Positions 1 to 57,828 of a stretch of DNA of 57,828 bases are shown piece after piece. The stretch comes from Saprospiraceae bacterium (lineage in GTDB: Bacteria > Bacteroidota > Bacteroidia > Chitinophagales > Saprospiraceae). Each line of letters opens with the position of its first letter. Positions within the stretch are counted from its first letter, which is position 1. Location: contig JAHDBF010000003.1 in the NCBI GenBank assembly GCA_020630525.1, forward strand, positions 1-57,828. Reading direction: 5' to 3'. The translations under genes were made by a program, and so were the position numbers. The notes under the pieces are model-generated. The model saw nothing but the letters and a program-made list of their open reading frames with translations. It had not been told where the DNA came from and did no database searches.

Positions 1-123
1 CACAAAGCAACTGTTGTAGGAGATACTGTTGGAGATCCATTTAAAGATACTTCTGGACCTTCACTAAATATTTTATTAAAATTAATGTCCGTAGTTGCTT
101 TGGTAATTGCACCATTTATTTAA
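1..123 (+). CDS. hppA: 3' end of membrane H+/Na+-translocating pyrophosphatase (partial; start lies outside the window)
   Basis: Frame 1 reads [40 protein letters not shown] then TAA. The [22 protein letters not shown] block is the conserved C-terminal signature of membrane pyrophosphatases. Confidence 0.8.
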
Positions 124-154
124 ATTTGTATTAGATAGCTCAATTATATACAGG

Positions 155-187
155 AGGCGGCTGATTTGTTTCAGACGCCTTTTTTTT
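155..187 (+). terminator. Rho-independent terminator after hppA
   Basis: Stem aggcg(g)ctga / tcag(a)cgcct, 6-nt loop, followed by T7. Confidence 0.7.
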
Positions 188-250
188 ATGCCTTATTCTG
201 AAATGTTGATTAACACAATTATAACAACTAATTGTATCCAACATTATAAT

Positions 251-258
251 TATATTTG
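251..258 (+). promoter_or_regulatory. Bacteroidota-type -7 promoter box (TAnnTTTG)
   Basis: TATATTTG lies 24 nt upstream of the ATG at 282. Confidence 0.35.
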
Positions 259-281
259 CTAGGCTTCGTTATCTTTAGCAT

Positions 282-800
282 ATGTCCATGCCTATGAAAT
301 ATCTATTGTCAATTTTCTTATTACTAAGTATAAATTTATTAAGTGCTCAGCCACCGCAAGAGTTTATTGATTACATGGTCAAAGAAGTAAATGACATAAG
401 AGCAAAAGGATGTCGTTGTGGTGGTAAAAGAATGAAACCCGCAAATCCAGTCCAATGGAACAATACACTTTATAAGTCCGCAAGAAAGCACGCCAAAGAT
501 ATGGATCGCTATAATTACTTTGGACACATCTCTAAATCTGGCTTGGATATAGGTCAAAGATTGGATGAAAATGGATATAACTGGAAAAATGCTGGTGAAA
601 ACCTAGGCGAAGGTCAAAAGTATTTTGATGAAGTCCTAGAAGATTGGCTTAAAAGTCCTAGTCATTGTAAAATGATTATGCATCCTAGTATGGAAGAAAT
701 GGCAGTGGCAAAATATGACAAATATTGGGTACAACATTTTGGGACACCCATGCCCGATAACCATGTCCGTGTTAATACCTATTATTCCGAAGGGAACTAA
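282..800 (+). CDS. Secreted CAP/SCP (YkwD-like) domain protein
   Basis: Signal peptide MKYLLSIFLLLSINLLSAQ. CAP-family blocks FGHISKSG, NAGENLGEG and WLKSPSHCKMIMHP (compare W.NSPGH..NIL). Confidence 0.75.
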   Translation: MSMPMKYLLSIFLLLSINLLSAQPPQEFIDYMVKEVNDIRAKGCRCGGKRMKPANPVQWNNTLYKSARKHAKDMDRYNYFGHISKSGLDIGQRLDENGYNWKNAGENLGEGQKYFDEVLEDWLKSPSHCKMIMHPSMEEMAVAKYDKYWVQHFGTPMPDNHVRVNTYYSEGN

Positions 801-885
801 GCTCACATTACATTTTCTAATTATCTGTTAAAACTAAATACAGTTTTTACCCACTTCGGGGCTAAGTTTATCATAATTGTTGTTC

Positions 886-893
886 TACATTTG
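886..893 (+). promoter_or_regulatory. Candidate -7 promoter box (TAnnTTTG) for giant gene A
   Basis: TACATTTG lies about 120 nt upstream of the ATG at 1015, implying a long 5' leader. Confidence 0.35.
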
Positions 894-958
894 CATCAGA
901 GGAAATTGGACGAACTCCCAATCGCTAAGAATTTTCTCCTTATGCACATCTGAACGAA

Positions 959-978
959 CCTTTATCAATTGATAAAGG
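959..978. promoter_or_regulatory. Perfect 20-bp palindrome in the leader of giant gene A
   Basis: CCTTTATCAATTGATAAAGG is its own reverse complement and has no loop. It sits 37 nt upstream of the start codon. Confidence 0.5.
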
Positions 979-1014
979 CTATGTAACAATTTATTTAACC
1001 TAAAACTCATTCCC

Positions 1015-4000
1015 ATGGTAAAAACCGATTTTTACCCAAAGAGAGTGGACATCCCAATTTGGCATGTATCGTTCTTGGTTGTGCTTTTTCTATTTTTAGG
1101 AATCACAGCAAATTCACAGAGTACATTTTTGGCATGTAATGACCAAATCCATCTATCCTTAGATGGTGATTGCGTCGCTTACATAACGCCTGATATTGTA
1201 CTCGAAGGAGAGGAAAATTATCCCGCTCCTTATAACGATCTCAGTAATTATATGATAAGTATTGAGACCGCTTCAGGTTCTGGTATTTCTGGTATAGAAG
1301 TAACCATTCCTGGCTCTTACAACGTTTCTATTATTGAAACTTATTCTGGCCTTAACAATAGTTGTTGGGGAACAGTAATCGTTGAAGACAAATTACCTCC
1401 AGTTATTGTTGGTGATCCTTGTCCTTGTCCTGTTGGAAACAACAATCCTGAATGTGTAATTACAGCTACTTGCTCAGACCTCGACAATATGTTGGCTGGG
1501 CATTATGACGATGTAATTGTACCTCAGTATGAAGATTGTTCTACTGTAGATTTAAACTATGTTGATTTAGTTTCTGAATATGGTCCTTGTAGTCCGATAA
1601 AGATTCAAAGACAATATAAACTAGTTGATGCTGGTGGCAACGAAACAACAACTTGTATCTATGAATACAGTGTAAATCCAATTGACATTCATTATGACAT
1701 CCACCATCCATTTGGACATATTGAATTACCATGTGGAGCTGGATTTAGTACTGATGATGTTTATGATCACTACTATAACATCAAATTGGAGATACTTTTG
1801 GCAGGTGCAAATAGTACAGAAGAAGTAGAAGCTGCAGAACTTGCTGCTCAACAATATGCAAATACATATGCATATCCAACTATTCATGGAAAACCAATTT
1901 GGAATAGTCTATGTAATCTTGCAATTGTAAAATCTGATTTAGTAATTCCTGCTTGTGAGGCTTGTACTGACTTAACTAAGGTGTTAAGAACATGGTCTTA
2001 TTTTGACTGGTGTACTGGTGAGAACTATGAGCATACACAAATCATTGTAAACGGAGATCCTGATGGTCCAACTATCTGGCATCCAGACTTTAGTATGAGT
2101 GTAGATCCATGGGGATGTTTTGGTGATTTTTATATGCCATATCCAGAGCACTTACATGACGATTGTAGTAACAATCTGTCATATAGTGTAACAGGTCCAT
2201 ATGGTGTCCATATTGAATATGAGGAAGGTCACGGATATCACGTTACTGGAGCACCTAAGGGCGTACACACTTTTTATTACCATGGACACGATTGTTGTAA
2301 TAATATTACTACACATCCAGTACAAGTGCATATTGTAGATGCAACACCACCTGTTGCAGTTGCTGGACAAGACATCATTGTTTCTTTAGTACCAGATGCA
2401 AATGGAGAAGGTATTGCTAAACTCTATGCTGGTAGTGTAGATAAAGGATCTCATGATGGATGCGGACCAGTAAAATTAGAAGTAAGAAGAGATGTCGGCG
2501 AATGTGGATTCGAAGGTAATACTACTTATAATGATGATTTCCATTTGGATGATGATAAAGATGATCCAGATAATGGCGAGTATGTAAAATTCTGTTGCTC
2601 AGATATATCGGAAAATGGTTTTGATAGTGATGGTGATGGAATCAATGATTACTCAGAACATAAAGTATGGTTAAGAGTTTGGGACGATGGTGACATGGAT
2701 GGTTACTATGGTACTGATGGAGATAACTATAACGAAACTTGGGCTATCGTGAGATTAGAAGACAAATCTCCACCTCAAGTAGTTTGTCCACCAGATATCA
2801 CTATAGATTGTGATACTGATATCAATGATTTTCATATCGTAGGTCAGGCTCAAGCATATAATTCATGTGGAGAAGCAGAAGTTATCTATGAAGATATAGA
2901 TGATAATTTTGGTTGTGGCTCAGGAACATTCCAAAGAAAATGGTCTGTTGTAGGATATCCTCATGCATTCTGTATTCAAGATATTTATGTACATGAATCT
3001 TACTATTCTAATATCGAGGTATTCTTTCCACAAGACACTGTCATCAATTGTGCTGATAATCTCGAAAACGAAAGACCTTATTGGGATGCTCCATCTTGCA
3101 ACTTACTTGCTTATAGTGTAGAGCGAGATACCTTCTTATTTGAAGACGGTGCATGTTTCAAAATATTAAACCATTGGACAGTTATTGACTGGTGTACATA
3201 TCAACCATTAGATCCTTATACAAGTGGATTGTGGGAGCATGTGCAAATAGTAAAAATCTATGACAACGATGCACCTACATTTGTAGATACTTGTGATGAG
3301 ATGATTATGAAAATTGCAAATGATTATGGAGACGAAGATGGTGATGGTATCATCTGTGAAAACAATGCTACCACTTTGATAAAAATCGCTCAAGATAATG
3401 GAGACTGTGCCAGTGATTGGATAAAGTGGACGGTACAAGTTGACCTTTGGGGAGATTGGACTTATGATTATACTTTCTCAAGTACAGCTCCATATGATAG
3501 TCCATTTTATTTAGACCCAACCTCTTCTGGTGAGCCAGTAAGAGTGGTTATCCCAGAAGGAATTCCTGGAAGTATGATTAACCACAGGGTAGTATGGAAG
3601 GCGACAGATGGATGCGGAAACGTAGTATCATGTACACAAGATTTAATGATTGTAGATAAAAAAGCACCGACGCCATATTGTGTAAATATTAGCAGCGCAA
3701 TAATGGATAATGGTGAGGTAGAACTTTGGGCTTGTGATTTTGACCTAGGTAGTTTTGACAATTGTTCCGCCAATGCAGATCTTAGGTTTACTTTCTCTGA
3801 AGTACATCCTGATGAAGATCCAGACTATAATCCAGATACCAAATGTTCATCACGGATTTTTAATTGTGATGACATCATAAATGCCGCCCAGCCGAACCCC
3901 GTGGAGGTTGATGTTTATGTTTGGGATGAAAAAGATAATGTAGATTTCTGTACAGTATATCTAACACTTATCGATAATCAAGGAGTTTGCCCAGAAGTAG

Positions 4001-5217
4001 TGGGTCAACTACAATCCCGAATTGGAGGTCAATTAACAACCGTGTCTGGAGAAGAACTAGCTCAATTTTCTGTAGAATTAAATAGTCCATCGTCTGAATT
4101 TCCACTTTTAAACATGACTGATGATCATGGTCATTATATATTTAACAATAATCCATTTGGATTAGATTATTCTATAAATGCTTCATCAAGAACCGATTGG
4201 TTAAATGGTGTATCTACCTTAGATTTAGTATTAATGCAAAAGCATATTTTATCATTAACTCCACTTACGGATCCTTATGATATGATAGCAGCAGATATCA
4301 ATAATGATGAAAACATTTCTGCCATTGATCTAGTAGAACTAAGAAAAGTTATCTTAGGTATCAATACTGAATTTCCTAACAACGATAGTTGGAGATTCCC
4401 AATTACAGAGCAGAATATGAATGCTACCAATCCTTGGCCTTTTTCCGAAACGGTTAATATCCAATCTTTTTCTTCGACAATGATGGATAACAACTTTATC
4501 GGTGTAAAAGTCGGAGATATTAACAATACTGCTGTAGTCACTTTAGATGGGAATAATACTCAATCAAGAAGTGGTAACAAATGGGCACTATATACCAATG
4601 CTGCAACGGTAAATGCAGATGGACAATACGAAATTGTAATTAAATCTGTAGCTAACCAAAAAGTAGCTGGAATGCAGTTTACCATCAATCATGCAGGAAT
4701 GAACTTGCTAGAAGTGAAGCCAGGAATATTGGATGCAAGCAATGCAAATGTTGGAATGGTTTCTAATGACAACTCAACATTCAGTTGGAATACAGGAAAA
4801 GCATTGAATATTGACAAAGACGAAGCATTAATGACATTGGTTTTTGAAAACGATGGTCAATTGAGTATCTCAAATGAGTTATTGAGTTCAGAAGCATACA
4901 TAGGAAGTGCACTTACAGAAGTAGAAGTGATATTGCAAGGAGTAAAATCTGAATTGGTAAATAAATTATACCAAAACGAACCAAATCCATTCAATAATGA
5001 AACCTCTATTGGATTTATGATTGCCGAAGAAGGCATGATAAGTCTTAAAATCATGGATGTAAGTGGAAGAGTATTGAAACAAATTAATGAATTCTATCCT
5101 GCTGGATATAATGAGTTGGTTATTTCAAAAGAAGATTTTGATACATCAGGATTAATGTATTACCAGTTTGAAAGCGGTGATTTCTCAGCTGTTAAGAAAA
5201 TGATTTTGGTTAAATAA
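1015..5217 (+). CDS. Giant secreted cysteine-rich HYR-like repeat protein A (1400 aa), T9SS cargo
   Basis: - N-terminal hydrophobic signal/anchor.
- Repeated modules with signatures such as CWG..VEDK.PP, LRTWSYFDWCTGE, FKILNHWTVIDWC, KGSHDGCGPVKLEVRR and GCGN..SC.
- C-terminal CTD LYQNEPNPFNNETSIGF...ISLKIMDVSGRVL...GLMYYQF...KKMILVK.
- Colinear paralog of 28248-32630. Confidence 0.85.
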   Translation: MVKTDFYPKRVDIPIWHVSFLVVLFLFLGITANSQSTFLACNDQIHLSLDGDCVAYITPDIVLEGEENYPAPYNDLSNYMISIETASGSGISGIEVTIPGSYNVSIIETYSGLNNSCWGTVIVEDKLPPVIVGDPCPCPVGNNNPECVITATCSDLDNMLAGHYDDVIVPQYEDCSTVDLNYVDLVSEYGPCSPIKIQRQYKLVDAGGNETTTCIYEYSVNPIDIHYDIHHPFGHIELPCGAGFSTDDVYDHYYNIKLEILLAGANSTEEVEAAELAAQQYANTYAYPTIHGKPIWNSLCNLAIVKSDLVIPACEACTDLTKVLRTWSYFDWCTGENYEHTQIIVNGDPDGPTIWHPDFSMSVDPWGCFGDFYMPYPEHLHDDCSNNLSYSVTGPYGVHIEYEEGHGYHVTGAPKGVHTFYYHGHDCCNNITTHPVQVHIVDATPPVAVAGQDIIVSLVPDANGEGIAKLYAGSVDKGSHDGCGPVKLEVRRDVGECGFEGNTTYNDDFHLDDDKDDPDNGEYVKFCCSDISENGFDSDGDGINDYSEHKVWLRVWDDGDMDGYYGTDGDNYNETWAIVRLEDKSPPQVVCPPDITIDCDTDINDFHIVGQAQAYNSCGEAEVIYEDIDDNFGCGSGTFQRKWSVVGYPHAFCIQDIYVHESYYSNIEVFFPQDTVINCADNLENERPYWDAPSCNLLAYSVERDTFLFEDGACFKILNHWTVIDWCTYQPLDPYTSGLWEHVQIVKIYDNDAPTFVDTCDEMIMKIANDYGDEDGDGIICENNATTLIKIAQDNGDCASDWIKWTVQVDLWGDWTYDYTFSSTAPYDSPFYLDPTSSGEPVRVVIPEGIPGSMINHRVVWKATDGCGNVVSCTQDLMIVDKKAPTPYCVNISSAIMDNGEVELWACDFDLGSFDNCSANADLRFTFSEVHPDEDPDYNPDTKCSSRIFNCDDIINAAQPNPVEVDVYVWDEKDNVDFCTVYLTLIDNQGVCPEVVGQLQSRIGGQLTTVSGEELAQFSVELNSPSSEFPLLNMTDDHGHYIFNNNPFGLDYSINASSRTDWLNGVSTLDLVLMQKHILSLTPLTDPYDMIAADINNDENISAIDLVELRKVILGINTEFPNNDSWRFPITEQNMNATNPWPFSETVNIQSFSSTMMDNNFIGVKVGDINNTAVVTLDGNNTQSRSGNKWALYTNAATVNADGQYEIVIKSVANQKVAGMQFTINHAGMNLLEVKPGILDASNANVGMVSNDNSTFSWNTGKALNIDKDEALMTLVFENDGQLSISNELLSSEAYIGSALTEVEVILQGVKSELVNKLYQNEPNPFNNETSIGFMIAEEGMISLKIMDVSGRVLKQINEFYPAGYNELVISKEDFDTSGLMYYQFESGDFSAVKKMILVK
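4018..5214 (+). other. C-terminal cassette of protein A: CarboxypepD_reg-like, dockerin-like, cohesin-like, T9SS CTD
   Basis: - CarboxypepD_reg-like: RIGGQLTTVSGEELAQFSVEL...DDHGHYIF.
- Dockerin-like, 4195-4400: DWLNGVSTLDLVLMQKHIL...AADINNDENISAIDLVELRKVILGI..NDSWRF.
- Cohesin-like: VAGMQFTINHAGMNLLEVKPGIL...ALMTLVFE.
- CTD from 4966. Confidence 0.6.
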
Positions 5218-5299
5218 ATTTGATCCAATGTTAAATTCGGTTTGAACCAGTTTCAATCTTGAAAATTAATTTGGATTTTAGGCAAAACTTTAATTTCAA

Positions 5300-5328
5300 G
5301 GGTTCAGAGTTTCTCTGAGCCCTTTTTT
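5300..5328 (+). terminator. Rho-independent terminator after gene A
   Basis: Stem gggttcagag / ctctgagccc (one G.U pair), 3-nt loop, T6. Confidence 0.7.
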
Positions 5329-5399
5329 ATTGTATTAAAATGAAATTTGAATACAAAAGAGATACATTTGCGCGTTAATAGGATTATCTATTTACTTTC

Positions 5400-6215
5400 A
5401 TGAACAAAGGATATTTAATTTTTTTATTGTTTTTTCTCCACGCAACATTTACCAATGCTCAAAAAGGTTGGGAGATTGGTGGTTGGTTAGGAGCTGCTCA
5501 TTATTTTGGTGATTTAAATACAGATTATAGTCTTAATGATCCTGGTATTGCTTTTGGTGCGATTTATAGAAGAAATTTTAATTCAAGGACTGGGGTAATG
5601 GCCAGTTTGGATTTCGGCAGAATTAGTGCCGCGGATGATGATTCCGACAACGCATTTGAACAAACAAGAAACCTTTCGTTTCGTTCTAATGTAGTTACCT
5701 TAAATGCTCATTTTGAATTTAACTTCTTCAATTATATTCATGGAAATAATGAGTATTACTTCACGCCTTACGCATTTCTAGGTTTCGGAATCACAAAATT
5801 TAATCCTCAAGCACAATTAGATGATACCTGGCATAATCTAAAAGATTTTAGCACAGAAGGACAATTTGTAAACAACCAATATCAGACTATTACGGGCAAT
5901 TTATCTTTTGGGTTGGGTATAAAATGGGACATTAATCGAGATTGGAGTATGAATGCATTCTTAACACCCAAAAGAACATTCACTGATTATCTTGATGATG
6001 TGAGTGGAGTATACCCCAATCTCCAGGACTTAAAAGCATCAAAAGGAGATTTAGCAGTTGCACTATCAGATCGAAGTGGTGTAGAAGGATTTGCTGAAGT
6101 AGGGTCTCAAAGAGGAAATAGTGAAAACAATGATATTTATGTCTTTTTTGGGGTGAGTATTATGCGCTATTTTTCGAGATTAGAATGTCCCAAAGTTTCT
6201 AAAATCAGAAACTAA
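5400..6215 (+). CDS. Outer-membrane beta-barrel protein (DUF6089-like)
   Basis: Signal peptide ending TNAQ. Alternating aromatic/hydrophobic beta-strand pattern (WEIGGWLGAAHYFGDL, AFGAIYRRNF, LSFGLGIKWDI, IYVFFGVSIMRYF). The family assignment is from memory. Confidence 0.6.
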   Translation: MNKGYLIFLLFFLHATFTNAQKGWEIGGWLGAAHYFGDLNTDYSLNDPGIAFGAIYRRNFNSRTGVMASLDFGRISAADDDSDNAFEQTRNLSFRSNVVTLNAHFEFNFFNYIHGNNEYYFTPYAFLGFGITKFNPQAQLDDTWHNLKDFSTEGQFVNNQYQTITGNLSFGLGIKWDINRDWSMNAFLTPKRTFTDYLDDVSGVYPNLQDLKASKGDLAVALSDRSGVEGFAEVGSQRGNSENNDIYVFFGVSIMRYFSRLECPKVSKIRN

Positions 6216-6625
6216 TGATCCAGCATATTACCTTAAAGCTCAAGCAAAGAGCAAGAGGATATTATATTATTACTGATGAATTATTGGATTGTATTCCTGA
6301 AATGCCAGAACAAGGAATATTACATGCATTTATCCACCATACATCAGCAGCATTAACCATAAATGAAGCAGCAGATCCAGATGTTTTATTAGATTTTGAA
6401 TCTATATTCAATCATATTATACCAGAAAATTTACCTTTTCTTAAACACACGATCGAAGGACCTGATGATATGCCTGCACATATTAAAGCAGCAATGATAG
6501 GTAATTCTATATCAATCCCGATTATTAATGGGAAACTGGCATTAGGGACATGGCAAGGAATCTACCTTTGTGAATTTAGAAATAGGGTGCATTCACGCAA
6601 AGTTACGGTTTCCATATATTCATAA
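6215..6625 (+). CDS. yjbQ: YjbQ/UPF0047 family protein (secondary thiamine-phosphate synthase enzyme)
   Basis: Blocks LHAFIHHTSAALTINEAADPDV, GPDDMPAHIKAAMIG and LALGTWQGIYLCEFR. The start overlaps the upstream stop (TAATG). Confidence 0.8.
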   Translation: MIQHITLKLKQRARGYYIITDELLDCIPEMPEQGILHAFIHHTSAALTINEAADPDVLLDFESIFNHIIPENLPFLKHTIEGPDDMPAHIKAAMIGNSISIPIINGKLALGTWQGIYLCEFRNRVHSRKVTVSIYS

Positions 6626-6718
6626 ACGCGAGAACATAAGTAACTTTTTGCTAAACAAAAAATCAATTCATATTATTAAATAAATCGGGTTAATTTCGCG
6701 CTGTAATTCCACATAATA

Positions 6719-7345
6719 ATGCAATATTTTTTAGAAGGATTAGGTTTTGGGTTATTTCTCACAGTTTCTATGGGGCCAATATTTGTTGCATTAACTCAAA
6801 CTTCTCTAGAAAAAGGATTTTGGCCAGGAACTACTGTTGGTATTGGAGTATGGAGTAGCGATTTAATAATCATTGGTTCATGTCTTAGCTTAGTAAATCT
6901 TGTAAAACATCTCATTAATAATACAGTATTTAATCTTGGGATGGGTATCGGCGGCGGTATTGTTATGATAATAATTGGCATCGGTATGTTTTTTCATAAA
7001 GCCTCAATCAATTATAATGACAAACAATATTCTGCAAAAAACTACTTAGGTTTTTGGATGAAAGGTTTTTTGGTAAATACATTAAATCCATTTACCTACG
7101 TATTTTGGCTGGCTGTCATTTCTACCTATGTATTTGGTCGAGGAACAAATATTCAAAACACAATCATATTCCTTGGGACAATAATGTTAGTAATCATAAG
7201 TTCTGATTTATTAAAAGTAGGATTGGCAAGTTATATTCGAGATAGACTTCAAGAAAAACACATTAAATGGGCGACCAATATTTCTGGTGTTTTCTTGATA
7301 ATATTTGGATTGGTGTTGATGATAAGAGTATTAATGGAATTATAA
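6719..7345 (+). CDS. LysE/RhtB family amino-acid exporter
   Basis: 208 aa, about 6 TM segments. N-terminal LEGLGFGLFLTVSMGPIFVALTQTSL and NPFTYVFW are typical of the LysE family. Confidence 0.7.
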   Translation: MQYFLEGLGFGLFLTVSMGPIFVALTQTSLEKGFWPGTTVGIGVWSSDLIIIGSCLSLVNLVKHLINNTVFNLGMGIGGGIVMIIIGIGMFFHKASINYNDKQYSAKNYLGFWMKGFLVNTLNPFTYVFWLAVISTYVFGRGTNIQNTIIFLGTIMLVIISSDLLKVGLASYIRDRLQEKHIKWATNISGVFLIIFGLVLMIRVLMEL

Positions 7346-7643
7346 ATGATTAACGCATATTAAGTACGTTATTTTTTATCTTCCAAATTTCATAGAGTCA
7401 CTAAAACTTAACCGTTTAGTATAAGTGATGTTTTGAATCAAAACAAAATCACAATAATCTCAGGAACAATTACTTCGGGTTATAGAATGAATTTTTTGAA
7501 TAAGTATACATTTTTAAAGCCTAAAATTGTCTTTTCTACTGATTGAAGAAGTGTATTTTCCTAAAAAATTACTAAACTATATATCATTCGACCAAGAATT
7601 TGTATTTTCAGATTCAAAAATTAATGATATAATAAATACACAT

Positions 7644-9101
7644 ATGAAAAGATATTTTACACTATTACTTTTTACTTGTTTTTACGCTTACGCAAATGGG
7701 CAGGTTTTACTTGAAGCAAACTATGCAGCAACAAAAACAAAAGATGAAATCAACGAGGAATTTGGAATTGATTTAGCGGTATATGATGTCGCTCTTTATC
7801 AAGTAACTTATTTAACCCCAAATTTTGCTGGAGTTTTAGATACTGCCTCTGGATTGTTTTGTTTGCCTGTTGCGCCAGATTTATATTTTCCGATTGCAAG
7901 TGTATCTCATGGTACACTTAATGACAGAAATAATGCACCATCAGCACTGGATGGTCAATATCAATTGGGTTATGTATGTGCATCCTTTGGCTTTGCTGGA
8001 GCAATGGCTGATTTGTTGGGAGTAGGCATAAGTAAAGGACCACAGAACTATATTCATACGGAAACAACTGCATCTGCAACAATTGATTTAATGCGGGCAC
8101 TTAGAGAATTTGATGAAATGTCGGACGAAATTCAGTTAACAAAGCAAACTTTTATCTATGGCTATTCTCAAGGCGGTCATAGTGCTATGGCAACCCATAA
8201 AATCATCGAAGAACGTTTTGCTGATGAGTTCCAAGTAACTGCTTCGGCACCGATGTCCGGTCCTTATAGTGTATCTGAGAAAATGATAGATTTTACTTTA
8301 GGTGATGAACCATATGGATTTTCAGCTTATTTGGCACAAGTATCACTTTCTATGAAAGCGGCTTATCCAGAAATCCTTGCTGATTATGGCATTGAAAATA
8401 TTTTCAGAGATCAATACCACGAAGATGTGTTTGCATTTGAAGCAGAAGAAATTGATTTGGGTGAATTAAGACAAAGACTAGACAACAAGTTAATAGCAGA
8501 TCATGGAGATTTATTCTGTAGAGAGTTAATGAAACCAGAAGCACTCGAAGGCATTAAAACACCTGGTCATCCATTGAATGAAGTTTTAGCACTTCAAGAT
8601 AACTATGATTGGACACCTAAGAATCTTATGAGAATCTATTACTGTGAAGCCGATGAGCAAGTTACTTATGAGAATGCAATATTGGCAGAAGAAACGATGA
8701 TTGCTAATGGGTCTACAACTGTAGAAGCATTAAGTATGGGAGCAGATAATAATCATGGAGGATGTGTAGCTCCTTCACTCACCAATGCTTTCTTTTGGTG
8801 GATGTCATTAAGAAATTCTGTTTTCGTTAGTAGTAATGAAAACTTAAATAAAGAAATTCCAACCATTATCGCTGGATCAAATGTGGTTTCAGAATCACTA
8901 CTGGTTTCAATTATAGACCAACATTTAGACGATTCTTCTTTATTAAATATTTATAATACCAATGGTCAATTGATGTATACTAACACTCAGCCACAAACTC
9001 AATTCAATATTGATGTAGCACATTTTACCTCGGGTGTGTACTATATTTCTTTTGTAGGCAATAACCAAGTATTAAAAACCGAGAAATTTATTAAGCAATA
9101 A
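7644..9101 (+). CDS. Secreted alpha/beta-hydrolase (lipase/esterase-like) with T9SS C-terminal domain
   Basis: - The ATG at 7644 gives the signal peptide MKRYFTLLLFTCFYAYANGQ; the ORF-track TTG at 7527 adds a non-signal extension.
- Nucleophile elbow GYSQGGH.
- CTD-like tail LLNIYNTNGQLMY...FTSGVYYISF...KTEKFIKQ. Confidence 0.7.
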   Translation: MKRYFTLLLFTCFYAYANGQVLLEANYAATKTKDEINEEFGIDLAVYDVALYQVTYLTPNFAGVLDTASGLFCLPVAPDLYFPIASVSHGTLNDRNNAPSALDGQYQLGYVCASFGFAGAMADLLGVGISKGPQNYIHTETTASATIDLMRALREFDEMSDEIQLTKQTFIYGYSQGGHSAMATHKIIEERFADEFQVTASAPMSGPYSVSEKMIDFTLGDEPYGFSAYLAQVSLSMKAAYPEILADYGIENIFRDQYHEDVFAFEAEEIDLGELRQRLDNKLIADHGDLFCRELMKPEALEGIKTPGHPLNEVLALQDNYDWTPKNLMRIYYCEADEQVTYENAILAEETMIANGSTTVEALSMGADNNHGGCVAPSLTNAFFWWMSLRNSVFVSSNENLNKEIPTIIAGSNVVSESLLVSIIDQHLDDSSLLNIYNTNGQLMYTNTQPQTQFNIDVAHFTSGVYYISFVGNNQVLKTEKFIKQ

Positions 9102-9129
9102 GAATTTTTATTAAAACTTATATTTTAAC

Positions 9130-9162
9130 AGGATCATTCAACTTTGGATGATCCTTTTTTTT
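9130..9162 (+). terminator. Rho-independent terminator after the lipase gene
   Basis: Stem aggatcat / atgatcct, then T7. Confidence 0.7.
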
Positions 9163-9325
9163 ATCTGGCTTATAAGTATTTCCTTATTCTGTGTTCAAAA
9201 ATAGGAACAGATTAAGACAAGAATGAATTAAACTATCTTAAATCAATCACACTTTTTTCCTTTCCCCCTATCCTTAATTTTAAAAACTGTCAGCTATTTA
9301 TCAGTAAATCGTGCATTTATTGCAC

Positions 9326-9380
9326 TTGTAGGGTTTTTGTAGGTGTGTTCAAGGTTTCTTGTAGCGTAGGGTAGTAGGGA
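9326..9380 (+). repeat. Phased TTGTAGG direct repeats upstream of the small ORF at 9437
   Basis: TTGTAGG at 9326 and 9337, and TTGTAGC at 9359 (offsets 11 and 22 nt), followed directly by GTAGG (9366) and GTAGT (9371)-AGGGA. Confidence 0.5.
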
Positions 9381-9436
9381 GTCATGCTGATTTTCCCTGT
9401 CTATTGAGTGTATTTAGTAATTAAAAAGCATTTGAT

Positions 9437-9769
9437 ATGAAAACGATAATTTTAAGTTTAGCAACAGTTTTAATGTTCCAATTCTCAGCAATCGCAAATA
9501 ATGATTATGGAGACAAAGAATTAGTAAAGTCAAGTGCGGTAAGTATCTCTTTAGTCAATAGTGAATTGGCTGAAATGATTCAGGTTTCTGAGTTCCTTGA
9601 GCAAGAAGAAAAATTCTTTATTAAGTTCACAAAAGAGGTACAAATGATTACTTTTTACAATGCTAATGGTGAAGTAGAGATGGTAATACCAGTGATGTCG
9701 AGTGAAGTAAATTTAGGGATGAGCTTGTTTACAGGCGGAAATTATACCCTAGACTTTAGCATTAATTAA
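9437..9769 (+). CDS. Small secreted hypothetical protein (110 aa) with a T9SS-CTD-like C-terminal half
   Basis: Signal peptide MKTIILSLATVLMFQFSAIA. The tail ITFYNANGEVEMVIPVMSSEVNLGMSLFTGGNYTLDF resembles the strand pattern of Por_Secre_tail domains. Confidence 0.55.
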   Translation: MKTIILSLATVLMFQFSAIANNDYGDKELVKSSAVSISLVNSELAEMIQVSEFLEQEEKFFIKFTKEVQMITFYNANGEVEMVIPVMSSEVNLGMSLFTGGNYTLDFSIN

Positions 9770-9822
9770 TTACGGAATATAAATTGAAAAATATTAGGGG
9801 TTTTAAACATTAGGTGTAAAAA

Positions 9823-9852
9823 GCTGGCTCAGGGGTGTGCCAGTTTTTTTTT
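9823..9852 (+). terminator. Possible rho-independent terminator
   Basis: Short stem gctggc / gccag(t) with a 10-nt loop, followed by T9. Confidence 0.5.
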
Positions 9853-9939
9853 GTTTATACTTATCATAAACACTAATAGAAAAATGTATTCTCTTCACTA
9901 TCCATTTTCAAATAAGTATCTTTGTAAAAAATAAAACTA

Positions 9940-10248
9940 ATGGCAGAAGAGAAAAAAAATTCATTAAATATAGAATTACCAGAAGAAGTAGCAGAAGGGA
10001 CTTACTCCAACTTAGCTATCATAAGTCACTCAAATTCTGAGTTTATAGTAGATTTTATAAGAATGGTTCCAAACGTCCCAAAAGCAAAAGTAAAATCTAG
10101 AATCATACTTACACCGCATCATGCTAAACGATTATTAAAAGCATTAAAGGATAATGTAGATAAATTTGAAGCTAAAAATGGCAGTATTGACGAAGGAAAT
10201 GCAAATCCTTTTACCAATATGAACTTTACACCAACAGCACAAGCATAA
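9940..10248 (+). CDS. DUF3467 domain protein
   Basis: YSNLAIISHSNSEFIVDFIRMVPNVPKAKVKSRIILTPHHAKRLLKAL matches the DUF3467 pattern common in Bacteroidota. Confidence 0.75.
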   Translation: MAEEKKNSLNIELPEEVAEGTYSNLAIISHSNSEFIVDFIRMVPNVPKAKVKSRIILTPHHAKRLLKALKDNVDKFEAKNGSIDEGNANPFTNMNFTPTAQA

Positions 10249-10279
10249 ATACGATCGTACTAAAGAGTTGTATTATTTA

Positions 10280-11302
10280 CTAAAATAAAGATCCTTCTTG
10301 AGCGGGAGGTACAATGCCTAAATGGCGATATGCTTTTTCGGTTACCTCTCGACCTCTTGGAGTTCTTTGGATAAATCCTTCCATTATTAAAAATGGTTCG
10401 TGCACTTCTTCTATTGTTCCTGACTCTTCTCCAACAGCAGTTGCAATAGTCGTTAATCCTACAGGACCACCTTTGAATTTTTGAATAATAGACGATAATA
10501 TCCTATTGTCCATCTCATCAAGACCACTGCTATCTACATTCAATGCATCCAATCCATAGGTAGCAATCGCCTGATCGATGATTCCATTTCCTTTTACTTG
10601 AGCAAAATCCCTAACTCTCCTTAACAATGCGTTTGCGATTCTTGGTGTTCCTCTACTTCTCCGTGCAATCTCTAAAGCACCTTGTTCTTCGATTTCTATA
10701 TCTAAAATATGCGCACTTCTTTTTATAATACTCAGCAATGTTTTGACGTCGTAATAATCCAAATGACAGTTTATCCCAAACCTAGCGCGCAATGGGGCAG
10801 TAAGCAATCCCATCCTCGTAGTAGCACCTATCAAAGTAAAAGGATTCAAGGTCAATTGTATACTTCTTGCACTTGGTCCACTGTCAATCATAATATCAAT
10901 ACGATAATCTTCCATCGCACTATATAGATATTCTTCTACTATATTATTAAGCCTATGAATCTCATCTATAAATAAAACATCTCCGTCTTGAAGATTGGTT
11001 AACAATCCTGCAAGGTCTCCTGGCTTTTCTAATACAGGACCTGATGTCATTTTTAAATTGGCATTTAGCTCATTAGCAACAATGTAAGAAAGTGTAGTTT
11101 TCCCCAGCCCCGGAGGTCCATGCAGCAATACATGATCCAATGCTTCCTCACGCATTTTTGCTGCTTCTATAAAAACACTGAGGTTTTCAACCAACTTTGC
11201 TTGGCCAGAAAAGTCTTTGAGAGAAGAAGGCCTTAATGCCTTTTCTACTTGTACTTCTTCGTTACTAAAATTTTGTCCTGAGGAGTCAAGATTTGGGTTC
11301 AT
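10280..11302 (-). CDS. ruvB: Holliday junction branch migration DNA helicase RuvB
   Basis: LRP..L.DF.GQ, Walker [10 protein letters not shown], Walker [22 protein letters not shown] and [15 protein letters not shown]. Confidence 0.95.
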
Positions 11303-11477
11303 GTTTTAATTTCTACTGCAAAAATACTGGATATTAATTATGATTCCTGAAATTACACTACATATTAATAATTATTGTAATATATTTTAGAATTTGGAGA
11401 ATTTTAATTCAATATTTATCAGATCAGAGACAAATGAACATTAAAAGCAATAAATTTGTCGGAATTAAAATTCATAG

Positions 11478-12080
11478 ATGCTAAAAAAGTCATTCTTTCT
11501 GGTATTATTTGTAATAATTGCTATTGTCACATATTATAGTTACCAGAAAAGTAAAGACCAAAATCATCAATTAGAAAATTCAAATGTTGAGATTTCTTCA
11601 CAAACTGAATACAAGCATCCTGCACAAAAAAGATTAAACAGTTCGACACCAAAAAGTAAAGAAGAAGATACTTTTTCTGCTGGTGGTCTAAATTGGTTGA
11701 CGGTAGAACAGGCAGGAGCACTAAAAAACATTGACAATAAAAAGTTTTTAATCGATGTTTATACAGATTGGTGTGGCTATTGTAAGGTTATGGATAGAGT
11801 CACATTTACTGATAAAGCAGTAAAAGAATATTTGGAAGCAAATTTTCACTTGGTAAAATTAAATGCAGAGCAAAAAGAACCGATTACTTTTAGAGGAAAA
11901 AAATACGAATGGATAGATATGGGAAGAGGTGGTGTCAATAAATTTGCAAAAGAAATCATGAATAATCGCATGAGTTATCCGACATTAGTATACTTTGATC
12001 CCCACTTTAATAAGTTAAAAAGTAGTCCTGGGTATAAAAAACCTGATCAATTGCTTGCAGAATTAAGACTTTTAGAATGA
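11478..12080 (+). CDS. Thioredoxin-fold protein (membrane-anchored, thioredoxin_7/DUF255-like)
   Basis: N-terminal TM segment. DVYTDWCGYCKVMD carries a CxxC redox motif in a thioredoxin-like context. Confidence 0.65.
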   Translation: MLKKSFFLVLFVIIAIVTYYSYQKSKDQNHQLENSNVEISSQTEYKHPAQKRLNSSTPKSKEEDTFSAGGLNWLTVEQAGALKNIDNKKFLIDVYTDWCGYCKVMDRVTFTDKAVKEYLEANFHLVKLNAEQKEPITFRGKKYEWIDMGRGGVNKFAKEIMNNRMSYPTLVYFDPHFNKLKSSPGYKKPDQLLAELRLLE

Positions 12081-12112
12081 AATTCGTAACTTACTTTTAA
12101 AATCTTGAGATA

Positions 12113-12697
12113 ATGAGAATACTATTATTTTTTCCAATCTTTTTATTAATAATAAATTTCAATTTTGCACAATCATCATCTGTGGAAAATGACACAGAGG
12201 AATTGGTTTCTGTATTTATTTCTAATTCAGAATTAGCATATTTACAAACCAAAGTAGAGACCTTAAAAGAAAAACAAGCCATCGTACTTAAAGCACATCG
12301 AGATAAAAATAATGATATAATAGGCAAAAATAAAGGAGAAATCGCCAGAATCATCCATAGTGCACCTACGACTTTAATGAATTTAGTAAAGTCAGCAAAA
12401 ACCGTACAGCACGACCCTGAAGCTATGGGCTCAAGATTTGAAAATGGATATGCTGGTTTCAAAGAAATGATGCAAAGTAGAACCGATTATCAAGAAATGG
12501 AGTTATTACCTGTGGAAGTAGAGATATTAGCTGCTAAGGCGATCAAAGCTGAAATGATCCAAAAGACCTTAAAAGAAAGCAATTATGCGATCCACGAAAG
12601 TCAAGAAAATAGCATGGACAATGTGTTACTTTTGACAGAGTTGGCAGCGGCGATTGATGAAACATTAGAAGTATATAGCGTAGCATTAAATAGATAA
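12113..12697 (+). CDS. Hypothetical secreted protein
   Basis: Signal peptide MRILLFFPIFLLIINFNFAQ and helical, charged composition. Preferred over the overlapping antisense ORF 12097-12462. Confidence 0.6.
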   Translation: MRILLFFPIFLLIINFNFAQSSSVENDTEELVSVFISNSELAYLQTKVETLKEKQAIVLKAHRDKNNDIIGKNKGEIARIIHSAPTTLMNLVKSAKTVQHDPEAMGSRFENGYAGFKEMMQSRTDYQEMELLPVEVEILAAKAIKAEMIQKTLKESNYAIHESQENSMDNVLLLTELAAAIDETLEVYSVALNR

Positions 12698-12711
12698 AAT
12701 AAATAGTTTAG

Positions 12712-13092
12712 ATGTCATTTGAAGTTGTAGGAACCTTACACAAGGTTTTTGATACAGTTAGTAAAACTGAGAAGTTTCAAGCAAGAGAGTTTGTATTGTT
12801 ACAACCTGGAAATTATCCTCAATATGTTAAGTTTCAATTAACACAAGATAGGTGTGAATTGATTTCTCAGTATAAAGAAGGTGATGAAGTAAAGGTCTTT
12901 TTTGACCTTCGAGGTAGAGAGTGGAATGGCAGTTATTTCACCAATTTAAATGCATGGAAAATAGAGAAACCTGCAACTACCATACCTGAGCCTGTTGGCG
13001 CACCAGAACCTGCAAGCACTAGTGAGGCAGGTTTTCCAAGTATAGACGATGCTCCAAAAACTACGGACGAAATTGATGATCTACCGTTTTAA
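12712..13092 (+). CDS. DUF3127 domain protein (OB-fold-like)
   Basis: FQAREFVLL....YPQYVKFQLTQDRC and GDEVKVFFDLRGREWNG.YFTNLNAWKIE are typical of DUF3127, followed by a Pro/Ala-rich acidic tail. Confidence 0.7.
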   Translation: MSFEVVGTLHKVFDTVSKTEKFQAREFVLLQPGNYPQYVKFQLTQDRCELISQYKEGDEVKVFFDLRGREWNGSYFTNLNAWKIEKPATTIPEPVGAPEPASTSEAGFPSIDDAPKTTDEIDDLPF

Positions 13093-13654
13093 ACACTCGG
13101 TATTATTCGTTTTTATTTTTCCTTTCTTGGGTTTTTCTCAAGACTCTCTAAAACTCATTAGCATTAATGCTTCTTGGGATGATGCCTATCATGAGTGGGA
13201 TTTTCATTACCTAGATTTATCTGAAGATGAAGAGGAAGTTGGTGAGATTGAAGCCACTTGGGCGCATCTTGAAGATTGGAAAGAATGGGATGTCTCTGTA
13301 GGGAATTTTTATGGGAACATACGTCAGAAATGGAGGCATAATGATCAACTCTGGGAATTAAGCGCTGGTAGCAATGTTACCACAATAAAAACAAAATGGA
13401 ACAACGACTATTCTGAATGGATTATAAACTTTAATGGCCAAATTAAAATCAGATGGTTAGCAGAAAAAATAGACGATGGTAATGTCTGGTTTTTTGATCA
13501 TCAAGATTATGGTGTTTTTGAATTTATTACAGAATTTGAGAACGATCCTCGAGACTGGCTAATCTATGATGATACCATTCAATTACCGCTTGATATTAAA
13601 GTAGCTTGCTGTTTTATTGCTATGTACCGAAGTACTGTTGCTTTTAGAGGATAA
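13076..13654 (+). CDS. Hypothetical secreted Trp-rich repeat protein
   Basis: The ATG at 13076 gives the signal-like MIYRFKHSVLFVFIFPFLGFSQ; the track start at 13049 lies deeper inside the previous gene. Recurrent W-containing blocks: HEWDF, DWKEWDV, QKWRHNDQLWEL, TKWNNDYSEWII, IRWL..GNVWFF. Confidence 0.55.
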   Translation: MIYRFKHSVLFVFIFPFLGFSQDSLKLISINASWDDAYHEWDFHYLDLSEDEEEVGEIEATWAHLEDWKEWDVSVGNFYGNIRQKWRHNDQLWELSAGSNVTTIKTKWNNDYSEWIINFNGQIKIRWLAEKIDDGNVWFFDHQDYGVFEFITEFENDPRDWLIYDDTIQLPLDIKVACCFIAMYRSTVAFRG

Positions 13655-13656
13655 CT

Positions 13657-14127
13657 TTATTCACCGATTGCCTCTATTGCTTCAAGAATCTGTTGACCAT
13701 GCTCTTTTGTTTTTACTTTGTCAATAATTTCTTGAATAATGCCTTTTTCATCTACGAGTACAGTAGTACGATATACACCTATTACTTCTCTACCCATAAA
13801 TTTTTTAGGTCCCCAAAGTCCAAATGCTTCTAGCATCTCTTTTTCTGTATCAGCTAACAAATCATACTGAAATTCATATTTATCTATGAATTTTTGGTGT
13901 TTCTTGGTTTTGTCGGGACTTATGCCAAAGATTTTATAATCCTTCTGGTCTATCTTCTTATAGTTGTCTCTAATACTGCAAGCTTCTTTGGTGCATCCCG
14001 GAGAGTCATCTTTGGGATAAAAGAATAATATGTACTTAGAACCCAAAAGAGAGGTTTTACTTACAATTTCTTCGTTTTGATTTAATAATTCAAAATTTGG
14101 CACTTCACCACCTACAGATATCTTCAT
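13657..14127 (-). CDS. bcp: Thioredoxin-dependent thiol peroxidase (peroxiredoxin Bcp)
   Basis: FFYPKDDSPGCTKEAC carries the peroxidatic Cys motif; 156 aa. Confidence 0.85.
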   Translation of the reverse strand: MKISVGGEVPNFELLNQNEEIVSKTSLLGSKYILFFYPKDDSPGCTKEACSIRDNYKKIDQKDYKIFGISPDKTKKHQKFIDKYEFQYDLLADTEKEMLEAFGLWGPKKFMGREVIGVYRTTVLVDEKGIIQEIIDKVKTKEHGQQILEAIEAIGE

Positions 14128-14204
14128 AATTTAACGTTTACTACATTCTATTAATGCAAAACAAGTTAAATTGTTTAATAAATCGTAGAATTCCTTAAAC
14201 AATG

Positions 14205-15905
14205 CTACAATTTAGTACTCAATGTCGTAGCATTGTCGTTGTGATCTGCGACTTTTAGGACTAGGTTTTTACAGCCATTTTTGACATCTCTCGAATCTAT
14301 AATTATCTGATCTGACTTTTTATCAAAGGTATGTAAAACCCATTCGTCACAACCTTCAACTTTAATGTTTAGATCTCCTAAACTAGAATCATGGTTAAAG
14401 TTATCTGTTACCTTAAAATAATAGATTTTATACCCAGATTTTGGGATGGTAGCTACTCGTTTTATGATTGGAGGAATAGTGTCATTTATCCCGACATATT
14501 CTCCAAATTCATCTAAACTTATAGAGAATCCTCTTTTAGTTTTAGTCCCTCCAAAATTCACTAAAGAGCCAGATGATCTTCGCTTTGCAAGACTGGTAAA
14601 AGGTACCTCATTATAAATGTTTAATGCATAATGTCCATGTGTCGGTGGTCCATTAGATTCAATGCTAATCTTATAAGGAGAAAATGTTTCAGTTACTTCG
14701 ATGTTGGTATTAGCATACAATGAATTCTCATAAAAGACAATTTCATTTCCTGACTCCAATCGCAAAGTGTCATTAATGCCACAAGCGATAACTTTTCCAT
14801 TATTTTTTATTTCTTGAACAATCCCATTGGATACCAATTTTACTTTCACATTGGAAATATTATTGTAAACATCAGATACTAATACCGTTATTTTATTTTC
14901 AGTTACTGAATCGCATTCTATAATGCCATAGTTTTCGTTGTCAATATAGTTGGACAATGGATTGCATTTGCTTGAAAAGAGTTTGATGATTTTACTTCTA
15001 TATTTTTCGTAATGAGGGTAATCAATGATTGCATTGATTGCTTTTGATTCACTAAAATCAATTTTGTCAAATTTTGCTTGAAAAATCAATGAACTGTCGT
15101 TTTTAACTTCTAGTTTATGTACACCATTTTTGTTGTGTACACCATTGGAAGTATCATAGCAGACTAGTCCGACGCCGGCATATTTACTTTTGATATTAAT
15201 GGATTTTGGTCGACTGATATAAGAGTTATTCTCCTTTGATAAAGACAGTTGATGTTTTTTTATTATCTCTCCATCTTCTGTTAATTCGTAGATGTAAAAT
15301 CCAGTAATTGTTGGTGCAATATTGTCTTTCACTGCAATATCAAAACGAGAAGGCATAACAGGTTTTTCAGATTTACTTTCTCTTATTTCAAAGTGTAAGT
15401 GTGGTGCTGTAGATCGACCACTATTTCCCATTGTGCCGATTTGATCACCTTGATTTACATTAAAAATCATGGTGTCTAGATATACATCGATATGAGATTG
15501 TTGTAGCTTATTTTGAATCTTTTTTAGATAGCTTTCAATCTTTGGAGCAAAGGAATCTAGGTGTGCGTAAACCGACGTATATCCATTGGGGTGATCAAAA
15601 TATAATGCACGTCCATAACCCGAACTTTCTATTTTTATTCTACTTAAATAACCTTCTTCTATTGCCACAATAGGATCTCCAACTTTTCCAGAAGTAGATT
15701 TAATATCTATCCCACTATGAAAATGATTGGTTCTTAACTCTGCAAATGATCCTGCCAATTTCATCTTGTGTCTTACTGGAGGAATAAAATTGGTGCTATC
15801 TGGCGACACTTGAGATAGACCAATACTAACCAAGATTGCATGGAGCAAAAATGTAAGTATCGTTTTGTAAATGTTAGCAGTATTTATTGAAGTGAATTTT
15901 TGCAA
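14205..15905 (-). CDS. M23 family metallopeptidase with a long C-terminal extension
   Basis: HFHSGIDI and GNSGRSTAPHLHFEIR (the HxxxD / HxH metal ligands of LytM/M23) plus an N-terminal signal/anchor. Confidence 0.8.
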   Translation of the reverse strand: MQKFTSINTANIYKTILTFLLHAILVSIGLSQVSPDSTNFIPPVRHKMKLAGSFAELRTNHFHSGIDIKSTSGKVGDPIVAIEEGYLSRIKIESSGYGRALYFDHPNGYTSVYAHLDSFAPKIESYLKKIQNKLQQSHIDVYLDTMIFNVNQGDQIGTMGNSGRSTAPHLHFEIRESKSEKPVMPSRFDIAVKDNIAPTITGFYIYELTEDGEIIKKHQLSLSKENNSYISRPKSINIKSKYAGVGLVCYDTSNGVHNKNGVHKLEVKNDSSLIFQAKFDKIDFSESKAINAIIDYPHYEKYRSKIIKLFSSKCNPLSNYIDNENYGIIECDSVTENKITVLVSDVYNNISNVKVKLVSNGIVQEIKNNGKVIACGINDTLRLESGNEIVFYENSLYANTNIEVTETFSPYKISIESNGPPTHGHYALNIYNEVPFTSLAKRRSSGSLVNFGGTKTKRGFSISLDEFGEYVGINDTIPPIIKRVATIPKSGYKIYYFKVTDNFNHDSSLGDLNIKVEGCDEWVLHTFDKKSDQIIIDSRDVKNGCKNLVLKVADHNDNATTLSTKL

Positions 15906-15992
15906 TGTATTAAGAAAGTTGAATTGATTTTAAACTTGTGTCTTAGTATTAATATTTGAGTTCTTTACAAAAAAAACGAATATTGAAACATA

Positions 15993-17042
15993 CTATTTTC
16001 TGCCGAGTACATCATTTTTTAATAGCGCGTCTTTAAGTAATTGTGTAGCTTCAACAGATGATATTTTTTTTGTTGAGATATAATGCTGCAAATTTGATTT
16101 AAGTTTTTGAATTGAAGGAATCTCTTGGAATAAATTAATCAATATTTTATCAAAACTTTTTCGGAACCACAACAGATCTTGCTTGATTCTGTTTGAAGAT
16201 TTATATTCACCTTTCAATATATGTGCATCGAAATCTTCAATTTCTGTTAAGATATCGTCACAATTTTCTAGAATGATCGCACTATAGACCAAGGTATTTA
16301 TTGCGCGGTTATGTGCTCTAGGTAGTAATAGTTGCTTAGCTTGGTCCAATGATTTTTTACTGGTATTTACCAATGGAATATTCTCGCCATCATTTTTATT
16401 GATTACAAATGTATCAGCACGTTCCATAATTCCTCTTTTGATGCCTTGCAAGTCATCTCCCGATCCAGCTTGGATGAGCAGGATATTCATATCTACCAAT
16501 TCGGAGACTTCATATTCAGATTGACCAACACCAACAGTTTCTACAAAGATATATTCAAATCCAGCCAATTCACAAAGCAAAATAGACTCTCTCGTTGCTT
16601 GAGAAATACCGCCTTTTTTTAGCCCAGATGGACTCGGTCTGATAAAGGCATTTTCCTTACTAGATAAAGATTCCATTCTGGTTTTATCACCCAATATTGA
16701 GCCTTTGCTCTCAGGACTTGATGGATCAATACTTATGACGGCAATCTTCTTTCCTATCGCGATTAGCTTTGATCCTACACTATCTATAAAAGTGCTTTTT
16801 CCTGCACCTGGCGGACCAGTAATTGCGATACGTTTTGTATGTAAATATTCTTTTTGGGAATTTGCTAAAACGGTTAGGATTATATCATTATCCGTAGATA
16901 AATTTGATTCGGCCAACGTAATGGCATAGCTAAGTATATCAGTTTTCCCATCCTTTAATCCCTCTGTAATATCACTTGCGGAATAAACTGTTTTGTTAGA
17001 TTTTTTAAACCTAGGATTGATATATCTTTTTTCGTCGTTCAA
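15993..17042 (-). CDS. meaB: Methylmalonyl-CoA mutase-associated G3E GTPase MeaB/ArgK
   Basis: - P-loop GPPGAGKST, then GDKTRM, ETVGVGQSE and VINKNDG.
- The start is TTG (reverse complement of 17040-17042), directly abutting the upstream stop. Confidence 0.8.
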   Translation of the reverse strand: MNDEKRYINPRFKKSNKTVYSASDITEGLKDGKTDILSYAITLAESNLSTDNDIILTVLANSQKEYLHTKRIAITGPPGAGKSTFIDSVGSKLIAIGKKIAVISIDPSSPESKGSILGDKTRMESLSSKENAFIRPSPSGLKKGGISQATRESILLCELAGFEYIFVETVGVGQSEYEVSELVDMNILLIQAGSGDDLQGIKRGIMERADTFVINKNDGENIPLVNTSKKSLDQAKQLLLPRAHNRAINTLVYSAIILENCDDILTEIEDFDAHILKGEYKSSNRIKQDLLWFRKSFDKILINLFQEIPSIQKLKSNLQHYISTKKISSVEATQLLKDALLKNDVLGRK

Positions 17043-18074
17043 CTATTTTTTGTTTGAAAATTTATGCCAGACATCCTTGGCAATCTGTGCTGTTAAATCT
17101 TCAATTTGATAACTGCCATTTAATGGATCTTGGACAAGGTGTAAATGATTTTCTAATTTTGCAATCTGTTGAATGTTCAGGTGTATTCTTGTATTTTCAA
17201 AATCCGATTCTAACTTCGCATTGTATATTAAATCCGCAGTTCCTAAAATAGCATTTGCGGTAGCTAAAGTATTTTCTATTAGTTTTTCTTCTTTACTGCT
17301 TTCAGGATTAATACTGGTTTCTACTTTAATAAATAATGGGCTAAAATCCAATCCATTATAAGCCAACAAATTAGCCCAGATTACACGCATCGCTCTAATT
17401 TTTGCAATACTTACAAGCACATGCTGATCTACATATAATTTTGCACAAATAATATCAGGACCCAACTGTAAATTTTTGCTTCTTTTGATGCTTTGATCCA
17501 ATGACTTTGTCAATAGGGCTAATCCTTCCTTTATGTCATCATTTGGTGCTTCACATTCTTCTAGAAAATGAAATTTTGGTAATTTCTTTTGTATGCTTAT
17601 GATTGAATCATCAGGAAGTAAATTCCCATTTATACTGCCATTGACAGAGATCGTGTCGCTACCAGAAATTTCTATTGCGTGTATAAATTCAGCAACTTCA
17701 TGCAAACAAATCGTTTCTTTAATACTAAGATCATTGTAGATATATTCTGGTGATACTCCTTTATAAGCATCGTTAATAGCTCCGATATTATTTATTTCTA
17801 TTCGCAGTGCTTCTGTGCCATTGTTCAGTAAATTTAGTATTGACTTTCCTCTATCATAATTAGGTATATCACAGCCTATGATCCAACCTTTTTCTGCTTT
17901 GGTTAATGGGTTTAATTCTTCTTGTGATTGATTGGGAAATTGGAATGGATTTATTTTTACTCCATTCTGCGATTTATATTGAAATTCTTCCCAAGTATTC
18001 AATTTCATTGATTTTAGGAGCGCAGATTTCCACTTTTCCTCACTTATTCTATCAAATTCTTCGAATGAAACCAT
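17043..18074 (-). CDS. Short methylmalonyl-CoA mutase small-subunit-like protein (N-terminal barrel region only)
   Basis: N-terminus EEKWKSALLKSMKLNTWEEFQYKSQNGVKINPF resembles the W...LKG...L...T.EGI.I.P block of MutA/MutB. Translationally abutted to meaB. At only 343 aa, no B12-binding domain is evident. Confidence 0.55.
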   Translation of the reverse strand: MVSFEEFDRISEEKWKSALLKSMKLNTWEEFQYKSQNGVKINPFQFPNQSQEELNPLTKAEKGWIIGCDIPNYDRGKSILNLLNNGTEALRIEINNIGAINDAYKGVSPEYIYNDLSIKETICLHEVAEFIHAIEISGSDTISVNGSINGNLLPDDSIISIQKKLPKFHFLEECEAPNDDIKEGLALLTKSLDQSIKRSKNLQLGPDIICAKLYVDQHVLVSIAKIRAMRVIWANLLAYNGLDFSPLFIKVETSINPESSKEEKLIENTLATANAILGTADLIYNAKLESDFENTRIHLNIQQIAKLENHLHLVQDPLNGSYQIEDLTAQIAKDVWHKFSNKK

Positions 18075-18178
18075 TTTTAATCAAAATTTAAAACTAATAT
18101 AGTCTATTGTGGTTTAAATATTCGACAATAAAGCGAGTCAGTGGATATAATCGCTTATTTTTGTGCTTAATTTGAAAA

Positions 18179-19405
18179 ATGATGAAAAATAGCAATTTAA
18201 TATACTTAGATAATAACTCAACTACACCTTGCGATCCAAGAGTCGTAGATACCATGTTACCGTTTTTTCATAACGTTCCAGGTAATGCTGCGAGCAGAAA
18301 TCATCCATTCGGATGGCAAGCAGAAGAAGCAGTAGATTATGCAAGAGAGCAGGTTGCTAATCTTTTGGAAGTAGATTCAAAAGAGATCATTTTTACTTCT
18401 GGTGCAACAGAGTCAGACAACCTTGCATTAAAAGGTGTTTTTGAAATGTATGCTAGAAAAGGAAACCACATCATTACTTTAAAAACAGAGCATAAAGCCG
18501 TGCTAGATTCTTGCAAAAAGATTGAAAAAATGGGCGGTAATGTTACTTATCTTGATGTGAAACCAGATGGTATTGTAGATTTAGAAGCCTTAGAAGCTGC
18601 AATCACAGATAAGACTATTCTGATCTCAATCATGTGGGCCAATAATGAAACTGGCGTGATCCAACCTATGAAAGAGATTGGTGCGATATGTGAAAAGCAT
18701 GGTGTACTGTTTATGAGTGATGCAACACAGGCGGTAGGGAAAATCCCTACACACCCAAAAGAAGTTGGGGTACACTTAATGGCATTCACTGGACATAAAA
18801 TGTATGGACCGAAAGGTGTAGGAGCATTGTTTGTAAATAGAAAAAATCCTAGAGTAAAAGTTACTTCACAGATGGATGGTGGCGGACACGAGCGTGGAAT
18901 GAGATCTGGGACATTGAATGTTCCAGGTATTGTAGGCTTAGGAAAGGCTTGTGAAATTTGTAAAAAAGAAATGGCTGCGGACGCCCAAAGATTGTCGGTA
19001 CTAAGAGATAAGTTAGAAAATGCATTCAAAGAGAGGCTAGAAGAAGTATATGTAAACGGTAATGTTGAACATAGAATGCCTCATGTAGCGAATATCTCGT
19101 TTAAGCACGTAGAAGGAGAAGGATTAATGATGACATTTAATCAACAAGTTGGAGTATCTTCAGGATCAGCTTGTACTTCTGCCTCATTAGAGCCATCATA
19201 TGTCTTAATTGCTTTAGGATTAGGCGACGATTTGGCGCATTCATCAATCAGATTCAGCCTTGGAAGGTTTACTACTGAAGAAGAAATTGATGAAACAATC
19301 GAGATGGTTTCTAAAGGAGTACAACACATGAGAGACTTAAGTCCGATATGGGAAATGTATAAAGAAGGTGTTGATCTAGATGCCGTAGAATGGGCGGAAC
19401 ACTAA
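18179..19405 (+). CDS. iscS: Cysteine desulfurase IscS/NifS
   Basis: [25 protein letters not shown], the PLP lysine in [15 protein letters not shown], and the active-site loop SSGSACTS. Confidence 0.95.
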
Positions 19406-19477
19406 TTAGATTCGATTAATAAAAAAAGAAACTTTATTGACTACTAAGTGGTTATAAGATTATAAAAAATAAGAAAA

Positions 19478-19867
19478 ATGGCATATTCTGAAAAAGTATT
19501 GGAACACTTTAAACACCCTAAAAATGTGGGGACTTTAGACAAATCTGCGAAAAACGTAGGTACAGGTTTAGTAGGTGCACCAGAATGTGGTGACGTAATG
19601 AGATTACAAATAGAAGTAGACGAATCTACGGGTAAGATCAATGACGCTAAATTCAAGACTTTTGGTTGTGGTTCCGCGATTGCTTCCTCATCTTTAGCTA
19701 CAGAGTGGTTAAAAGGAAAAAGCATTGACGAAGCATTAGCTATCGATAATATGACTATCGTAGAAGAACTGGCTTTACCTCCAGTAAAGATTCACTGTTC
19801 AGTTTTGGCAGAAGATGCCATTAAAAGTGCGATAGAAGATTATAAAAGTAAGAACCCAGTAGTATAA
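19478..19867 (+). CDS. iscU: Fe-S cluster assembly scaffold IscU
   Basis: HFKHPKNVG, GAPECGDVMRLQI, FKTFGCGSAIASSS and KIHCSVLAEDAIK. Confidence 0.95.
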   Translation: MAYSEKVLEHFKHPKNVGTLDKSAKNVGTGLVGAPECGDVMRLQIEVDESTGKINDAKFKTFGCGSAIASSSLATEWLKGKSIDEALAIDNMTIVEELALPPVKIHCSVLAEDAIKSAIEDYKSKNPVV

Positions 19868-20193
19868 TGTTATTCGTTGCAGACAGCGCTAAAGAAAAAA
19901 TCGCCGAACTCAGAAAAGACTCTAGTTTGGATGATGATTTTTTTATTAGAGTGAGTGTCACAAGTGGTGGATGCTCTGGATTAACTTATCAAATGGATTT
20001 TGATAATGAATCTAGAGATAAAGACCAAGTCTTTGAAGACAATGGAGTCAAAGTAGTAACAGACTTAAAATCCTTTTTATATCTATGTAATACGACTTTG
20101 GAATTTTCAAGTGGATTAGATGGAAAAGGATTTTACTTCAATAATCCTAATGCGGCTAGGACTTGTGGATGTGGAGAAAGTTTTGCTGTTTAA
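19867..20193 (+). CDS. iscA: Iron-sulfur cluster insertion protein (IscA/ErpA, HesB family)
   Basis: VTSGGCSGLTYQMDFD and the C-terminal CGCGESF. Confidence 0.9.
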   Translation: MLFVADSAKEKIAELRKDSSLDDDFFIRVSVTSGGCSGLTYQMDFDNESRDKDQVFEDNGVKVVTDLKSFLYLCNTTLEFSSGLDGKGFYFNNPNAARTCGCGESFAV

Positions 20194-20223
20194 TTAAGAC
20201 AATTTAATTGATAAAATATAGAG

Positions 20224-20250
20224 AACAGGCTCAGTAGGTCTGTTTTTTTT
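20224..20250 (+). terminator. Rho-independent terminator after iscSUA
   Basis: Stem aacaggc / ggtctgtt (one G.U pair), 7-nt loop, T-run. Confidence 0.65.
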
Positions 20251-20261
20251 GTGGTTATCGC

Positions 20262-20279
20262 AATAATTTTTTTATTATT
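20262..20279. promoter_or_regulatory. AT-rich inverted repeat AATAAT-N6-ATTATT upstream of the permease-repressor fusion gene
   Basis: Seen directly. It lies 38-55 nt upstream of the TTG start at 20317, and a GATAA-like hexamer (TTATCG) lies just upstream. It could be a metalloregulator operator but is low-complexity. Confidence 0.25.
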
Positions 20280-20316
20280 CTCAAATAATATTTAGATTAG
20301 TCTAAAAATAAAGCAA

Positions 20317-21579
20317 TTGGCAGAAATTTTAAGCATATTATCAGAGGGATTCGCAATTAGAGGTTTGATTACCTCTTGTATGGTGGGTGTTATGTGTGGT
20401 GTTTTGGGGACTTTCTTGGTTCTTAAGAATATGTCATTAATAGGAGATGCATTATCGCATGCTATTCTTCCTGGTGTTTTTGTTGCATTTATTGTTATTG
20501 GAGGCATCAGTACCGCTGGATTTTTTATCGGTTGTACAATAGCAGGGTTAATCGCAGCATTAAGTATCGCATGGATTCAGCAGAATATTCCGACTAAAAG
20601 TGATGCTGCCATTGGGATTATTTTTACGGCTATGTTTTCCATTGGGGTAATAGGTATTTCCTATTTGAGTAGACTAGAAGGTGGAGTGCATATAGATATG
20701 CAAGATTTTCTTTTTGGAAGTGTTCTAGGTATTTCTGACGAAGATATGTACTTGACATTCGGAATCATGTGTTATACCATCTTAAGTGTCGTTCTTTTCT
20801 ATAGATATTTATTTATAACTACGTTCCAAGCCACGATTGCAAAAACAATGGGCATTCCAGCAGAGGCATTACATTATTTTATTATGCTTTTATTGTCATT
20901 AGTAGTGGTGTCCTCTCTTGCTGCTGTCGGAGTTATTCTTGTAGTTGCTATGTTGGTTACTCCTGCGGCGACAGCCTTACTATTAAGTAATAAACTCAAA
21001 GTGGTCATACTTTTATCAGCAGTAATAGGAATGATTGCTTCATTTTTAGGCATGGTGGTAGCTGTAGTCTTTGATTTTCCTCCTGGTCCAAGTATTTGCG
21101 TTTCAGCAACAGCAATTTATTTTATTGCCGTTTTATTTTCTCCAGAAAATGGATTAATATTTAAAGGGATCAGAAATTATAAAGAAGCGAATAGAATAGA
21201 AAGAGAAGATATAGTAAAATATTTACTCAAAAACAAAGGGAGCAATATCCAGAATATAGGAGCATTTCTAGGTATTACTAGTAGGAAAATGAAGTCTTTA
21301 GTTAATGACCTAAAATCCTCAGGATTGGTTTCTGGTACGTATAATAATTTGGTTTTAAGTGATTCTGGAATTACCCAAGCCAATGAATTGGTCCGTGCGC
21401 ATAGACTTTGGGAAACGTATCAAGTTGAAGCGATGGGTGTTGCTCCAGATAAAATCCATTTGTATGCAGAAAACATGGAACATCACTTAAGTAAAGATAT
21501 CTTATCAGAAATTGAAGAGAAATTGGGCTATCCTACAGAAGATCCACATGGATCACCTATTCCACCCAGAAAAAATTAA
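20317..21579 (+). CDS. ABC-3 (ZnuB/MntB/TroC-type) metal transporter permease fused to a C-terminal DtxR/MntR-type repressor module
   Basis: - The first ~285 residues are a multipass permease ([24 protein letters not shown]).
- Residues ~295-420 have a winged-helix-like [26 protein letters not shown] followed by AHRLWETY...AENMEHHLS...DPHGSPIP, the DtxR metal-binding/dimerisation region.
- TTG start. Confidence 0.7.
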
Positions 21580-22046
21580 TCTATAGACTGACATTTAGAA
21601 CAAATGCCATAAAGATTTAAATTGTGATGTGTCACTTGGAATTTCATAAGATCACTCATCATAGTTTTAATATTCTGAATTCTTGGATCACAGAATTCCA
21701 TTACATCTCCGCAACTAGTACAAATCAAATGGTCATGCTGCTTGTATCCATAAGATTTTTCATACTTAGCTAAGTTTTCTCCAAACTGAAGTCTAGTTAC
21801 TAAGTCACAACTTACTAAAAGCTCTAAAGTATTATAGACCGTAGCTCTTGAAACCCGGTAATTTTGGTTTTTCATATGCACATAAAGGGCTTCCGCATCA
21901 AAATGGTCTGCGCGTTTATAAATCTCTTCTAAAATGGCAAAACGTTCGGGAGTTTTTCTGAGACTATTTTTTTCAAGATGAACAGTAAAAATAGTTTTTA
22001 CATCCTTGATTAATTTGTCTAATGTTTCTCCAGTAACTACTTCCAT
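21576..22046 (-). CDS. fur: Fur family metalloregulator (Fur/Zur/PerR; subfamily not resolved)
   Basis: [11 protein letters not shown] (DNA-binding helix), HDHLIC..CG...F and a C-terminal CSKC zinc site. It starts 4 nt downstream of the rel stop. Confidence 0.7.
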
Positions 22047-22050
22047 AACC

Positions 22051-24285
22051 TTATTTTTCTACTCTTTTCACAGATTGAATACCATCTATTCTTTTTATAG
22101 CATTTAATGTTTGTGCAAGATGATTCTTGTTCGTTACAAACAAACTGATTTTACCTTCAAAGATACCCTCTAATCCTTCAATATTAAATGACCTGATGTT
22201 TATCCCTAAGTTATTTGATATTTCGCTAGTAATAGATTGTATTACTCCGACACCAGTATCTACGCCTGTAATCTCTAGATCAACAATAAAGTTGGTCTTT
22301 AAGTTATCTCTCCACTCTGCTTTTAACACCCTATAACCATAATTCGCTAAAAGGTGAGTGGCATTTTTACACACTGTTCTATGGATTTTCATCCCAGTAG
22401 TGGCTGTTAAATAAGCAAAAATATCATCACCCTGTACTGGCTTACAGCAGTTTGCCAATTCAAATTGATATCGAGCTGCACTTTCTCCATCAATCAAAAT
22501 ATTGGAGGCTTTCTCATCAAATTTTCGATTAGAATTACTTACTAAAGTTTCTTTTGGTGGTTGTACGCCTCCTGGATTTACTTCATTATCAGATTGTGAT
22601 TCAGGAACAAAGAGTTTCGCATTTTTTACTTCAAAAATTTTAAATTCTGATAATTTAAGCGCATCTGTAGCAATCGCATAATACAAATCTGGCCTGCTTA
22701 TAAAACCAAAATGTTTTACTAAGAAATCCATATTCTCTTCAAAGTCTGCTTTCATATTTCTCAACTTCCTACCCAAAGCCTCTTTACCAATTTCACCAGC
22801 TTTTCTCCTTTCCTCTTTCATAGCAGATCTAATCTTAGACCTTGCTTTTCCGGTAACCACCATTTTTAACCAAGATTCATTCGGCTTTTGATTTTTACTG
22901 GTAATTACATGAAGTTGATCTCCATTGGAAAGCTTGTATCCCATTGGCACCAACTTATTGTTGACTTTTATAGATTGCGCCCTATAGCCCACATCCGAGT
23001 GAATATCAAAAGCAAAATCCAATGCAGTTGCTCCTTTTGGTAAGATTTTCATTTCTCCAGCGGGAGTGTAAACGTAAACTTCTTCTTTAAAAAGATTGGA
23101 TTTAAAATCGTTTAAAAACTCTAATGCATCGGTATGCTGAGAATCCAATATTTCTCGGATATTATTCAACCATTTGTCATAGACACTAGTATCACTATTT
23201 ACTCCTTTGTACTTCCAATGTGCAGCAAAACCTCGTTCTGCAATGTCGTCCATTCTCTCTGACCTAATCTGTACTTCTACATATCTTCCATTTGGTCCCA
23301 CCACCGTAGTATGGAGAGATTCATATCCATTTCCTTTTGGCGTTGTCACCCAATCTTTTAATCGTTCAGGAATAGGTTGATACACATCTGTAATGATGCT
23401 ATAAGTCTGCCAACAACTATTTTTTTCTTTTTCTTTTTTGACATCTAATATGATTCTTACAGCGAATAAGTCATATATTTCTTCAAAGCTTACGCCTTTC
23501 GTTTTAATCTTATTGTAAATAGAAAATATTGCTTTAGGCCTACCCATAATCCGATAGGGTAGATTGAATTCATCAAGCTTATCCTCTATTGGACGCATAA
23601 ATTCGGCAATATATTTTTGCCTTTCATCTTCAGAACTAGCCAGTTTATTGCTAATATCTTGATAAGTCTCTGGTTCGTTAATGCTGAGAATAATATCTTG
23701 AAATTCCGTTTTAATACTGTATAATCCCAACCTATGGGCAAGTGGAGCGTAGATATAAGAAGTTTCTGCTGCGATTTTCAATTGTTTGTGGCGTGGCATC
23801 GCCCCAATTGTACGCAGATTGTGTACTCTGTCTGCCATTTTTATTAATACAACACGGACATCTTGGGTAAGTGTAGACACCACTTTCTTAAAATTTTCCG
23901 CTTGTGGATTCTCAACAGCATACAATCCATCTAACTTTGTCAATCCATCTACGATCAAGGTAATCTTAGGATTAAAAGCCTCATCAACGTCGTTCAATGT
24001 ATATTTTGTATCTTCTACTACATCGTGTAAAATTGCACAAATAACAGCAGTAGGTCCTAAGCCAATTTCTTCAAAACAGATTCTAGCAACTTCTAGTGGA
24101 TGGAGGATATAAGGTTCTCCAGATTTCCTTCTCTGCGTCCAATGACCATCCAAAGCCATTTCAAAAGCTTTGTCAAGCAATGCTTTATCATCGTCTGTAC
24201 ACTTTGACTCTAATTTGTGAAACAACTTTTGATACGTTGCTTTTACAACTATAAGTTCTTCATCATTTATCGCTAATCTTGCCAA
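22051..24285 (-). CDS. rel: Bifunctional (p)ppGpp synthetase/hydrolase, RelA/SpoT homolog
   Basis: HD hydrolase domain (HPLEVA...LHDVVEDT), synthetase domain (GRPK.IFSIYNK...[18 protein letters not shown]), TGS (VYVYTPAGE) and a C-terminal ACT-like domain. Confidence 0.9.
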
Positions 24286-24600
24286 TATGGATACTTTTTA
24301 AAATTAAATTGTAATTAGTCCTTTGTGTTAATACAAATTTTAGTCCATCTAGTGGAATTAAACTTCTCGATTCAAAAATACAGACATTCTTATTTATATG
24401 AGCAACATTATGTTTAGAGTCTGAATAACAGAATGCATTAATGTTGAATGTAGTGATTTATCCAATTTATAAGCCTTATTAATGATAATTCTATCCCATA
24501 ATCAATGCTTTTCCTATTATTTCAATAAAATTATTTCAATTTTGATTTAATTCGTTGCCCTATATTCAAAAAGAATATATCTTTGCCGACTCTTTGAAAT

Positions 24601-24682
24601 GCGGGTGTGATGGAATTGGTAGACATGCTAGACTTAGGATCTAGTGCTTAACGGCGTGGGGGTTCGACTCCCTCCATCCGCA
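24601..24682 (+). tRNA. tRNA-Leu (anticodon TAG), class II with long variable arm, no encoded CCA
   Basis: - Acceptor stem gcgggtg/catccgc.
- Anticodon stem ctaga/tctag with loop cTTAGga.
- T-arm ggggg-ttcgact-ccctc.
- Discriminator A. Confidence 0.9.
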
Positions 24683-24734
24683 CTCTTCAAAGATCTAATC
24701 TTATTATATCTTAACTGCTCCGGTAAAAATTAAC

Positions 24735-26105
24735 ATGAAGATAGATTATAACAAAGTAGATTCCTTAACTGCGAATCTCAAGGTTTTTATTGCCAAAGAC
24801 GATTATTTGAAAGAATTCAATGATGAAATTAAAAAGCATAGAGGTAAAGCTCAGCTTAAAGGTTTCCGAAAAGGCAAAACACCTGCAAACTATATAAAGA
24901 AATTATACGGAGATCAAGTACTTTCTGAATTGATTAACAAAAAAGCAATCAATGGAATGTATGAATATCTTACTGAAAATAAGATCGAAACGATTCTCGA
25001 TCCTATATTAAGCGATGATTTTGATCCAGTAACCATATCATATAAAAATCTTGTTGATTTCGAATTTCAATTTGAATTAGCATTAATGCCAGAGTTGAAG
25101 CTAGAGGGCGCAGATGCAAATGATGAGTACATTAGGTATAATGTAGTCCCGACACCAGAAGAACTAGAAGAAAATTTAGATAAGATAGCAACTCAATTAG
25201 GAGAAAGAAATACAGTTAAGGAAGATATACAAGATAAAGATATCGTAACCTTAATGGCTGATGTTTTGCTTACTGATGAAGAAGGATTAACAGAACCAAT
25301 AGAAGCAGAAATAAAAGTATTGGTGTCAGATTGTACAGAAGATTTCCAAGAAGCAATAAAAAAATTAAAATTTAATGATGCTATAGATTGGTCAATGGCT
25401 AATTTGGAAGGCAAAGACGAAGCTTTTGTGAGAAAGTTTTATCTCAAGATGGAAGAAAATGATCTTAGAACGTATAATGATGACATAAAAGCAAGCATTG
25501 TAAATGTGGAGCGTATGTCAAAAATGGAAATTGGCGAACCATTGTTCAAGAAAATGTTTCCAAAAGAGGAATTTACCACTAAAGATCAAGTCATCGAGAA
25601 ACTAGCCGAAAACACAACTGCTGAGCACTTAAATGTCAGCAATAGCGTGATGTATAGAGGAATGATGACAAAAATGATGGAAAAATCATCAGTTGAATTA
25701 AATGAAGAATTCCTGTTAAAATGGGCAAAAAGTTCAAACGCTTTGAAACCTGATGGAGATGAAGATGAATTTTTAAAATACTTTAAAGAAGAGATTAAGT
25801 GGAATCTTATTAAGACAGCACTTTTGAAAAAATTTGACATTAAAGTAGAAGAGGAAGAAATATTAGAACAAGCAAAGGAACAAGTTAAGGGGTACTTTGG
25901 TTATAGTGTTGCTGATAATGACCAATACATTGGTATGATCGCTCAAAATCTATTAAATGATAAAGAGCAAAGAAGAAAACTTTATGACGAAGCACTTTCT
26001 TTAAAAATGTATCGTGCATTGCAAGCAGATGTAAAAATCAAAGTTGAAAATAAATCTTTAAAAGAGTTTTACGATATTGTCGAAGAACTGAAACAAAAAC
26101 AATAA
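24735..26105 (+). CDS. tig: Trigger factor
   Basis: N-terminal ribosome-binding signature GFRKGKTP. 456 aa with acidic, helical composition, positioned ahead of clpP-clpX. Confidence 0.85.
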   Translation: MKIDYNKVDSLTANLKVFIAKDDYLKEFNDEIKKHRGKAQLKGFRKGKTPANYIKKLYGDQVLSELINKKAINGMYEYLTENKIETILDPILSDDFDPVTISYKNLVDFEFQFELALMPELKLEGADANDEYIRYNVVPTPEELEENLDKIATQLGERNTVKEDIQDKDIVTLMADVLLTDEEGLTEPIEAEIKVLVSDCTEDFQEAIKKLKFNDAIDWSMANLEGKDEAFVRKFYLKMEENDLRTYNDDIKASIVNVERMSKMEIGEPLFKKMFPKEEFTTKDQVIEKLAENTTAEHLNVSNSVMYRGMMTKMMEKSSVELNEEFLLKWAKSSNALKPDGDEDEFLKYFKEEIKWNLIKTALLKKFDIKVEEEEILEQAKEQVKGYFGYSVADNDQYIGMIAQNLLNDKEQRRKLYDEALSLKMYRALQADVKIKVENKSLKEFYDIVEELKQKQ

Positions 26106-26108
26106 TCT

Positions 26109-26816
26109 ATGTTTCCAAGAGATGAATTTAGAAAATATGCAGTGAATCATTTAGGTATGACTAGCTCATATCTTGAAGATTATATGAAAAAGTCGATGAC
26201 TGGGATTCCTCAAATTGACGGATTTACGCCCCAAGTTATTGAAGAAAGACAAATGAATATTGTTGGTATGGATGTATTCTCCAGACTGATGATGGACAGA
26301 ATTATATTCTTAGGCGTAGGTATCAATGATTATGTTGCCAATGTTATCCAAGCACAATTATTATTCCTAGAATCCACAGACCCTAGCAGAGATATCCAAT
26401 TATTTCTAAATAGTCCAGGTGGATCAGTTATTGCTGGACTAGGTATATACGATACCATGCAATATGTTGGTCCAGATGTAGGAACTATATGTACAGGATT
26501 AGCAGCTTCTATGGGGGCAGTTTTATTATGTGCAGGGACAAAGGGTAAAAGAACATGCCTAAAGCATAGTAGAGTGATGATTCACCAACCTTCTGGTGGA
26601 ATGCAAGGGCAGTTTACGGATATGGAGATTTCTTACAACTTAATCAAAGAACTAAGAAAAGAATTATACGATATCTTAGCAGAAAATACTGGACAAACGT
26701 TCAAGAAAATAGAAGCAGATAGCGAAAGAGATAAATGGATGACCGCAGCTCAAGCTAAAGATTACGGTCTAGTAGATGAAGTATTAGAAAGAAAAAATCA
26801 GAAAAAATCTAAGTAA
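26109..26816 (+). CDS. clpP: ATP-dependent Clp protease proteolytic subunit ClpP
   Basis: DRIIFLG, NSPGGSV, catalytic Ser in GLAASMGAVLL and His in RVMIHQP. Carries an N-terminal extension (FRKYAVNHLGM). Confidence 0.95.
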   Translation: MFPRDEFRKYAVNHLGMTSSYLEDYMKKSMTGIPQIDGFTPQVIEERQMNIVGMDVFSRLMMDRIIFLGVGINDYVANVIQAQLLFLESTDPSRDIQLFLNSPGGSVIAGLGIYDTMQYVGPDVGTICTGLAASMGAVLLCAGTKGKRTCLKHSRVMIHQPSGGMQGQFTDMEISYNLIKELRKELYDILAENTGQTFKKIEADSERDKWMTAAQAKDYGLVDEVLERKNQKKSK

Positions 26817-26833
26817 ACCACAATTAAGCTACT

Positions 26834-28066
26834 TTGAAAAATAAAACACAAGAGCATTGCTCATTTTGCGGAAAAAGTAAAAAAGAAACAGTAATTCTTA
26901 TTGCTGGAATAGAAGCACACATATGTGAATCTTGTGTTGGTCAGGCGCATGAAATTCTTGGTGAAGAAATGATTAGTCGAGCTCCAAAAACCGACGAGTT
27001 TGTCCTACCAGAATCTAATACGCCAAAAAAAATCAAAGAATATTTAGATCAATATGTCATCGGACAAGATGATGCAAAAAAACACCTCGCAGTTTCAGTA
27101 TACAATCATTACAAAAGATTGAATCAAAATGATGCTGACGATGTTGAAATTCAGAAGTCTAATATCTTATTTATCGGTTCGACAGGAACTGGAAAAACTT
27201 TAATGGCAAAATCTATAGCCAAACTTCTAAGTGTACCGTTTACCATTGTTGATGCCACTATATTTACCGAAGCAGGATATGTTGGCGAAGACGTAGAAAG
27301 TATGCTAAGTAGATTATTACAAGCCTGTGATTACAATGTAGAGGCTGCTCAAAAAGGAATTGTGTATATCGATGAAATTGATAAAATTGCAAGAAAAAAC
27401 GATAATCCTTCAATAACTAGAGATGTTTCTGGAGAAGGCGTTCAGCAAGCATTATTAAAAATGTTGGAGGGTACAGATGTTAATGTCCCACCACAAGGAG
27501 GAAGAAAGCATCCAGAACAAAAAATGATCAGAGTAAATACCAGTAACATCCTATTTATCTGTGGTGGTGCATTTGATGGAATGGATAAAGTGATAGCAAG
27601 ACGGTTAAATACTCAAGTAATCGGCTTTGATAAAAGTAAAACAGAGCATTTAGACAAAGAGAACATGATCCAATACGTAAATCATCAAGATTTAAAACGT
27701 TTTGGTTTAATTCCTGAGCTTATCGGAAGATTGCCAGTCCTGACCTATTTAAACCCATTAGATAAAGAAGCACTAAAAAGAATTTTAGTAGAGCCAAAAA
27801 ATTCAATTGTAAAACAATACAAGAGATTATTCGAATTAGAGAACAATCTTTTAGAATTTACACCTGAGGCATTAGAACTAATTGCCCAAAAAGCAATAGA
27901 TTATAGCTTGGGAGCAAGAGGCCTAAGATCGATCTGTGAAGCTGTATTAACTGATGCTATGTTTGAATATCCTTCCTTTAACGAAAGCAAAGAATTGGTC
28001 GTTACGGCTGAATATGTAGCCGATAAATTGGCAAAATCAAAGCTTCAAAAATTAAAAGTGGCCTAA
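26834..28066 (+). CDS. clpX: ATP-dependent Clp protease ATP-binding subunit ClpX
   Basis: Zinc finger CSFCGK...C..C, Walker A GSTGTGKT, Walker [10 protein letters not shown] and GARGLRS. TTG start. Confidence 0.95.
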
Positions 28067-28247
28067 AACCCATACTTCTAAGGCATTGATTTACAGTATT
28101 ATATACATATATCAACTACACATATAATAAAAATCAATATTTTTTTCTGTTTTTGTAATATTTGTAATCTTTTTTGTGAAGAATCCAATTCTTCTTGCAT
28201 ACCTTTACACTTAAATCAGTAAATAACCAAAACTCAAAAACAGTCTC

Positions 28248-31200
28248 ATGAAAAGAATCATAACCCTGACTCTTTTGCACATGTTGATAACTAACATGTG
28301 TTATTCTCAATGTCAGATCAGTTGTAATGATCTGATTAACATTTCTTTAGACCTAGGATGTGACGCCGAAATAACTGTAGATATGGTCTACGAAGGCAGT
28401 TATGATCCAGCTTGTAATTTCTTTGTAGTATTAGACGGGATCGGTGGAAACATGATCGATGCACCAGGCAATTATACTTATAGACTTTATAGCCCAGAAG
28501 GGAATTTTTGCTGGGGAGAAATCTTAGCAGAAGATAAAGAATTACCTGCGCCAAATTGTACTTGCGAATCCGCATTTATTGATAATGGTGCTGGTGTTTT
28601 AGTTCCAGACCCGAATTGTACATTTAGATGCTATGATGTTTGGGATTTAGAAATTTTAGAAGCCGATGGTGGTAATAATGAACTTTTACCTGATGTAGAT
28701 GATAATCTGCCATCTGATAATTGCCTTGTTTTCGATGATCCAGCAATCAATATTTCTATATTTGATGGAGCTAATTGTGAAGACAAAATAGTCAGAAGAC
28801 AGATCATTTATTCTTATCCTAATTGGGATGGAACAACTGGTTATGTAGAATGTAATCAGGAATTTTTATTTCAAAGCATTGATGTAGCAAGTTTAGGATC
28901 AACAACAGACGGTGTATGGCCAAACAACCCTGATGAAGGTAACTTTGACTATTATACACCACAAGAGTTTGTAGATATGCCTTGTGGGTCAGAAACTACT
29001 CCTGCTGCGATTGTCGCTCACTTTGATCTTGATACTCCTGGAAGACCAGCAGGAAAAGATAGAGACGATTATGATAATACACCAAATATTGTAGAATTCA
29101 ATGAAGGATATGCTTATGCTTACCCTTATGTTGTTGTTCAAGGATGGAGAGGAAACTATCATGCAAAACCTATTATCAATAACATTTGCAATATTTATGC
29201 AAGTTATACTGATGACAATATAGATGGTTGTGGTGTAGGCTGTAAAGGCAATGAAAAGGTTTTAAGAATGTGGACTATTTTAGATTGGTGTACATCTACT
29301 ACTTTAGAATTTACGCAAATAATATCGACAAAAGATATCGAAGCACCAACAGTAAGTCAAGGGGATTTAACTTATAGCGTAGATCCTTGGAGCTGTGCAA
29401 GAAATATTGAATTTCCAGCACCAGAACATTTACATGATAATTGTGATTCAGATTTATCTTATGGTATTATAGCACCTACAGGAATCTCAATTAATGGGAA
29501 TACTGCTTACGATGTACCAAAAGGTATACATACATTTTACTACACTGCAACAGATTGTTGTGGTAACGTTGGATCATCTGCTGTTCAAGTAAGCATAAAT
29601 GATCTTACTCCACCAACAGCAATTACAGTTGAGCACATTGTTCTTAATCTTACAAATGATGTTGATGCAGATGGTATTGCAAAATTATATGCACAATATG
29701 CAGATAATGGAAGCCACGATGGTTGTGGTCCTGTACACTTAGAGATAAGAAGAGTTGAGGATATCTGTGGATTTGTTGGTAATACAACATTCAATAATGA
29801 TAACCATTCTAATGATGATATCAATGATCCTGATGGTGGTGATTATGTAAAGTTCTGTTGTGAAGATGTAGATCCTACAAATATTGATTCTATCACAGGA
29901 AATGCATTTGGTGAAGTAGATGTAATACTTAGAGTTTGGGATGATGGTGATATGGATGGAACATTCGGTACTGCTGGAGATAATTATAACGAATCTTGGC
30001 TTACAGTAAGAGTTGAAGATAAATTAGATCCAATTGTAGTATGTCCGCCACATGTTATTATGGAGTGTGATGAAGATTTCTTAGATTACGATTTTACAGG
30101 AGTTCCTGTAGTATTCAATACTTGTAGTGAAGGTGTTTGTGAAATTACAGACAACAATCCTAGAGATCAATTCCAAAAGAAATCAACAAACGCACAACCT
30201 TTACAAGGTGTAGAAGTTCCTGCATATAATCCAAGTTGTAGATCTGGAGCTATCAAAAGAACATGGACTTGTGGAGAAAAGACTTGTGTACAATGGATTA
30301 TTGTTAATGAAGAGCCAAACCAAACTTTGGTTGTTGATTATCCAGAAGATCAAGAAGTTACTTGTAGCGACTTTGATGCTGGCGAACCAACTTATACTGA
30401 CCAACAATGTGAATTGATTGGAGTTAATATGGAAAGTGATACTTTCTTTTTTGAAGATGGTGCTTGCTTTAAAGTATTAAACCATTGGACAGTTATTAAC
30501 TGGTGTGATTACGATGCAGAAGATACGGATTTAAATGAGATTACAGAGCCAACTGATGATGGTGTTGTTCCTGGAATTTCAACGCATACTCAAGTGATCA
30601 AAATGGTTGATGATGTTAGACCAGAATTAGTAATCCAAGATACTTGTTTTGCGGTAACTGTTGACTGTACAAGCGAAAACCTAGTATTAAAAGCAACAGC
30701 AACGGATAACGGTGCTTGCGGAAGCCCATGGTTAAAGTGGGAAGTTGAAGTTGATGCTTGGTCGGATTGGGATGTTGATTGGACTTATAGCAGTTTCTTA
30801 CCTGCAGATAATGATTATTATATTAATCCAACCGCTGGTTCAGGGAGCTTCAGTGCACCTACAGCCAACGGAGAATCTGTTTGTATCGCATTACCTGATG
30901 GTATTCCAAGTGCTTGTGGATTACCGCACAGAGTGTTATGGAAAGTACATGATGGTTGCGGAAACACAACTACGGGAACTTCATACTTCACTGTGGAAGA
31001 TAAGAAAAAGCCTACACCATATTGCTTAAATCTTTCTACTGCATTAATGGTAGATGGTTCTGTAGAATTATGGGCTAGAGATTTCAATGCAGGAAGCTTT
31101 GACAACTGTACTGAGCAAGATTATCTTAAATATACTTTCTCTAGTGTTGTTCCTGCTCAGTTATTAGACGATTCATTAGATCCTTGGTATGATGCCGATG

Positions 31201-32630
31201 GAGAAGCTGATGAAGATGATTATTTGGAAGGTGATGCAGAACAATGGTTAGCAAGTTCTAACTCAAGTGCGAGAGTATTTGATTGTGATGATTATGCTCT
31301 AGCTTTGGCTAATGGAGGAATGTTACCAGTAGAGATTTATGCATGGGATGAATGTGGAAATTATGATTTCTGTGTAGTAAACTTAACATTAGTAGACAAC
31401 CAAGATATTTGCGGAATCGAAGGAAATAGAGCTATAGTTTCTGGTTCAATACTTACAGACAACGGTGCTCCAATATCAAACGTAGATGTTAATATTTCTG
31501 CGAATACTGAAGGTGGATACAATAATACAGTAACAACCAATAATATTGGTGAGTATGTCTTTACAGATGTTATTACAAATAACAGTTATTCAATTAATGG
31601 AGATAAGGATATTGATTGGATGAATGGTGTTTCTACATTGGATTTAGTATTAATTCAAAAGCATATTCTTGGATTAGAGAACTTTGATTCGCCATATAAA
31701 TTGATCGCAGCAGATGCTAACAATGATGAAAGAGTTTCTTCAATAGATTTGATTAGCCTAAGAAAATTAATTTTAGGAATTGAGACTAATATATCTGGAA
31801 ATACTTCTTGGAGATTTATGCCTTCTTCACTTTCTATGGATCCACAAAATCCTTGGAACTTTAATGAAAATATTAATATCCAAAACTTACTAGCTAATAC
31901 GCTCGAAGAAAACTTTATAGGTGTAAAAGTAGGTGATGTAAACTCAACAAATGATTTCGCCGCTGATGCAACATCTTTAAGAAGTACATCTTCTTTAGAT
32001 TTTAATATAAATGAAGTAAGAGAAAATGGAATTGTTACCCTAGAATTTAGTTCAACAAATTTCAATGATATTCATGGATTCCAATTTACTTTAGAAACTT
32101 CAAACCTTGAAATATTAAGTGTACATGCTAAAGGAATTGATCTTAATGAAAGTAATGTAGCAAACTTTAATGACAAGTTAAGTGTAAGTTGGTTTACTGA
32201 TAAAGCAAGATCATTAGATTCAGAAGTATTGTTTACAGTTACAGCAAATGAGTTGTCTACTGCAAGTACAAAACTTAACATAACTGATGCGATTACTGTT
32301 TCAGAAGCTTATGATTCTGCATATAATGTGTTAGATGTTAATTTAATAAATACTGTTGATGCAGAGTTTGCATTAGTATCTATTGAGCCGAATCCATGGA
32401 AAGAACAATCACAAATAATTTTTAATATTGATTCTGATAAAGAAGTTTCAATAACTATCTATGATACAACTGGTAAAACAGTGTATGAAAACAGTGATTT
32501 CTTCACCAAAGGATTAAACGCTTTTAACCTTAATGAAGGAGAATTACTTACTGATAAATCAGGTATTTTCTATTACACAATCTCTGATGGAACTCAGTTT
32601 TTAACAGCAAAAATGATAAAGATTAAGTAA
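28248..32630 (+). CDS. Giant secreted cysteine-rich HYR-like repeat protein B (1460 aa), T9SS cargo, paralog of A
   Basis: - Signal peptide MKRIITLTLLHMLITNMCYSQ.
- Same landmark order as A: CNDLINISLDLGCDAEITVDMV..CWGEILAEDK, LRMWTILDWCTST, SVDPWSC..PEHLHDNC, NGSHDGCGPVHLEIRR, FKVLNHWTVINWC, KKKPTPYC.
- CTD: IEPNPWKEQSQIIF..ITIYDTTGKTV..GIFYYTI. Confidence 0.85.
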   Translation: MKRIITLTLLHMLITNMCYSQCQISCNDLINISLDLGCDAEITVDMVYEGSYDPACNFFVVLDGIGGNMIDAPGNYTYRLYSPEGNFCWGEILAEDKELPAPNCTCESAFIDNGAGVLVPDPNCTFRCYDVWDLEILEADGGNNELLPDVDDNLPSDNCLVFDDPAINISIFDGANCEDKIVRRQIIYSYPNWDGTTGYVECNQEFLFQSIDVASLGSTTDGVWPNNPDEGNFDYYTPQEFVDMPCGSETTPAAIVAHFDLDTPGRPAGKDRDDYDNTPNIVEFNEGYAYAYPYVVVQGWRGNYHAKPIINNICNIYASYTDDNIDGCGVGCKGNEKVLRMWTILDWCTSTTLEFTQIISTKDIEAPTVSQGDLTYSVDPWSCARNIEFPAPEHLHDNCDSDLSYGIIAPTGISINGNTAYDVPKGIHTFYYTATDCCGNVGSSAVQVSINDLTPPTAITVEHIVLNLTNDVDADGIAKLYAQYADNGSHDGCGPVHLEIRRVEDICGFVGNTTFNNDNHSNDDINDPDGGDYVKFCCEDVDPTNIDSITGNAFGEVDVILRVWDDGDMDGTFGTAGDNYNESWLTVRVEDKLDPIVVCPPHVIMECDEDFLDYDFTGVPVVFNTCSEGVCEITDNNPRDQFQKKSTNAQPLQGVEVPAYNPSCRSGAIKRTWTCGEKTCVQWIIVNEEPNQTLVVDYPEDQEVTCSDFDAGEPTYTDQQCELIGVNMESDTFFFEDGACFKVLNHWTVINWCDYDAEDTDLNEITEPTDDGVVPGISTHTQVIKMVDDVRPELVIQDTCFAVTVDCTSENLVLKATATDNGACGSPWLKWEVEVDAWSDWDVDWTYSSFLPADNDYYINPTAGSGSFSAPTANGESVCIALPDGIPSACGLPHRVLWKVHDGCGNTTTGTSYFTVEDKKKPTPYCLNLSTALMVDGSVELWARDFNAGSFDNCTEQDYLKYTFSSVVPAQLLDDSLDPWYDADGEADEDDYLEGDAEQWLASSNSSARVFDCDDYALALANGGMLPVEIYAWDECGNYDFCVVNLTLVDNQDICGIEGNRAIVSGSILTDNGAPISNVDVNISANTEGGYNNTVTTNNIGEYVFTDVITNNSYSINGDKDIDWMNGVSTLDLVLIQKHILGLENFDSPYKLIAADANNDERVSSIDLISLRKLILGIETNISGNTSWRFMPSSLSMDPQNPWNFNENINIQNLLANTLEENFIGVKVGDVNSTNDFAADATSLRSTSSLDFNINEVRENGIVTLEFSSTNFNDIHGFQFTLETSNLEILSVHAKGIDLNESNVANFNDKLSVSWFTDKARSLDSEVLFTVTANELSTASTKLNITDAITVSEAYDSAYNVLDVNLINTVDAEFALVSIEPNPWKEQSQIIFNIDSDKEVSITIYDTTGKTVYENSDFFTKGLNAFNLNEGELLTDKSGIFYYTISDGTQFLTAKMIKIK
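31435..32627 (+). other. C-terminal cassette of protein B (CarboxypepD_reg-like, dockerin-like, cohesin-like, T9SS CTD)
   Basis: - CarboxypepD_reg-like: VSGSILTDNGAPISNVDVNI...IGEYVF.
- Dockerin-like, 31614-31822: DWMNGVSTLDLVLIQKHILG...AADANNDERVSSIDLISLRKLILGI...TSWRF.
- Cohesin-like: IHGFQFTLETSNLEILSV...VLFTVTA.
- CTD from about 32376. Confidence 0.6.
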
Positions 32631-32654
32631 TTTAATCTATTCAAATACTTGAAA

Positions 32655-32686
32655 AGGGTTAGCAGGAATCTGCTAACCCTTTTTTT
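32655..32686 (+). terminator. Rho-independent terminator after gene B
   Basis: Perfect 11-bp stem agggttagcag / ctgctaaccct, 4-nt loop, T6. Confidence 0.85.
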
Positions 32687-32724
32687 ATTAGATTGTTAAA
32701 AATTAAAAAAAATCGTAATATGTA

Positions 32725-32754
32725 TTTGATATTATAAAAATCTATATATATTTG
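32725..32754 (+). promoter_or_regulatory. Bacteroidota-type promoter for gene C (-33 TTTG and -7 TAnnTTTG)
   Basis: TTTG at 32725-32728 and TATATTTG at 32747-32754 (18-nt spacer), about 120 nt upstream of the ATG. Confidence 0.5.
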
Positions 32755-32790
32755 CCTTTAAGAAACTATATTTTGACCTAAAACCGATTA

Positions 32791-32813
32791 ATCCTTCCCA
32801 AGGATAATAGTAG
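32791..32813 (+). promoter_or_regulatory. Conserved leader motif ATCCT-N7-GATAATAGTAG (copy 1, gene C)
   Basis: The same motif with the same 7-nt spacing recurs at 44556-44578 in the leader of gene D (18 of 23 positions identical). Confidence 0.5.
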
Positions 32814-32874
32814 ACTTTGGCTGCAAGTAGCAATACTTGTGGTTTAGAATTTTACAATTTAATTAAAGGTCACA

Positions 32875-35800
32875 ATGAGAAAATTATGTCCACTGGCAAG
32901 TACCGCCTCTAGGTTTGGTATGTTATTGTCAATCTTGATGAGTGTATTTAGTCATACTATCTATGCTCAATGTCCATCGAATTCAGTTTCGGGTTCCGTA
33001 TTTTTAGATTCAAATTTGGATGGCTCCATCAGCCAGTCAGAACAGGGTTTATCTAATCTAATGTTAAATGCATATGATTCAGATGGAATTTTTGTTTCTA
33101 GCACCACTACTAATAGTGATGGTGAATATCAATTTTTGAATTTAGATTCTGGAAGCTATAGATTTGAACTTAGCTATACATCAAACTATAGTTCCTCTCA
33201 AATAGGAGAAAACCACAAATCTGTAATCCAATTTTCTCAAACTGGAAATTGTGATTTGCACTTTGGATTAAAAGAAGCTTCTATATCATGCGCATCCAAT
33301 CCAGATATCATGGTTACCTGTTTTGTAAGAGGTGACTTTAATGAAAATAGTTCTTATGCAACTATTGTAGGTTTAGAACATGATTTCGGACCGGCTTCTA
33401 ACGTTCAAGTGTACGCTACTAAACAAGAAACTGGAAGTATCTGGGGATTGTCCTCTAGACCAAGTAGAAATGAAGTTTATTCTTCCGCATTTGTTAAGCA
33501 ATACGCATCATTAACTCCTAGTGGACACGATGCGATCTTTAAAACGGACCTTACAACTGGGACGACTGCTCTATTTACAGAGCTTTCTTCTTTAGGAGTA
33601 AATACAGGAACACTTTCTGTAACCGATCCTATGGCTTGTAACTATGGTGCACAAGTTGGAAAATTTGGAATAGGTAATATTGCGGTTTCACAAAATGAAG
33701 AATCACTGTATGCCGTAAATTTATTCGACAACACATTAGTTAAGATTTCATTAGACAATCCGACTCCAGCAACAACATCTATTTATAATATTCCAAACCC
33801 AGGATGTACAGCAGGATTTCCAAGAGCTTTTGCATTGGAATTTCATAATGGTAAATATTATGTCGGAGTGACTTGTGATGCTATGGGGAGCAAAAATGAA
33901 AATGACTCTTCCGCAACAGTTTATGAGTTTAACCCTGCAAGTGGTTCATTTACACAAATATTTCAAACAAATTATATAAAAGGTTATTGGTTAGATAATC
34001 CTTCGGATCAATTCGTAACTTCTCATTGGTTAACAGATATTGACTTTACTGATGAAGGCAATATGTTACTTGCAATTACAGATCGTATTGGACATAGATT
34101 TTGTAATGCAAACACTGGAAGAATAGATCAGCAATACCCAGACCTTTTAGTTGTATGGAATGACAATGGAATTTGGAAATTAGAGAGTAACGGAACAGCA
34201 GGTCCTCTTTCTGGTACAGGAGTAGGTAATAACCAAGGTCCAAATGGTGGAGAATTTTTTGGCAACGACTTTTATGCAGGCGACCCTAATTATCATTCCG
34301 AAGTTGCACTTGGTTCTGTACTCGCATTACCTGGTACAGGAGAGGTAATTGCTTCAGTCTACGATCCATTATATAATACATATTCTGGTGGATTGCATAG
34401 ATATAAAACAAACAATGGTTCTCTAGTCAATATTAAAGAATTATACACGTATAATATCTCAGAATATTTTGGTAAATCAACGGGCTTTGGAGAGATAATT
34501 GCCCTATGCCCTAGTGCTTCTCCTGAAATAGGAAACTATGTATGGGAAGATGCAGATGGTGATGGTATACAAGATGCTAATGAAAAACCAATTTCAGATT
34601 TACCTCTTTTAATATTTGATAGAGATTGTAATGAATTGGGTTCTACTACTACGGATAGACATGGTAACTATTCATTTAATAATTCCAATGTTACAGGAGG
34701 GATATTGGCCAATACTCAATATTTTATTGCTATTGATCCAGTAATCTGTAATGAAAGTGCTAATGTGTATACACTTAATGGAGTAAACTACAATCCAACA
34801 CGCTCAAATGTTGATACTAATTTGGGATCAGATTTAATTAGCAACCCTGGAGTATGCCCAGAGCATATTAAGGGATTTTATCTACCTGTTAGCCTTGGAT
34901 CAGAACAATCAGTAGATCACAGTTATGACATTGGACTTCTTACTCCTAATGACTTTGATTTAGCTTTGATGAAAACTGTGGATAATGCTGACAATGTAAG
35001 ACTTGGTGATGAATTGACATTTTCAATAGAAATATTTAATCAAGGTAATATAGCTGCTGCCTCAGTAGAAATTACTGATTATATAACAGAGAATTTTGAG
35101 TTTAATCCATTAAATAATTTAGGATGGTCAGAAGTTGATGGTAATTTGAAATATACACATTCAGAAATATTAATTCCAGGTGCAAGCTTTACGGTTGATT
35201 TAAAATTAACGGTTGTTGATAACAATATTAAAGCTTTCGCAAATTATGCTGAAATATCAAATACTGTAGATCAATTTGGAAGTATAAATAATGACAATGA
35301 TTCTCATGCAGATGATAATCCATTAAATGATACAGGTGCAATTCCTAATACTAGTACTGATAATGAAATTTATGATGATGGTACAAATGATGAAGATGAT
35401 CATGATGTAGCTCAAATAAATGTTTTAGATATAGCATTGAGAAAAGTAGCTAGTAATACTAATCCATATACACCTTTAGATTTTGTTACATATAATATAT
35501 CAATTTTTAATCAAGGTAATGTTGATATTTTATCATACACAGTTGCAGATTATTATCCATCATATCTAGATTTTGACCCTGCTCTAAACCCTGGATGGAC
35601 TGATAACGGGAATAACGTATTAACCTATGATTATAACGGTTTACTGGCAATAGGCGAAGCAGTTTCTATTCCAGTTACCTTTCAAATAAATGGATTTGAT
35701 GAAAATGGCGAAATAAGAAATATTGCAGAAATAAGTGAGGTATCTGGAGGTTCACCTAATACAAGAGACTTTGATTCTAATCCAGACCAAGATATGAATA

Positions 35801-38800
35801 ATGATAATCTTGAAGATGATATGATTGATGATATGGGCGAAAATGATGAAGACGATCATGACATAGCAGTAATTACCAGCTTGAATATTGATCTCGCACT
35901 TATTAAAACTGTTGATCAATCTTTGGTAAGAAAAGGCGAAGATGTCTTGTTTACAATACATGTTATAAATCAAGGAGAAGTTACCGTAAAAGATATTGAA
36001 ATTGTAGATTATCTGCCAGAAGGGCTTACCTTAATTGACCCAAATTGGTCAGTAAACTCAGTTGGTGATAAAGCATTCAGAACAATCAATATTCCAAATG
36101 GTCTCGCTCCAGGAGAAGACGTGAATACCACAATTCTATTTAGAGTAAATCAAGATGCGGATATAAAAGTCTTAATAAACTTTGCAGAAATTTATACTGT
36201 AATTGATTTAGATGGTAAAGATGTTGGTAATTTTGATATTGATTCTAAACCTGATGACATAAAATCTAACGATAATGGTGGTGATCTAGGAGATATTTAT
36301 GATGACTTTACAAGAGGAAATGGTGAAGATGACGAAGATGATTCTGACCCTGCAAAAGTTTATGTCGTCGAATATGAAATTACTGAACCATGCATATGTT
36401 TAAATAATTCAACGACTACCTCTGATGGTCAATTTGGAGAAACCATAGTTGTAACAGCACCTTCAGCACAAACCTGGAATATTGATTATGTAAATGGACT
36501 ATTTGATAGTTCAAGCTCAGCTCCGCCAGCTATTCCTACGCCATTCGTAACAGGATTTAGTGGCTATTCATTATCAGAATTTCCACTTGGAACTGGATAT
36601 AGTGAATACACTTTAACAGGAATTCATATCGATGGTCAGGGATATGATATAAGGTTAGTAAACGAATTTGGATATTTCTTACAGATAAGTTCTGAAGGAT
36701 GTACCTATGCTGATGGAACTATTCAGTCAGAAGAAAATCCATTTAGTGCTTGTATTAATAGCACACAAACGTACGAAACAGAATTAGCACCAGGTTGTAT
36801 TGTTAATTGGACTTTATCTGGTGGTGGTGTAATATCAGGTCCTGCTAACTTAGAATCTGTAACCGTAGATTGGGGTTCTGTTAGAGGAAATTATACATTA
36901 ACTGCTAACTTGACTTGTCCATCGGATTGTGACAAACCAACTTTCATAAATGTTAATTTAGGTTCTGCTATTGGACCAATCGCATGTCATGGAGAATTAA
37001 ATGTTTCACTTGATGGTGATTGTTCTGTAGAGATAACACCAGAAATGGTATTATCAATTACACCAGATCCTTTTGCAGGTTATGGGGTAATGCTACTAGA
37101 TCCTCACGGTGATCCAATGCCTGATAATATTGTAACTGCTGCAGAAATCGGACAAGATTTAATGATCAAAATTATAGATGCTTGTTCTGGTAATTCTTGT
37201 TGGTCTACATTAACTGTTGAGGATAAATATGCTCCAGTAATCCAATGTGATGACATCACCATTGATTGTAATTCATTAAAAACGTATGAACCAATTGCAA
37301 ATGACAATTGCGGAACGGTCGATACTATAATTATGATTTCAGAAGTGGTAACACCTTATGATTGCCATCCTATTTATGTAAAAGAAGTCACGAGATCATA
37401 TATAGCAAAAGATTCTTATGGAAATACTTCTCAGCCTTGTGAACAAACAATTTATGTAGAAAGATTTGATTTTGATGCAATCGTTTGTCCACCAAACTAT
37501 TTGGTAAATCCAGAAGAAGGAGATTTACCAGCATTAGCTTGTGGTGATATCACATATAATGAAGATGGTACTCCAGATATTAGTATTACAGGAGTTCCAA
37601 CTTATTTTGGATGGGATATTTATCCTTTCCCCGACTATTATTGTAATGTTGGTATTGAATACGAAGATTACATAATTTCAGAAACAGGCTGTGTCAAAAA
37701 GTATATGAGAACATGGACTTTTTATGAAGCATGGTGTGGGATAGGAGAGTACGTTCAATGTACCCAAACTATAGAAATTCAAGATTTAGAAGCTCCAACA
37801 GTGGTTTGTGATTCTGATATTACTATTAGCACAAATGGAGAATCATGTGAGAGAACTGTAGAGCTACCACTGCCTACTTCTATTTCAGATGATTGTACGA
37901 CTGAGGGTTTTGTAATTGATATCGCACATCCAAATGGGTTTTTAGATAATGTAACTGGCAATGGAGATACATTTGTAACACTCTCTGCTGGAACACATAC
38001 GGTAACGTATAACGTATATGATGAATGTCAGAATTTATCAACGTGCACTGTCGATATTGTCGTAAGAGACGAGACAAATCCTGTAGCAATTTGTGATGAA
38101 TTTACAACCATTGGATTAAGAGGAGATGGCTCTGCTGAAGCTTATGCGTCTGTTTTTGATGATGGAAGTTATGATGATTGCAACTTGTATAAATCATTGG
38201 TAAGAAGGATGGATCATGACGTGGAATCTTGTCCTTGCGAAATACCTTACTTTTCTGATATGCATTATCTTGGAGAGTATGAAGGCCACTACTATTATTT
38301 ATCAAAATCAAAAATGCCAGGCTATAAAGCTTACTGGTATTCCAATGCAATGGGTGGGCACCCAGCAATAATAGAAACTGCAGACGAAGATGCTTGGATC
38401 AGAACTCAAGCAGATTCATTGATATCTGGTGATGAATATTATATTGGTTTAAATGATATTGATGAAGAAGGGACTTTTGTTTGGAATAACAATCTACCGT
38501 TAAATTATAATAATTGGAATGGAGGAAGTCCTGTAAATATTGAAGATTACGTTATCACTAATGCGGATGGAACATGGTCTGTCACAAGCGCTGCGAGAGA
38601 AGAGGCATACATAATGGAAGTTTCAGATAGATGTGGATGGAGCGAAAAAGTAAACTTCTGTTGTGCTGACTTAGGAACTGATCATATGGTAGTTTACAGA
38701 GTAGTAGACTATTTTGGAAACACCAATATGTGTATGGTGACTACTGAAATACAAGATAAAATTCCACCACAAGTTAACTGTCCTCAAGACCTACAAGTTG

Positions 38801-41800
38801 ATTGTGATTATGCAGTAGACTTTGCTCAATTAAACGAACTTTTTGGTGAAGCAACGGCTATTGATGCTTGTAATTCGTTATTGATTGAGTTGCCATATAT
38901 AGACAATAGAGATCAATGTGGTGTTGGAGAGATTAAGAGAACTTGGCAAACTGCTGATGCTAACGGATTCGATGTATGTGAACAAGTAATCACATTTGTA
39001 AATAATAATCCTTTTGATGGAGATAATATAGTTTGGCCTGAAGATTATACTTCTTATGAAGGTTGTAATACGGATAATCTACATCCTGATAACTTGGATG
39101 CCCCTTATGATTATCCTATTGTCGATGAACAATATTGTACTTTATTAGCAACAAGTTGGTCAGACGAATTATTCTTCTTTACTTCACCAGATGACAATGC
39201 ATGTTTCAAGTTATTAAGAACTTGGGAAATTATCGATTGGTGTACTTTAGATGAAAATGATTCTGATCTTAATGAATATGATGAAGCCTCAGACGATGGC
39301 ATTACACCAGGATATTGGAGATACCAACAAACTATTAAAATCAATGATGTTGTTCCTCCAACTATTACAGGATGTGAAGATATTGAGGTATGCACATTTG
39401 AATGCGACGGCGGTGATGTAACTCTTGTTGCAGTCGGTGACGATACATGTACTCCAGATGACATTCTTAATAATTCTTATGAAATAGATTTTGATTCTGA
39501 TGGAATAGTTGATTTAACAGTTCCAGGAATTGGAAACGAAATTGTTGCAACAGGATATTATCCAGTAGGAGAGCATACAATTTTATATACTTTCGAAGAT
39601 GGATGCGGAAACATGAATTCATGTTTAAAGAGATTTACAATCAATAATTGTAAGCCCCCAACTGCAGCATGTATAGAAGGATTATCAATTGGATTAGAAC
39701 CAATGGATCTTGATGGCGATGATATTCCTGATACAGAAATGGCATGCGTATGGGCAGAAAGTTTTGATGCAAGTAGTTTACACCCTTGTGGATATGATAT
39801 AACAATTGTATTCTGTGATGACCCTGCGAATCCAGATTTAAATGATACAGAAAAATGTTTTGACTGTACAGATTGTGGTACGCAAACGGTAAACATATGT
39901 GTCATTGATGAATTTGGAAATGTAGATTTCTGTGTGACAACAATAGAAGTTCAAGACAACAATGATGTGGACTTCTGTCCAGATCCTGCAGATTGTATAA
40001 TTGCACCTAGCGCACCAGTAATTGCTGCATGCGAAACTAATTTTGATCCATCTAACATTGGAGGAATTCCTACTATTGATCCAAATTGTTTCTGCGATGA
40101 AAGTGAATTTGATATTTCATTTAATGATGTTATTCAAGATCCATCAAGCGATCCAAATTGTGTAGGTATAATAAGAACATGGACAGTGACTCCTAACTGT
40201 GGCTGTATTGGAGAACCAGCCCAATTTGTTCAAGAGATTGAAGTTATGGATTTTGTTTCTCCTGTAATTGCATGTGCACCTGATATTTTAGGAGTTTCTG
40301 CTAATGCAAATTGCGAAGCTTTTGTTAATGTTCCTGTTCCTGTAATTTTCGGAACTTGTAGTTCTAATCTGACATTAACACATAACTCAATATTCGCCAC
40401 TAATCCAACTGGCAATAACGCAAGCGGAACATATCCAATTGGAGAAACAAATGTAGTTTTTACGGTAGTTGATGCATGTGGAAATCCTAATTCATGTACT
40501 ATTATGATTGAGGTCGTGGATGATACGGCTCCAGTATGTAATGTGGATAATATATCCGTAGAATTAGATGAAAACGATATGGCTGTAGTTAGTGTCAATG
40601 ATTTTGAAAATGGCAGCTCTGATAACTGTTCTGATAATGGAGATTTAACTTTTACTTTCCAAGATGCAAGTAATACGATGACAGTTGATTGTGCTGATAT
40701 CGGTAATACAACAGTAACTATTATAGCTACTGATGAAGCAGGTAATATGACAAGCTGTACAGCTACTTTAACAGTTACAGAATTAACAGACCCTGTATGT
40801 AACTTTGTTGCAGAATTTGATGCTGCTCCAATTACAGTTGCAAATGGGAATGTAACGGTAGATGTATCTGATTTAGATTTAGGAACAAGTGATAACTGTA
40901 CTGCAGTAACTTTCAATCCTACAAGCTTTACATATAATTGTAGTGATTTAGGAGCGAATATGGAAACAATTACAGTTAGTGATCTTAACGGAAATAGTAC
41001 GCAGTGTCCTGTAATTATTAATGTAACGGACTTAGTTGCTCCGACATGTGATGTTCCTGATATTACTGTAGACGTAGCTGGTAATTCATACACTGTAACA
41101 ATAAGTGACTTTGATGTGAGTTCTGCTTCAGATGGTTGCGGATCAGAAATTATAGAATCATTTACACCTGTGACTTTTGATTGTAGCGATGTAGGAAATA
41201 CTGTATCGGCAACTGTTTTTGTTACAGATGAAAATGGAAATATGGGTCAATGTAATCCTACGATTACAATTGAAAATACAGGAATGCCAACATGTAATTT
41301 TGTTGCAGAATTTGATGCTGATCCTATTACCGCTGCCAATGGCTCAGTTACGGTTCTTGTTTCTGACTTAGACTTAGGGTCTGATGATCCTTGTAATGTA
41401 TTAACTTATGATCCGCTTTCGTTTACATTTGATTGCGATGACATTGGAGCTAACACAGAAACCATCACTGTAAGTAATGCTAGTGGGGTGAGTACGCAAT
41501 GTACGGTTATTATTAATGTTTCTGATCAAGTTGCCCCTACTTGTAGCGTACCAGATATTACTGTTGATGTTCAAGGAAATGAATATACTGTCACTATTGC
41601 AGACTTTAATGTTGACTCAGCCTCAGATGCATGTGGTACAGAAATTACAGAGTCGTTTGATCCAATAACATATGATTGTGATGACTTAGGTCAGACATTT
41701 ACAGTCGCAGTTATCGTTACAGACGAATTCGGTAATCAAGGTCAATGTAATCCTACTGTTACTATTATGGATAGTGCAATGCCGATTTGTAATATAGTGG

Positions 41801-44394
41801 ATTCAGTTGATTTATGCTTAGATGAAAATGGAGAAGCTGTACTTACAGAATCAATGGTTGACTTAGGATCAACAGCAGGATGCAGTACTACTCCAATAAT
41901 AACATTAAGTCAGAATATGTTCCTTTGTAACCCTCTTGGACCTCAAACAGTCACTGTTACTGTAGCTCTAGGAACCCAAAGTTGTGAAGAAGATATTACC
42001 GTTAATATTATCGATAAACTAGCTCCAACAATCGTATGTCCTCCAGATATGACAATTGATTGTAGTACCGATATTTCAGATTTAAGTGTATTTGGCGAAG
42101 CTGTTGCTACTGATAATTGTGTTAATGGGACTGAGATAGAAGAGATTGATGTACAGGATATTGGTGATTGTGGATTCGGAACTATTGTTAGAAGCTTTAC
42201 TGCTACTGATGCTGCGGGTAATGTATCTGCGCAATGCTCACAAACAATAACAATACAAAATTTAGATCCTTTAGTAGAGGCAGATATTACATGGCCAACA
42301 ACACCTGTGATGTCAGATTGTGTAAATGGCGGACCTACTGGAGAACCTTTAGTAAATACTGCTAGTGCTGGTTGTGCTGTTGTATCAGTAAGCTCAGTCG
42401 ATGTAGTAAACAATCCAAACAACGATTGTAGTTATTCAATCATAAGAACGTGGACAGTATCTGACTTATGTCAAGATGCAGATTTTACATTTGATCAGAC
42501 GATCAATGTTGTAGATCTTTCTGATCCAACAATACTACCTATTCCTGCTATGGATATGGATGTAGAAGCTTGTTCTACTGATATAACTTTTTCTATAAGT
42601 ATAAATGATGATTGTACATTATCAGATGATTTATTTACTGTAACATCAGATTATTTTGGAGAACATTCAATTGTAGATTCCGATACTGGTATTAATAATG
42701 GTGTGTTTACATTTTCTGGAGAATTTTGTGATGGCACACAAGTATTTAATATCATTGCGCAAGATGGATGTGGAAACTCTGTTTCTAGAGAGGTAACAGT
42801 AAATATCAATGGAAGATGTGCTAAACCTAGTTGTAAGAAAATTGGTGGTATGTTAACTCCAGAAGGTACAGATACTTTATTTGCAAATGATTTTGGAGAT
42901 TTTCCTGCAAATCAGACTTTCTGTCCAATAAGTGAATTTGACTTTTCATTTTCTACTGACATAAATGACACATTGCTATTAGTTAGCTGTGATCCGCTAA
43001 ACGGATTCCCTGCTGATACGATAATTACCAGTAGTAATATATTTGTTAATTTATATATCTGGGAAAATGGTATGCTAATCGATTCTTGTAAAAACATTGA
43101 TAGACCGGCTGCAATCGCTTATGAAAACTTTGGAGAAGTATGTGGTACACTTGCTAACGCTGGCTCTATTCAAGGACGAGTTTTGAATCCTAATAGTATT
43201 CCTGTTGATGATGTTGAGGTTGATTTAATGGGTAGTGATTTTGTTGGAATGATGACTTCTTCAGAAGGATATTATGCTTTCCCTACAATGGAGTTTGGAG
43301 GTAACTATGCAGTTGCTCCTAAGAAAGATTCTGATCCGCTTAATGGGGTTAGTACTTTAGATATCATCTTAATGCAACAACACATTCTGGGAGTCAAGAC
43401 TTTTGAGAATCCATACCAATATATTGCTGGTGATGTCAATAATTCTGGAAAAATTTCTTCTGTTGATTTGGTTCAATTGAGAAAATTAATCTTAGGTTTT
43501 TATGATGAATTCCCAGACAATACAAGTTGGAGAATGGTAGATGCAGAATATGAATTTCCGTTAAATTCTGATCCATTGGCTCAAGCATTCCCTGAAGAAT
43601 ATCATATTAATGAATTTAATCAGAATATGAATGTGAATTTTGTTGGAGTAAAAATCGGAGACATTAACAATTCTGCAATCGCAAACGCAAATCACGAAAA
43701 TGTAGAATTGAGATCTAATAGTGTACTTAAATTACAATACGAGAACGTAAACATTTCCGAAGGAGAGGTATTTGAAATTGAAATTTCAGCAGAAGTTTAT
43801 CCTGGTATTCAAGGTGCTCAGTTTGAGCTTGCAATAGATACCGATTATGCTAAGGATTTTAGTATTGAAATTTTGGACAACGAAATTTTGGGTAACGAAA
43901 ACTTTAATTTCACAGATGTAGAAAATGGAATTATTGGAACTAGCTGGCATATGAATAAGTCAGTTACCGTTAATAGAGAAATCAAATTGTTCAAAGTTAT
44001 TGCCAAAGCATTAAGAACAGGAACTATTGAAAATGCAATTAATTTAATTAATAATAATATCACTCCTGAAGCATATGCAGAAAATAACCCAATTGATTTA
44101 GCATTAATTCCAAATAATTATAGTAATGAAGATTTAATGCTGCTTTATCAAAACAACCCAAATCCTTGGTCAGAAAAAACAACAATCTCTTTCTATGTAC
44201 CAAGTGATCAAAAAGTTGAAATAAATCTGTTTGATGTTACTGGAAGTCAAATTAAACATTTTGAAATAGACGCTTCTACTGGAGGTAATCAAATCGAAAT
44301 AAGCAAAGAAGACATACCTGCTACTGGAGTCATTTATTACGAATTGGTATCCAAATCTAACAGAATTACTAAGAAAATGCTTCTCTTACGGTAA
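32875..44394 (+). CDS. Giant secreted multidomain protein C (3839 aa), T9SS cargo
   Basis: Signal peptide, then in order:
- SdrD-B-like (SGSVFLDSNLDGS.., about 32986-33175).
- Unknown ~410-aa region.
- SdrD-B-like (GNYVWEDADGDGIQD, about 34527-34700).
- 3 x DUF11.
- PKD-like region.
- The A/B-type core starting at CHGELNVSLDGDCSVEITPEMV.
- Nested C-type lectin.
- About 1050 aa of extra HYR-like modules.
- C-terminal cassette and CTD. Confidence 0.9.
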   Translation: MRKLCPLASTASRFGMLLSILMSVFSHTIYAQCPSNSVSGSVFLDSNLDGSISQSEQGLSNLMLNAYDSDGIFVSSTTTNSDGEYQFLNLDSGSYRFELSYTSNYSSSQIGENHKSVIQFSQTGNCDLHFGLKEASISCASNPDIMVTCFVRGDFNENSSYATIVGLEHDFGPASNVQVYATKQETGSIWGLSSRPSRNEVYSSAFVKQYASLTPSGHDAIFKTDLTTGTTALFTELSSLGVNTGTLSVTDPMACNYGAQVGKFGIGNIAVSQNEESLYAVNLFDNTLVKISLDNPTPATTSIYNIPNPGCTAGFPRAFALEFHNGKYYVGVTCDAMGSKNENDSSATVYEFNPASGSFTQIFQTNYIKGYWLDNPSDQFVTSHWLTDIDFTDEGNMLLAITDRIGHRFCNANTGRIDQQYPDLLVVWNDNGIWKLESNGTAGPLSGTGVGNNQGPNGGEFFGNDFYAGDPNYHSEVALGSVLALPGTGEVIASVYDPLYNTYSGGLHRYKTNNGSLVNIKELYTYNISEYFGKSTGFGEIIALCPSASPEIGNYVWEDADGDGIQDANEKPISDLPLLIFDRDCNELGSTTTDRHGNYSFNNSNVTGGILANTQYFIAIDPVICNESANVYTLNGVNYNPTRSNVDTNLGSDLISNPGVCPEHIKGFYLPVSLGSEQSVDHSYDIGLLTPNDFDLALMKTVDNADNVRLGDELTFSIEIFNQGNIAAASVEITDYITENFEFNPLNNLGWSEVDGNLKYTHSEILIPGASFTVDLKLTVVDNNIKAFANYAEISNTVDQFGSINNDNDSHADDNPLNDTGAIPNTSTDNEIYDDGTNDEDDHDVAQINVLDIALRKVASNTNPYTPLDFVTYNISIFNQGNVDILSYTVADYYPSYLDFDPALNPGWTDNGNNVLTYDYNGLLAIGEAVSIPVTFQINGFDENGEIRNIAEISEVSGGSPNTRDFDSNPDQDMNNDNLEDDMIDDMGENDEDDHDIAVITSLNIDLALIKTVDQSLVRKGEDVLFTIHVINQGEVTVKDIEIVDYLPEGLTLIDPNWSVNSVGDKAFRTINIPNGLAPGEDVNTTILFRVNQDADIKVLINFAEIYTVIDLDGKDVGNFDIDSKPDDIKSNDNGGDLGDIYDDFTRGNGEDDEDDSDPAKVYVVEYEITEPCICLNNSTTTSDGQFGETIVVTAPSAQTWNIDYVNGLFDSSSSAPPAIPTPFVTGFSGYSLSEFPLGTGYSEYTLTGIHIDGQGYDIRLVNEFGYFLQISSEGCTYADGTIQSEENPFSACINSTQTYETELAPGCIVNWTLSGGGVISGPANLESVTVDWGSVRGNYTLTANLTCPSDCDKPTFINVNLGSAIGPIACHGELNVSLDGDCSVEITPEMVLSITPDPFAGYGVMLLDPHGDPMPDNIVTAAEIGQDLMIKIIDACSGNSCWSTLTVEDKYAPVIQCDDITIDCNSLKTYEPIANDNCGTVDTIIMISEVVTPYDCHPIYVKEVTRSYIAKDSYGNTSQPCEQTIYVERFDFDAIVCPPNYLVNPEEGDLPALACGDITYNEDGTPDISITGVPTYFGWDIYPFPDYYCNVGIEYEDYIISETGCVKKYMRTWTFYEAWCGIGEYVQCTQTIEIQDLEAPTVVCDSDITISTNGESCERTVELPLPTSISDDCTTEGFVIDIAHPNGFLDNVTGNGDTFVTLSAGTHTVTYNVYDECQNLSTCTVDIVVRDETNPVAICDEFTTIGLRGDGSAEAYASVFDDGSYDDCNLYKSLVRRMDHDVESCPCEIPYFSDMHYLGEYEGHYYYLSKSKMPGYKAYWYSNAMGGHPAIIETADEDAWIRTQADSLISGDEYYIGLNDIDEEGTFVWNNNLPLNYNNWNGGSPVNIEDYVITNADGTWSVTSAAREEAYIMEVSDRCGWSEKVNFCCADLGTDHMVVYRVVDYFGNTNMCMVTTEIQDKIPPQVNCPQDLQVDCDYAVDFAQLNELFGEATAIDACNSLLIELPYIDNRDQCGVGEIKRTWQTADANGFDVCEQVITFVNNNPFDGDNIVWPEDYTSYEGCNTDNLHPDNLDAPYDYPIVDEQYCTLLATSWSDELFFFTSPDDNACFKLLRTWEIIDWCTLDENDSDLNEYDEASDDGITPGYWRYQQTIKINDVVPPTITGCEDIEVCTFECDGGDVTLVAVGDDTCTPDDILNNSYEIDFDSDGIVDLTVPGIGNEIVATGYYPVGEHTILYTFEDGCGNMNSCLKRFTINNCKPPTAACIEGLSIGLEPMDLDGDDIPDTEMACVWAESFDASSLHPCGYDITIVFCDDPANPDLNDTEKCFDCTDCGTQTVNICVIDEFGNVDFCVTTIEVQDNNDVDFCPDPADCIIAPSAPVIAACETNFDPSNIGGIPTIDPNCFCDESEFDISFNDVIQDPSSDPNCVGIIRTWTVTPNCGCIGEPAQFVQEIEVMDFVSPVIACAPDILGVSANANCEAFVNVPVPVIFGTCSSNLTLTHNSIFATNPTGNNASGTYPIGETNVVFTVVDACGNPNSCTIMIEVVDDTAPVCNVDNISVELDENDMAVVSVNDFENGSSDNCSDNGDLTFTFQDASNTMTVDCADIGNTTVTIIATDEAGNMTSCTATLTVTELTDPVCNFVAEFDAAPITVANGNVTVDVSDLDLGTSDNCTAVTFNPTSFTYNCSDLGANMETITVSDLNGNSTQCPVIINVTDLVAPTCDVPDITVDVAGNSYTVTISDFDVSSASDGCGSEIIESFTPVTFDCSDVGNTVSATVFVTDENGNMGQCNPTITIENTGMPTCNFVAEFDADPITAANGSVTVLVSDLDLGSDDPCNVLTYDPLSFTFDCDDIGANTETITVSNASGVSTQCTVIINVSDQVAPTCSVPDITVDVQGNEYTVTIADFNVDSASDACGTEITESFDPITYDCDDLGQTFTVAVIVTDEFGNQGQCNPTVTIMDSAMPICNIVDSVDLCLDENGEAVLTESMVDLGSTAGCSTTPIITLSQNMFLCNPLGPQTVTVTVALGTQSCEEDITVNIIDKLAPTIVCPPDMTIDCSTDISDLSVFGEAVATDNCVNGTEIEEIDVQDIGDCGFGTIVRSFTATDAAGNVSAQCSQTITIQNLDPLVEADITWPTTPVMSDCVNGGPTGEPLVNTASAGCAVVSVSSVDVVNNPNNDCSYSIIRTWTVSDLCQDADFTFDQTINVVDLSDPTILPIPAMDMDVEACSTDITFSISINDDCTLSDDLFTVTSDYFGEHSIVDSDTGINNGVFTFSGEFCDGTQVFNIIAQDGCGNSVSREVTVNINGRCAKPSCKKIGGMLTPEGTDTLFANDFGDFPANQTFCPISEFDFSFSTDINDTLLLVSCDPLNGFPADTIITSSNIFVNLYIWENGMLIDSCKNIDRPAAIAYENFGEVCGTLANAGSIQGRVLNPNSIPVDDVEVDLMGSDFVGMMTSSEGYYAFPTMEFGGNYAVAPKKDSDPLNGVSTLDIILMQQHILGVKTFENPYQYIAGDVNNSGKISSVDLVQLRKLILGFYDEFPDNTSWRMVDAEYEFPLNSDPLAQAFPEEYHINEFNQNMNVNFVGVKIGDINNSAIANANHENVELRSNSVLKLQYENVNISEGEVFEIEISAEVYPGIQGAQFELAIDTDYAKDFSIEILDNEILGNENFNFTDVENGIIGTSWHMNKSVTVNREIKLFKVIAKALRTGTIENAINLINNNITPEAYAENNPIDLALIPNNYSNEDLMLLYQNNPNPWSEKTTISFYVPSDQKVEINLFDVTGSQIKHFEIDASTGGNQIEISKEDIPATGVIYYELVSKSNRITKKMLLLR
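34957..36365 (+). repeat. Three DUF11 (conserved repeat domain) units, each followed by an acidic Asp-rich linker
   Basis: - Units start at 34957 (DLALMKTVDNADNVRLGDELTFSIEIFNQGN), 35428 (DIALRKVASN...YNISIFNQGN) and 35890 (DLALIKTVDQ...FTIHVINQGE).
- Linkers resemble DNDSHADDNP...DEDDHDVA. Confidence 0.7.
38260..38622 (+). other. C-type lectin-like domain nested inside an HYR-like core module of protein C
   Basis: GHYYYLSKSK...W..A......GGHPAIIETADEDAWI...YYIGLNDIDEEGTFVWNNNLPLNYNNWNGGSP...ADGTWSV matches the WIGL.D...EG.W.W.D.....Y.NW..GEP logic of CTLDs. Paralogs A, B and D lack this segment at the equivalent position. Confidence 0.75.
40792..41781 (+). repeat. Tandem duplication of a 495-nt (165-aa, two-module) unit inside gene C
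   Basis: Unit 1 is 40792-41286 (PVCNFVAEFDAAPITVANGNVTVDVSDLDLG...APTCDVPDITVDVAGNSYTVTISDF...). Unit 2 is 41287-41781 (PTCNFVAEFDADPITAANGSVTVLVSDLDLG...APTCSVPDITVDVQGNEYTVTIADF...). They have the same length and are in frame. Confidence 0.85.
43168..44391 (+). other. C-terminal cassette of protein C (CarboxypepD_reg-like, dockerin-like, cohesin-like, T9SS CTD)
   Basis: - CarboxypepD_reg-like: IQGRVLNPNSIPVDDVEVDL...EGYYAF.
- Dockerin-like, 43333-43540: DPLNGVSTLDIILMQQHILG...AGDVNNSGKISSVDLVQLRKLILGF...TSWRM.
- Cohesin-like: IQGAQFELAIDTDY...KLFKVIAKA.
- CTD from 44140: LLYQNNPNPWSEKTTISF..INLFDVTGSQI..GVIYYEL. Confidence 0.6.
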
Positions 44395-44427
44395 GAGAAA
44401 CTAAAGGCTAAATTGTAAAGTTTGAAT

Positions 44428-44464
44428 TGCAGGACCCATATTATTTGGGTTCTGCATTCTTTTA
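44428..44464 (+). terminator. Rho-independent terminator after gene C
   Basis: Stem tgcaggaccca / tgggttctgca (one G.U pair), 7-nt loop, T-rich tail. Confidence 0.75.
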
Positions 44465-44509
44465 TTAAAATATTTTTGTATTTATTAGGTTCTTTATCAC
44501 AAATATTTA

Positions 44510-44517
44510 TATATTTG
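44510..44517 (+). promoter_or_regulatory. Candidate -7 promoter box (TAnnTTTG) for gene D
   Basis: TATATTTG lies about 100 nt upstream of the ATG at 44616. No well-spaced -33 TTTG was seen. Confidence 0.4.
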
Positions 44518-44555
44518 TAAATGTTTAATATGTACTATGGCTCTTAATCAAAGCC

Positions 44556-44578
44556 ATCCTCCACTGAGATAATAGTAG
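44556..44578 (+). promoter_or_regulatory. Conserved leader motif ATCCT-N7-GATAATAGTAG (copy 2, gene D)
   Basis: See copy 1 at 32791-32813. The 11-mer GATAATAGTAG is identical, as are the ATCCT and the spacing. Confidence 0.5.
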
Positions 44579-44615
44579 TCCTTACTATTTATTCAACCTA
44601 TTTAATCAATTAATC

Positions 44616-47600
44616 ATGAGCACTCAGGTCTCGAGATTACAGATACGTGAAAATATCACGTTACTACACTGTATTACGGCGCATGCTAAGAATTTGTATA
44701 GTATAGCTTTTAGCTTATTACTAGTATTTAATTTTTATCATGTGGAAGCACAATTAACGTGTCCACCAGAAATTATAGTTAACTATACTGGAGATGCCAC
44801 TAATAGCTGCACCGCATTCGCAACAGTTCTTTTTGACGATTCACAAGTTTTATCAGTTTGCCCTGATGATCCACTTGTAACTAATAATTCCGCATTTGAT
44901 GCTACACCTTTACCTGGTGCAGATATTGATGCCTCAGGCAATTATCCACTTGGATCTACTTTAGTTACTTTCACAAATCAATGTGATGGCATGACTTGCT
45001 CTGTTATGGTGACTGTGGTGGATATGGAAAATCCAGTGTGCATTGCAAAAAATATTAACGTACAATTAGATCAATCAGGTATGGCAACTATTGTACCTGC
45101 TGATGTCGATGACGGCAGCTATGATGAGTGTTCAAAACCAGTGACGATGGAAGTATCACCTGCTGTTTTTGATTGTTCTAACATTGGTCCAAACGTTGTA
45201 ACGCTAATGGTCGAGGATGGAGCTGGTAACATTTCTACTTGTAGCGCAACAGTAAATGTCTCTGATGTTTTCGGTCCATTGTGTAATTTAAATGACATAA
45301 CTGTTCAACTTGATGCTACAGGAAATGCAAGTATTACGTATGCTGATTTAGACGCTGGTGTAATCGACAATTGTGGCATAGCTTCTAATAGCGTAAACCC
45401 AACAACATTCGATTGTTCTAACATAGGTTCTAACCTTGTATCTGTAAATATTATGGATATCAATGGTGTAGTCAGTAACTGTGTTGTTAATGTAACAGTG
45501 CAAGATAACGTTCTCCCAACAATCGCATGTCCAGCACCGATGCTGGTAAGTTGTATGTCTGATATTTCAGATTTATCAACATTCGGTACGGCAGTTGTCG
45601 GTGATAACTGTTCTGCAACAATACAAGAAACAGTGACCAATAATTTGGTAAATGGTTGTGGAACGATAGAAAGAGAATTTATAGCAGTAGATGCAAGTGG
45701 AAACCAAAGTGCACCTTGTGTTCAGACTATAATGGTTTTTACTGATCCACCATTCGCATTAGCTATTCCAACGATTCAAGATATAGCATGTGATGAGGAA
45801 TTACCAGAATTTGATGAGGTAACTTTTGTAGATGACTGCACCCCTAATATGGATGTAAATATCGTTACAGCAATTTCTCCTTATGTAGTAGATGTTTGTA
45901 ATGGTTATCAAATTGAATATACTTGGACAGCAGCTGATGGTTGTGCAGCGAATACTACTATAAGCAGTACTTTCAATGTAATGCCAGATGCAGAAGCACC
46001 TTCAATAGAATGCTTACAAGACATAACATTATATTCAGGATCTAACGACTGTGGAAAACATCATACATATGTACCTCCAGTTGTAGCTAGTGATTGCTCA
46101 ACTTATGTAATAACAAACAATTTAGATGCAAGCAATAATTTTGAATATTTCTTGCCAGTAGGGAGTACTACAATTGTTTGGACTGTTACTGATAACTGCG
46201 GTAATATAGGAACTTGCTCTCAGACAATTACAGTCGAAGATGTTAGTGCTCCGAATTTCTTATGTCCAAACGATATGGTTGTATACGCTGATGATTGTGA
46301 AACTACATTGTTTTGGGATAAACCTATATTGGATAATTGTAATTTCAACGGTTTTGTTGGTGACTTTGCTCCAGCAAACTGGGGCGCACCTGTCCATCAA
46401 GGGACTTCAGGCGCAACAAATGGAGCATTTTCTGCTTTGACCGGAGGAGCAACTTTGACAGCACCTTCAGATGGGACAGCTGGAGTACAAGATTATGTAG
46501 AGGTTTGTATTGTAGCTCCACAATCTGGATTGATTACTTTTGATTGGTCAGCTATAATGACCAATGGGGTAGATACTAATGGTGGCCAATTAACAAATAA
46601 TGAGACTTCATATTTATTAAATGGAGTAGAAACCATGTTGGCGCAAGGTACCACAAATTCTGCTGAAGGCAGTTTATCTTACTTCTCTGTTAACGGTGGT
46701 GATGTCATTTGTCTAAGAGCTTACACTACTAATGATTTATATTATACCTTATTTTCAATAACTAATTTTGAGTACTTTCCAGGTGCAAGCCTTGTACTCA
46801 CTTCTCCAGTAGTTCCAGATTCATTTGAAGGTGCAGGAGATGGAGAATTGGTTGGTCCAGGAACATACACTATTTTATGTGAAGTGTCCGATGGATTTGG
46901 AAATAAAGATTGGTGTACATTTGATATAGTAGTTTTAGATCCAGAGCCAGTAAATATCACATGCTATCAAGATATTACATTAAATATTTTAGACCCTAAT
47001 AGTTGTGATACTACGGCATATTTTCTTCCAGCAACTGTGACAGATAATTGCCCATTAGTAGGTGCACCTATTCAATCAAGTGGCCCAATATCTGATAGTG
47101 CACCTGGTGCTGGAGATGGTACGCCGCTTAGTCCTGGAACTTATGCAGTAGAATATGAATACTTTGATGGAGTTGATAGATACACTTGCTATACAAATAT
47201 CACAGTGACTGCTTACGAAGATATGGCATTGGCTTGCAAAAACATAAACGTATCCTTGGACGAAAATTGTGAAATAGAGATAACACCAGAAATGGTTTTA
47301 GCAGGTGATGAAATTGAGTTAGGATGTTTATTGAATTATGAAATTACAATATCTGATCCACATGGAGAATTACCAACAAATATATTAACCGACAGTTTAC
47401 TGGGTTATGATTTAACGTATATGATATGTGTTGCAGGTGGCGGTAATTGCTGTTGGGGTAATCTAGTATTAGAAGATAAATTTCCACCAAAAATTATCTG
47501 CCCAGATGCACCGATAGTGACTACATGCAATGGATTAGATCTTGTCGAAATTCCAGTAGGTGATGATAATTGTTCATACTCTGAAGTAATTGTTGTTGAC

Positions 47601-50600
47601 GAAGTATTTGATAATTATGAGTGTGATCCTAACTATGTTGGAAGAGTATTCCGTACTTATATAGCTATTGATGGTAACGGTGCGCAAAGTTTACCTTGTA
47701 CTGTAGAGATTTTACTTAGTAGAGTAAGTCTAAATGATATTCATTATCCGCATGACCTTACAAAACCTAATAATAAAGCACTTCATTGTGACGGTTCTGA
47801 TTGGTTGCCAGATGAAAATGGACATCCTGATCCTTGGTATGGACCAGGACTGAATGGTCCAATGTCAGGAAGTGGGTCAGGGGTGCCAACGACAAATGGC
47901 GTACCTATTTATCCAAATGTTCCAGAAATTTATTGTAATTCATACGTTGATTATGAAGACCAAGTATTCCAACATGGATGTGCTACAAAGATTCAGCGTA
48001 CATGGACAATACGTGAATGGCATTGTAGTGGTGAATTTGTAACAAGCGGAGTTCAGTTAATAGAGATTGTTGATCACAAGGGCCCTCAATTAACACCAAT
48101 TGATACTGTGTTTTCAACCACATCATGGAATTGTGTAGGTCAAGTTTATCTTCCTGCAATAGAAGCTACTGATATTTGTGGAGCAGAATTCACCTATCAA
48201 ATAGAATACCCAGATGGAGTGATGGACACAAATGGTGGCTTAGTAGAGATTCCTGTTGGAGAACATGAGGTTAAATATACAGTATATGATGAATGTTATA
48301 ACTCAAGTTACCAATACGTTACTGTAGTGGTAAAAGATCATACTGCTCCAGTTACTGTTTGTGAAATTAATACTGTAGTATCAGTTCCTCATTCTGGAAA
48401 TGTAGAAGTATGGGCGCAAACTTTTGATGATGGTAGTTGGGATGATTGTTATATACATGATTACTTAGTAAGAAGAATGGATACAACTTGTGACGAAGAT
48501 GATTTAGAATTTGACGATTCTGTCTCGTTCTGTTGCGAAGATGTTGGAAAGGAAGTGATGGTTGTTTTAAGAGTAGTAGATGGCGGTGGATATTGGAATG
48601 AATGTATGGTTGTTGTACATGTTCAAGATAAAATATCTCCAGATTTAACTTGTCCAGAAGATGTTACCATATATTGTGATGATTCATATGATTTAGATAA
48701 CGCAAACTTCTTCTTTGGCGAACCAACAATTTCTGACAATTGTTCTACTCCAGATAACATAGAGCAAGTTTTTGAAGATAATATTACGCAGTGTAATACA
48801 GGTACTATTGTACGTACATTCAATATCAGAGATGAACAACAAAATGTTATCTCAACATGTAGTCAGATTATTACAGTATTAGCAAGAGATCCATTTGGTG
48901 GAGATGATATTATTTGGCCAGAAGACTATACAGGAAACGGATGTGGTGCTAATGATCTACAGCCAGAAGACCTACCAGAAGAAAATGCCTTCCCAACATT
49001 TATTGAAGATGAATGCGACCTTGTAGGATTTAATTTTGAAGATGAGATCTTTGAATTTGTTCCTGGCGAAGATGCTTGTATTAAAATACTAAGACATTGG
49101 AGACTTATAGATTGGTGTGAAGTGATAGATACAGAATTTACTACTTATTCTCATACTCAAGTTATCAAAGTACACAATCAATTAGGTCCTGAAATCATGG
49201 GTAATTGTGATACGGTATTTGTCGAATCAAATGATCCCGATTGTTTAGGAGGATTGATCGATATTAATATGAGTGCTAGTGATGATTGTACTAATAACTT
49301 AGAATGGAATTTTGAATTTGATTACTTTAATGATGGAGTTATAGATTCTGTAGGTGTTGGTGCAATAGTGACAGGTAATTATCCAGTAGGGGAACATGAA
49401 ATTCATTGGGAGGTTCTTGACAAATGTGGAAATGTGGATTATTGTTCACAAATCGTAAATATCATAAGCAACAAAGCACCTTCCCCAGTTTGTATAAATG
49501 GACTAAGCGTTGATCTTGTCCCTATGGATTTAGACAGTGATGGAGATATAGATAATGAAATGGCATTATTATGGGCATCAGATTTTGATGCTAGTAGTGC
49601 GCATCCATGCAACAATGATTTTGTATTGAGCTTTTCTCAAGATACAACAGACATCTATCTGGAGTTGGATTGTGATGATATTGGAATAGTGATGGTAGAG
49701 CTATGGGCAACTGATGTTATTACTGGCGCTAATGCATATTGTGGTACCTTCGTAGATGTACAAGACAATAACGGTCTAGATTTCTGTACTGGCGAAAATA
49801 ACAATAGAGCAAATGTATCTGGTACTATTACTACAGAGTCTGGAGAAGCTATTAGCAATGTAACTTTAGAATTAATTGGTGCTGGTATTAATCCATTAAT
49901 TACAGGCAACGGAGGATTGTATGCGTTCCCTGATATGCCACTTGGAGGTTCTTATGCATTAAATCCTTCAAAAAATGATGATTACTTAAATGGAATTAGT
50001 ACCCTTGATTTAGTAATGATCCAAAGACATATTCTTGGTAGTGCTGAATTAGACAGTCCTTATAAAATGATCGCTGCGGATATAAATAAAAACGCTGAAA
50101 TTTCAGCAATAGATTTAATCCATTTAAGAAAATTAATCTTAGGCGTTTACAACGAGTTTCCAGATAACGATAGTTGGAGGTTTATTTCATCTGATTATGA
50201 ATTTATTGATGATGCTAATCCATTGTTAGATGTATTGCCAGAAGATTATAATATATCAAGTTTAGATTCTGATATGTTGGTAGACTTTATTGGAATAAAA
50301 GTAGGTGATGTAAATAATTCTATAGATCTAGGAATTAATAATTCTAATACATCTGCGAGAAATGCAAGAATGGAATTTACATACGAAATAATAGCCGACG
50401 CCGGTAAATCAGTAATTCCAGTCTATGCAACCAATGGTGGTGAATTTTCTGGATTGCAAATGAGCCTAAATACTATGCTTGGAACATCTAAGTTTAGAGG
50501 AGTAAAATCAGGTCAGTTAATTGTAAAGTTTGAAGATTACCACATTACAAATACTGGACAATTAAATATCAGTATTGCATTGCCAAAGGATAAAACCTTA

Positions 50601-51005
50601 AATGCTACTGACCCGATATTCTATATCGAAGCAACAGAAGAAGTACAAGGTATATTGTTAAACGAAGGAGCGCAAACTTCCCCAGAAGCATATACTAGCA
50701 ATTACGAAACGATAGATGTTAGTCTAAGTTCTTTAGATAGTCCTGAAGTTTTGATTGGAGCATTAAAGCCCAATCCATGGTCTGCTAATATGAAATTAGA
50801 TATTGAACTTGGAGAGGCACAAATGGTTGATGTTACTATTTATGACTTAACAGGTAAAGTAAGATATACTAAAAATGAAAGTATGTCGAAAGGAACGAAT
50901 ACACTTAATTTTAGCCATGATGATGTAGATGGATATGGAACATTTATCTTGAAATTATCAGGTAAAAATTGGAGTAAGGCACTTAGAATGATTCACTTAA
51001 GGTAA
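44616..51005 (+). CDS. Giant secreted cysteine-rich HYR-like repeat protein D (2129 aa), T9SS cargo
   Basis: - Hydrophobic N-terminal signal (LYSIAFSLLLVFNFYHVEAQ).
- About 870 aa of HYR-like modules homologous to the 40.3-42.0 kb part of gene C.
- Then the A/B/C-type core from CKNINVSLDENCEIEITPEMV (about 47228).
- C-terminal cassette and CTD. Confidence 0.9.
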   Translation: MSTQVSRLQIRENITLLHCITAHAKNLYSIAFSLLLVFNFYHVEAQLTCPPEIIVNYTGDATNSCTAFATVLFDDSQVLSVCPDDPLVTNNSAFDATPLPGADIDASGNYPLGSTLVTFTNQCDGMTCSVMVTVVDMENPVCIAKNINVQLDQSGMATIVPADVDDGSYDECSKPVTMEVSPAVFDCSNIGPNVVTLMVEDGAGNISTCSATVNVSDVFGPLCNLNDITVQLDATGNASITYADLDAGVIDNCGIASNSVNPTTFDCSNIGSNLVSVNIMDINGVVSNCVVNVTVQDNVLPTIACPAPMLVSCMSDISDLSTFGTAVVGDNCSATIQETVTNNLVNGCGTIEREFIAVDASGNQSAPCVQTIMVFTDPPFALAIPTIQDIACDEELPEFDEVTFVDDCTPNMDVNIVTAISPYVVDVCNGYQIEYTWTAADGCAANTTISSTFNVMPDAEAPSIECLQDITLYSGSNDCGKHHTYVPPVVASDCSTYVITNNLDASNNFEYFLPVGSTTIVWTVTDNCGNIGTCSQTITVEDVSAPNFLCPNDMVVYADDCETTLFWDKPILDNCNFNGFVGDFAPANWGAPVHQGTSGATNGAFSALTGGATLTAPSDGTAGVQDYVEVCIVAPQSGLITFDWSAIMTNGVDTNGGQLTNNETSYLLNGVETMLAQGTTNSAEGSLSYFSVNGGDVICLRAYTTNDLYYTLFSITNFEYFPGASLVLTSPVVPDSFEGAGDGELVGPGTYTILCEVSDGFGNKDWCTFDIVVLDPEPVNITCYQDITLNILDPNSCDTTAYFLPATVTDNCPLVGAPIQSSGPISDSAPGAGDGTPLSPGTYAVEYEYFDGVDRYTCYTNITVTAYEDMALACKNINVSLDENCEIEITPEMVLAGDEIELGCLLNYEITISDPHGELPTNILTDSLLGYDLTYMICVAGGGNCCWGNLVLEDKFPPKIICPDAPIVTTCNGLDLVEIPVGDDNCSYSEVIVVDEVFDNYECDPNYVGRVFRTYIAIDGNGAQSLPCTVEILLSRVSLNDIHYPHDLTKPNNKALHCDGSDWLPDENGHPDPWYGPGLNGPMSGSGSGVPTTNGVPIYPNVPEIYCNSYVDYEDQVFQHGCATKIQRTWTIREWHCSGEFVTSGVQLIEIVDHKGPQLTPIDTVFSTTSWNCVGQVYLPAIEATDICGAEFTYQIEYPDGVMDTNGGLVEIPVGEHEVKYTVYDECYNSSYQYVTVVVKDHTAPVTVCEINTVVSVPHSGNVEVWAQTFDDGSWDDCYIHDYLVRRMDTTCDEDDLEFDDSVSFCCEDVGKEVMVVLRVVDGGGYWNECMVVVHVQDKISPDLTCPEDVTIYCDDSYDLDNANFFFGEPTISDNCSTPDNIEQVFEDNITQCNTGTIVRTFNIRDEQQNVISTCSQIITVLARDPFGGDDIIWPEDYTGNGCGANDLQPEDLPEENAFPTFIEDECDLVGFNFEDEIFEFVPGEDACIKILRHWRLIDWCEVIDTEFTTYSHTQVIKVHNQLGPEIMGNCDTVFVESNDPDCLGGLIDINMSASDDCTNNLEWNFEFDYFNDGVIDSVGVGAIVTGNYPVGEHEIHWEVLDKCGNVDYCSQIVNIISNKAPSPVCINGLSVDLVPMDLDSDGDIDNEMALLWASDFDASSAHPCNNDFVLSFSQDTTDIYLELDCDDIGIVMVELWATDVITGANAYCGTFVDVQDNNGLDFCTGENNNRANVSGTITTESGEAISNVTLELIGAGINPLITGNGGLYAFPDMPLGGSYALNPSKNDDYLNGISTLDLVMIQRHILGSAELDSPYKMIAADINKNAEISAIDLIHLRKLILGVYNEFPDNDSWRFISSDYEFIDDANPLLDVLPEDYNISSLDSDMLVDFIGIKVGDVNNSIDLGINNSNTSARNARMEFTYEIIADAGKSVIPVYATNGGEFSGLQMSLNTMLGTSKFRGVKSGQLIVKFEDYHITNTGQLNISIALPKDKTLNATDPIFYIEATEEVQGILLNEGAQTSPEAYTSNYETIDVSLSSLDSPEVLIGALKPNPWSANMKLDIELGEAQMVDVTIYDLTGKVRYTKNESMSKGTNTLNFSHDDVDGYGTFILKLSGKNWSKALRMIHLR
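46350..46785 (+). other. Cys-poor ~145-aa insert of unknown fold nested inside an HYR-like module of protein D
   Basis: The module opens CPNDMVVYADDCETTLFWDKPILDNC and closes GPGTYTILCEVSDGFGNKDWCTFDIVVLD. Between them lies FVGDFAPANWGAP...ITFDWSAIMTNG...LSYFSVNGGDVICLRAY...FSITNFEYF. The next module (CYQDITLN...) has no such insert. Confidence 0.5.
49815..51002 (+). other. C-terminal cassette of protein D (CarboxypepD_reg-like, dockerin-like, cohesin-like, T9SS CTD)
   Basis: - CarboxypepD_reg-like: VSGTITTESGEAISNVTLEL...GGLYAF.
- Dockerin-like, 49977-50184: DDYLNGISTLDLVMIQRHILG...AADINKNAEISAIDLIHLRKLILGV...DSWRF.
- Cohesin-like: FSGLQMSLNTMLG...PIFYIEAT.
- CTD from 50763: LKPNPWSANMKLDI..VTIYDLTGKV..GTFILKL. 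Confidence 0.6.
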
Positions 51006-51067
51006 TCATTTATACAGCTTACGTTCTTTATAAATACGGAGATTGGTTTATTAACAAATACTTGAGT

Positions 51068-54000
51068 ATGCACATGAAAGTTAAATTTTTTGTCAGCTTA
51101 TTCCTTTCAATAAGTAGCGCTTTCATGTGCTGCGCTCAAGGAACTACCCAGTTCTGCGCACACACTAAAACACTCAATTATTGCGACCAATCTAATACAG
51201 CACAAATACAATTAAATCCATCAGGAGGTACTGGTGTTTACGATTATCAATGGTCTCATAATAGTGGATTACAGTCTAATATTGCAAATGACTTAATAGA
51301 TGATCTTTACAGTATTACGGTTACAGATACTGAAGGATCGTTTGCTGTTTGTTTAATAGATATTTCAAGTCCATCCTCAATTGATATTATTGATTTGGAT
51401 TATGAAAATCCAAGTTGCGGAGAGAAAAATGGAAGTATTCATATCATTGTAGAAAACCCATCTGCCGATAATATGTTCAGTATTGATGGAGGTATAAGTT
51501 TTCACACGTCAAGCAGTTTTTTAGAATTACAAGTAGGTACTTATGATATAGTGGTTAGAGATATTAATGACTGTATAGATACTACACAAATTATTCTACT
51601 GCAAGAAAATCCTTTCACAGCAATTGCTAACAATATTGATTGTGCAGATGATCAAGTTACAATTGATCTGGAATTGAATCCTTCAAATGATTCTTATTCA
51701 TACAATTGGGAAGGTCCTAATGGATTTGTTTCCTCATCGCAAGATATTGTCAATGGTCCTTTAGGAATCTATGTGGTTACAATTACCAATAGCGAATCTT
51801 GTGAAGTAATAACAGGATTTGTCAAAGAGGATTGTTGCAATTCTTCTCAGTTCTGTAATGCAGAAATTAATAACAATAACTGTATTCAAGATCATAATGG
51901 AAGTATAAGGGTAACACCAATAGGAGGAGTCGGACCATACATTTTTTCTTGGTCTCATGATAATAGCTTAAATAGTTCGGCAGTCTCTGGTTTAAAAAAT
52001 GGAACATATACAGTTACCGTTACAGATGCTGTGCAGTGTAGAGCTATTTGTACATATGTAATTCAAGATATTGATGTAACAGAAGTTGTTTCAATCCAGA
52101 ATACCTTGACTGATTGTGAACAGTCTTTATATGATGTTATAATTAATGCCTCAAATTCAAACAACAATTGTAAATTAGAATTTAGTATTGATCAAGGAAA
52201 TAGTTATCAAACGATAAATACATTTAATGATGTTGTGCCTGGTAAATATCAAGTTTTTATTAGAGATTGTCACGGATGTATAATTCAAGAAGATGTCGAA
52301 ATTGATCATATTCCTGTCGAGTTTAATTTTGGAACTTCATGCAATAGTGATGGGTCCATAAATATTGATTTAGAACCAGAAGGATTGCCGCCATTTTCTA
52401 TTCAGTGGTTTGGTCCAAACGGATTCAATTCTGATGATGAAGACATCGTAAATGCGTCCCCTGGAACTTATACAGTAAATATAATCGATGCTAATAATTG
52501 CACTAACTTTACTTCTGTAACGCGCAGACCGTGTTGCGAGGTAGATTTATTTTGTGAGGCAAATCTGATTGGTCCAATATGTGATGAAGATAATAGTGGA
52601 ATAATTTCTGTATCTCCTTCTGGTGGTGAAACTCCATATAATTATTTCTGGGCGCATGATAATACGTTAAATTCTGCAGTAGCAACAAATTTATTATCAG
52701 GATCATATACGCTTACCGTTGTAGATGCAAATGGATGCCAGTCTTTATGTGACTTTGAGCTAGAATCAGAGAAAGATATTTGTTGCGAACTTTCAGTGGT
52801 TTGTCCATCGAGCATAGGACCATTCGCTTCAATAGAAGAAGTGCCGATTATTCCTGCTGAATTTCTAGATGATTTGCCTGAGTTAAACGGTATTACTGAT
52901 TGGGCAATATTTGAATCCTTGGACGGAAGTATAAGTATAGATTTCCCACCTTGTGGTGATGTAGTCATTTCTGCTTTTGAAAATGTTTCTGGCAATGGCT
53001 GTTTAGATAATCCATATGTTATAAAAAGAACTTTTGCCATAGCAGATGAAGAAACAGAAACATTTTGCTCACAAAATATTACCGTAGATCCAATTGATTG
53101 CGATGCAGTCGGCTCTATCGGTGATTTTGTATGGCACGATTTAAATGGTAATGGTATTCAAGAGATTAATGAAGAAGGCATTCAAAACATTGCGGTTAAT
53201 TTATATACCGAAAATGGATTTTTAATCCAATCGACATTTACGAATTCATCAGGAAATTATCTTTTTGAAAATATTTCTATAGGAAATTATTATTTAGTTT
53301 TTGTCATTCCAGAATCATATGAATCCACCTTGCCGAATGCATTAAATCCAGATTTAAATAGTGATGTAGATGATACTTTTGGTGACGGTTCTACAAGGTT
53401 ACTTGAAGTTGTAGGTACTGATAGAATTGATATTGACTTAGGGTTATATATGTGCATACCTGTAGGTGATAGAATCTGGTTTGATATTAATGGAAATAAT
53501 CAATATGATGATTCCGAGAACGGAATAAATGGCATTTCAATTGATATTTTTAAGCAAAACCAAAGTGGCACTTTTGATTTTTACGAATCGTTAACTTCTG
53601 GGATTAATACATCAGGTAGTGCTTCGCCTTCTGATGATGGTTATTTCAAAGCATGTGTTTCACCTGGAACTTACTACTTGCAATTTGATATGCCTCCTTT
53701 TGGATTGGTTTCTGCTATTCCAAATATCGGAAGCGAAGAAACGGACAGTGACGTTACAGATATAAATGGCCCTCAAACAACACACAGTTTTACTGTAATG
53801 TCAGGAGAGGAAAAATGTGATATTGGTGCAGGATATTATGCTATGGCATCATTGGGAGATTTAGTTTGGATTGATACCAATGGGAATGGCATGCAAGATA
53901 TTGGTGAGGAAGGATTAGATGGGGTAACTGTTTGTCTGATAGACGGATACACCGATCAAGTGATAGCTACTCAAGTAACAGCCAACGGCGGGCAGTATTT

Positions 54001-55117
54001 ATTTGAATATTTATCACCAGGAGATTATTATTTGCAATTTAAAGCACCTGAAGGATATGAGTTAACCACTGCAAATAATGCTGAACAAGAAATGAATTCT
54101 GATGTAAATCATGAAAACGGAGACAATACCACACGCATGTATACGCTTGATTCAGGGATGACTTTAATGTCAATCGATGCTGGGTTTTTACCTTTGTCAA
54201 ATACAGCGTCGCTTTCTGGATGTGTTTTTGATGATCGAAATTTTAATGGTGTTTTCAACTTGGATGAGTTTGGAATTAATGATGTAGAGGTATTCTTAAT
54301 AGATGCCGAATCGGATTCTATAGTATCGAGCACAGTAACAGATATTCTCGGTAAATATTTTTTTGAAGAGATAATGCCTAATGATTATTACTTGTTATTT
54401 GATCCTCCTGGAATCTATACTGCTACAGAATTAACTATTCAAGATCCAATGAGTACAGATTTAAACAATGTAAATGGAGAGAATACAACTTCAGTTTTCA
54501 GTCTGGAAGCTGGTAGTAATCTTAATAGTATTCTTGCGGGATTCACCATTAATGTTACTGTCGCAGTAAATTGGATTAGCTTTTCTGGTGTTAATGATAA
54601 TAATAAAAACATATTAAATTGGACTGTTGCAGATGAAGTAAATGTTTCTCATTACGAATTAGAAAGAAGTATTGATGGGAATTCTTTTTCTATTATTGGT
54701 AAGCAAATTGCCACTGATGAAATTGGTGTAAAAAATTATTCTTTTGTTGATTATAATATAGAAGATGGGGTAAACAACTATTACAGAATAAAGCAAATAG
54801 ATTTAGAAGGAAAAAGTAATTATAGTTCAATCATTTCTATAAAATCTGATATCAAGAAATTAGAGATGAACGTTTTTCCTAACCCTACCGCTGATTTAAT
54901 TAACCTAGAACTATCTTTGGCCTCTCAGGAAGAAGTTAAAATTAAATTTTTAGATCAAATTGGAAATGAGATAATATTAGATGGATTTAAAAATGGTATT
55001 TTGTCATCAGGAAAAAATATTTTCTATTATAATTTGAGTGAATTATCAAGTGGTGTATATTTCGTAGTATTAGATTATGGAGATGGAAAAAGCACACAAA
55101 AAATCATTAAAATATAG
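51068..55117 (+). CDS. Giant secreted SprB-like / SdrD-B repeat protein E (about 1350 aa), T9SS cargo
   Basis: - The track ORF starts at TTG 51062; ATG at 51068 or 51074 gives the signal peptide MKVKFFVSLFLSISSAFMCCAQG.
- It lies only 56-62 nt after the gene D stop with no terminator between.
- The CTD starts at about 54860: LEMNVFPNPTADLINLEL..IKFLDQIGNEI..GVYFVVL..QKIIKI. Confidence 0.9.
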   Translation: MHMKVKFFVSLFLSISSAFMCCAQGTTQFCAHTKTLNYCDQSNTAQIQLNPSGGTGVYDYQWSHNSGLQSNIANDLIDDLYSITVTDTEGSFAVCLIDISSPSSIDIIDLDYENPSCGEKNGSIHIIVENPSADNMFSIDGGISFHTSSSFLELQVGTYDIVVRDINDCIDTTQIILLQENPFTAIANNIDCADDQVTIDLELNPSNDSYSYNWEGPNGFVSSSQDIVNGPLGIYVVTITNSESCEVITGFVKEDCCNSSQFCNAEINNNNCIQDHNGSIRVTPIGGVGPYIFSWSHDNSLNSSAVSGLKNGTYTVTVTDAVQCRAICTYVIQDIDVTEVVSIQNTLTDCEQSLYDVIINASNSNNNCKLEFSIDQGNSYQTINTFNDVVPGKYQVFIRDCHGCIIQEDVEIDHIPVEFNFGTSCNSDGSINIDLEPEGLPPFSIQWFGPNGFNSDDEDIVNASPGTYTVNIIDANNCTNFTSVTRRPCCEVDLFCEANLIGPICDEDNSGIISVSPSGGETPYNYFWAHDNTLNSAVATNLLSGSYTLTVVDANGCQSLCDFELESEKDICCELSVVCPSSIGPFASIEEVPIIPAEFLDDLPELNGITDWAIFESLDGSISIDFPPCGDVVISAFENVSGNGCLDNPYVIKRTFAIADEETETFCSQNITVDPIDCDAVGSIGDFVWHDLNGNGIQEINEEGIQNIAVNLYTENGFLIQSTFTNSSGNYLFENISIGNYYLVFVIPESYESTLPNALNPDLNSDVDDTFGDGSTRLLEVVGTDRIDIDLGLYMCIPVGDRIWFDINGNNQYDDSENGINGISIDIFKQNQSGTFDFYESLTSGINTSGSASPSDDGYFKACVSPGTYYLQFDMPPFGLVSAIPNIGSEETDSDVTDINGPQTTHSFTVMSGEEKCDIGAGYYAMASLGDLVWIDTNGNGMQDIGEEGLDGVTVCLIDGYTDQVIATQVTANGGQYLFEYLSPGDYYLQFKAPEGYELTTANNAEQEMNSDVNHENGDNTTRMYTLDSGMTLMSIDAGFLPLSNTASLSGCVFDDRNFNGVFNLDEFGINDVEVFLIDAESDSIVSSTVTDILGKYFFEEIMPNDYYLLFDPPGIYTATELTIQDPMSTDLNNVNGENTTSVFSLEAGSNLNSILAGFTINVTVAVNWISFSGVNDNNKNILNWTVADEVNVSHYELERSIDGNSFSIIGKQIATDEIGVKNYSFVDYNIEDGVNNYYRIKQIDLEGKSNYSSIISIKSDIKKLEMNVFPNPTADLINLELSLASQEEVKIKFLDQIGNEIILDGFKNGILSSGKNIFYYNLSELSSGVYFVVLDYGDGKSTQKIIKI
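51134..52790 (+). repeat. About 2.4 copies of a 699-nt (233-aa) three-domain supermodule containing SprB-like repeats
   Basis: - QFC at 51149 and again at 51848 (offset exactly 699 nt); CC..C boundaries at 51833 and 52532.
- Each copy starts with NGSI...P.GG.GPY.Y.WSH...L..G.Y.VTV.D..GC.
- Copies 1 and 2 then carry a FSID.G.S.. domain and a W.GPNGF.S...DIVN...G.Y.V.I domain. Confidence 0.75.
53111..54546 (+). repeat. Four SdrD B-like (Cna-B-type) repeats in protein E
   Basis: Repeat heads are GDFVWHDLNGNGIQE, GDRIWFDINGNNQYD, GDLVWIDTNGNGMQD and SGCVFDDRNFNGVFN. Each is followed by ..G.Y.F..(L/I).PG.YY(L)(Q/V)F and ..DSDV.. Confidence 0.75.
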
Positions 55118-55353
55118 AACAAATTGAGAATATTTCTGAATGCATTTATTCCAAGCCAATAATACATCTACATTGCTTTCTGAAATAATATAACTTTTGA
55201 AAAATCCATTTTAAAAAAGGTTTGGGAATCTGTAGCTGAAAATCTTGGAGGTTATATTCAGAAACAATAGCAGTAAAGGATCTTATTTTTTATTTAGGTA
55301 TTATATTCATTACTTTTATCTATGAATGTATTATTAAATAGAAAATTTGAATT

Positions 55354-55821
55354 ATGAAAGTGCAATTTTTGATTTTTTTATTTAGTCTAATATCTCTAAG
55401 TATTTCTAGTCAAGATGGGCTTGATTTAAATTATAAAATAATTGCTGAAGGGAATGATTCTCCTTTCAATAACCTTAAGATAGTCTGCTTCAATAAATAT
55501 TTTAACTTAGAATATACAAATGGATTGTTTCGACGTAAATATGGACTAAATGATAAATCCATTTATAAAAAGAAAATGCTTGCTCAAATTTTTATCGGAG
55601 AAAACGATCAAGGATTTGATCAGATTAAGATTAATCGTATAAAAGAAACACCATTTGAAATTATCATCGATTATGATATACTCAATTCAAATGTTAAAAA
55701 TGATACCGATATTATCAATCCATTCTTAATTATTCAAATCAAAAAATCTAGAAAGCCTGTTTCATTTATTGAAAATGGAATAAAGTTAACGTCGAATCAA
55801 AAATTATATATTGGCAATTGA
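55354..55821 (+). CDS. Hypothetical small secreted protein
   Basis: Signal peptide MKVQFLIFLFSLISLSISSQ. No family recognised. Confidence 0.55.
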   Translation: MKVQFLIFLFSLISLSISSQDGLDLNYKIIAEGNDSPFNNLKIVCFNKYFNLEYTNGLFRRKYGLNDKSIYKKKMLAQIFIGENDQGFDQIKINRIKETPFEIIIDYDILNSNVKNDTDIINPFLIIQIKKSRKPVSFIENGIKLTSNQKLYIGN

Positions 55822-55926
55822 GTTAAGAAGAAGTAAAGCAAAATAATGACTCTTTGGTTAACAATATTACCATTAACCAAGAACGCTTGCTTCTAAATCA
55901 GACAATTAGTTAAAGATATTCTAGAA

Positions 55927-57363
55927 ATGAAAACATATATTTTCTATTTTCAATTATTAATTTCAATATTTTGTTTTGTAGCAACCTTAAGCTCCTGCTC
56001 TAAAAAAGATAAAGTAAGGACAACTAATGTAATAGAAGAAATTACAGACGAGGGAGAAATAGAATACCTAGAAGATAGCCCAACATCATCCAAATTACTT
56101 ATGAAAAATTCCATCCTTAGATTAAACTATAAATTAAACAAAGATGCAATCAATAATACTTTTAATAGTATGATTGATTCGTTACTTGCCAATGATATGG
56201 AAGTAGAAGGCATGGATATTATTCTAAGAAAAAAAGGAAATGCTACCATAGAATTTGAAGGAAAAAATGTCTTGGTAAATTTTCCGCTTTCTATCATTGC
56301 GAGCAAAGAAACGTTTTTAAAAACAATAAAGGCGGAAGGCATTATTGACCTTTCTTTAGTAACAGCACTTGATATTGATGATGCATGGAATATGAGTTCG
56401 GAAACAAGTCTAGTAGATTATCAGTGGGTCGAAAAACCAGTGGCTAAAATGGGTATGTTTTCACTACCTATAGAAAGTATAATGAATGTAGTTATTGATA
56501 AATCTAAAGACAGAATCATAGATCAAATAGATCGGTCGATCAGAGAAGAAGTAGATCTAAGACAAAAAATGACAGAAGTCATTGCTGGAATTGCAAAACC
56601 ATTTTTAATAGATGAAAAATCTGGTACTAAACTAAAAATCGTCGCTGATACATTTATGATGACTGGCGCATTGAATAATCAAGAATGGACTACTGGAAAA
56701 ATCCAAGTAACAGGTCAGTCCATCGTTAGCCAAGACGAATCAGATTTGACAAAAAGTGAAACCAAATTTCCATCTTTTTCTTGGTATGAAGATGACAAAG
56801 AAATTTCTGATCTTTACATAAACACCTTGTTTGAATTTAAAAAAATCAATGATGTCCTCAATGAAAATTTTGTAGGTTTGTCATTCCAAGAAAATGGAAA
56901 TGAAATCACAATAAAACATCTGGAAGTAAAAGGATATGAGGATAAACTAGGCATCATCGCAGATGTAGAAGGCACTTATAATGGTCAAATATTTCTGTCT
57001 GGAATACCAGATTACAATAAGAAAAAAAAGGCTTTTACAACTAGAGATATTGAAATAAAATTATTGACAAAAAACATCTTACATAAAGCACTAGCTTGGA
57101 TGCTGAAAGGTAGGATCAAAAGTGAGTTGGATAAAATGTTACAGATTTCTTTTGGTGATTATTTAAAGGTAATACAATCTATGATCGATGAAAGAATTGG
57201 AGCAATCAACGATGCAGATAAAATTATTATTTCTGCTCAAGTTCAAGATCTAGACTTAACAAAATTCTCTTTTACAGAAGAAAATATTAATGCAATTGTA
57301 CACATTCCATTGCATCTTGCAGTTAGTGTCAAAAACATCTTCAATGCCTCCGATTTTAAGTAA
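55927..57363 (+). CDS. Hypothetical lipoprotein (possibly DUF4403-like; family uncertain)
   Basis: Lipobox-like FCFVATLSSCSKK. 478 aa of mixed alpha/beta composition. The family guess comes from size and overall pattern only. Confidence 0.55.
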   Translation: MKTYIFYFQLLISIFCFVATLSSCSKKDKVRTTNVIEEITDEGEIEYLEDSPTSSKLLMKNSILRLNYKLNKDAINNTFNSMIDSLLANDMEVEGMDIILRKKGNATIEFEGKNVLVNFPLSIIASKETFLKTIKAEGIIDLSLVTALDIDDAWNMSSETSLVDYQWVEKPVAKMGMFSLPIESIMNVVIDKSKDRIIDQIDRSIREEVDLRQKMTEVIAGIAKPFLIDEKSGTKLKIVADTFMMTGALNNQEWTTGKIQVTGQSIVSQDESDLTKSETKFPSFSWYEDDKEISDLYINTLFEFKKINDVLNENFVGLSFQENGNEITIKHLEVKGYEDKLGIIADVEGTYNGQIFLSGIPDYNKKKKAFTTRDIEIKLLTKNILHKALAWMLKGRIKSELDKMLQISFGDYLKVIQSMIDERIGAINDADKIIISAQVQDLDLTKFSFTEENINAIVHIPLHLAVSVKNIFNASDFK

Positions 57364-57503
57364 GCATGTCAACTTACTCAATTGGTCTCAAGAAATTCTC
57401 TTAAAATAAGAGAATACAAGCTAATATCTACACAAAAAAGTTAATTTTACGGTTTATTTTTTTGAAATTTAGACTAAGCTAAGTCTTTTAAAATCAAGTA
57501 CAT

Positions 57504-57828
57504 ATGTTTAAATACTTTTTAGGGAATAGCCCAAAATGGTTTAAGATTACAATTTTAGCCTTCCTTGTATTTAATGTCTTATCATATTATATGCTTGGTC
57601 CTGTAGTGACTGCATGGATTTTTATCGCGGAATTTATTTTTACACTAGCAATGGCTTTAAAATGTTATCCATTACAATCTGGTGGTTTACTGGCGATACA
57701 AGCAGTAGCACTTAACTTAACGACTGCAAAACATGCATATCATGAGGTAGAAGCTAACTTAGAAGTTATCCTTCTTTTGGTATTTATGGTCGCTGGTATA
57801 TATTTTATGAAGCCATTATTGATGTACA
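57504..57828 (+). CDS. nhaB: 5' end of Na+/H+ antiporter NhaB (partial; continues beyond the window)
   Basis: [25 protein letters not shown]....[35 protein letters not shown] matches the conserved NhaB N-terminus ([28 protein letters not shown]). Confidence 0.75.

Follow-up and report, generated by a model that had tools for sequence, protein, structure and literature searches.

A single strand of a chromosome from an uncultured Saprospiraceae bacterium (Bacteroidota) carries four giant genes in succession, B, C, D and E, whose predicted products all look like cargo of the T9SS. Whether these genes encode the parts of one multi-component surface structure, such as a fibre or a brush, or a series of surface proteins that work independently of each other, is the question addressed here. 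The analysis covers a window of 57,828 nucleotides, i.e. the whole stretch of DNA analysed (contig JAHDBF010000003.1), and extends a sequence-only reading, which had proposed that the array forms one functional unit.

Gene layout and transcription signals

The array is bounded by clpX and a DUF4403 gene, and housekeeping genes flank it. The main features are as follows.

1015..5217, + strand: gene A, 1400 aa, fifth family member, unlinked to the array
28248..32630, + strand: gene B, 1460 aa, minimal 'chassis' member
32651..32691, + strand: intrinsic terminator after B, hairpin (-22.7 kcal/mol, z -5.8) with U7 behind it
32747..32754, + strand: Bacteroidota-type -7 promoter box TATATTTG upstream of C, exact TAnnTTTG match
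32875..44394, + strand: gene C, 3839 aa
44424..44470, + strand: intrinsic terminator after C, hairpin (-20.4 kcal/mol, z -6.7) with a U-rich tail behind it
44510..44517, + strand: -7 promoter box TATATTTG upstream of D, exact TAnnTTTG match
44616..51005, + strand: gene D, 2129 aa
51062..55117, + strand: gene E, 1351 aa, with SprB repeats, four SdrD-B domains and a type A CTD

The ORF coordinates agree exactly with the sizes given in the sequence-only reading and with its gaps of 244, 221 and 56 nt for B–C, C–D and D–E. The strong terminators that it had placed after B and C are confirmed by their folding energies; the hairpin after B was not called by a consensus terminator scanner and was found by direct sequence reading and folding energy. 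The promoter boxes claimed for C and D are likewise exact. A further exact TAnnTTTG box is located upstream of A, at 886, and none was found upstream of B. Promoter and leader blocks upstream of C are kept in the orthologous locus L010. D and E, separated by 56 nt without predicted structure, are probably co-transcribed, as had been proposed. Since strong terminators close both B and C, the locus contains at least three transcription units.

Genes for assembly, for an anchor (PorP/PorE-type) or for a chaperone are absent from the array and from the DNA beside it, and the window contains no T9SS machinery genes. Gene A has its own conserved neighbourhood, in the order CAP, A, a DUF6089 outer-membrane barrel and LysE.

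Export signals and module composition

A signal sequence and a T9SS sorting tail had been claimed for every product, and both were recovered. By inspection, the N-termini resemble Sec signal peptides. The type A C-terminal sorting domain (CTD) model TIGR04183, with a cutoff of 23 bits, scores 27.8 bits for D, 42.6 bits for E and, for B, the value listed below. The tail of C, with 18.7 bits under this cutoff, aligns to the paralogue tails, and the tail of A, taken alone, matches Por_Secre_tail (E 5e-4). The n-region of the D signal peptide is unusually long.

32388..32621, + strand: type A T9SS CTD of B, TIGR04183 35.5 bits vs cutoff 23
38347..38601, + strand: C-type lectin-like domain of C (aa 1825-1909), Lectin_C 24.3 bits vs cutoff 22.6

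Genes A, B, C and D are paralogues with 28-40% identity (36% end to end for A vs B), built on a common chassis of ~1400 aa, in which ~10 Ig/cadherin-like domains precede a beta-sandwich, a dockerin, a cohesin-like domain and the CTD. B consists of a signal peptide, ~10 Ig/cadherin-like domains of the HYR-like, Cys-rich kind, the three-part cassette and a type A CTD. C starts with a set of adhesin modules (CarboxypepD_reg, two SdrD_B, two DUF7507 and three DUF11), continues with duplicated chassis segments into which the lectin-like domain is inserted, and ends with cassette and CTD. In a motif check, the lectin-like domain lacked the EPN/QPD and WND sugar/Ca motifs; it is also found in the orthologue P0308 of locus L082. 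D contains ~860 aa of additional HYR-type Ig modules, followed by the full chassis, cassette and CTD.

The assumption of a fifth family member and of a shared chassis and cassette proved correct for A, B, C and D, but not for E, which was rejected as a member of the chassis family. E lacks both chassis and cassette, and its likeness to C is limited to one SdrD_B-type module. It contains SprB repeats (PF13573, 64 bits), which are absent from B, C and D, and no close orthologue of E was found. By its domain content, E is generic SprB/SdrD-B cargo, unrelated to the A–D family.

The Pfam and NCBIfam modules in the window proteins are HYR, HYR_4C, SdrD_B, DUF11, DUF7507, Lectin_C, SprB, CarboxypepD_reg and Dockerin_1, and neither database revealed a catalytic or toxin family, in line with the earlier claim of binding and structural modules only. 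These predictions support an assignment of all four array products to T9SS type A cargo made solely of such modules. An AF2 model of B residues 21-1060 (pLDDT 79.6) is all-beta and Ig-like, and a Foldseek search with it returned strings of Ig/cadherin domains, with matches solely to adhesion molecules and no enzyme fold. The array could in principle be a polymorphic effector cluster with an enzymatic or toxic activity concealed in the conserved core, considering that numerous Asp, His and Cys residues are invariant across the family and that in some relatives the chassis is fused to P_proprotein or vanadium-haloperoxidase-like domains. However, the domain searches and the fold of B speak against it, as does the lack of immunity-like small ORFs between the array genes in the ORF list, making this explanation highly improbable.

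Type A CTD cargo is anchored in some cases and secreted in others in different Bacteroidota. The products could thus be released after CTD cleavage and act as components of an extracellular matrix, a sheath or a biofilm, or as soluble capture proteins, and the cassette would then serve matrix cross-linking or re-binding to cells. Their Ca-binding-type composition, rich in Asp/Asn (9-10% Asp) and in Cys (~3.4%), would suit extracellular stability. However, a rod-like Ig string that carries binding modules at its distal end is typical of anchored adhesins, and a release of the proteins appears unlikely.

The C-terminal cassette

The three-part cassette precedes the CTD in all members of the family and was located in the array as follows.

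31395..32375, + strand: cassette of B (aa 1050-1376), CarboxypepD_reg-like beta-sandwich, three-helix dockerin, short beta extension and cohesin-like beta-sandwich
43150..44145, + strand: cassette of C (beta-sandwich, dockerin, cohesin-like), alignment of A-D, Dockerin_1 22.4 bits
49749..50756, + strand: cassette of D, alignment of A-D, Dockerin_1 21.6 bits

Of the proposed dockerins, that of B exceeds the Dockerin_1 cutoff of 22.9 bits (25.6 bits), while those of C and D are just below it. A family profile matched dockerins in the PDB at E 2.9e-5 to 1e-2. As to the claim of cohesin-like domains, Pfam Cohesin matched none of the window proteins at a threshold as permissive as E<=10, but the same model matches the same cassette position in 12 of the 41 homologues scanned. 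In addition, the AF2 single-chain model of the B cassette (pLDDT 90.4, pTM 0.74) has cohesin structures as its top Foldseek matches, among them 2w1n (cohesin+FN3; E 1.6e-8) and the cohesin-like 2jh2 (TMt 0.67, rmsd 3.0). The domain is called cohesin-like because of this predicted fold and the matches in homologues.

Dockerin and cohesin-like domain adjoin in all four family members, and the relatives P0367 and P0361 are scaffoldin-like, their CTD being accompanied by five cohesin stretches or by several dockerins. This combination suggests cohesin–dockerin networking among T9SS cargo. By intermolecular binding of this type, B, C, D and possibly A and other cassette-bearing cargo would build one surface structure, either as daisy-chained fibres or as a brush or lattice with lateral cross-links, anchored by the T9SS CTD. 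If true, it would represent a T9SS-anchored counterpart of the cellulosome without enzymes. Within the cassette, conservation is highest in the dockerin, whose coding stretch is the sole similarity of the paralogues at the DNA level and whose second Ca loop follows the canonical pattern (DxNxDxxxxxxD), all of which favours such an assembly; the first Ca loop is degenerate. On the other hand, nothing points to a pairing specific to the paralogues: the dockerin face is nearly invariant, and the cassette occurs in 6059 protein clusters (E<=1e-30), close to the C-terminus and behind many different N-terminal parts. The earlier notion that a shared cassette marks one unit is therefore not supported. 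Furthermore, the cohesin-like domain is poorly conserved (column identity ~0.4), and the pTM of the single-chain model would fit a packing of the modules within one chain, possibly with self-capping.

Distribution and conservation of gene order

The family comprises >200 homologues with 35-50% identity end to end, and those with a source name are from Saprospiraceae MAGs. More than 555 family loci are present in species-representative Saprospiraceae/Lewinellaceae genomes, of which the best-sampled have ~4-6 copies or more. A literature search found no description of the family or the cassette, in agreement with the suggestion that the combination may be undescribed; both lack a name, and no function has been described for either.

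A single family member is present at 56 of the 80 loci fetched, two or more copies at 23, and one locus had no family match. The multi-copy arrays differ in composition and context and are located, for example, beside dnaK. The B-C-D-E order is conserved in pieces. L010 retains relA-tig-clpP-clpX-B-C, with a C orthologue of 49% identity over 2926 aligned residues. In L082, a C orthologue (43% identity over 3010 aligned residues) is followed by a D-like gene (39% identity), and L081 retains D-E-DUF4403, the C-terminal part of its D orthologue being 49% identical. A has a positional orthologue in L078 (55% identity). As these array pieces keep their position in relatives, the paralogues are old and individually retained. 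That the duplication is old is also supported, at the level of DNA comparison, by the loss of similarity between paralogues outside the dockerin stretch and by the DNA-level analysis of the window, which found neither tandem DNA repeats nor a compositional anomaly.

The retained array order is in favour of a joint structure. Conservation of gene order with every paralogue kept exceeds what a simple variable-adhesin repertoire would need and fits some functional coupling.

A probable set of surface adhesins with a common stalk

The proposal of one functional unit is partly supported, by the T9SS cargo nature of the products, the shared chassis and cassette, and the positional orthologues. Because of the spread of the cassette, the singletons in many genomes, the unrelated and cassette-free E, the separate transcription units and the lack of assembly genes, one multi-component fibre or brush is kept here as a hypothesis for which a more economical alternative exists; its probability is rather low, although higher than that of protein release. 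We favour, with moderate confidence, an old, positionally conserved tandem cluster, encoding a set of independently transcribed, diversified T9SS surface adhesins with a lineage-typical stalk, rather than an obligate multi-subunit machine. The role of its members as adhesins is deduced from domain types alone.

Such adhesins would be carried across the inner membrane by Sec and across the outer membrane by the T9SS. After removal of the CTD, the new C-terminus would be attached to the cell surface, or the protein would be released. The attached protein would stand out as a rod of tens to >100 nm, with distal modules that may bind particles, polymers or other cells. The membrane-proximal cassette would constitute a stalk stabilised by Ca, which thousands of cargo proteins in this lineage have in common. 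The cassette may in addition allow cargo–cargo association, and a dockerin–cohesin cross-linked surface assembly is possible. The array itself probably arose by ancient tandem duplication, with subsequent diversification of the binding parts.

Comparison with known systems

With giant T9SS type A cargo adhesins (Ig/HYR/SprB-repeat proteins), the products share the Sec signal peptide, the long Ig-like string, the TIGR04183 CTD, the restriction to adhesin-type modules and the frequent occurrence in tandem arrays. Unlike these loose repeat proteins, A–D form a discrete family of ~1400 aa, conserved end to end, with a fixed beta-sandwich/dockerin/cohesin cassette immediately before the CTD.

Cellulosomal and non-cellulosomal cohesin–dockerin systems, such as the Clostridium perfringens GH84C cohesin (PDB 2w1n/2jh2), resemble A–D in the dockerin with duplicated EF-hand-like segments. 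The beta-sandwich ahead of the dockerin is placed like the X-module of clostridial X-dockerin dyads and, as in clostridial anchoring scaffoldins, the cohesin fold adjoins a cell-surface anchoring signal. Multi-cohesin relatives exist. A–D differ by their Gram-negative host, by the T9SS CTD as anchor instead of SLH or sortase, by the lack of enzyme subunits, and by the presence of dockerin and cohesin within one polypeptide. They also differ by the degenerate first Ca loop and a cohesin that is not Pfam-detectable in the window proteins; their binding is putative.

GhpA, the grappling hook of Aureispira (Saprospiraceae), is a giant T9SS substrate of 5898 aa (bioRxiv 10.1101/2024.01.29.577165; PDB 9flp). 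It shares with the array products the bacterial family, the giant T9SS substrate nature and disulfide-stabilised Ig-like strings. Its neck was matched by Foldseek at E 1.2e-13, a generic fold match with a TM of 0.12, and at the sequence level no PDB chain, GhpA included, was matched. In contrast to GhpA, the array proteins are much shorter and lack downstream PorP/PorE-like ghpB/ghpC genes, and the dockerin/cohesin cassette of A–D is not reported for GhpA.

E resembles SprB, the gliding-motility adhesin of Flavobacterium johnsoniae, in being a T9SS substrate with SprB repeats. Unlike SprB, it has no sprF/PorP-like gene beside it and does not match the gliding-motility type B CTD model, carrying a type A CTD instead, and it is considerably shorter, with 1351 aa vs 6497 aa.

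Locus layout and transcription signals

The array consists of four adjacent giant genes, B to E, and a fifth gene, A, lies at a distance from it. An ORF scan exactly reproduced the coordinates, strand and gaps that the sequence-only reading had assigned:

1015-5217, + strand, gene A, 1400 aa
28248-32630, + strand, gene B, 1460 aa
32875-44394, + strand, gene C, 3839 aa
44616-51005, + strand, gene D, 2129 aa
51062-55117, + strand, gene E, 1351 aa

The intergenic gaps B-C, C-D and D-E measure 244, 221 and 56 nt. Folding confirmed the terminators proposed after B (32651-32691, a perfect hairpin of 15 bp with a U7 tract behind it, -22.7 kcal/mol) and after C (a strong hairpin with a U-tract, -20.4 kcal/mol), with 0 of 200 shuffled sequences folding as well in either case. 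A consensus terminator scan of 27900-33000 called no terminator and missed the evident hairpin and U7 of B. The D-E gap yielded no structure on folding, in agreement with the absence of a terminator claimed for it. The TAnnTTTG boxes attributed to C (32747) and D (44510) were both found as exact matches, and a further one precedes A (886). The locus comprises at least three transcription units, namely B, C and D-E. Two antisense ORFs inside C, at 40230-41093 (-, 287 aa) and 41943-42422 (-, 159 aa), are most likely spurious.

The region upstream of C (32631-32874) is conserved at positions 14630-14908 of L010, a locus from an uncultured Saprospiraceae bacterium. The conserved blocks are AAATTAAAAAAAAT(C/T)GTAATATG, the TATATATTTG box, ATTTTGACCnAAAACCGATTA and GAATTT(T)ACAATTT(T)AATTAA(A)GGTCA, and their conservation suggests a maintained promoter and 5' leader. 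The 5' leaders of C and D also have the exact 11-mer GATAATAGTAG in common (32803-32813 and 44568-44578), preceded by TCCTyCC. It is absent from the orthologous leaders and therefore probably reflects chance.

Domain content and paralogy

Pfam and NCBIfam profiles identified HYR and HYR_4C modules in B, C and D, and CarboxypepD_reg together with Dockerin_1 in A, B, C and D. C also holds SdrD_B, DUF11, DUF7507 and Lectin_C, while E contains SprB repeats and four SdrD_B domains. These profiles matched none of the catalytic, toxin or transport families in the window's giant proteins, which upholds the earlier view that they are built of binding and structural modules only. Both the EPN/QPD and the WND motif were sought in the lectin-like domain of C and are absent.

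A, B, C and D belong to a large, unnamed family centred on the Saprospiraceae, within which they are paralogues of ancient divergence. They share a chassis of ~1400 aa, in which about ten Ig/cadherin-like domains are followed by a dockerin/cohesin cassette and the C-terminal T9SS sorting domain (CTD). A and B align end to end with 36% identity, the last ~1260 aa of D correspond to the whole of A or B, and C contains pieces of this chassis in duplicate. E is cargo of another kind, which has only an SdrD_B-type module in common with C, and the family of five proposed earlier is thus reduced to A-D. In an 18-sequence alignment, dozens of Cys, Trp and Asp positions are invariant, which marks the family as a defined architecture rather than a loosely repetitive protein. 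At the DNA level, only the dockerin-coding stretch can be aligned among A-D (65-84% identity), tandem DNA repeats were not found in the array, and the base composition of B-E is uniform with that of the flanks; recent duplication, gene conversion and horizontal acquisition were rejected for these reasons.

The body of B (residues 21-1060, 42-sequence alignment) was modelled by AlphaFold2 as almost all-beta, with a pLDDT of 79.6 and a low pTM, as would be expected for a rod. Foldseek related this model to strings of Ig/cadherin-like domains, including Nup210, the neck of GhpA from Aureispira (9flp), desmocollin, protocadherins, contactins, DSCAM and SraP; TM-scores of ~0.12 indicate that the likeness is generic rather than specific.

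Sorting signals and T9SS membership

The products of A-E are Sec/T9SS type A cargo, forming Ig-like rods with binding modules. By inspection, their N-termini display the predicted signal sequences, with a hydrophobic core, A/S-Q and a Cys-rich mature start typical of Sec signal peptides; the signal peptide of D has a long n-region. A T9SS tail had been claimed for every product, and this holds for B, D and E, which score 35.5, 27.8 and 42.6 bits against TIGR04183 (cutoff 23). The tail of C stays below the cutoff (18.7 bits) and aligns with the tails of its paralogues, and the tail of A taken alone matches Por_Secre_tail (PF18962) at E 5e-4. A smaller T9SS cargo gene at 7527-9101 encodes 524 aa, with a Por_Secre_tail match of 28.2 bits and a body devoid of recognised domains. 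Components of the T9SS machinery (SprA/Sov, PorV, PorU and others) are not encoded within the 57.8-kb window. Aureispira, a member of the Saprospiraceae, has been reported to encode a T9SS (bioRxiv 10.1101/2024.01.29.577165).

The dockerin/cohesin cassette

The C-terminal 411 residues of B were modelled by AlphaFold2 with a pLDDT of 90.4 and a pTM of 0.74, in the order beta-sandwich, three-helix dockerin, short beta extension, second beta-sandwich and CTD. The best PDB matches in Foldseek are 2w1n, the cohesin and FN3 modules of C. perfringens GH84C (E 1.6e-8), and 2jh2, the cohesin-like module of the same enzyme (TMt 0.67, rmsd 3.0). Dockerin_1 scores lie above the cutoff of 22.9 bits in A (26.5) and B (25.6) and just below it in C (22.4) and D (21.6), and the family profile matches many PDB dockerins at E 2.9e-5 to 1e-2. 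The second Ca loop of the dockerin is canonical, and the first lacks a ligand at position 5.

Of the two domains named in the sequence-only reading, the dockerin is recognised by both profile and model, and the putative cohesin resembles known cohesins in its predicted fold. Pfam Cohesin gives no match in A-D even at E<=10, and the PDB cohesin dyad 3l8q is matched by the family profile at an E of only 0.44. Pfam Cohesin does match 12 of the 41 cassette homologues scanned; in P0393, the only homologue with position shown, the match (35.7 bits) falls at the corresponding place in the cassette. Because homologues are matched in this way, the domain of A-D is probably a diverged true cohesin.

That each of A-D carries a dockerin together with a cohesin-like domain would suit a single functional unit, in which B-E form one defined hetero-assembly such as a multi-component fibre or brush, as had been proposed. 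However, the dockerin face is nearly invariant and so gives no hint that particular paralogues pair with one another. Conservation of the cohesin-like domain is poor, and the compact single-chain model suggests that the modules may pack within one chain.

Distribution of the family and the cassette

More than 200 homologues of B align end to end with 35-50% identity. Those that are annotated stem from Saprospiraceae MAGs and bear the sole name 'T9SS type A sorting domain-containing protein', and cluster look-ups returned no informative names. No record was found for the B protein of the window itself or for P0329 of Portibacter lacus. A scan of one genome per species revealed more than 555 family loci, nearly all in Saprospiraceae, Lewinellaceae or Chitinophagales MAGs, including bins assigned to Aureispira and Portibacter, with ~4-6 copies per best-sampled genome when the fetched loci alone are counted. 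Among cultured carriers, Portibacter lacus encodes a C-type protein, GCM10007940_03120. Three family contigs (L011, L063, L069) come from MAGs named Alphaproteobacteria and Halioglobus (Gammaproteobacteria), and are most likely mis-binned Saprospiraceae sequences rather than cases of horizontal transfer.

The cassette is common to thousands of cargo proteins. A cassette profile lacking the CTD, searched against 1.84 billion cluster representatives, gave 14,336 matches at E<=1e-3 and 6,059 at E<=1e-30. The 150 proteins listed are between a few hundred and 6144 aa long, and most of them have the cassette ~90-100 residues from the C-terminus; among the best 144 matches the chassis is complete in 20, partial in 80 and lacking in 44. 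Apparent 'standalone' cassette proteins of ~440 aa were rejected: their starts fall within an HYR module, and they probably represent truncated gene calls. The lineage-wide spread of the cassette weakens the argument for one unit that was drawn from its being shared.

Scaffoldin-like proteins were found among database relatives only, and none is encoded within the window. P0367 (1193 aa) combines five Pfam Cohesin stretches (170.9 bits) with dockerins and has no detectable CTD, and in P0361 (1389 aa) several dockerins (74.6 bits) are accompanied by a T9SS CTD match that is marginal (26.2 bits, cutoff 27). Both proteins consist of repeated parts of the cassette and hint at a real cohesin-dockerin network among the cargo of this lineage. 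Some family members are fused N-terminally to a vanadium-haloperoxidase-like domain (VCPO_2nd/DUF6851) or to P_proprotein (PF01483), for example in loci L001/L002 (2445-9677, 2410 aa) and in the proteins P0045, P0056, P0060 and P0062. The chassis can thus bear enzyme-like heads in other genomes.

Gene order in relatives

Parts of the array recur in three relative loci:

L010: relA-tig-clpP-clpX-B orthologue-C orthologue, then the end of the locus; identity to the window 44% for B, 49% for C over 2926 aligned residues, 78% for ClpX, 82% for ClpP and 72% for RelA
L082 (MAG-65): C orthologue with Lectin_C, D-like gene and another giant gene, in a different upstream context and lacking B; identity 43% for C and 39% for the D-like gene
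L081: D orthologue (C-terminal part), E-like SprB/SdrD-B gene and DUF4403; identity 49% for D, 34% for the E-like gene and 44% for DUF4403

The order B-C-D-E is accordingly kept in pieces (B-C, C-D-like and D-E-like), but could not be shown complete in any single relative, because the search with full-length D for the D orthologue of the L010 genome was swamped by HYR-repeat proteins. One contig with a C orthologue is CALFDU010000046.1. As each paralogue has its own positional orthologue, the duplications must be old and the order at least partly maintained. Family arrays also exist elsewhere; in one, a sigma-54 regulator/LOG gene and dnaK enclose three members. Among 80 fetched loci, at least two same-strand copies within 10 kb occur in 23, a single copy in 56, and none was matched in one. 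E was rejected as a conserved partner: its 2916 homologue matches are generic SprB/SdrD-B proteins across Bacteroidota, the best covers 42% of the query at 34% identity, and only L081 has an E-like gene at the same position.

Conserved gene order supports a defined hetero-assembly of B-E, but the division into three transcription units and the lack of accessory genes at the locus count against it. Together with the lineage-wide cassette and the features of its domains, these points make such an assembly rather unlikely, and a set of adhesins that have diversified on a shared stalk is moderately favoured instead. The sequence-only observations are confirmed, and their interpretation is upheld in part.

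Comparison with known systems and proposed function

The locus belongs to the T9SS type A cargo class and would work like giant T9SS adhesins. Tandem genes for such adhesins are unsurprising; those of this locus represent an undescribed family with a putative dockerin-cohesin stalk cassette. Structurally, the cassette of A-D parallels an X-dockerin dyad to which an anchoring cohesin has been joined. A cellulosome was rejected, since neither enzymes nor a multi-cohesin scaffoldin are encoded within the window, and binding is here a candidate activity. Orthology to SprB was discarded because the CTD is of type A and not type B, no sprF/PorP-like gene is adjacent, and SprB repeats are confined to E. 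Similarly, the GhpA grappling hook has no sequence match in the PDB comparison and the fold match to 9flp is a generic Ig string; phmmer searches of B and D against PDB sequences returned dockerins only, and PorP/PorE-like (ghpB/ghpC) neighbours of the array were not found. The MSCRAMM adhesins SdrC/SdrD were also excluded, as E scores 167.5 bits against an SdrD cutoff of 2500 and only the B-repeat domains match. The literature searched offers no account of Saprospiraceae in which T9SS sorting is linked to a dockerin/cohesin cassette, an absence that is no proof.

For an adhesin set with a common stalk, general T9SS knowledge would predict export of the products and removal of the CTD, followed by attachment to the surface or release. 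Assuming ~4 nm per Ig domain, they would form rods of ~50 to >100 nm, in which the cassette would serve as a Ca-stabilised stalk and the distal modules would bind external ligands. Wastewater sludge, algal surfaces and marine particles harbour abundant Saprospiraceae, whose way of life is attachment to polymers, filaments and other cells; some are contact predators of bacteria. To our knowledge, their surface proteins are essentially uncharacterised, apart from the grappling hook of Aureispira.

A further model, which is unlikely, assigns the cassette, as an X-like beta-sandwich, a dockerin and a cohesin set directly ahead of the type A CTD, a role in plugging thousands of different T9SS cargo proteins into a self-assembling, Ca-dependent surface lattice or fibre chain. 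B, C and D would then be co-resident blocks with different reach and binding heads, within a non-enzymatic counterpart of the cellulosome that is anchored to the outer membrane, in Saprospiraceae and related Bacteroidota. If the cassette binds cargo to cargo, it would constitute a new organising principle for the Bacteroidota cell surface and a compact, portable, Ca-dependent display module; if it is a stalk only, the locus is one more case of tandem giant adhesins. The locus is part of a very large unnamed T9SS cargo family of fixed architecture, and thousands of proteins have the dockerin/cohesin cassette ahead of their T9SS sorting signal. This lineage-wide dockerin-cohesin-CTD cassette and the scaffoldin-like relatives deserve most attention.

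Flanking genes

Gene A is located between genes for a secreted CAP/SCP (PR-1-like) protein (282-800) and a DUF6089 outer-membrane beta-barrel (5400-6215). The order CAP-A-DUF6089-LysE recurs in the relative locus L078 (8958-15019, A 55% identical to the window), and in 7 of the 80 fetched loci CAP homologues are encoded at most 10 kb from chassis genes. From this gene order, a functional link between A and both neighbours is possible, with the barrel perhaps acting as an anchor.

The genes flanking the array are housekeeping genes, with Fur, RelA/SpoT, tRNA-Leu and tig-clpP-clpX upstream and a 155-aa ORF followed by a DUF4403 gene downstream of E. A Fur-family regulator gene (21576-22046, -) is arranged tail to tail, with a 4-nt overlap, with a 420-aa ORF (20317-21579, +), which encodes an unusual permease-regulator fusion of an ABC-3 metal-transporter permease and a DtxR-type Fe_dep_repr_C domain.

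Follow-up and report, generated by a model that had tools for sequence, protein, structure and literature searches.

Four giant surface proteins (A–D) encoded in the window, the 57,828-nucleotide stretch of Saprospiraceae DNA analysed here, end with a homologous cassette of about 400 amino acids, in which a type I-like dockerin interrupts a beta-sandwich and is followed by a cohesin and a T9SS type A C-terminal sorting domain (CTD). Its occurrence is restricted to a single, very large Saprospiraceae family, whose giant proteins are secreted by the T9SS. Covariation among homologous sequences indicates that the dockerin and the cohesin appear to be cognate partners, and the explanation that we favour, with moderate confidence, is an intramolecular, self-docked pedestal adjoining the outer-membrane anchor. 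All conclusions on the cassette are computational; domains and residues are numbered by the amino acids of the protein C cassette.

The shared cassette

The proteins and the parts of their cassettes are listed in table 1. As the initial annotation had proposed, the same domain order ends A–D, and the cassettes match each other over nearly their full length (pairwise blastp, 1e-51 to 1e-68). They had also been called identical; overall identity is 31–37%, so this description does not hold. By domain, the dockerin is the most conserved part (about 60%) and the cohesin the least (about 22–25%), an asymmetry that is unusual and counts against a tight obligate pair. The start given earlier for the cassette of protein B (31435) is out of frame, and the frame begins at 31437. 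The motifs (SWR(F/M), F.G(V/I)K(V/I)GD(I/V)N and G.Q(F/M).(L/I)) are present; the cohesin motif of protein D reads GLQMSL where QF had been given.

In a search of every six-frame ORF of the window, the family HMMs match precisely four segments each of dockerin, cohesin and C-terminal sandwich, with no extra cohesins or dockerins in A–D. In protein E they find the CTD as the sole cassette part, in agreement with the earlier description. In related genomes, the cassette ends at the stop codon or a few codons from it (80/80 loci).

Table 1. Proteins of the window and parts of the C-terminal cassette (A, B and D domains: family HMM positions).
Feature	Position	Strand	Protein C aa	Remarks
Protein A ORF	1015–5217	+		cassette at C-terminal end
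Protein A cassette	4021–5214	+		dockerin 4189–4368, cohesin 4561–4953, CTD
Protein B ORF	28248–32630	+		cassette at C-terminal end
Protein B cassette	31437–32627	+		dockerin 31608–31787, cohesin 31974–32363, CTD
Protein C ORF	32875–44394	+		cassette at C-terminal end
Sandwich, N-terminal half	43168–43326	+	1–53	CarboxypepD_reg-like, four strands
Dockerin	43327–43506	+	54–113	type I-like, inserted in sandwich
Sandwich, C-terminal half	43507–43677	+	114–170	with SWR(F/M) and F.GVKIGD(V/I)N
Connector, variable part	43678–43704	+	171–179	sandwich to cohesin
Cohesin module	43705–44127	+	180–320	nine-stranded jelly roll
CTD	44140–44391	+	325–408	T9SS type A
Protein C stop codon	44392–44394	+		
Protein D ORF	44616–51005	+		cassette at C-terminal end
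Protein D cassette	49815–51002	+		dockerin 49974–50153, cohesin 50343–50744, CTD
Protein E	51062–55117			CTD only (family HMMs)

A dockerin within a beta-sandwich

The first suggestion for the EF-hand-like segment holds, and it is a true dockerin. All four isolated cassettes exceed the Pfam cut-off of 22.9 bits for Dockerin_1 (PF00404; A 28.7, B 28.1, C 24.9 and D 24.5 bits), and the family profile matches dockerins of solved structure (E 5e-7). AlphaFold2 places helices at residues 63–74, 82–88 and 98–109 of the protein C cassette. Conservation is complete at D65, D89 and D100 and 94% at N91. Repeat 2 is canonical and retains its calcium ligands. The calcium loop of repeat 1 is non-canonical, in line with the degeneracy noticed earlier; we count this against the pedestal.

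The sandwich and the dockerin had been read as consecutive domains. The dockerin instead interrupts the sandwich: in the AlphaFold2 model there are strands both before it (2–6, 17–21, 35–37 and 47–53) and after it (121–125, 145–147 and 158–162), and SWRF and F.GVKIGDVN are part of the later sandwich strands. The C-terminal half also carries the invariant residues S120, W121, K162, G164 and D165. In a coevolution analysis (DCA) of 523 homologous units, the two halves of the sandwich are coupled to each other (13–160, z = 11.5), the dockerin is coupled to the C-terminal half (57–115, 69–166 and 104–115, all z >= 10) and the N-terminal half to the dockerin (8–81, z = 7.6). This covariation places the dockerin inside, and packed on, one single beta-sandwich.

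The N-terminal half (aa 1–53 of protein C) has a sub-threshold Pfam match (PF13620, 19.4 bits, profile positions 2–52). With the dockerin spliced out, the sandwich still lacked a full Pfam CarboxypepD_reg match, a point that we count against the explanation favoured below.

Cohesin, connector and sorting domain

The domain of about 130 amino acids that had been described as cohesin-like (about 140 here) is a true cohesin. The fold check recommended with that description gave nine strands (AlphaFold2, domain alone, pLDDT 92.5). Cohesins account for 50/50 of the best PDB fold matches (Foldseek, TM-score up to 0.66), the best being 4dh2 (TM-score 0.65–0.66, rmsd 2.8–3.1). The family profile matches cohesins of solved structure (3l8q, E 2e-6), and Pfam Cohesin is precomputed for 22 of the 120 homologues listed.

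Measured between HMM model ends, the sandwich-to-cohesin offset is 7–11 aa (5–95% range, 602 units); the cohesin-to-CTD offset is 1–8 aa (about 600 units). In protein C the connector extends to roughly aa 185; R182, one of its residues, falls in the cohesin-module row of table 1. Along the connector, pLDDT dips to 80–89; the AlphaFold2 model of the whole 408-aa monomer (pLDDT 95.2, pTM 0.84) has no low-confidence linker. The CTD of protein C scores 25.7 bits against the PF18962 cut-off of 27 (Pfam), and TIGR04183 exceeds its cut-off in the CTDs of B and D.

Coupling of the dockerin to the cohesin

In the cohesin, it is strands 5 and 8 that covary with the canonical contact positions of the dockerin. 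Dockerin residues 63, 74, 105 and 110 are coupled to cohesin residues 259, 297 and 301 (DCA scores: 105–259, 1.35; 110–297, 1.26; 63–259, 1.02; 74–301, 0.97), above both the block-shuffle control (maxima 0.71–0.91) and the sandN–cohesin control with phylogeny kept (maximum 0.92); DCA is blind to whether such contacts arise in cis or in trans. Connector residue 182 is coupled to residue 73 of dockerin helix 1 (1.54). Pairs 110–297 and 73–182 are confined to few clades and therefore reflect few independent events. S259 tends to be lost together with T63 (odds ratio 123, p 9e-10) and with R105 (odds ratio 20, p 5e-9), and double changes of R105 and S259 occur in 7–11 sequence clusters. Each dockerin helix has its cohesin-coupled residues on one face and its sandwich-coupled residues on the opposite one. 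The pTM and the DCA pairs together suggest a dockerin–cohesin contact within the AlphaFold2 model.

A paralogue code for pairing among A–D is not supported. Their interface residues are the same, so that paralogue specificity is not needed.

Distribution in the family

The possibility had been raised that the cassette is a generic stalk on unrelated cargo. This is not so, since 75/75 upstream regions examined are homologous to A–D. In a scan of 155 full-length proteins, made up of window proteins A–E and 150 representatives of the family, dockerin, cohesin and CTD occur 1:1:1 in 126. Some family members outside the window have orphan N-terminal arrays of two to five cohesins, or dockerins with no following cohesin: P0127 has five N-terminal cohesins and the cassette, P0125 four dockerins and one cohesin, and P0129 a dockerin and no cohesin. 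Binding in trans is therefore possible, and we count this hint of it somewhere in the family against the self-docked pedestal.

Proposed self-docking and its alternatives

Type A cargo of the T9SS loses its sorting domain, and its new C-terminus becomes attached at the cell surface. That would make the cohesin the domain closest to the outer membrane, bearing a long HYR/Ig-like stalk, and the cassette would form the conserved cell-proximal base of Saprospiraceae-specific giant adhesin-like T9SS proteins. In the mechanism that we propose, a calcium-binding type I-like dockerin occupies a loop of the transthyretin-like beta-sandwich on which it packs, the cohesin and the type A sorting domain come after a short connector of fixed length, and dockerin helices 1 and 3 dock on the strand 5/8 face of the cohesin of the same polypeptide. 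This self-docking would give a rigid pedestal, probably stabilised by Ca2+. Binding in cis is favoured by linkers that are short and vary little in length, by a compact monomer model with high confidence across domain boundaries, and by the coupling of residue 182 to dockerin helix 1. These features point to one chain rather than to the cross-linking of the proteins into a lattice that was suggested initially.

They also weigh, with the lack of additional cohesins or dockerins in A–D, against the next most probable explanation, to which we give perhaps half the credence and which refines the initial suggestion: the dockerin of one molecule may bind the cohesin of another, of the same protein or a paralogue. 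The dockerin–cohesin covariation fits such binding in trans equally well, identical interface residues in A–D would permit cross-pairing, and the variable stoichiometry of relatives such as P0127, P0125 and P0129 is scaffoldin-like. Self-recognition has a precedent in Ruminococcus bromii Amy4, whose dockerin binds its own cohesin and which is predicted to multimerise (PMC4611034), and heptamers are formed by GhpA of Aureispira, another giant T9SS substrate of the same class (bioRxiv 10.1101/2024.01.29.577165). Domain-swapped dimers, rings or chains would then form on the cell surface, and some relatives would recruit proteins onto their N-terminal cohesin arrays.

A separate, conserved binding partner of the dockerin, common to all family members, is rather unlikely; it would be a T9SS attachment factor or a component of the surface or outer membrane, and the adjacent cohesin a mere Ig-like spacer before the CTD. 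Specific covariation between dockerin contact positions and strands 5 and 8 of the cohesin would be unexpected, the sandwich already covers one face of the dockerin, and no candidate partner was identified within the window. This explanation would account for a dockerin that is by far the best conserved domain family-wide while the cohesin drifts. A cohesin-like domain just before a T9SS CTD is also found in the unrelated NCBIfam family NF052323, which matches the cohesin and CTD of protein A (E 2e-5), and an Ig-like domain in this position is common in T9SS cargo (Porphyromonas gingivalis).

That both folds are only stable structural stalk spacers with no binding function seems least probable: the degenerate repeat 1 loop would fit, as would the noncellulosomal cohesin-like and dockerin-like modules with no partner as far as known, common according to a passage of PMC9012536 citing Peer et al. 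(2009), but residues at surface positions (T63, R105, K106, S259, E301 and Y303 among them) are very strongly conserved and covary, and repeat 2 keeps canonical calcium ligands.

Comparison with known systems

The proteins carry no polysaccharide-degrading domains, which bears out the proposed setting outside polysaccharide degradation, and the cassette belongs among the noncellulosomal cohesin–dockerin systems. Scaffoldins have flexible linkers, whereas the connector here is short and of conserved length. Packed together, the sandwich and the dockerin of the cassette resemble an X-module/dockerin dyad.

The giant proteins and their C-terminal cassettes

Four of the five giant proteins encoded on the plus strand of the window (A, B, C and D) end in the same ordered cassette of about 400 residues: a beta-sandwich with an inserted dockerin, a connector, a cohesin and a T9SS sorting domain (CTD). 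The cassettes align over their whole length by blastp and share their domain order by HMM comparison. The initial annotation had described them as identical; they are homologous instead, with 31-37% identity and blastp E-values of 1e-51 to 1e-68. The segments first assigned to A, C and D translate as open frames; that of B, started at 31435, was out of frame, the correct frame running from 31437. With these corrections the observation holds and lies far beyond chance. Each cassette segment is found exactly four times in the window when all six-frame ORFs are searched with family HMMs.

Coordinates of the giant genes, their conserved parts and neighbouring features
Feature	Window positions	Strand	Extent
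Protein A	1015-5217	+	ORF, 1400 aa
Protein B	28248-32630	+	ORF, 1460 aa
Protein C	32875-44394	+	ORF, 3839 aa
Protein D	44616-51005	+	ORF, 2129 aa
Protein E	51062-55117	+	ORF, 1351 aa
Conserved core of A	1015-4017		aa 35-992
Conserved core of B	28248-31436		aa 209-1063
Conserved core of C	36985-39969		aa 1370-2365
Conserved core of D	47226-49775		aa 870-1720
C-type lectin domain of C (PF00059)	38347-38601		aa 1825-1909
Cassette of C	43168-44391	+	cassette aa 1-408
CAP/cysteine-rich secretory family protein	282-800		172 aa
Predicted outer-membrane beta-barrel protein (DUF6089 / OMP_b-brl)	5400-6215		271 aa
Smaller T9SS cargo	7527-9101		524 aa
ABC-3/Fe_dep_repr_C ORF	20317-21579		
Fur-family gene	21576-22046		

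The window is an AT-rich bacterial chromosome stretch (~34% G+C) with housekeeping genes (tig-clpP-clpX, ruvB, relA/spoT, fur, a class V aminotransferase and a MeaB/methylmalonyl-CoA mutase fragment). A CAP-family gene lies near gene A, and the predicted beta-barrel protein is encoded just 3' of gene A. The smaller T9SS cargo has a Por_Secre_tail match of 28.2 bits and no other recognised domains. Elsewhere, a single ORF joins an ABC-3 metal-transporter permease domain to a C-terminal Fe_dep_repr_C domain (iron-dependent repressor dimerisation), a fusion that we call unusual, and adjoins the divergent Fur-family gene.

The Pfam domains recognised across A-D are HYR, HYR_4C, SdrD_B, DUF11, DUF7507 and Lectin_C; no GH, CE, PL or CBM domain was found by Pfam in the full-length proteins. 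Protein C is distinguished by its SdrD_B, DUF11 and DUF7507 repeats, located near the N-terminus, and by a C-type lectin domain (24.3 bits; cut-off 22.6). These lectin and repeat domains suggest that the distal part of protein C may bind carbohydrates or cell surfaces. A-D also have in common a cysteine-rich conserved core of about 850 residues upstream of the cassette, with the motifs SLDGDC..ITP.MVL, CWG...VEDK.PP, DGSHDGCGP and LRVWDDGDMDG. Pfam gives only weak HYR_4C and HYR matches to this core, which is kept in all 75 related loci examined.

Protein E is the fifth giant gene product, from the tandem same-strand cluster B-C-D-E. It contains four SdrD B-like domains beside SprB repeats, and its T9SS tail scores strongly, at 45.9 bits. 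As the initial annotation had it, the family HMMs find the sorting domain alone in E; searched in six-frame ORFs, dockerin and cohesin are absent from it. The gene directly downstream of the cassette genes thus appears to encode a different kind of T9SS surface protein.

A dockerin inserted in a divergent beta-sandwich

The dockerin-like and cohesin-like domains had been assigned by eye, and both assignments were right. Type I dockerins consist of two tandem F-hand repeats, in which a 12-residue Ca2+ loop (D/N at positions 1, 3, 5, 9 and 12) is followed by a helix. On the isolated cassettes, PF00404 scores 28.7 (A), 28.1 (B), 24.9 (C) and 24.5 (D) bits against a cut-off of 22.9, and slightly under it for C (22.4) and D (21.6) in the full-length context. 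A family profile built from 124 cassettes matches dockerins of solved structure (4uyp_B, E 5e-7). By membership of the family model, the segment classes as a type I dockerin. Repeat 2 has the canonical calcium ligands D89 (100%), N91 (94%), S/D/N93, S/T97 and D100 (100%), numbered as in the protein C cassette. The suspicion that repeat 1 is degenerate was justified in that its loop is non-canonical yet highly conserved, (N/D)54-D-D-x-L-N59-G60-V-S-T-L-D65, with a hydrophobic residue at position 5.

The AlphaFold2 model of the full 408-residue cassette (pLDDT 95.2, pTM 0.84) contains, in order, four strands (residues 2-53), the three dockerin helices (63-109), three strands (121-162), the cohesin (186-315) and the sorting domain. 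PF13620 (CarboxypepD_reg) matches below threshold (16.6-25.9 bits; cut-off 32.3) and over profile positions 2-53 of 82 only. Excising the dockerin in silico did not extend the match to full length, which argues that the sandwich is divergent; on sequence grounds it is at best a divergent CarboxypepD_reg/transthyretin-like relative.

Strands before and after the dockerin are coupled in DCA (13-160, z 11.5; 41-156; 51-142), as are the dockerin and the later strands (57-115, 69-166 and 104-115, each z >=10) and the first strands and the middle dockerin helix (8-81, z 7.6). These three sets of couplings indicate that the dockerin is inserted in, and packed on, a single beta-sandwich, the two halves of which are one domain as judged from the DCA contacts and the AlphaFold2 strands. 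This packed insertion would explain why the motifs SWRF and F.GVKIGDVN are conserved like the dockerin itself. Mean pairwise identity among A-D (and among the 124 cassettes) is 60% (61%) for the dockerin, 44% (46%) for the later sandwich strands, 28% (31%) for the first strands, 22% (25%) for the cohesin and 28% (37%) for the sorting domain.

The sorting domain gives TIGR04183 scores of 35.5 (B), 27.8 (D) and 19.9 (A) bits in the three cassettes scanned (cut-off 23), and PF18962 scores of 22-27.9 bits in A-D (cut-off 27). All four cassettes are recognised by the family CTD HMM (66-104 bits), and the CTD ends at the stop codon. A hydrophobic N-terminal leader, read directly from the sequence, is present in all five proteins A-E. 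On the basis of CTD and leader, A-D are predicted T9SS type A cargo, for which removal of the CTD and attachment to the surface are expected.

The cohesin domain

There is no Pfam match to PF00963 at E<=1 in any of the four window cassettes, so the identity of the cohesin rests on the family profile, precomputed hits in homologues and fold comparison. A search with the protein C cassette gives 374 relatives, the best 44% identical and the named ones mostly Saprospiraceae; in 22 of 120 listed relatives, a precomputed Pfam Cohesin match stands beside Dockerin_1 and a T9SS tail. The family profile matches the cohesin structures 3l8q_A (E 2e-6), 5g5d (4e-3) and the NagJ cohesin 2ozn (1e-2).

A nine-stranded jelly roll had been set as the check on the segment after the dockerin. 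The segment passes it: modelled alone by AlphaFold2, residues 175-322 (pLDDT 92.5) form nine strands, and each of the 50 best PDB matches that Foldseek gives for this domain is a cohesin module, whether of type I, II or III or of the NagJ type. The best is the type I cohesin of OlpC (4dh2; TM-score 0.65-0.66, rmsd 2.8-3.1 Å). When the whole four-domain model is searched, the Foldseek output consists largely of generic Ig pairs, and cohesins are top-ranked with poor TM-scores. Four lines of evidence, from sequences and models, agree that the third domain of the cassette is a cohesin.

Covariation of dockerin and cohesin

Covariation was analysed in 523 cassette units (effective number 472) by DCA, using our own mean-field script with gap filtering and a zero-sum gauge. 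Five dockerin-cohesin pairs exceed both controls: 73-182 (score 1.54), 105-259 (1.35), 110-297 (1.26), 63-259 (1.02) and 74-301 (0.97). The maxima were 0.71-0.91 in four runs with the cohesin block shuffled among sequences and 0.92 in a control that keeps the phylogeny (first sandwich strands against cohesin). Over these controls, dockerin residues 63, 74, 102, 105 and 110 covary with cohesin residues 259, 260, 297 and 301. With a smaller alignment (N=321) the signal was marginally over the shuffles and two sandwich-C-cohesin pairs looked equally good; at 523 units the dockerin-cohesin pairs were stronger and these two rivals had vanished.

The pairs 110-297 and 73-182 are confined to a few clades, and the signal at S259 is more robust. 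Sequences that lose S259 also tend to lose T63 (odds ratio 123, p 9e-10), R105 (odds ratio 20, p 5e-9) and L74 (odds ratio 9.8), and double changes of R105 and S259 are scattered across 7-11 sequence clusters. No link was found between S259 loss and change at Q70 or at either of the calcium ligands D89 and N91.

On the dockerin, the coupled positions are 10 in repeat 1 and 14, 17 and 22 in repeat 2, which we take to be classical sites of cohesin contact in type I complexes; position 21 of repeat 1 corresponds by symmetry to a site of this kind. On the cohesin, coupling falls on strands 5 and 8, within the classical binding sheet, and on each dockerin helix the cohesin-coupled and the sandwich-coupled residues face opposite ways. 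In cognate pairs, the dockerin helices bind the 8-3-6-5 sheet of the cohesin directly, with high affinity and dependent on Ca2+. The covariation is moderate evidence for an interface of this canonical type in the cassette.

Docking within or between chains

The DCA signal is the same for contacts within one chain (cis) and between chains (trans). Several other features favour cis. The connectors are short and conserved in length: over about 600 units, the offset is 7-11 residues (5-95% range) from sandwich to cohesin and 1-8 residues from cohesin to tail. Linker residue 182 is coupled to dockerin helix 1, pTM is high across the four domains in the monomer model, and dockerin, cohesin and tail stand 1:1:1 in most proteins of the family (126 of 155 full-length proteins, namely 150 family representatives plus A-E). 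A-D do not differ in their contact residues and hence have no paralogue-specific code. In the mechanism best supported by sequence and model, to which we give about an even chance, sandwich-dockerin and cohesin would dock on each other in one chain to form a rigid pedestal adjoining the membrane anchor. Beyond domain identity, topology and covariation, we infer every step of this mechanism. If it is true, the cassette would be a natural single-chain cohesin-XDoc complex, with a sandwich-inserted dockerin docked on the neighbouring cohesin, and the family a very large, undescribed cohesin-dockerin branch, unrelated to polysaccharide degradation, in which both partners are joined as a single rigid module at the base of giant T9SS adhesins. 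Few protein complexes are as mechanostable as cohesin-dockerin pairs, hence the interest for mechanobiology; the cassette is also relevant to the surface presentation of T9SS cargo and to protein engineering.

Cross-linking of the giant proteins into a lattice, as the initial annotation proposed, is not supported, the self-docked pedestal being better supported. The main rival, trans or domain-swapped assembly, nevertheless has points in its favour, and we consider it rather unlikely. Five proteins of the family from outside the window (P0127, P0157, P0149, P0166 and P0241) carry two to five orphan cohesins; three others (P0125, P0214 and P0129) show tandem units or, as P0129 and P0214 do, dockerin units without a following cohesin. 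In the first five proteins, the N-terminal cohesins (in P0127, within aa 21-1070) alternate with HYR-like domains, an apparently scaffoldin-like layout by sequence, and a C-terminal cassette is also present; no dockerin partner for these arrays was identified. Assembly in trans, if true, would show how Saprospiraceae build surface fibres. More doubtful still is a reading in which the cassette would be a swap-competent latch whose dockerin and cohesin exchange from cis to trans, giving Ca2+-dependent oligomers or a meshwork on the outer-membrane surface, with A-D and the relatives bearing orphan cohesin arrays or dockerins co-assembling. A cellulosome-style assembly code would then be reused for surface appendages in aerobic aquatic Bacteroidota, a consequence comparable to the heptameric grappling hooks of Aureispira.

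Distribution of the family

The family profile matches 11,388 clusters (50% identity) at E<=1e-30. In the best 150 of these, the proteins have 755-7182 residues and the best match nearly always spans the whole profile and reaches the C-terminus. Loci in species-representative genomes number at least 578, almost all of them from Saprospiraceae, Lewinellaceae, Haliscomenobacter, Phaeodactylibacter, Portibacter or Aureispira and including the cultured Lewinella cohaerens DSM 23179; metagenomes, many of them marine, add at least 517 more. Saprospiraceae include epiphytic and predatory filamentous species and are important in activated sludge and on marine particles. A few cassette-bearing contigs, such as L010 (JBLHWH010000007.1, a gammaproteobacterial Halioglobus sp. 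MAG) and P0425 (Cyclobacteriaceae), have off-lineage labels; this is probably mis-binning, with horizontal transfer as the alternative.

No more than a few codons lie between the cassette end and the stop codon in any of the 80 genome loci. The possibility that it is a generic stalk on unrelated cargo, raised with the initial annotation, is ruled out: every one of the 75 upstream regions examined shows homology with the N-terminal parts of A-D, many with E <1e-100. The carriers of the cassette therefore form a single family of giant proteins with HYR/Ig-like repeats.

Comparison with known systems

The cassette is a structural and architectural variation on known cohesin-dockerin systems, abundant and unstudied. 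Full-text literature searches gave no paper that links cohesins or dockerins with Saprospiraceae adhesins or describes the cassette, and NCBI names its members simply as dockerin-, cohesin- or T9SS-domain-containing proteins. The giant proteins were also considered as homologues of the Aureispira grappling hook protein GhpA; the GhpA paper mentions neither cohesin nor dockerin, and we retain an analogy only.

In cellulosomes, the several cohesins of a scaffoldin, which usually has a CBM, recruit dockerin-bearing carbohydrate-active enzymes. Each of A-D has a single cohesin, a single dockerin and no enzymes, and none qualifies as a scaffoldin; in the multi-cohesin relatives, it is HYR-like domains, not enzymes, that alternate with the cohesins.

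In its arrangement the cassette recalls the dyads of X-module and dockerin known from type II and III systems (XDocII of C. thermocellum CipA with SdbA, OlpB or ScaC cohesins; 2b59, 5g5d and 5k39, all among the top Foldseek matches, TM-score 0.5-0.6). The cohesin fold is alike, an Ig-like neighbour module buttresses the dockerin in both, both dockerin helices apparently contact the cohesin, and the pair is placed at the surface-anchoring end of a large extracellular assembly. However, the dockerin of the cassette lies inside the beta-sandwich and is not appended after an X module, its partners are on one chain only ~10-17 aa apart, enzymes and CBMs are absent, and the anchor is a T9SS CTD of Gram-negative Bacteroidota instead of SLH domains or sortase.

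As in T9SS type A cargo such as Porphyromonas gingivalis RgpB and the family NF052323 (T9SS-dependent M6-like inactivated metalloprotease), a beta-sandwich domain immediately precedes the type A CTD. In the cassette, by contrast, this domain is a genuine cohesin, and its probable dockerin partner lies before it. NF052323 weakly matches the cohesin and CTD of protein A, and in this unrelated cargo family, too, a cohesin-like domain seems to precede the tail.

Noncellulosomal cohesins and dockerins occur in all domains of life, according to the passage of PMC9012536 that cites Peer et al. 2009, and ANME archaeal proteins have one dockerin and up to five cohesins (PMC9012536). The modules of Archaeoglobus fulgidus, ANME and C. 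perfringens NagJ (2jh2/2ozn) belong to the same domain families, outside plant cell-wall degradation; the NagJ cohesin has a Foldseek TM-score of 0.66 with that of the cassette, and scaffoldin-like multi-cohesin relatives exist in the cassette family as well. The cassette differs in its fixed architecture (sandwich with inserted dockerin, cohesin, T9SS CTD) and in being specific to one lineage, Saprospiraceae and relatives, in very many copies.

Ruminococcus bromii Amy4, of the amylosome, combines a cohesin and a dockerin in a single polypeptide and shows self-recognition (PMC4611034). Here too both modules are in a single protein outside cellulose degradation, and the recognition by the dockerin of its own protein's cohesin (PMC4611034) is what we propose for the cassette. 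Amy4 is a GH13 enzyme with its modules apart and is predicted to multimerise in trans (PMC4611034), whereas the modules of the cassette are adjacent and appear rigid, on non-enzymatic giant adhesin-like proteins, and docking in cis is favoured.
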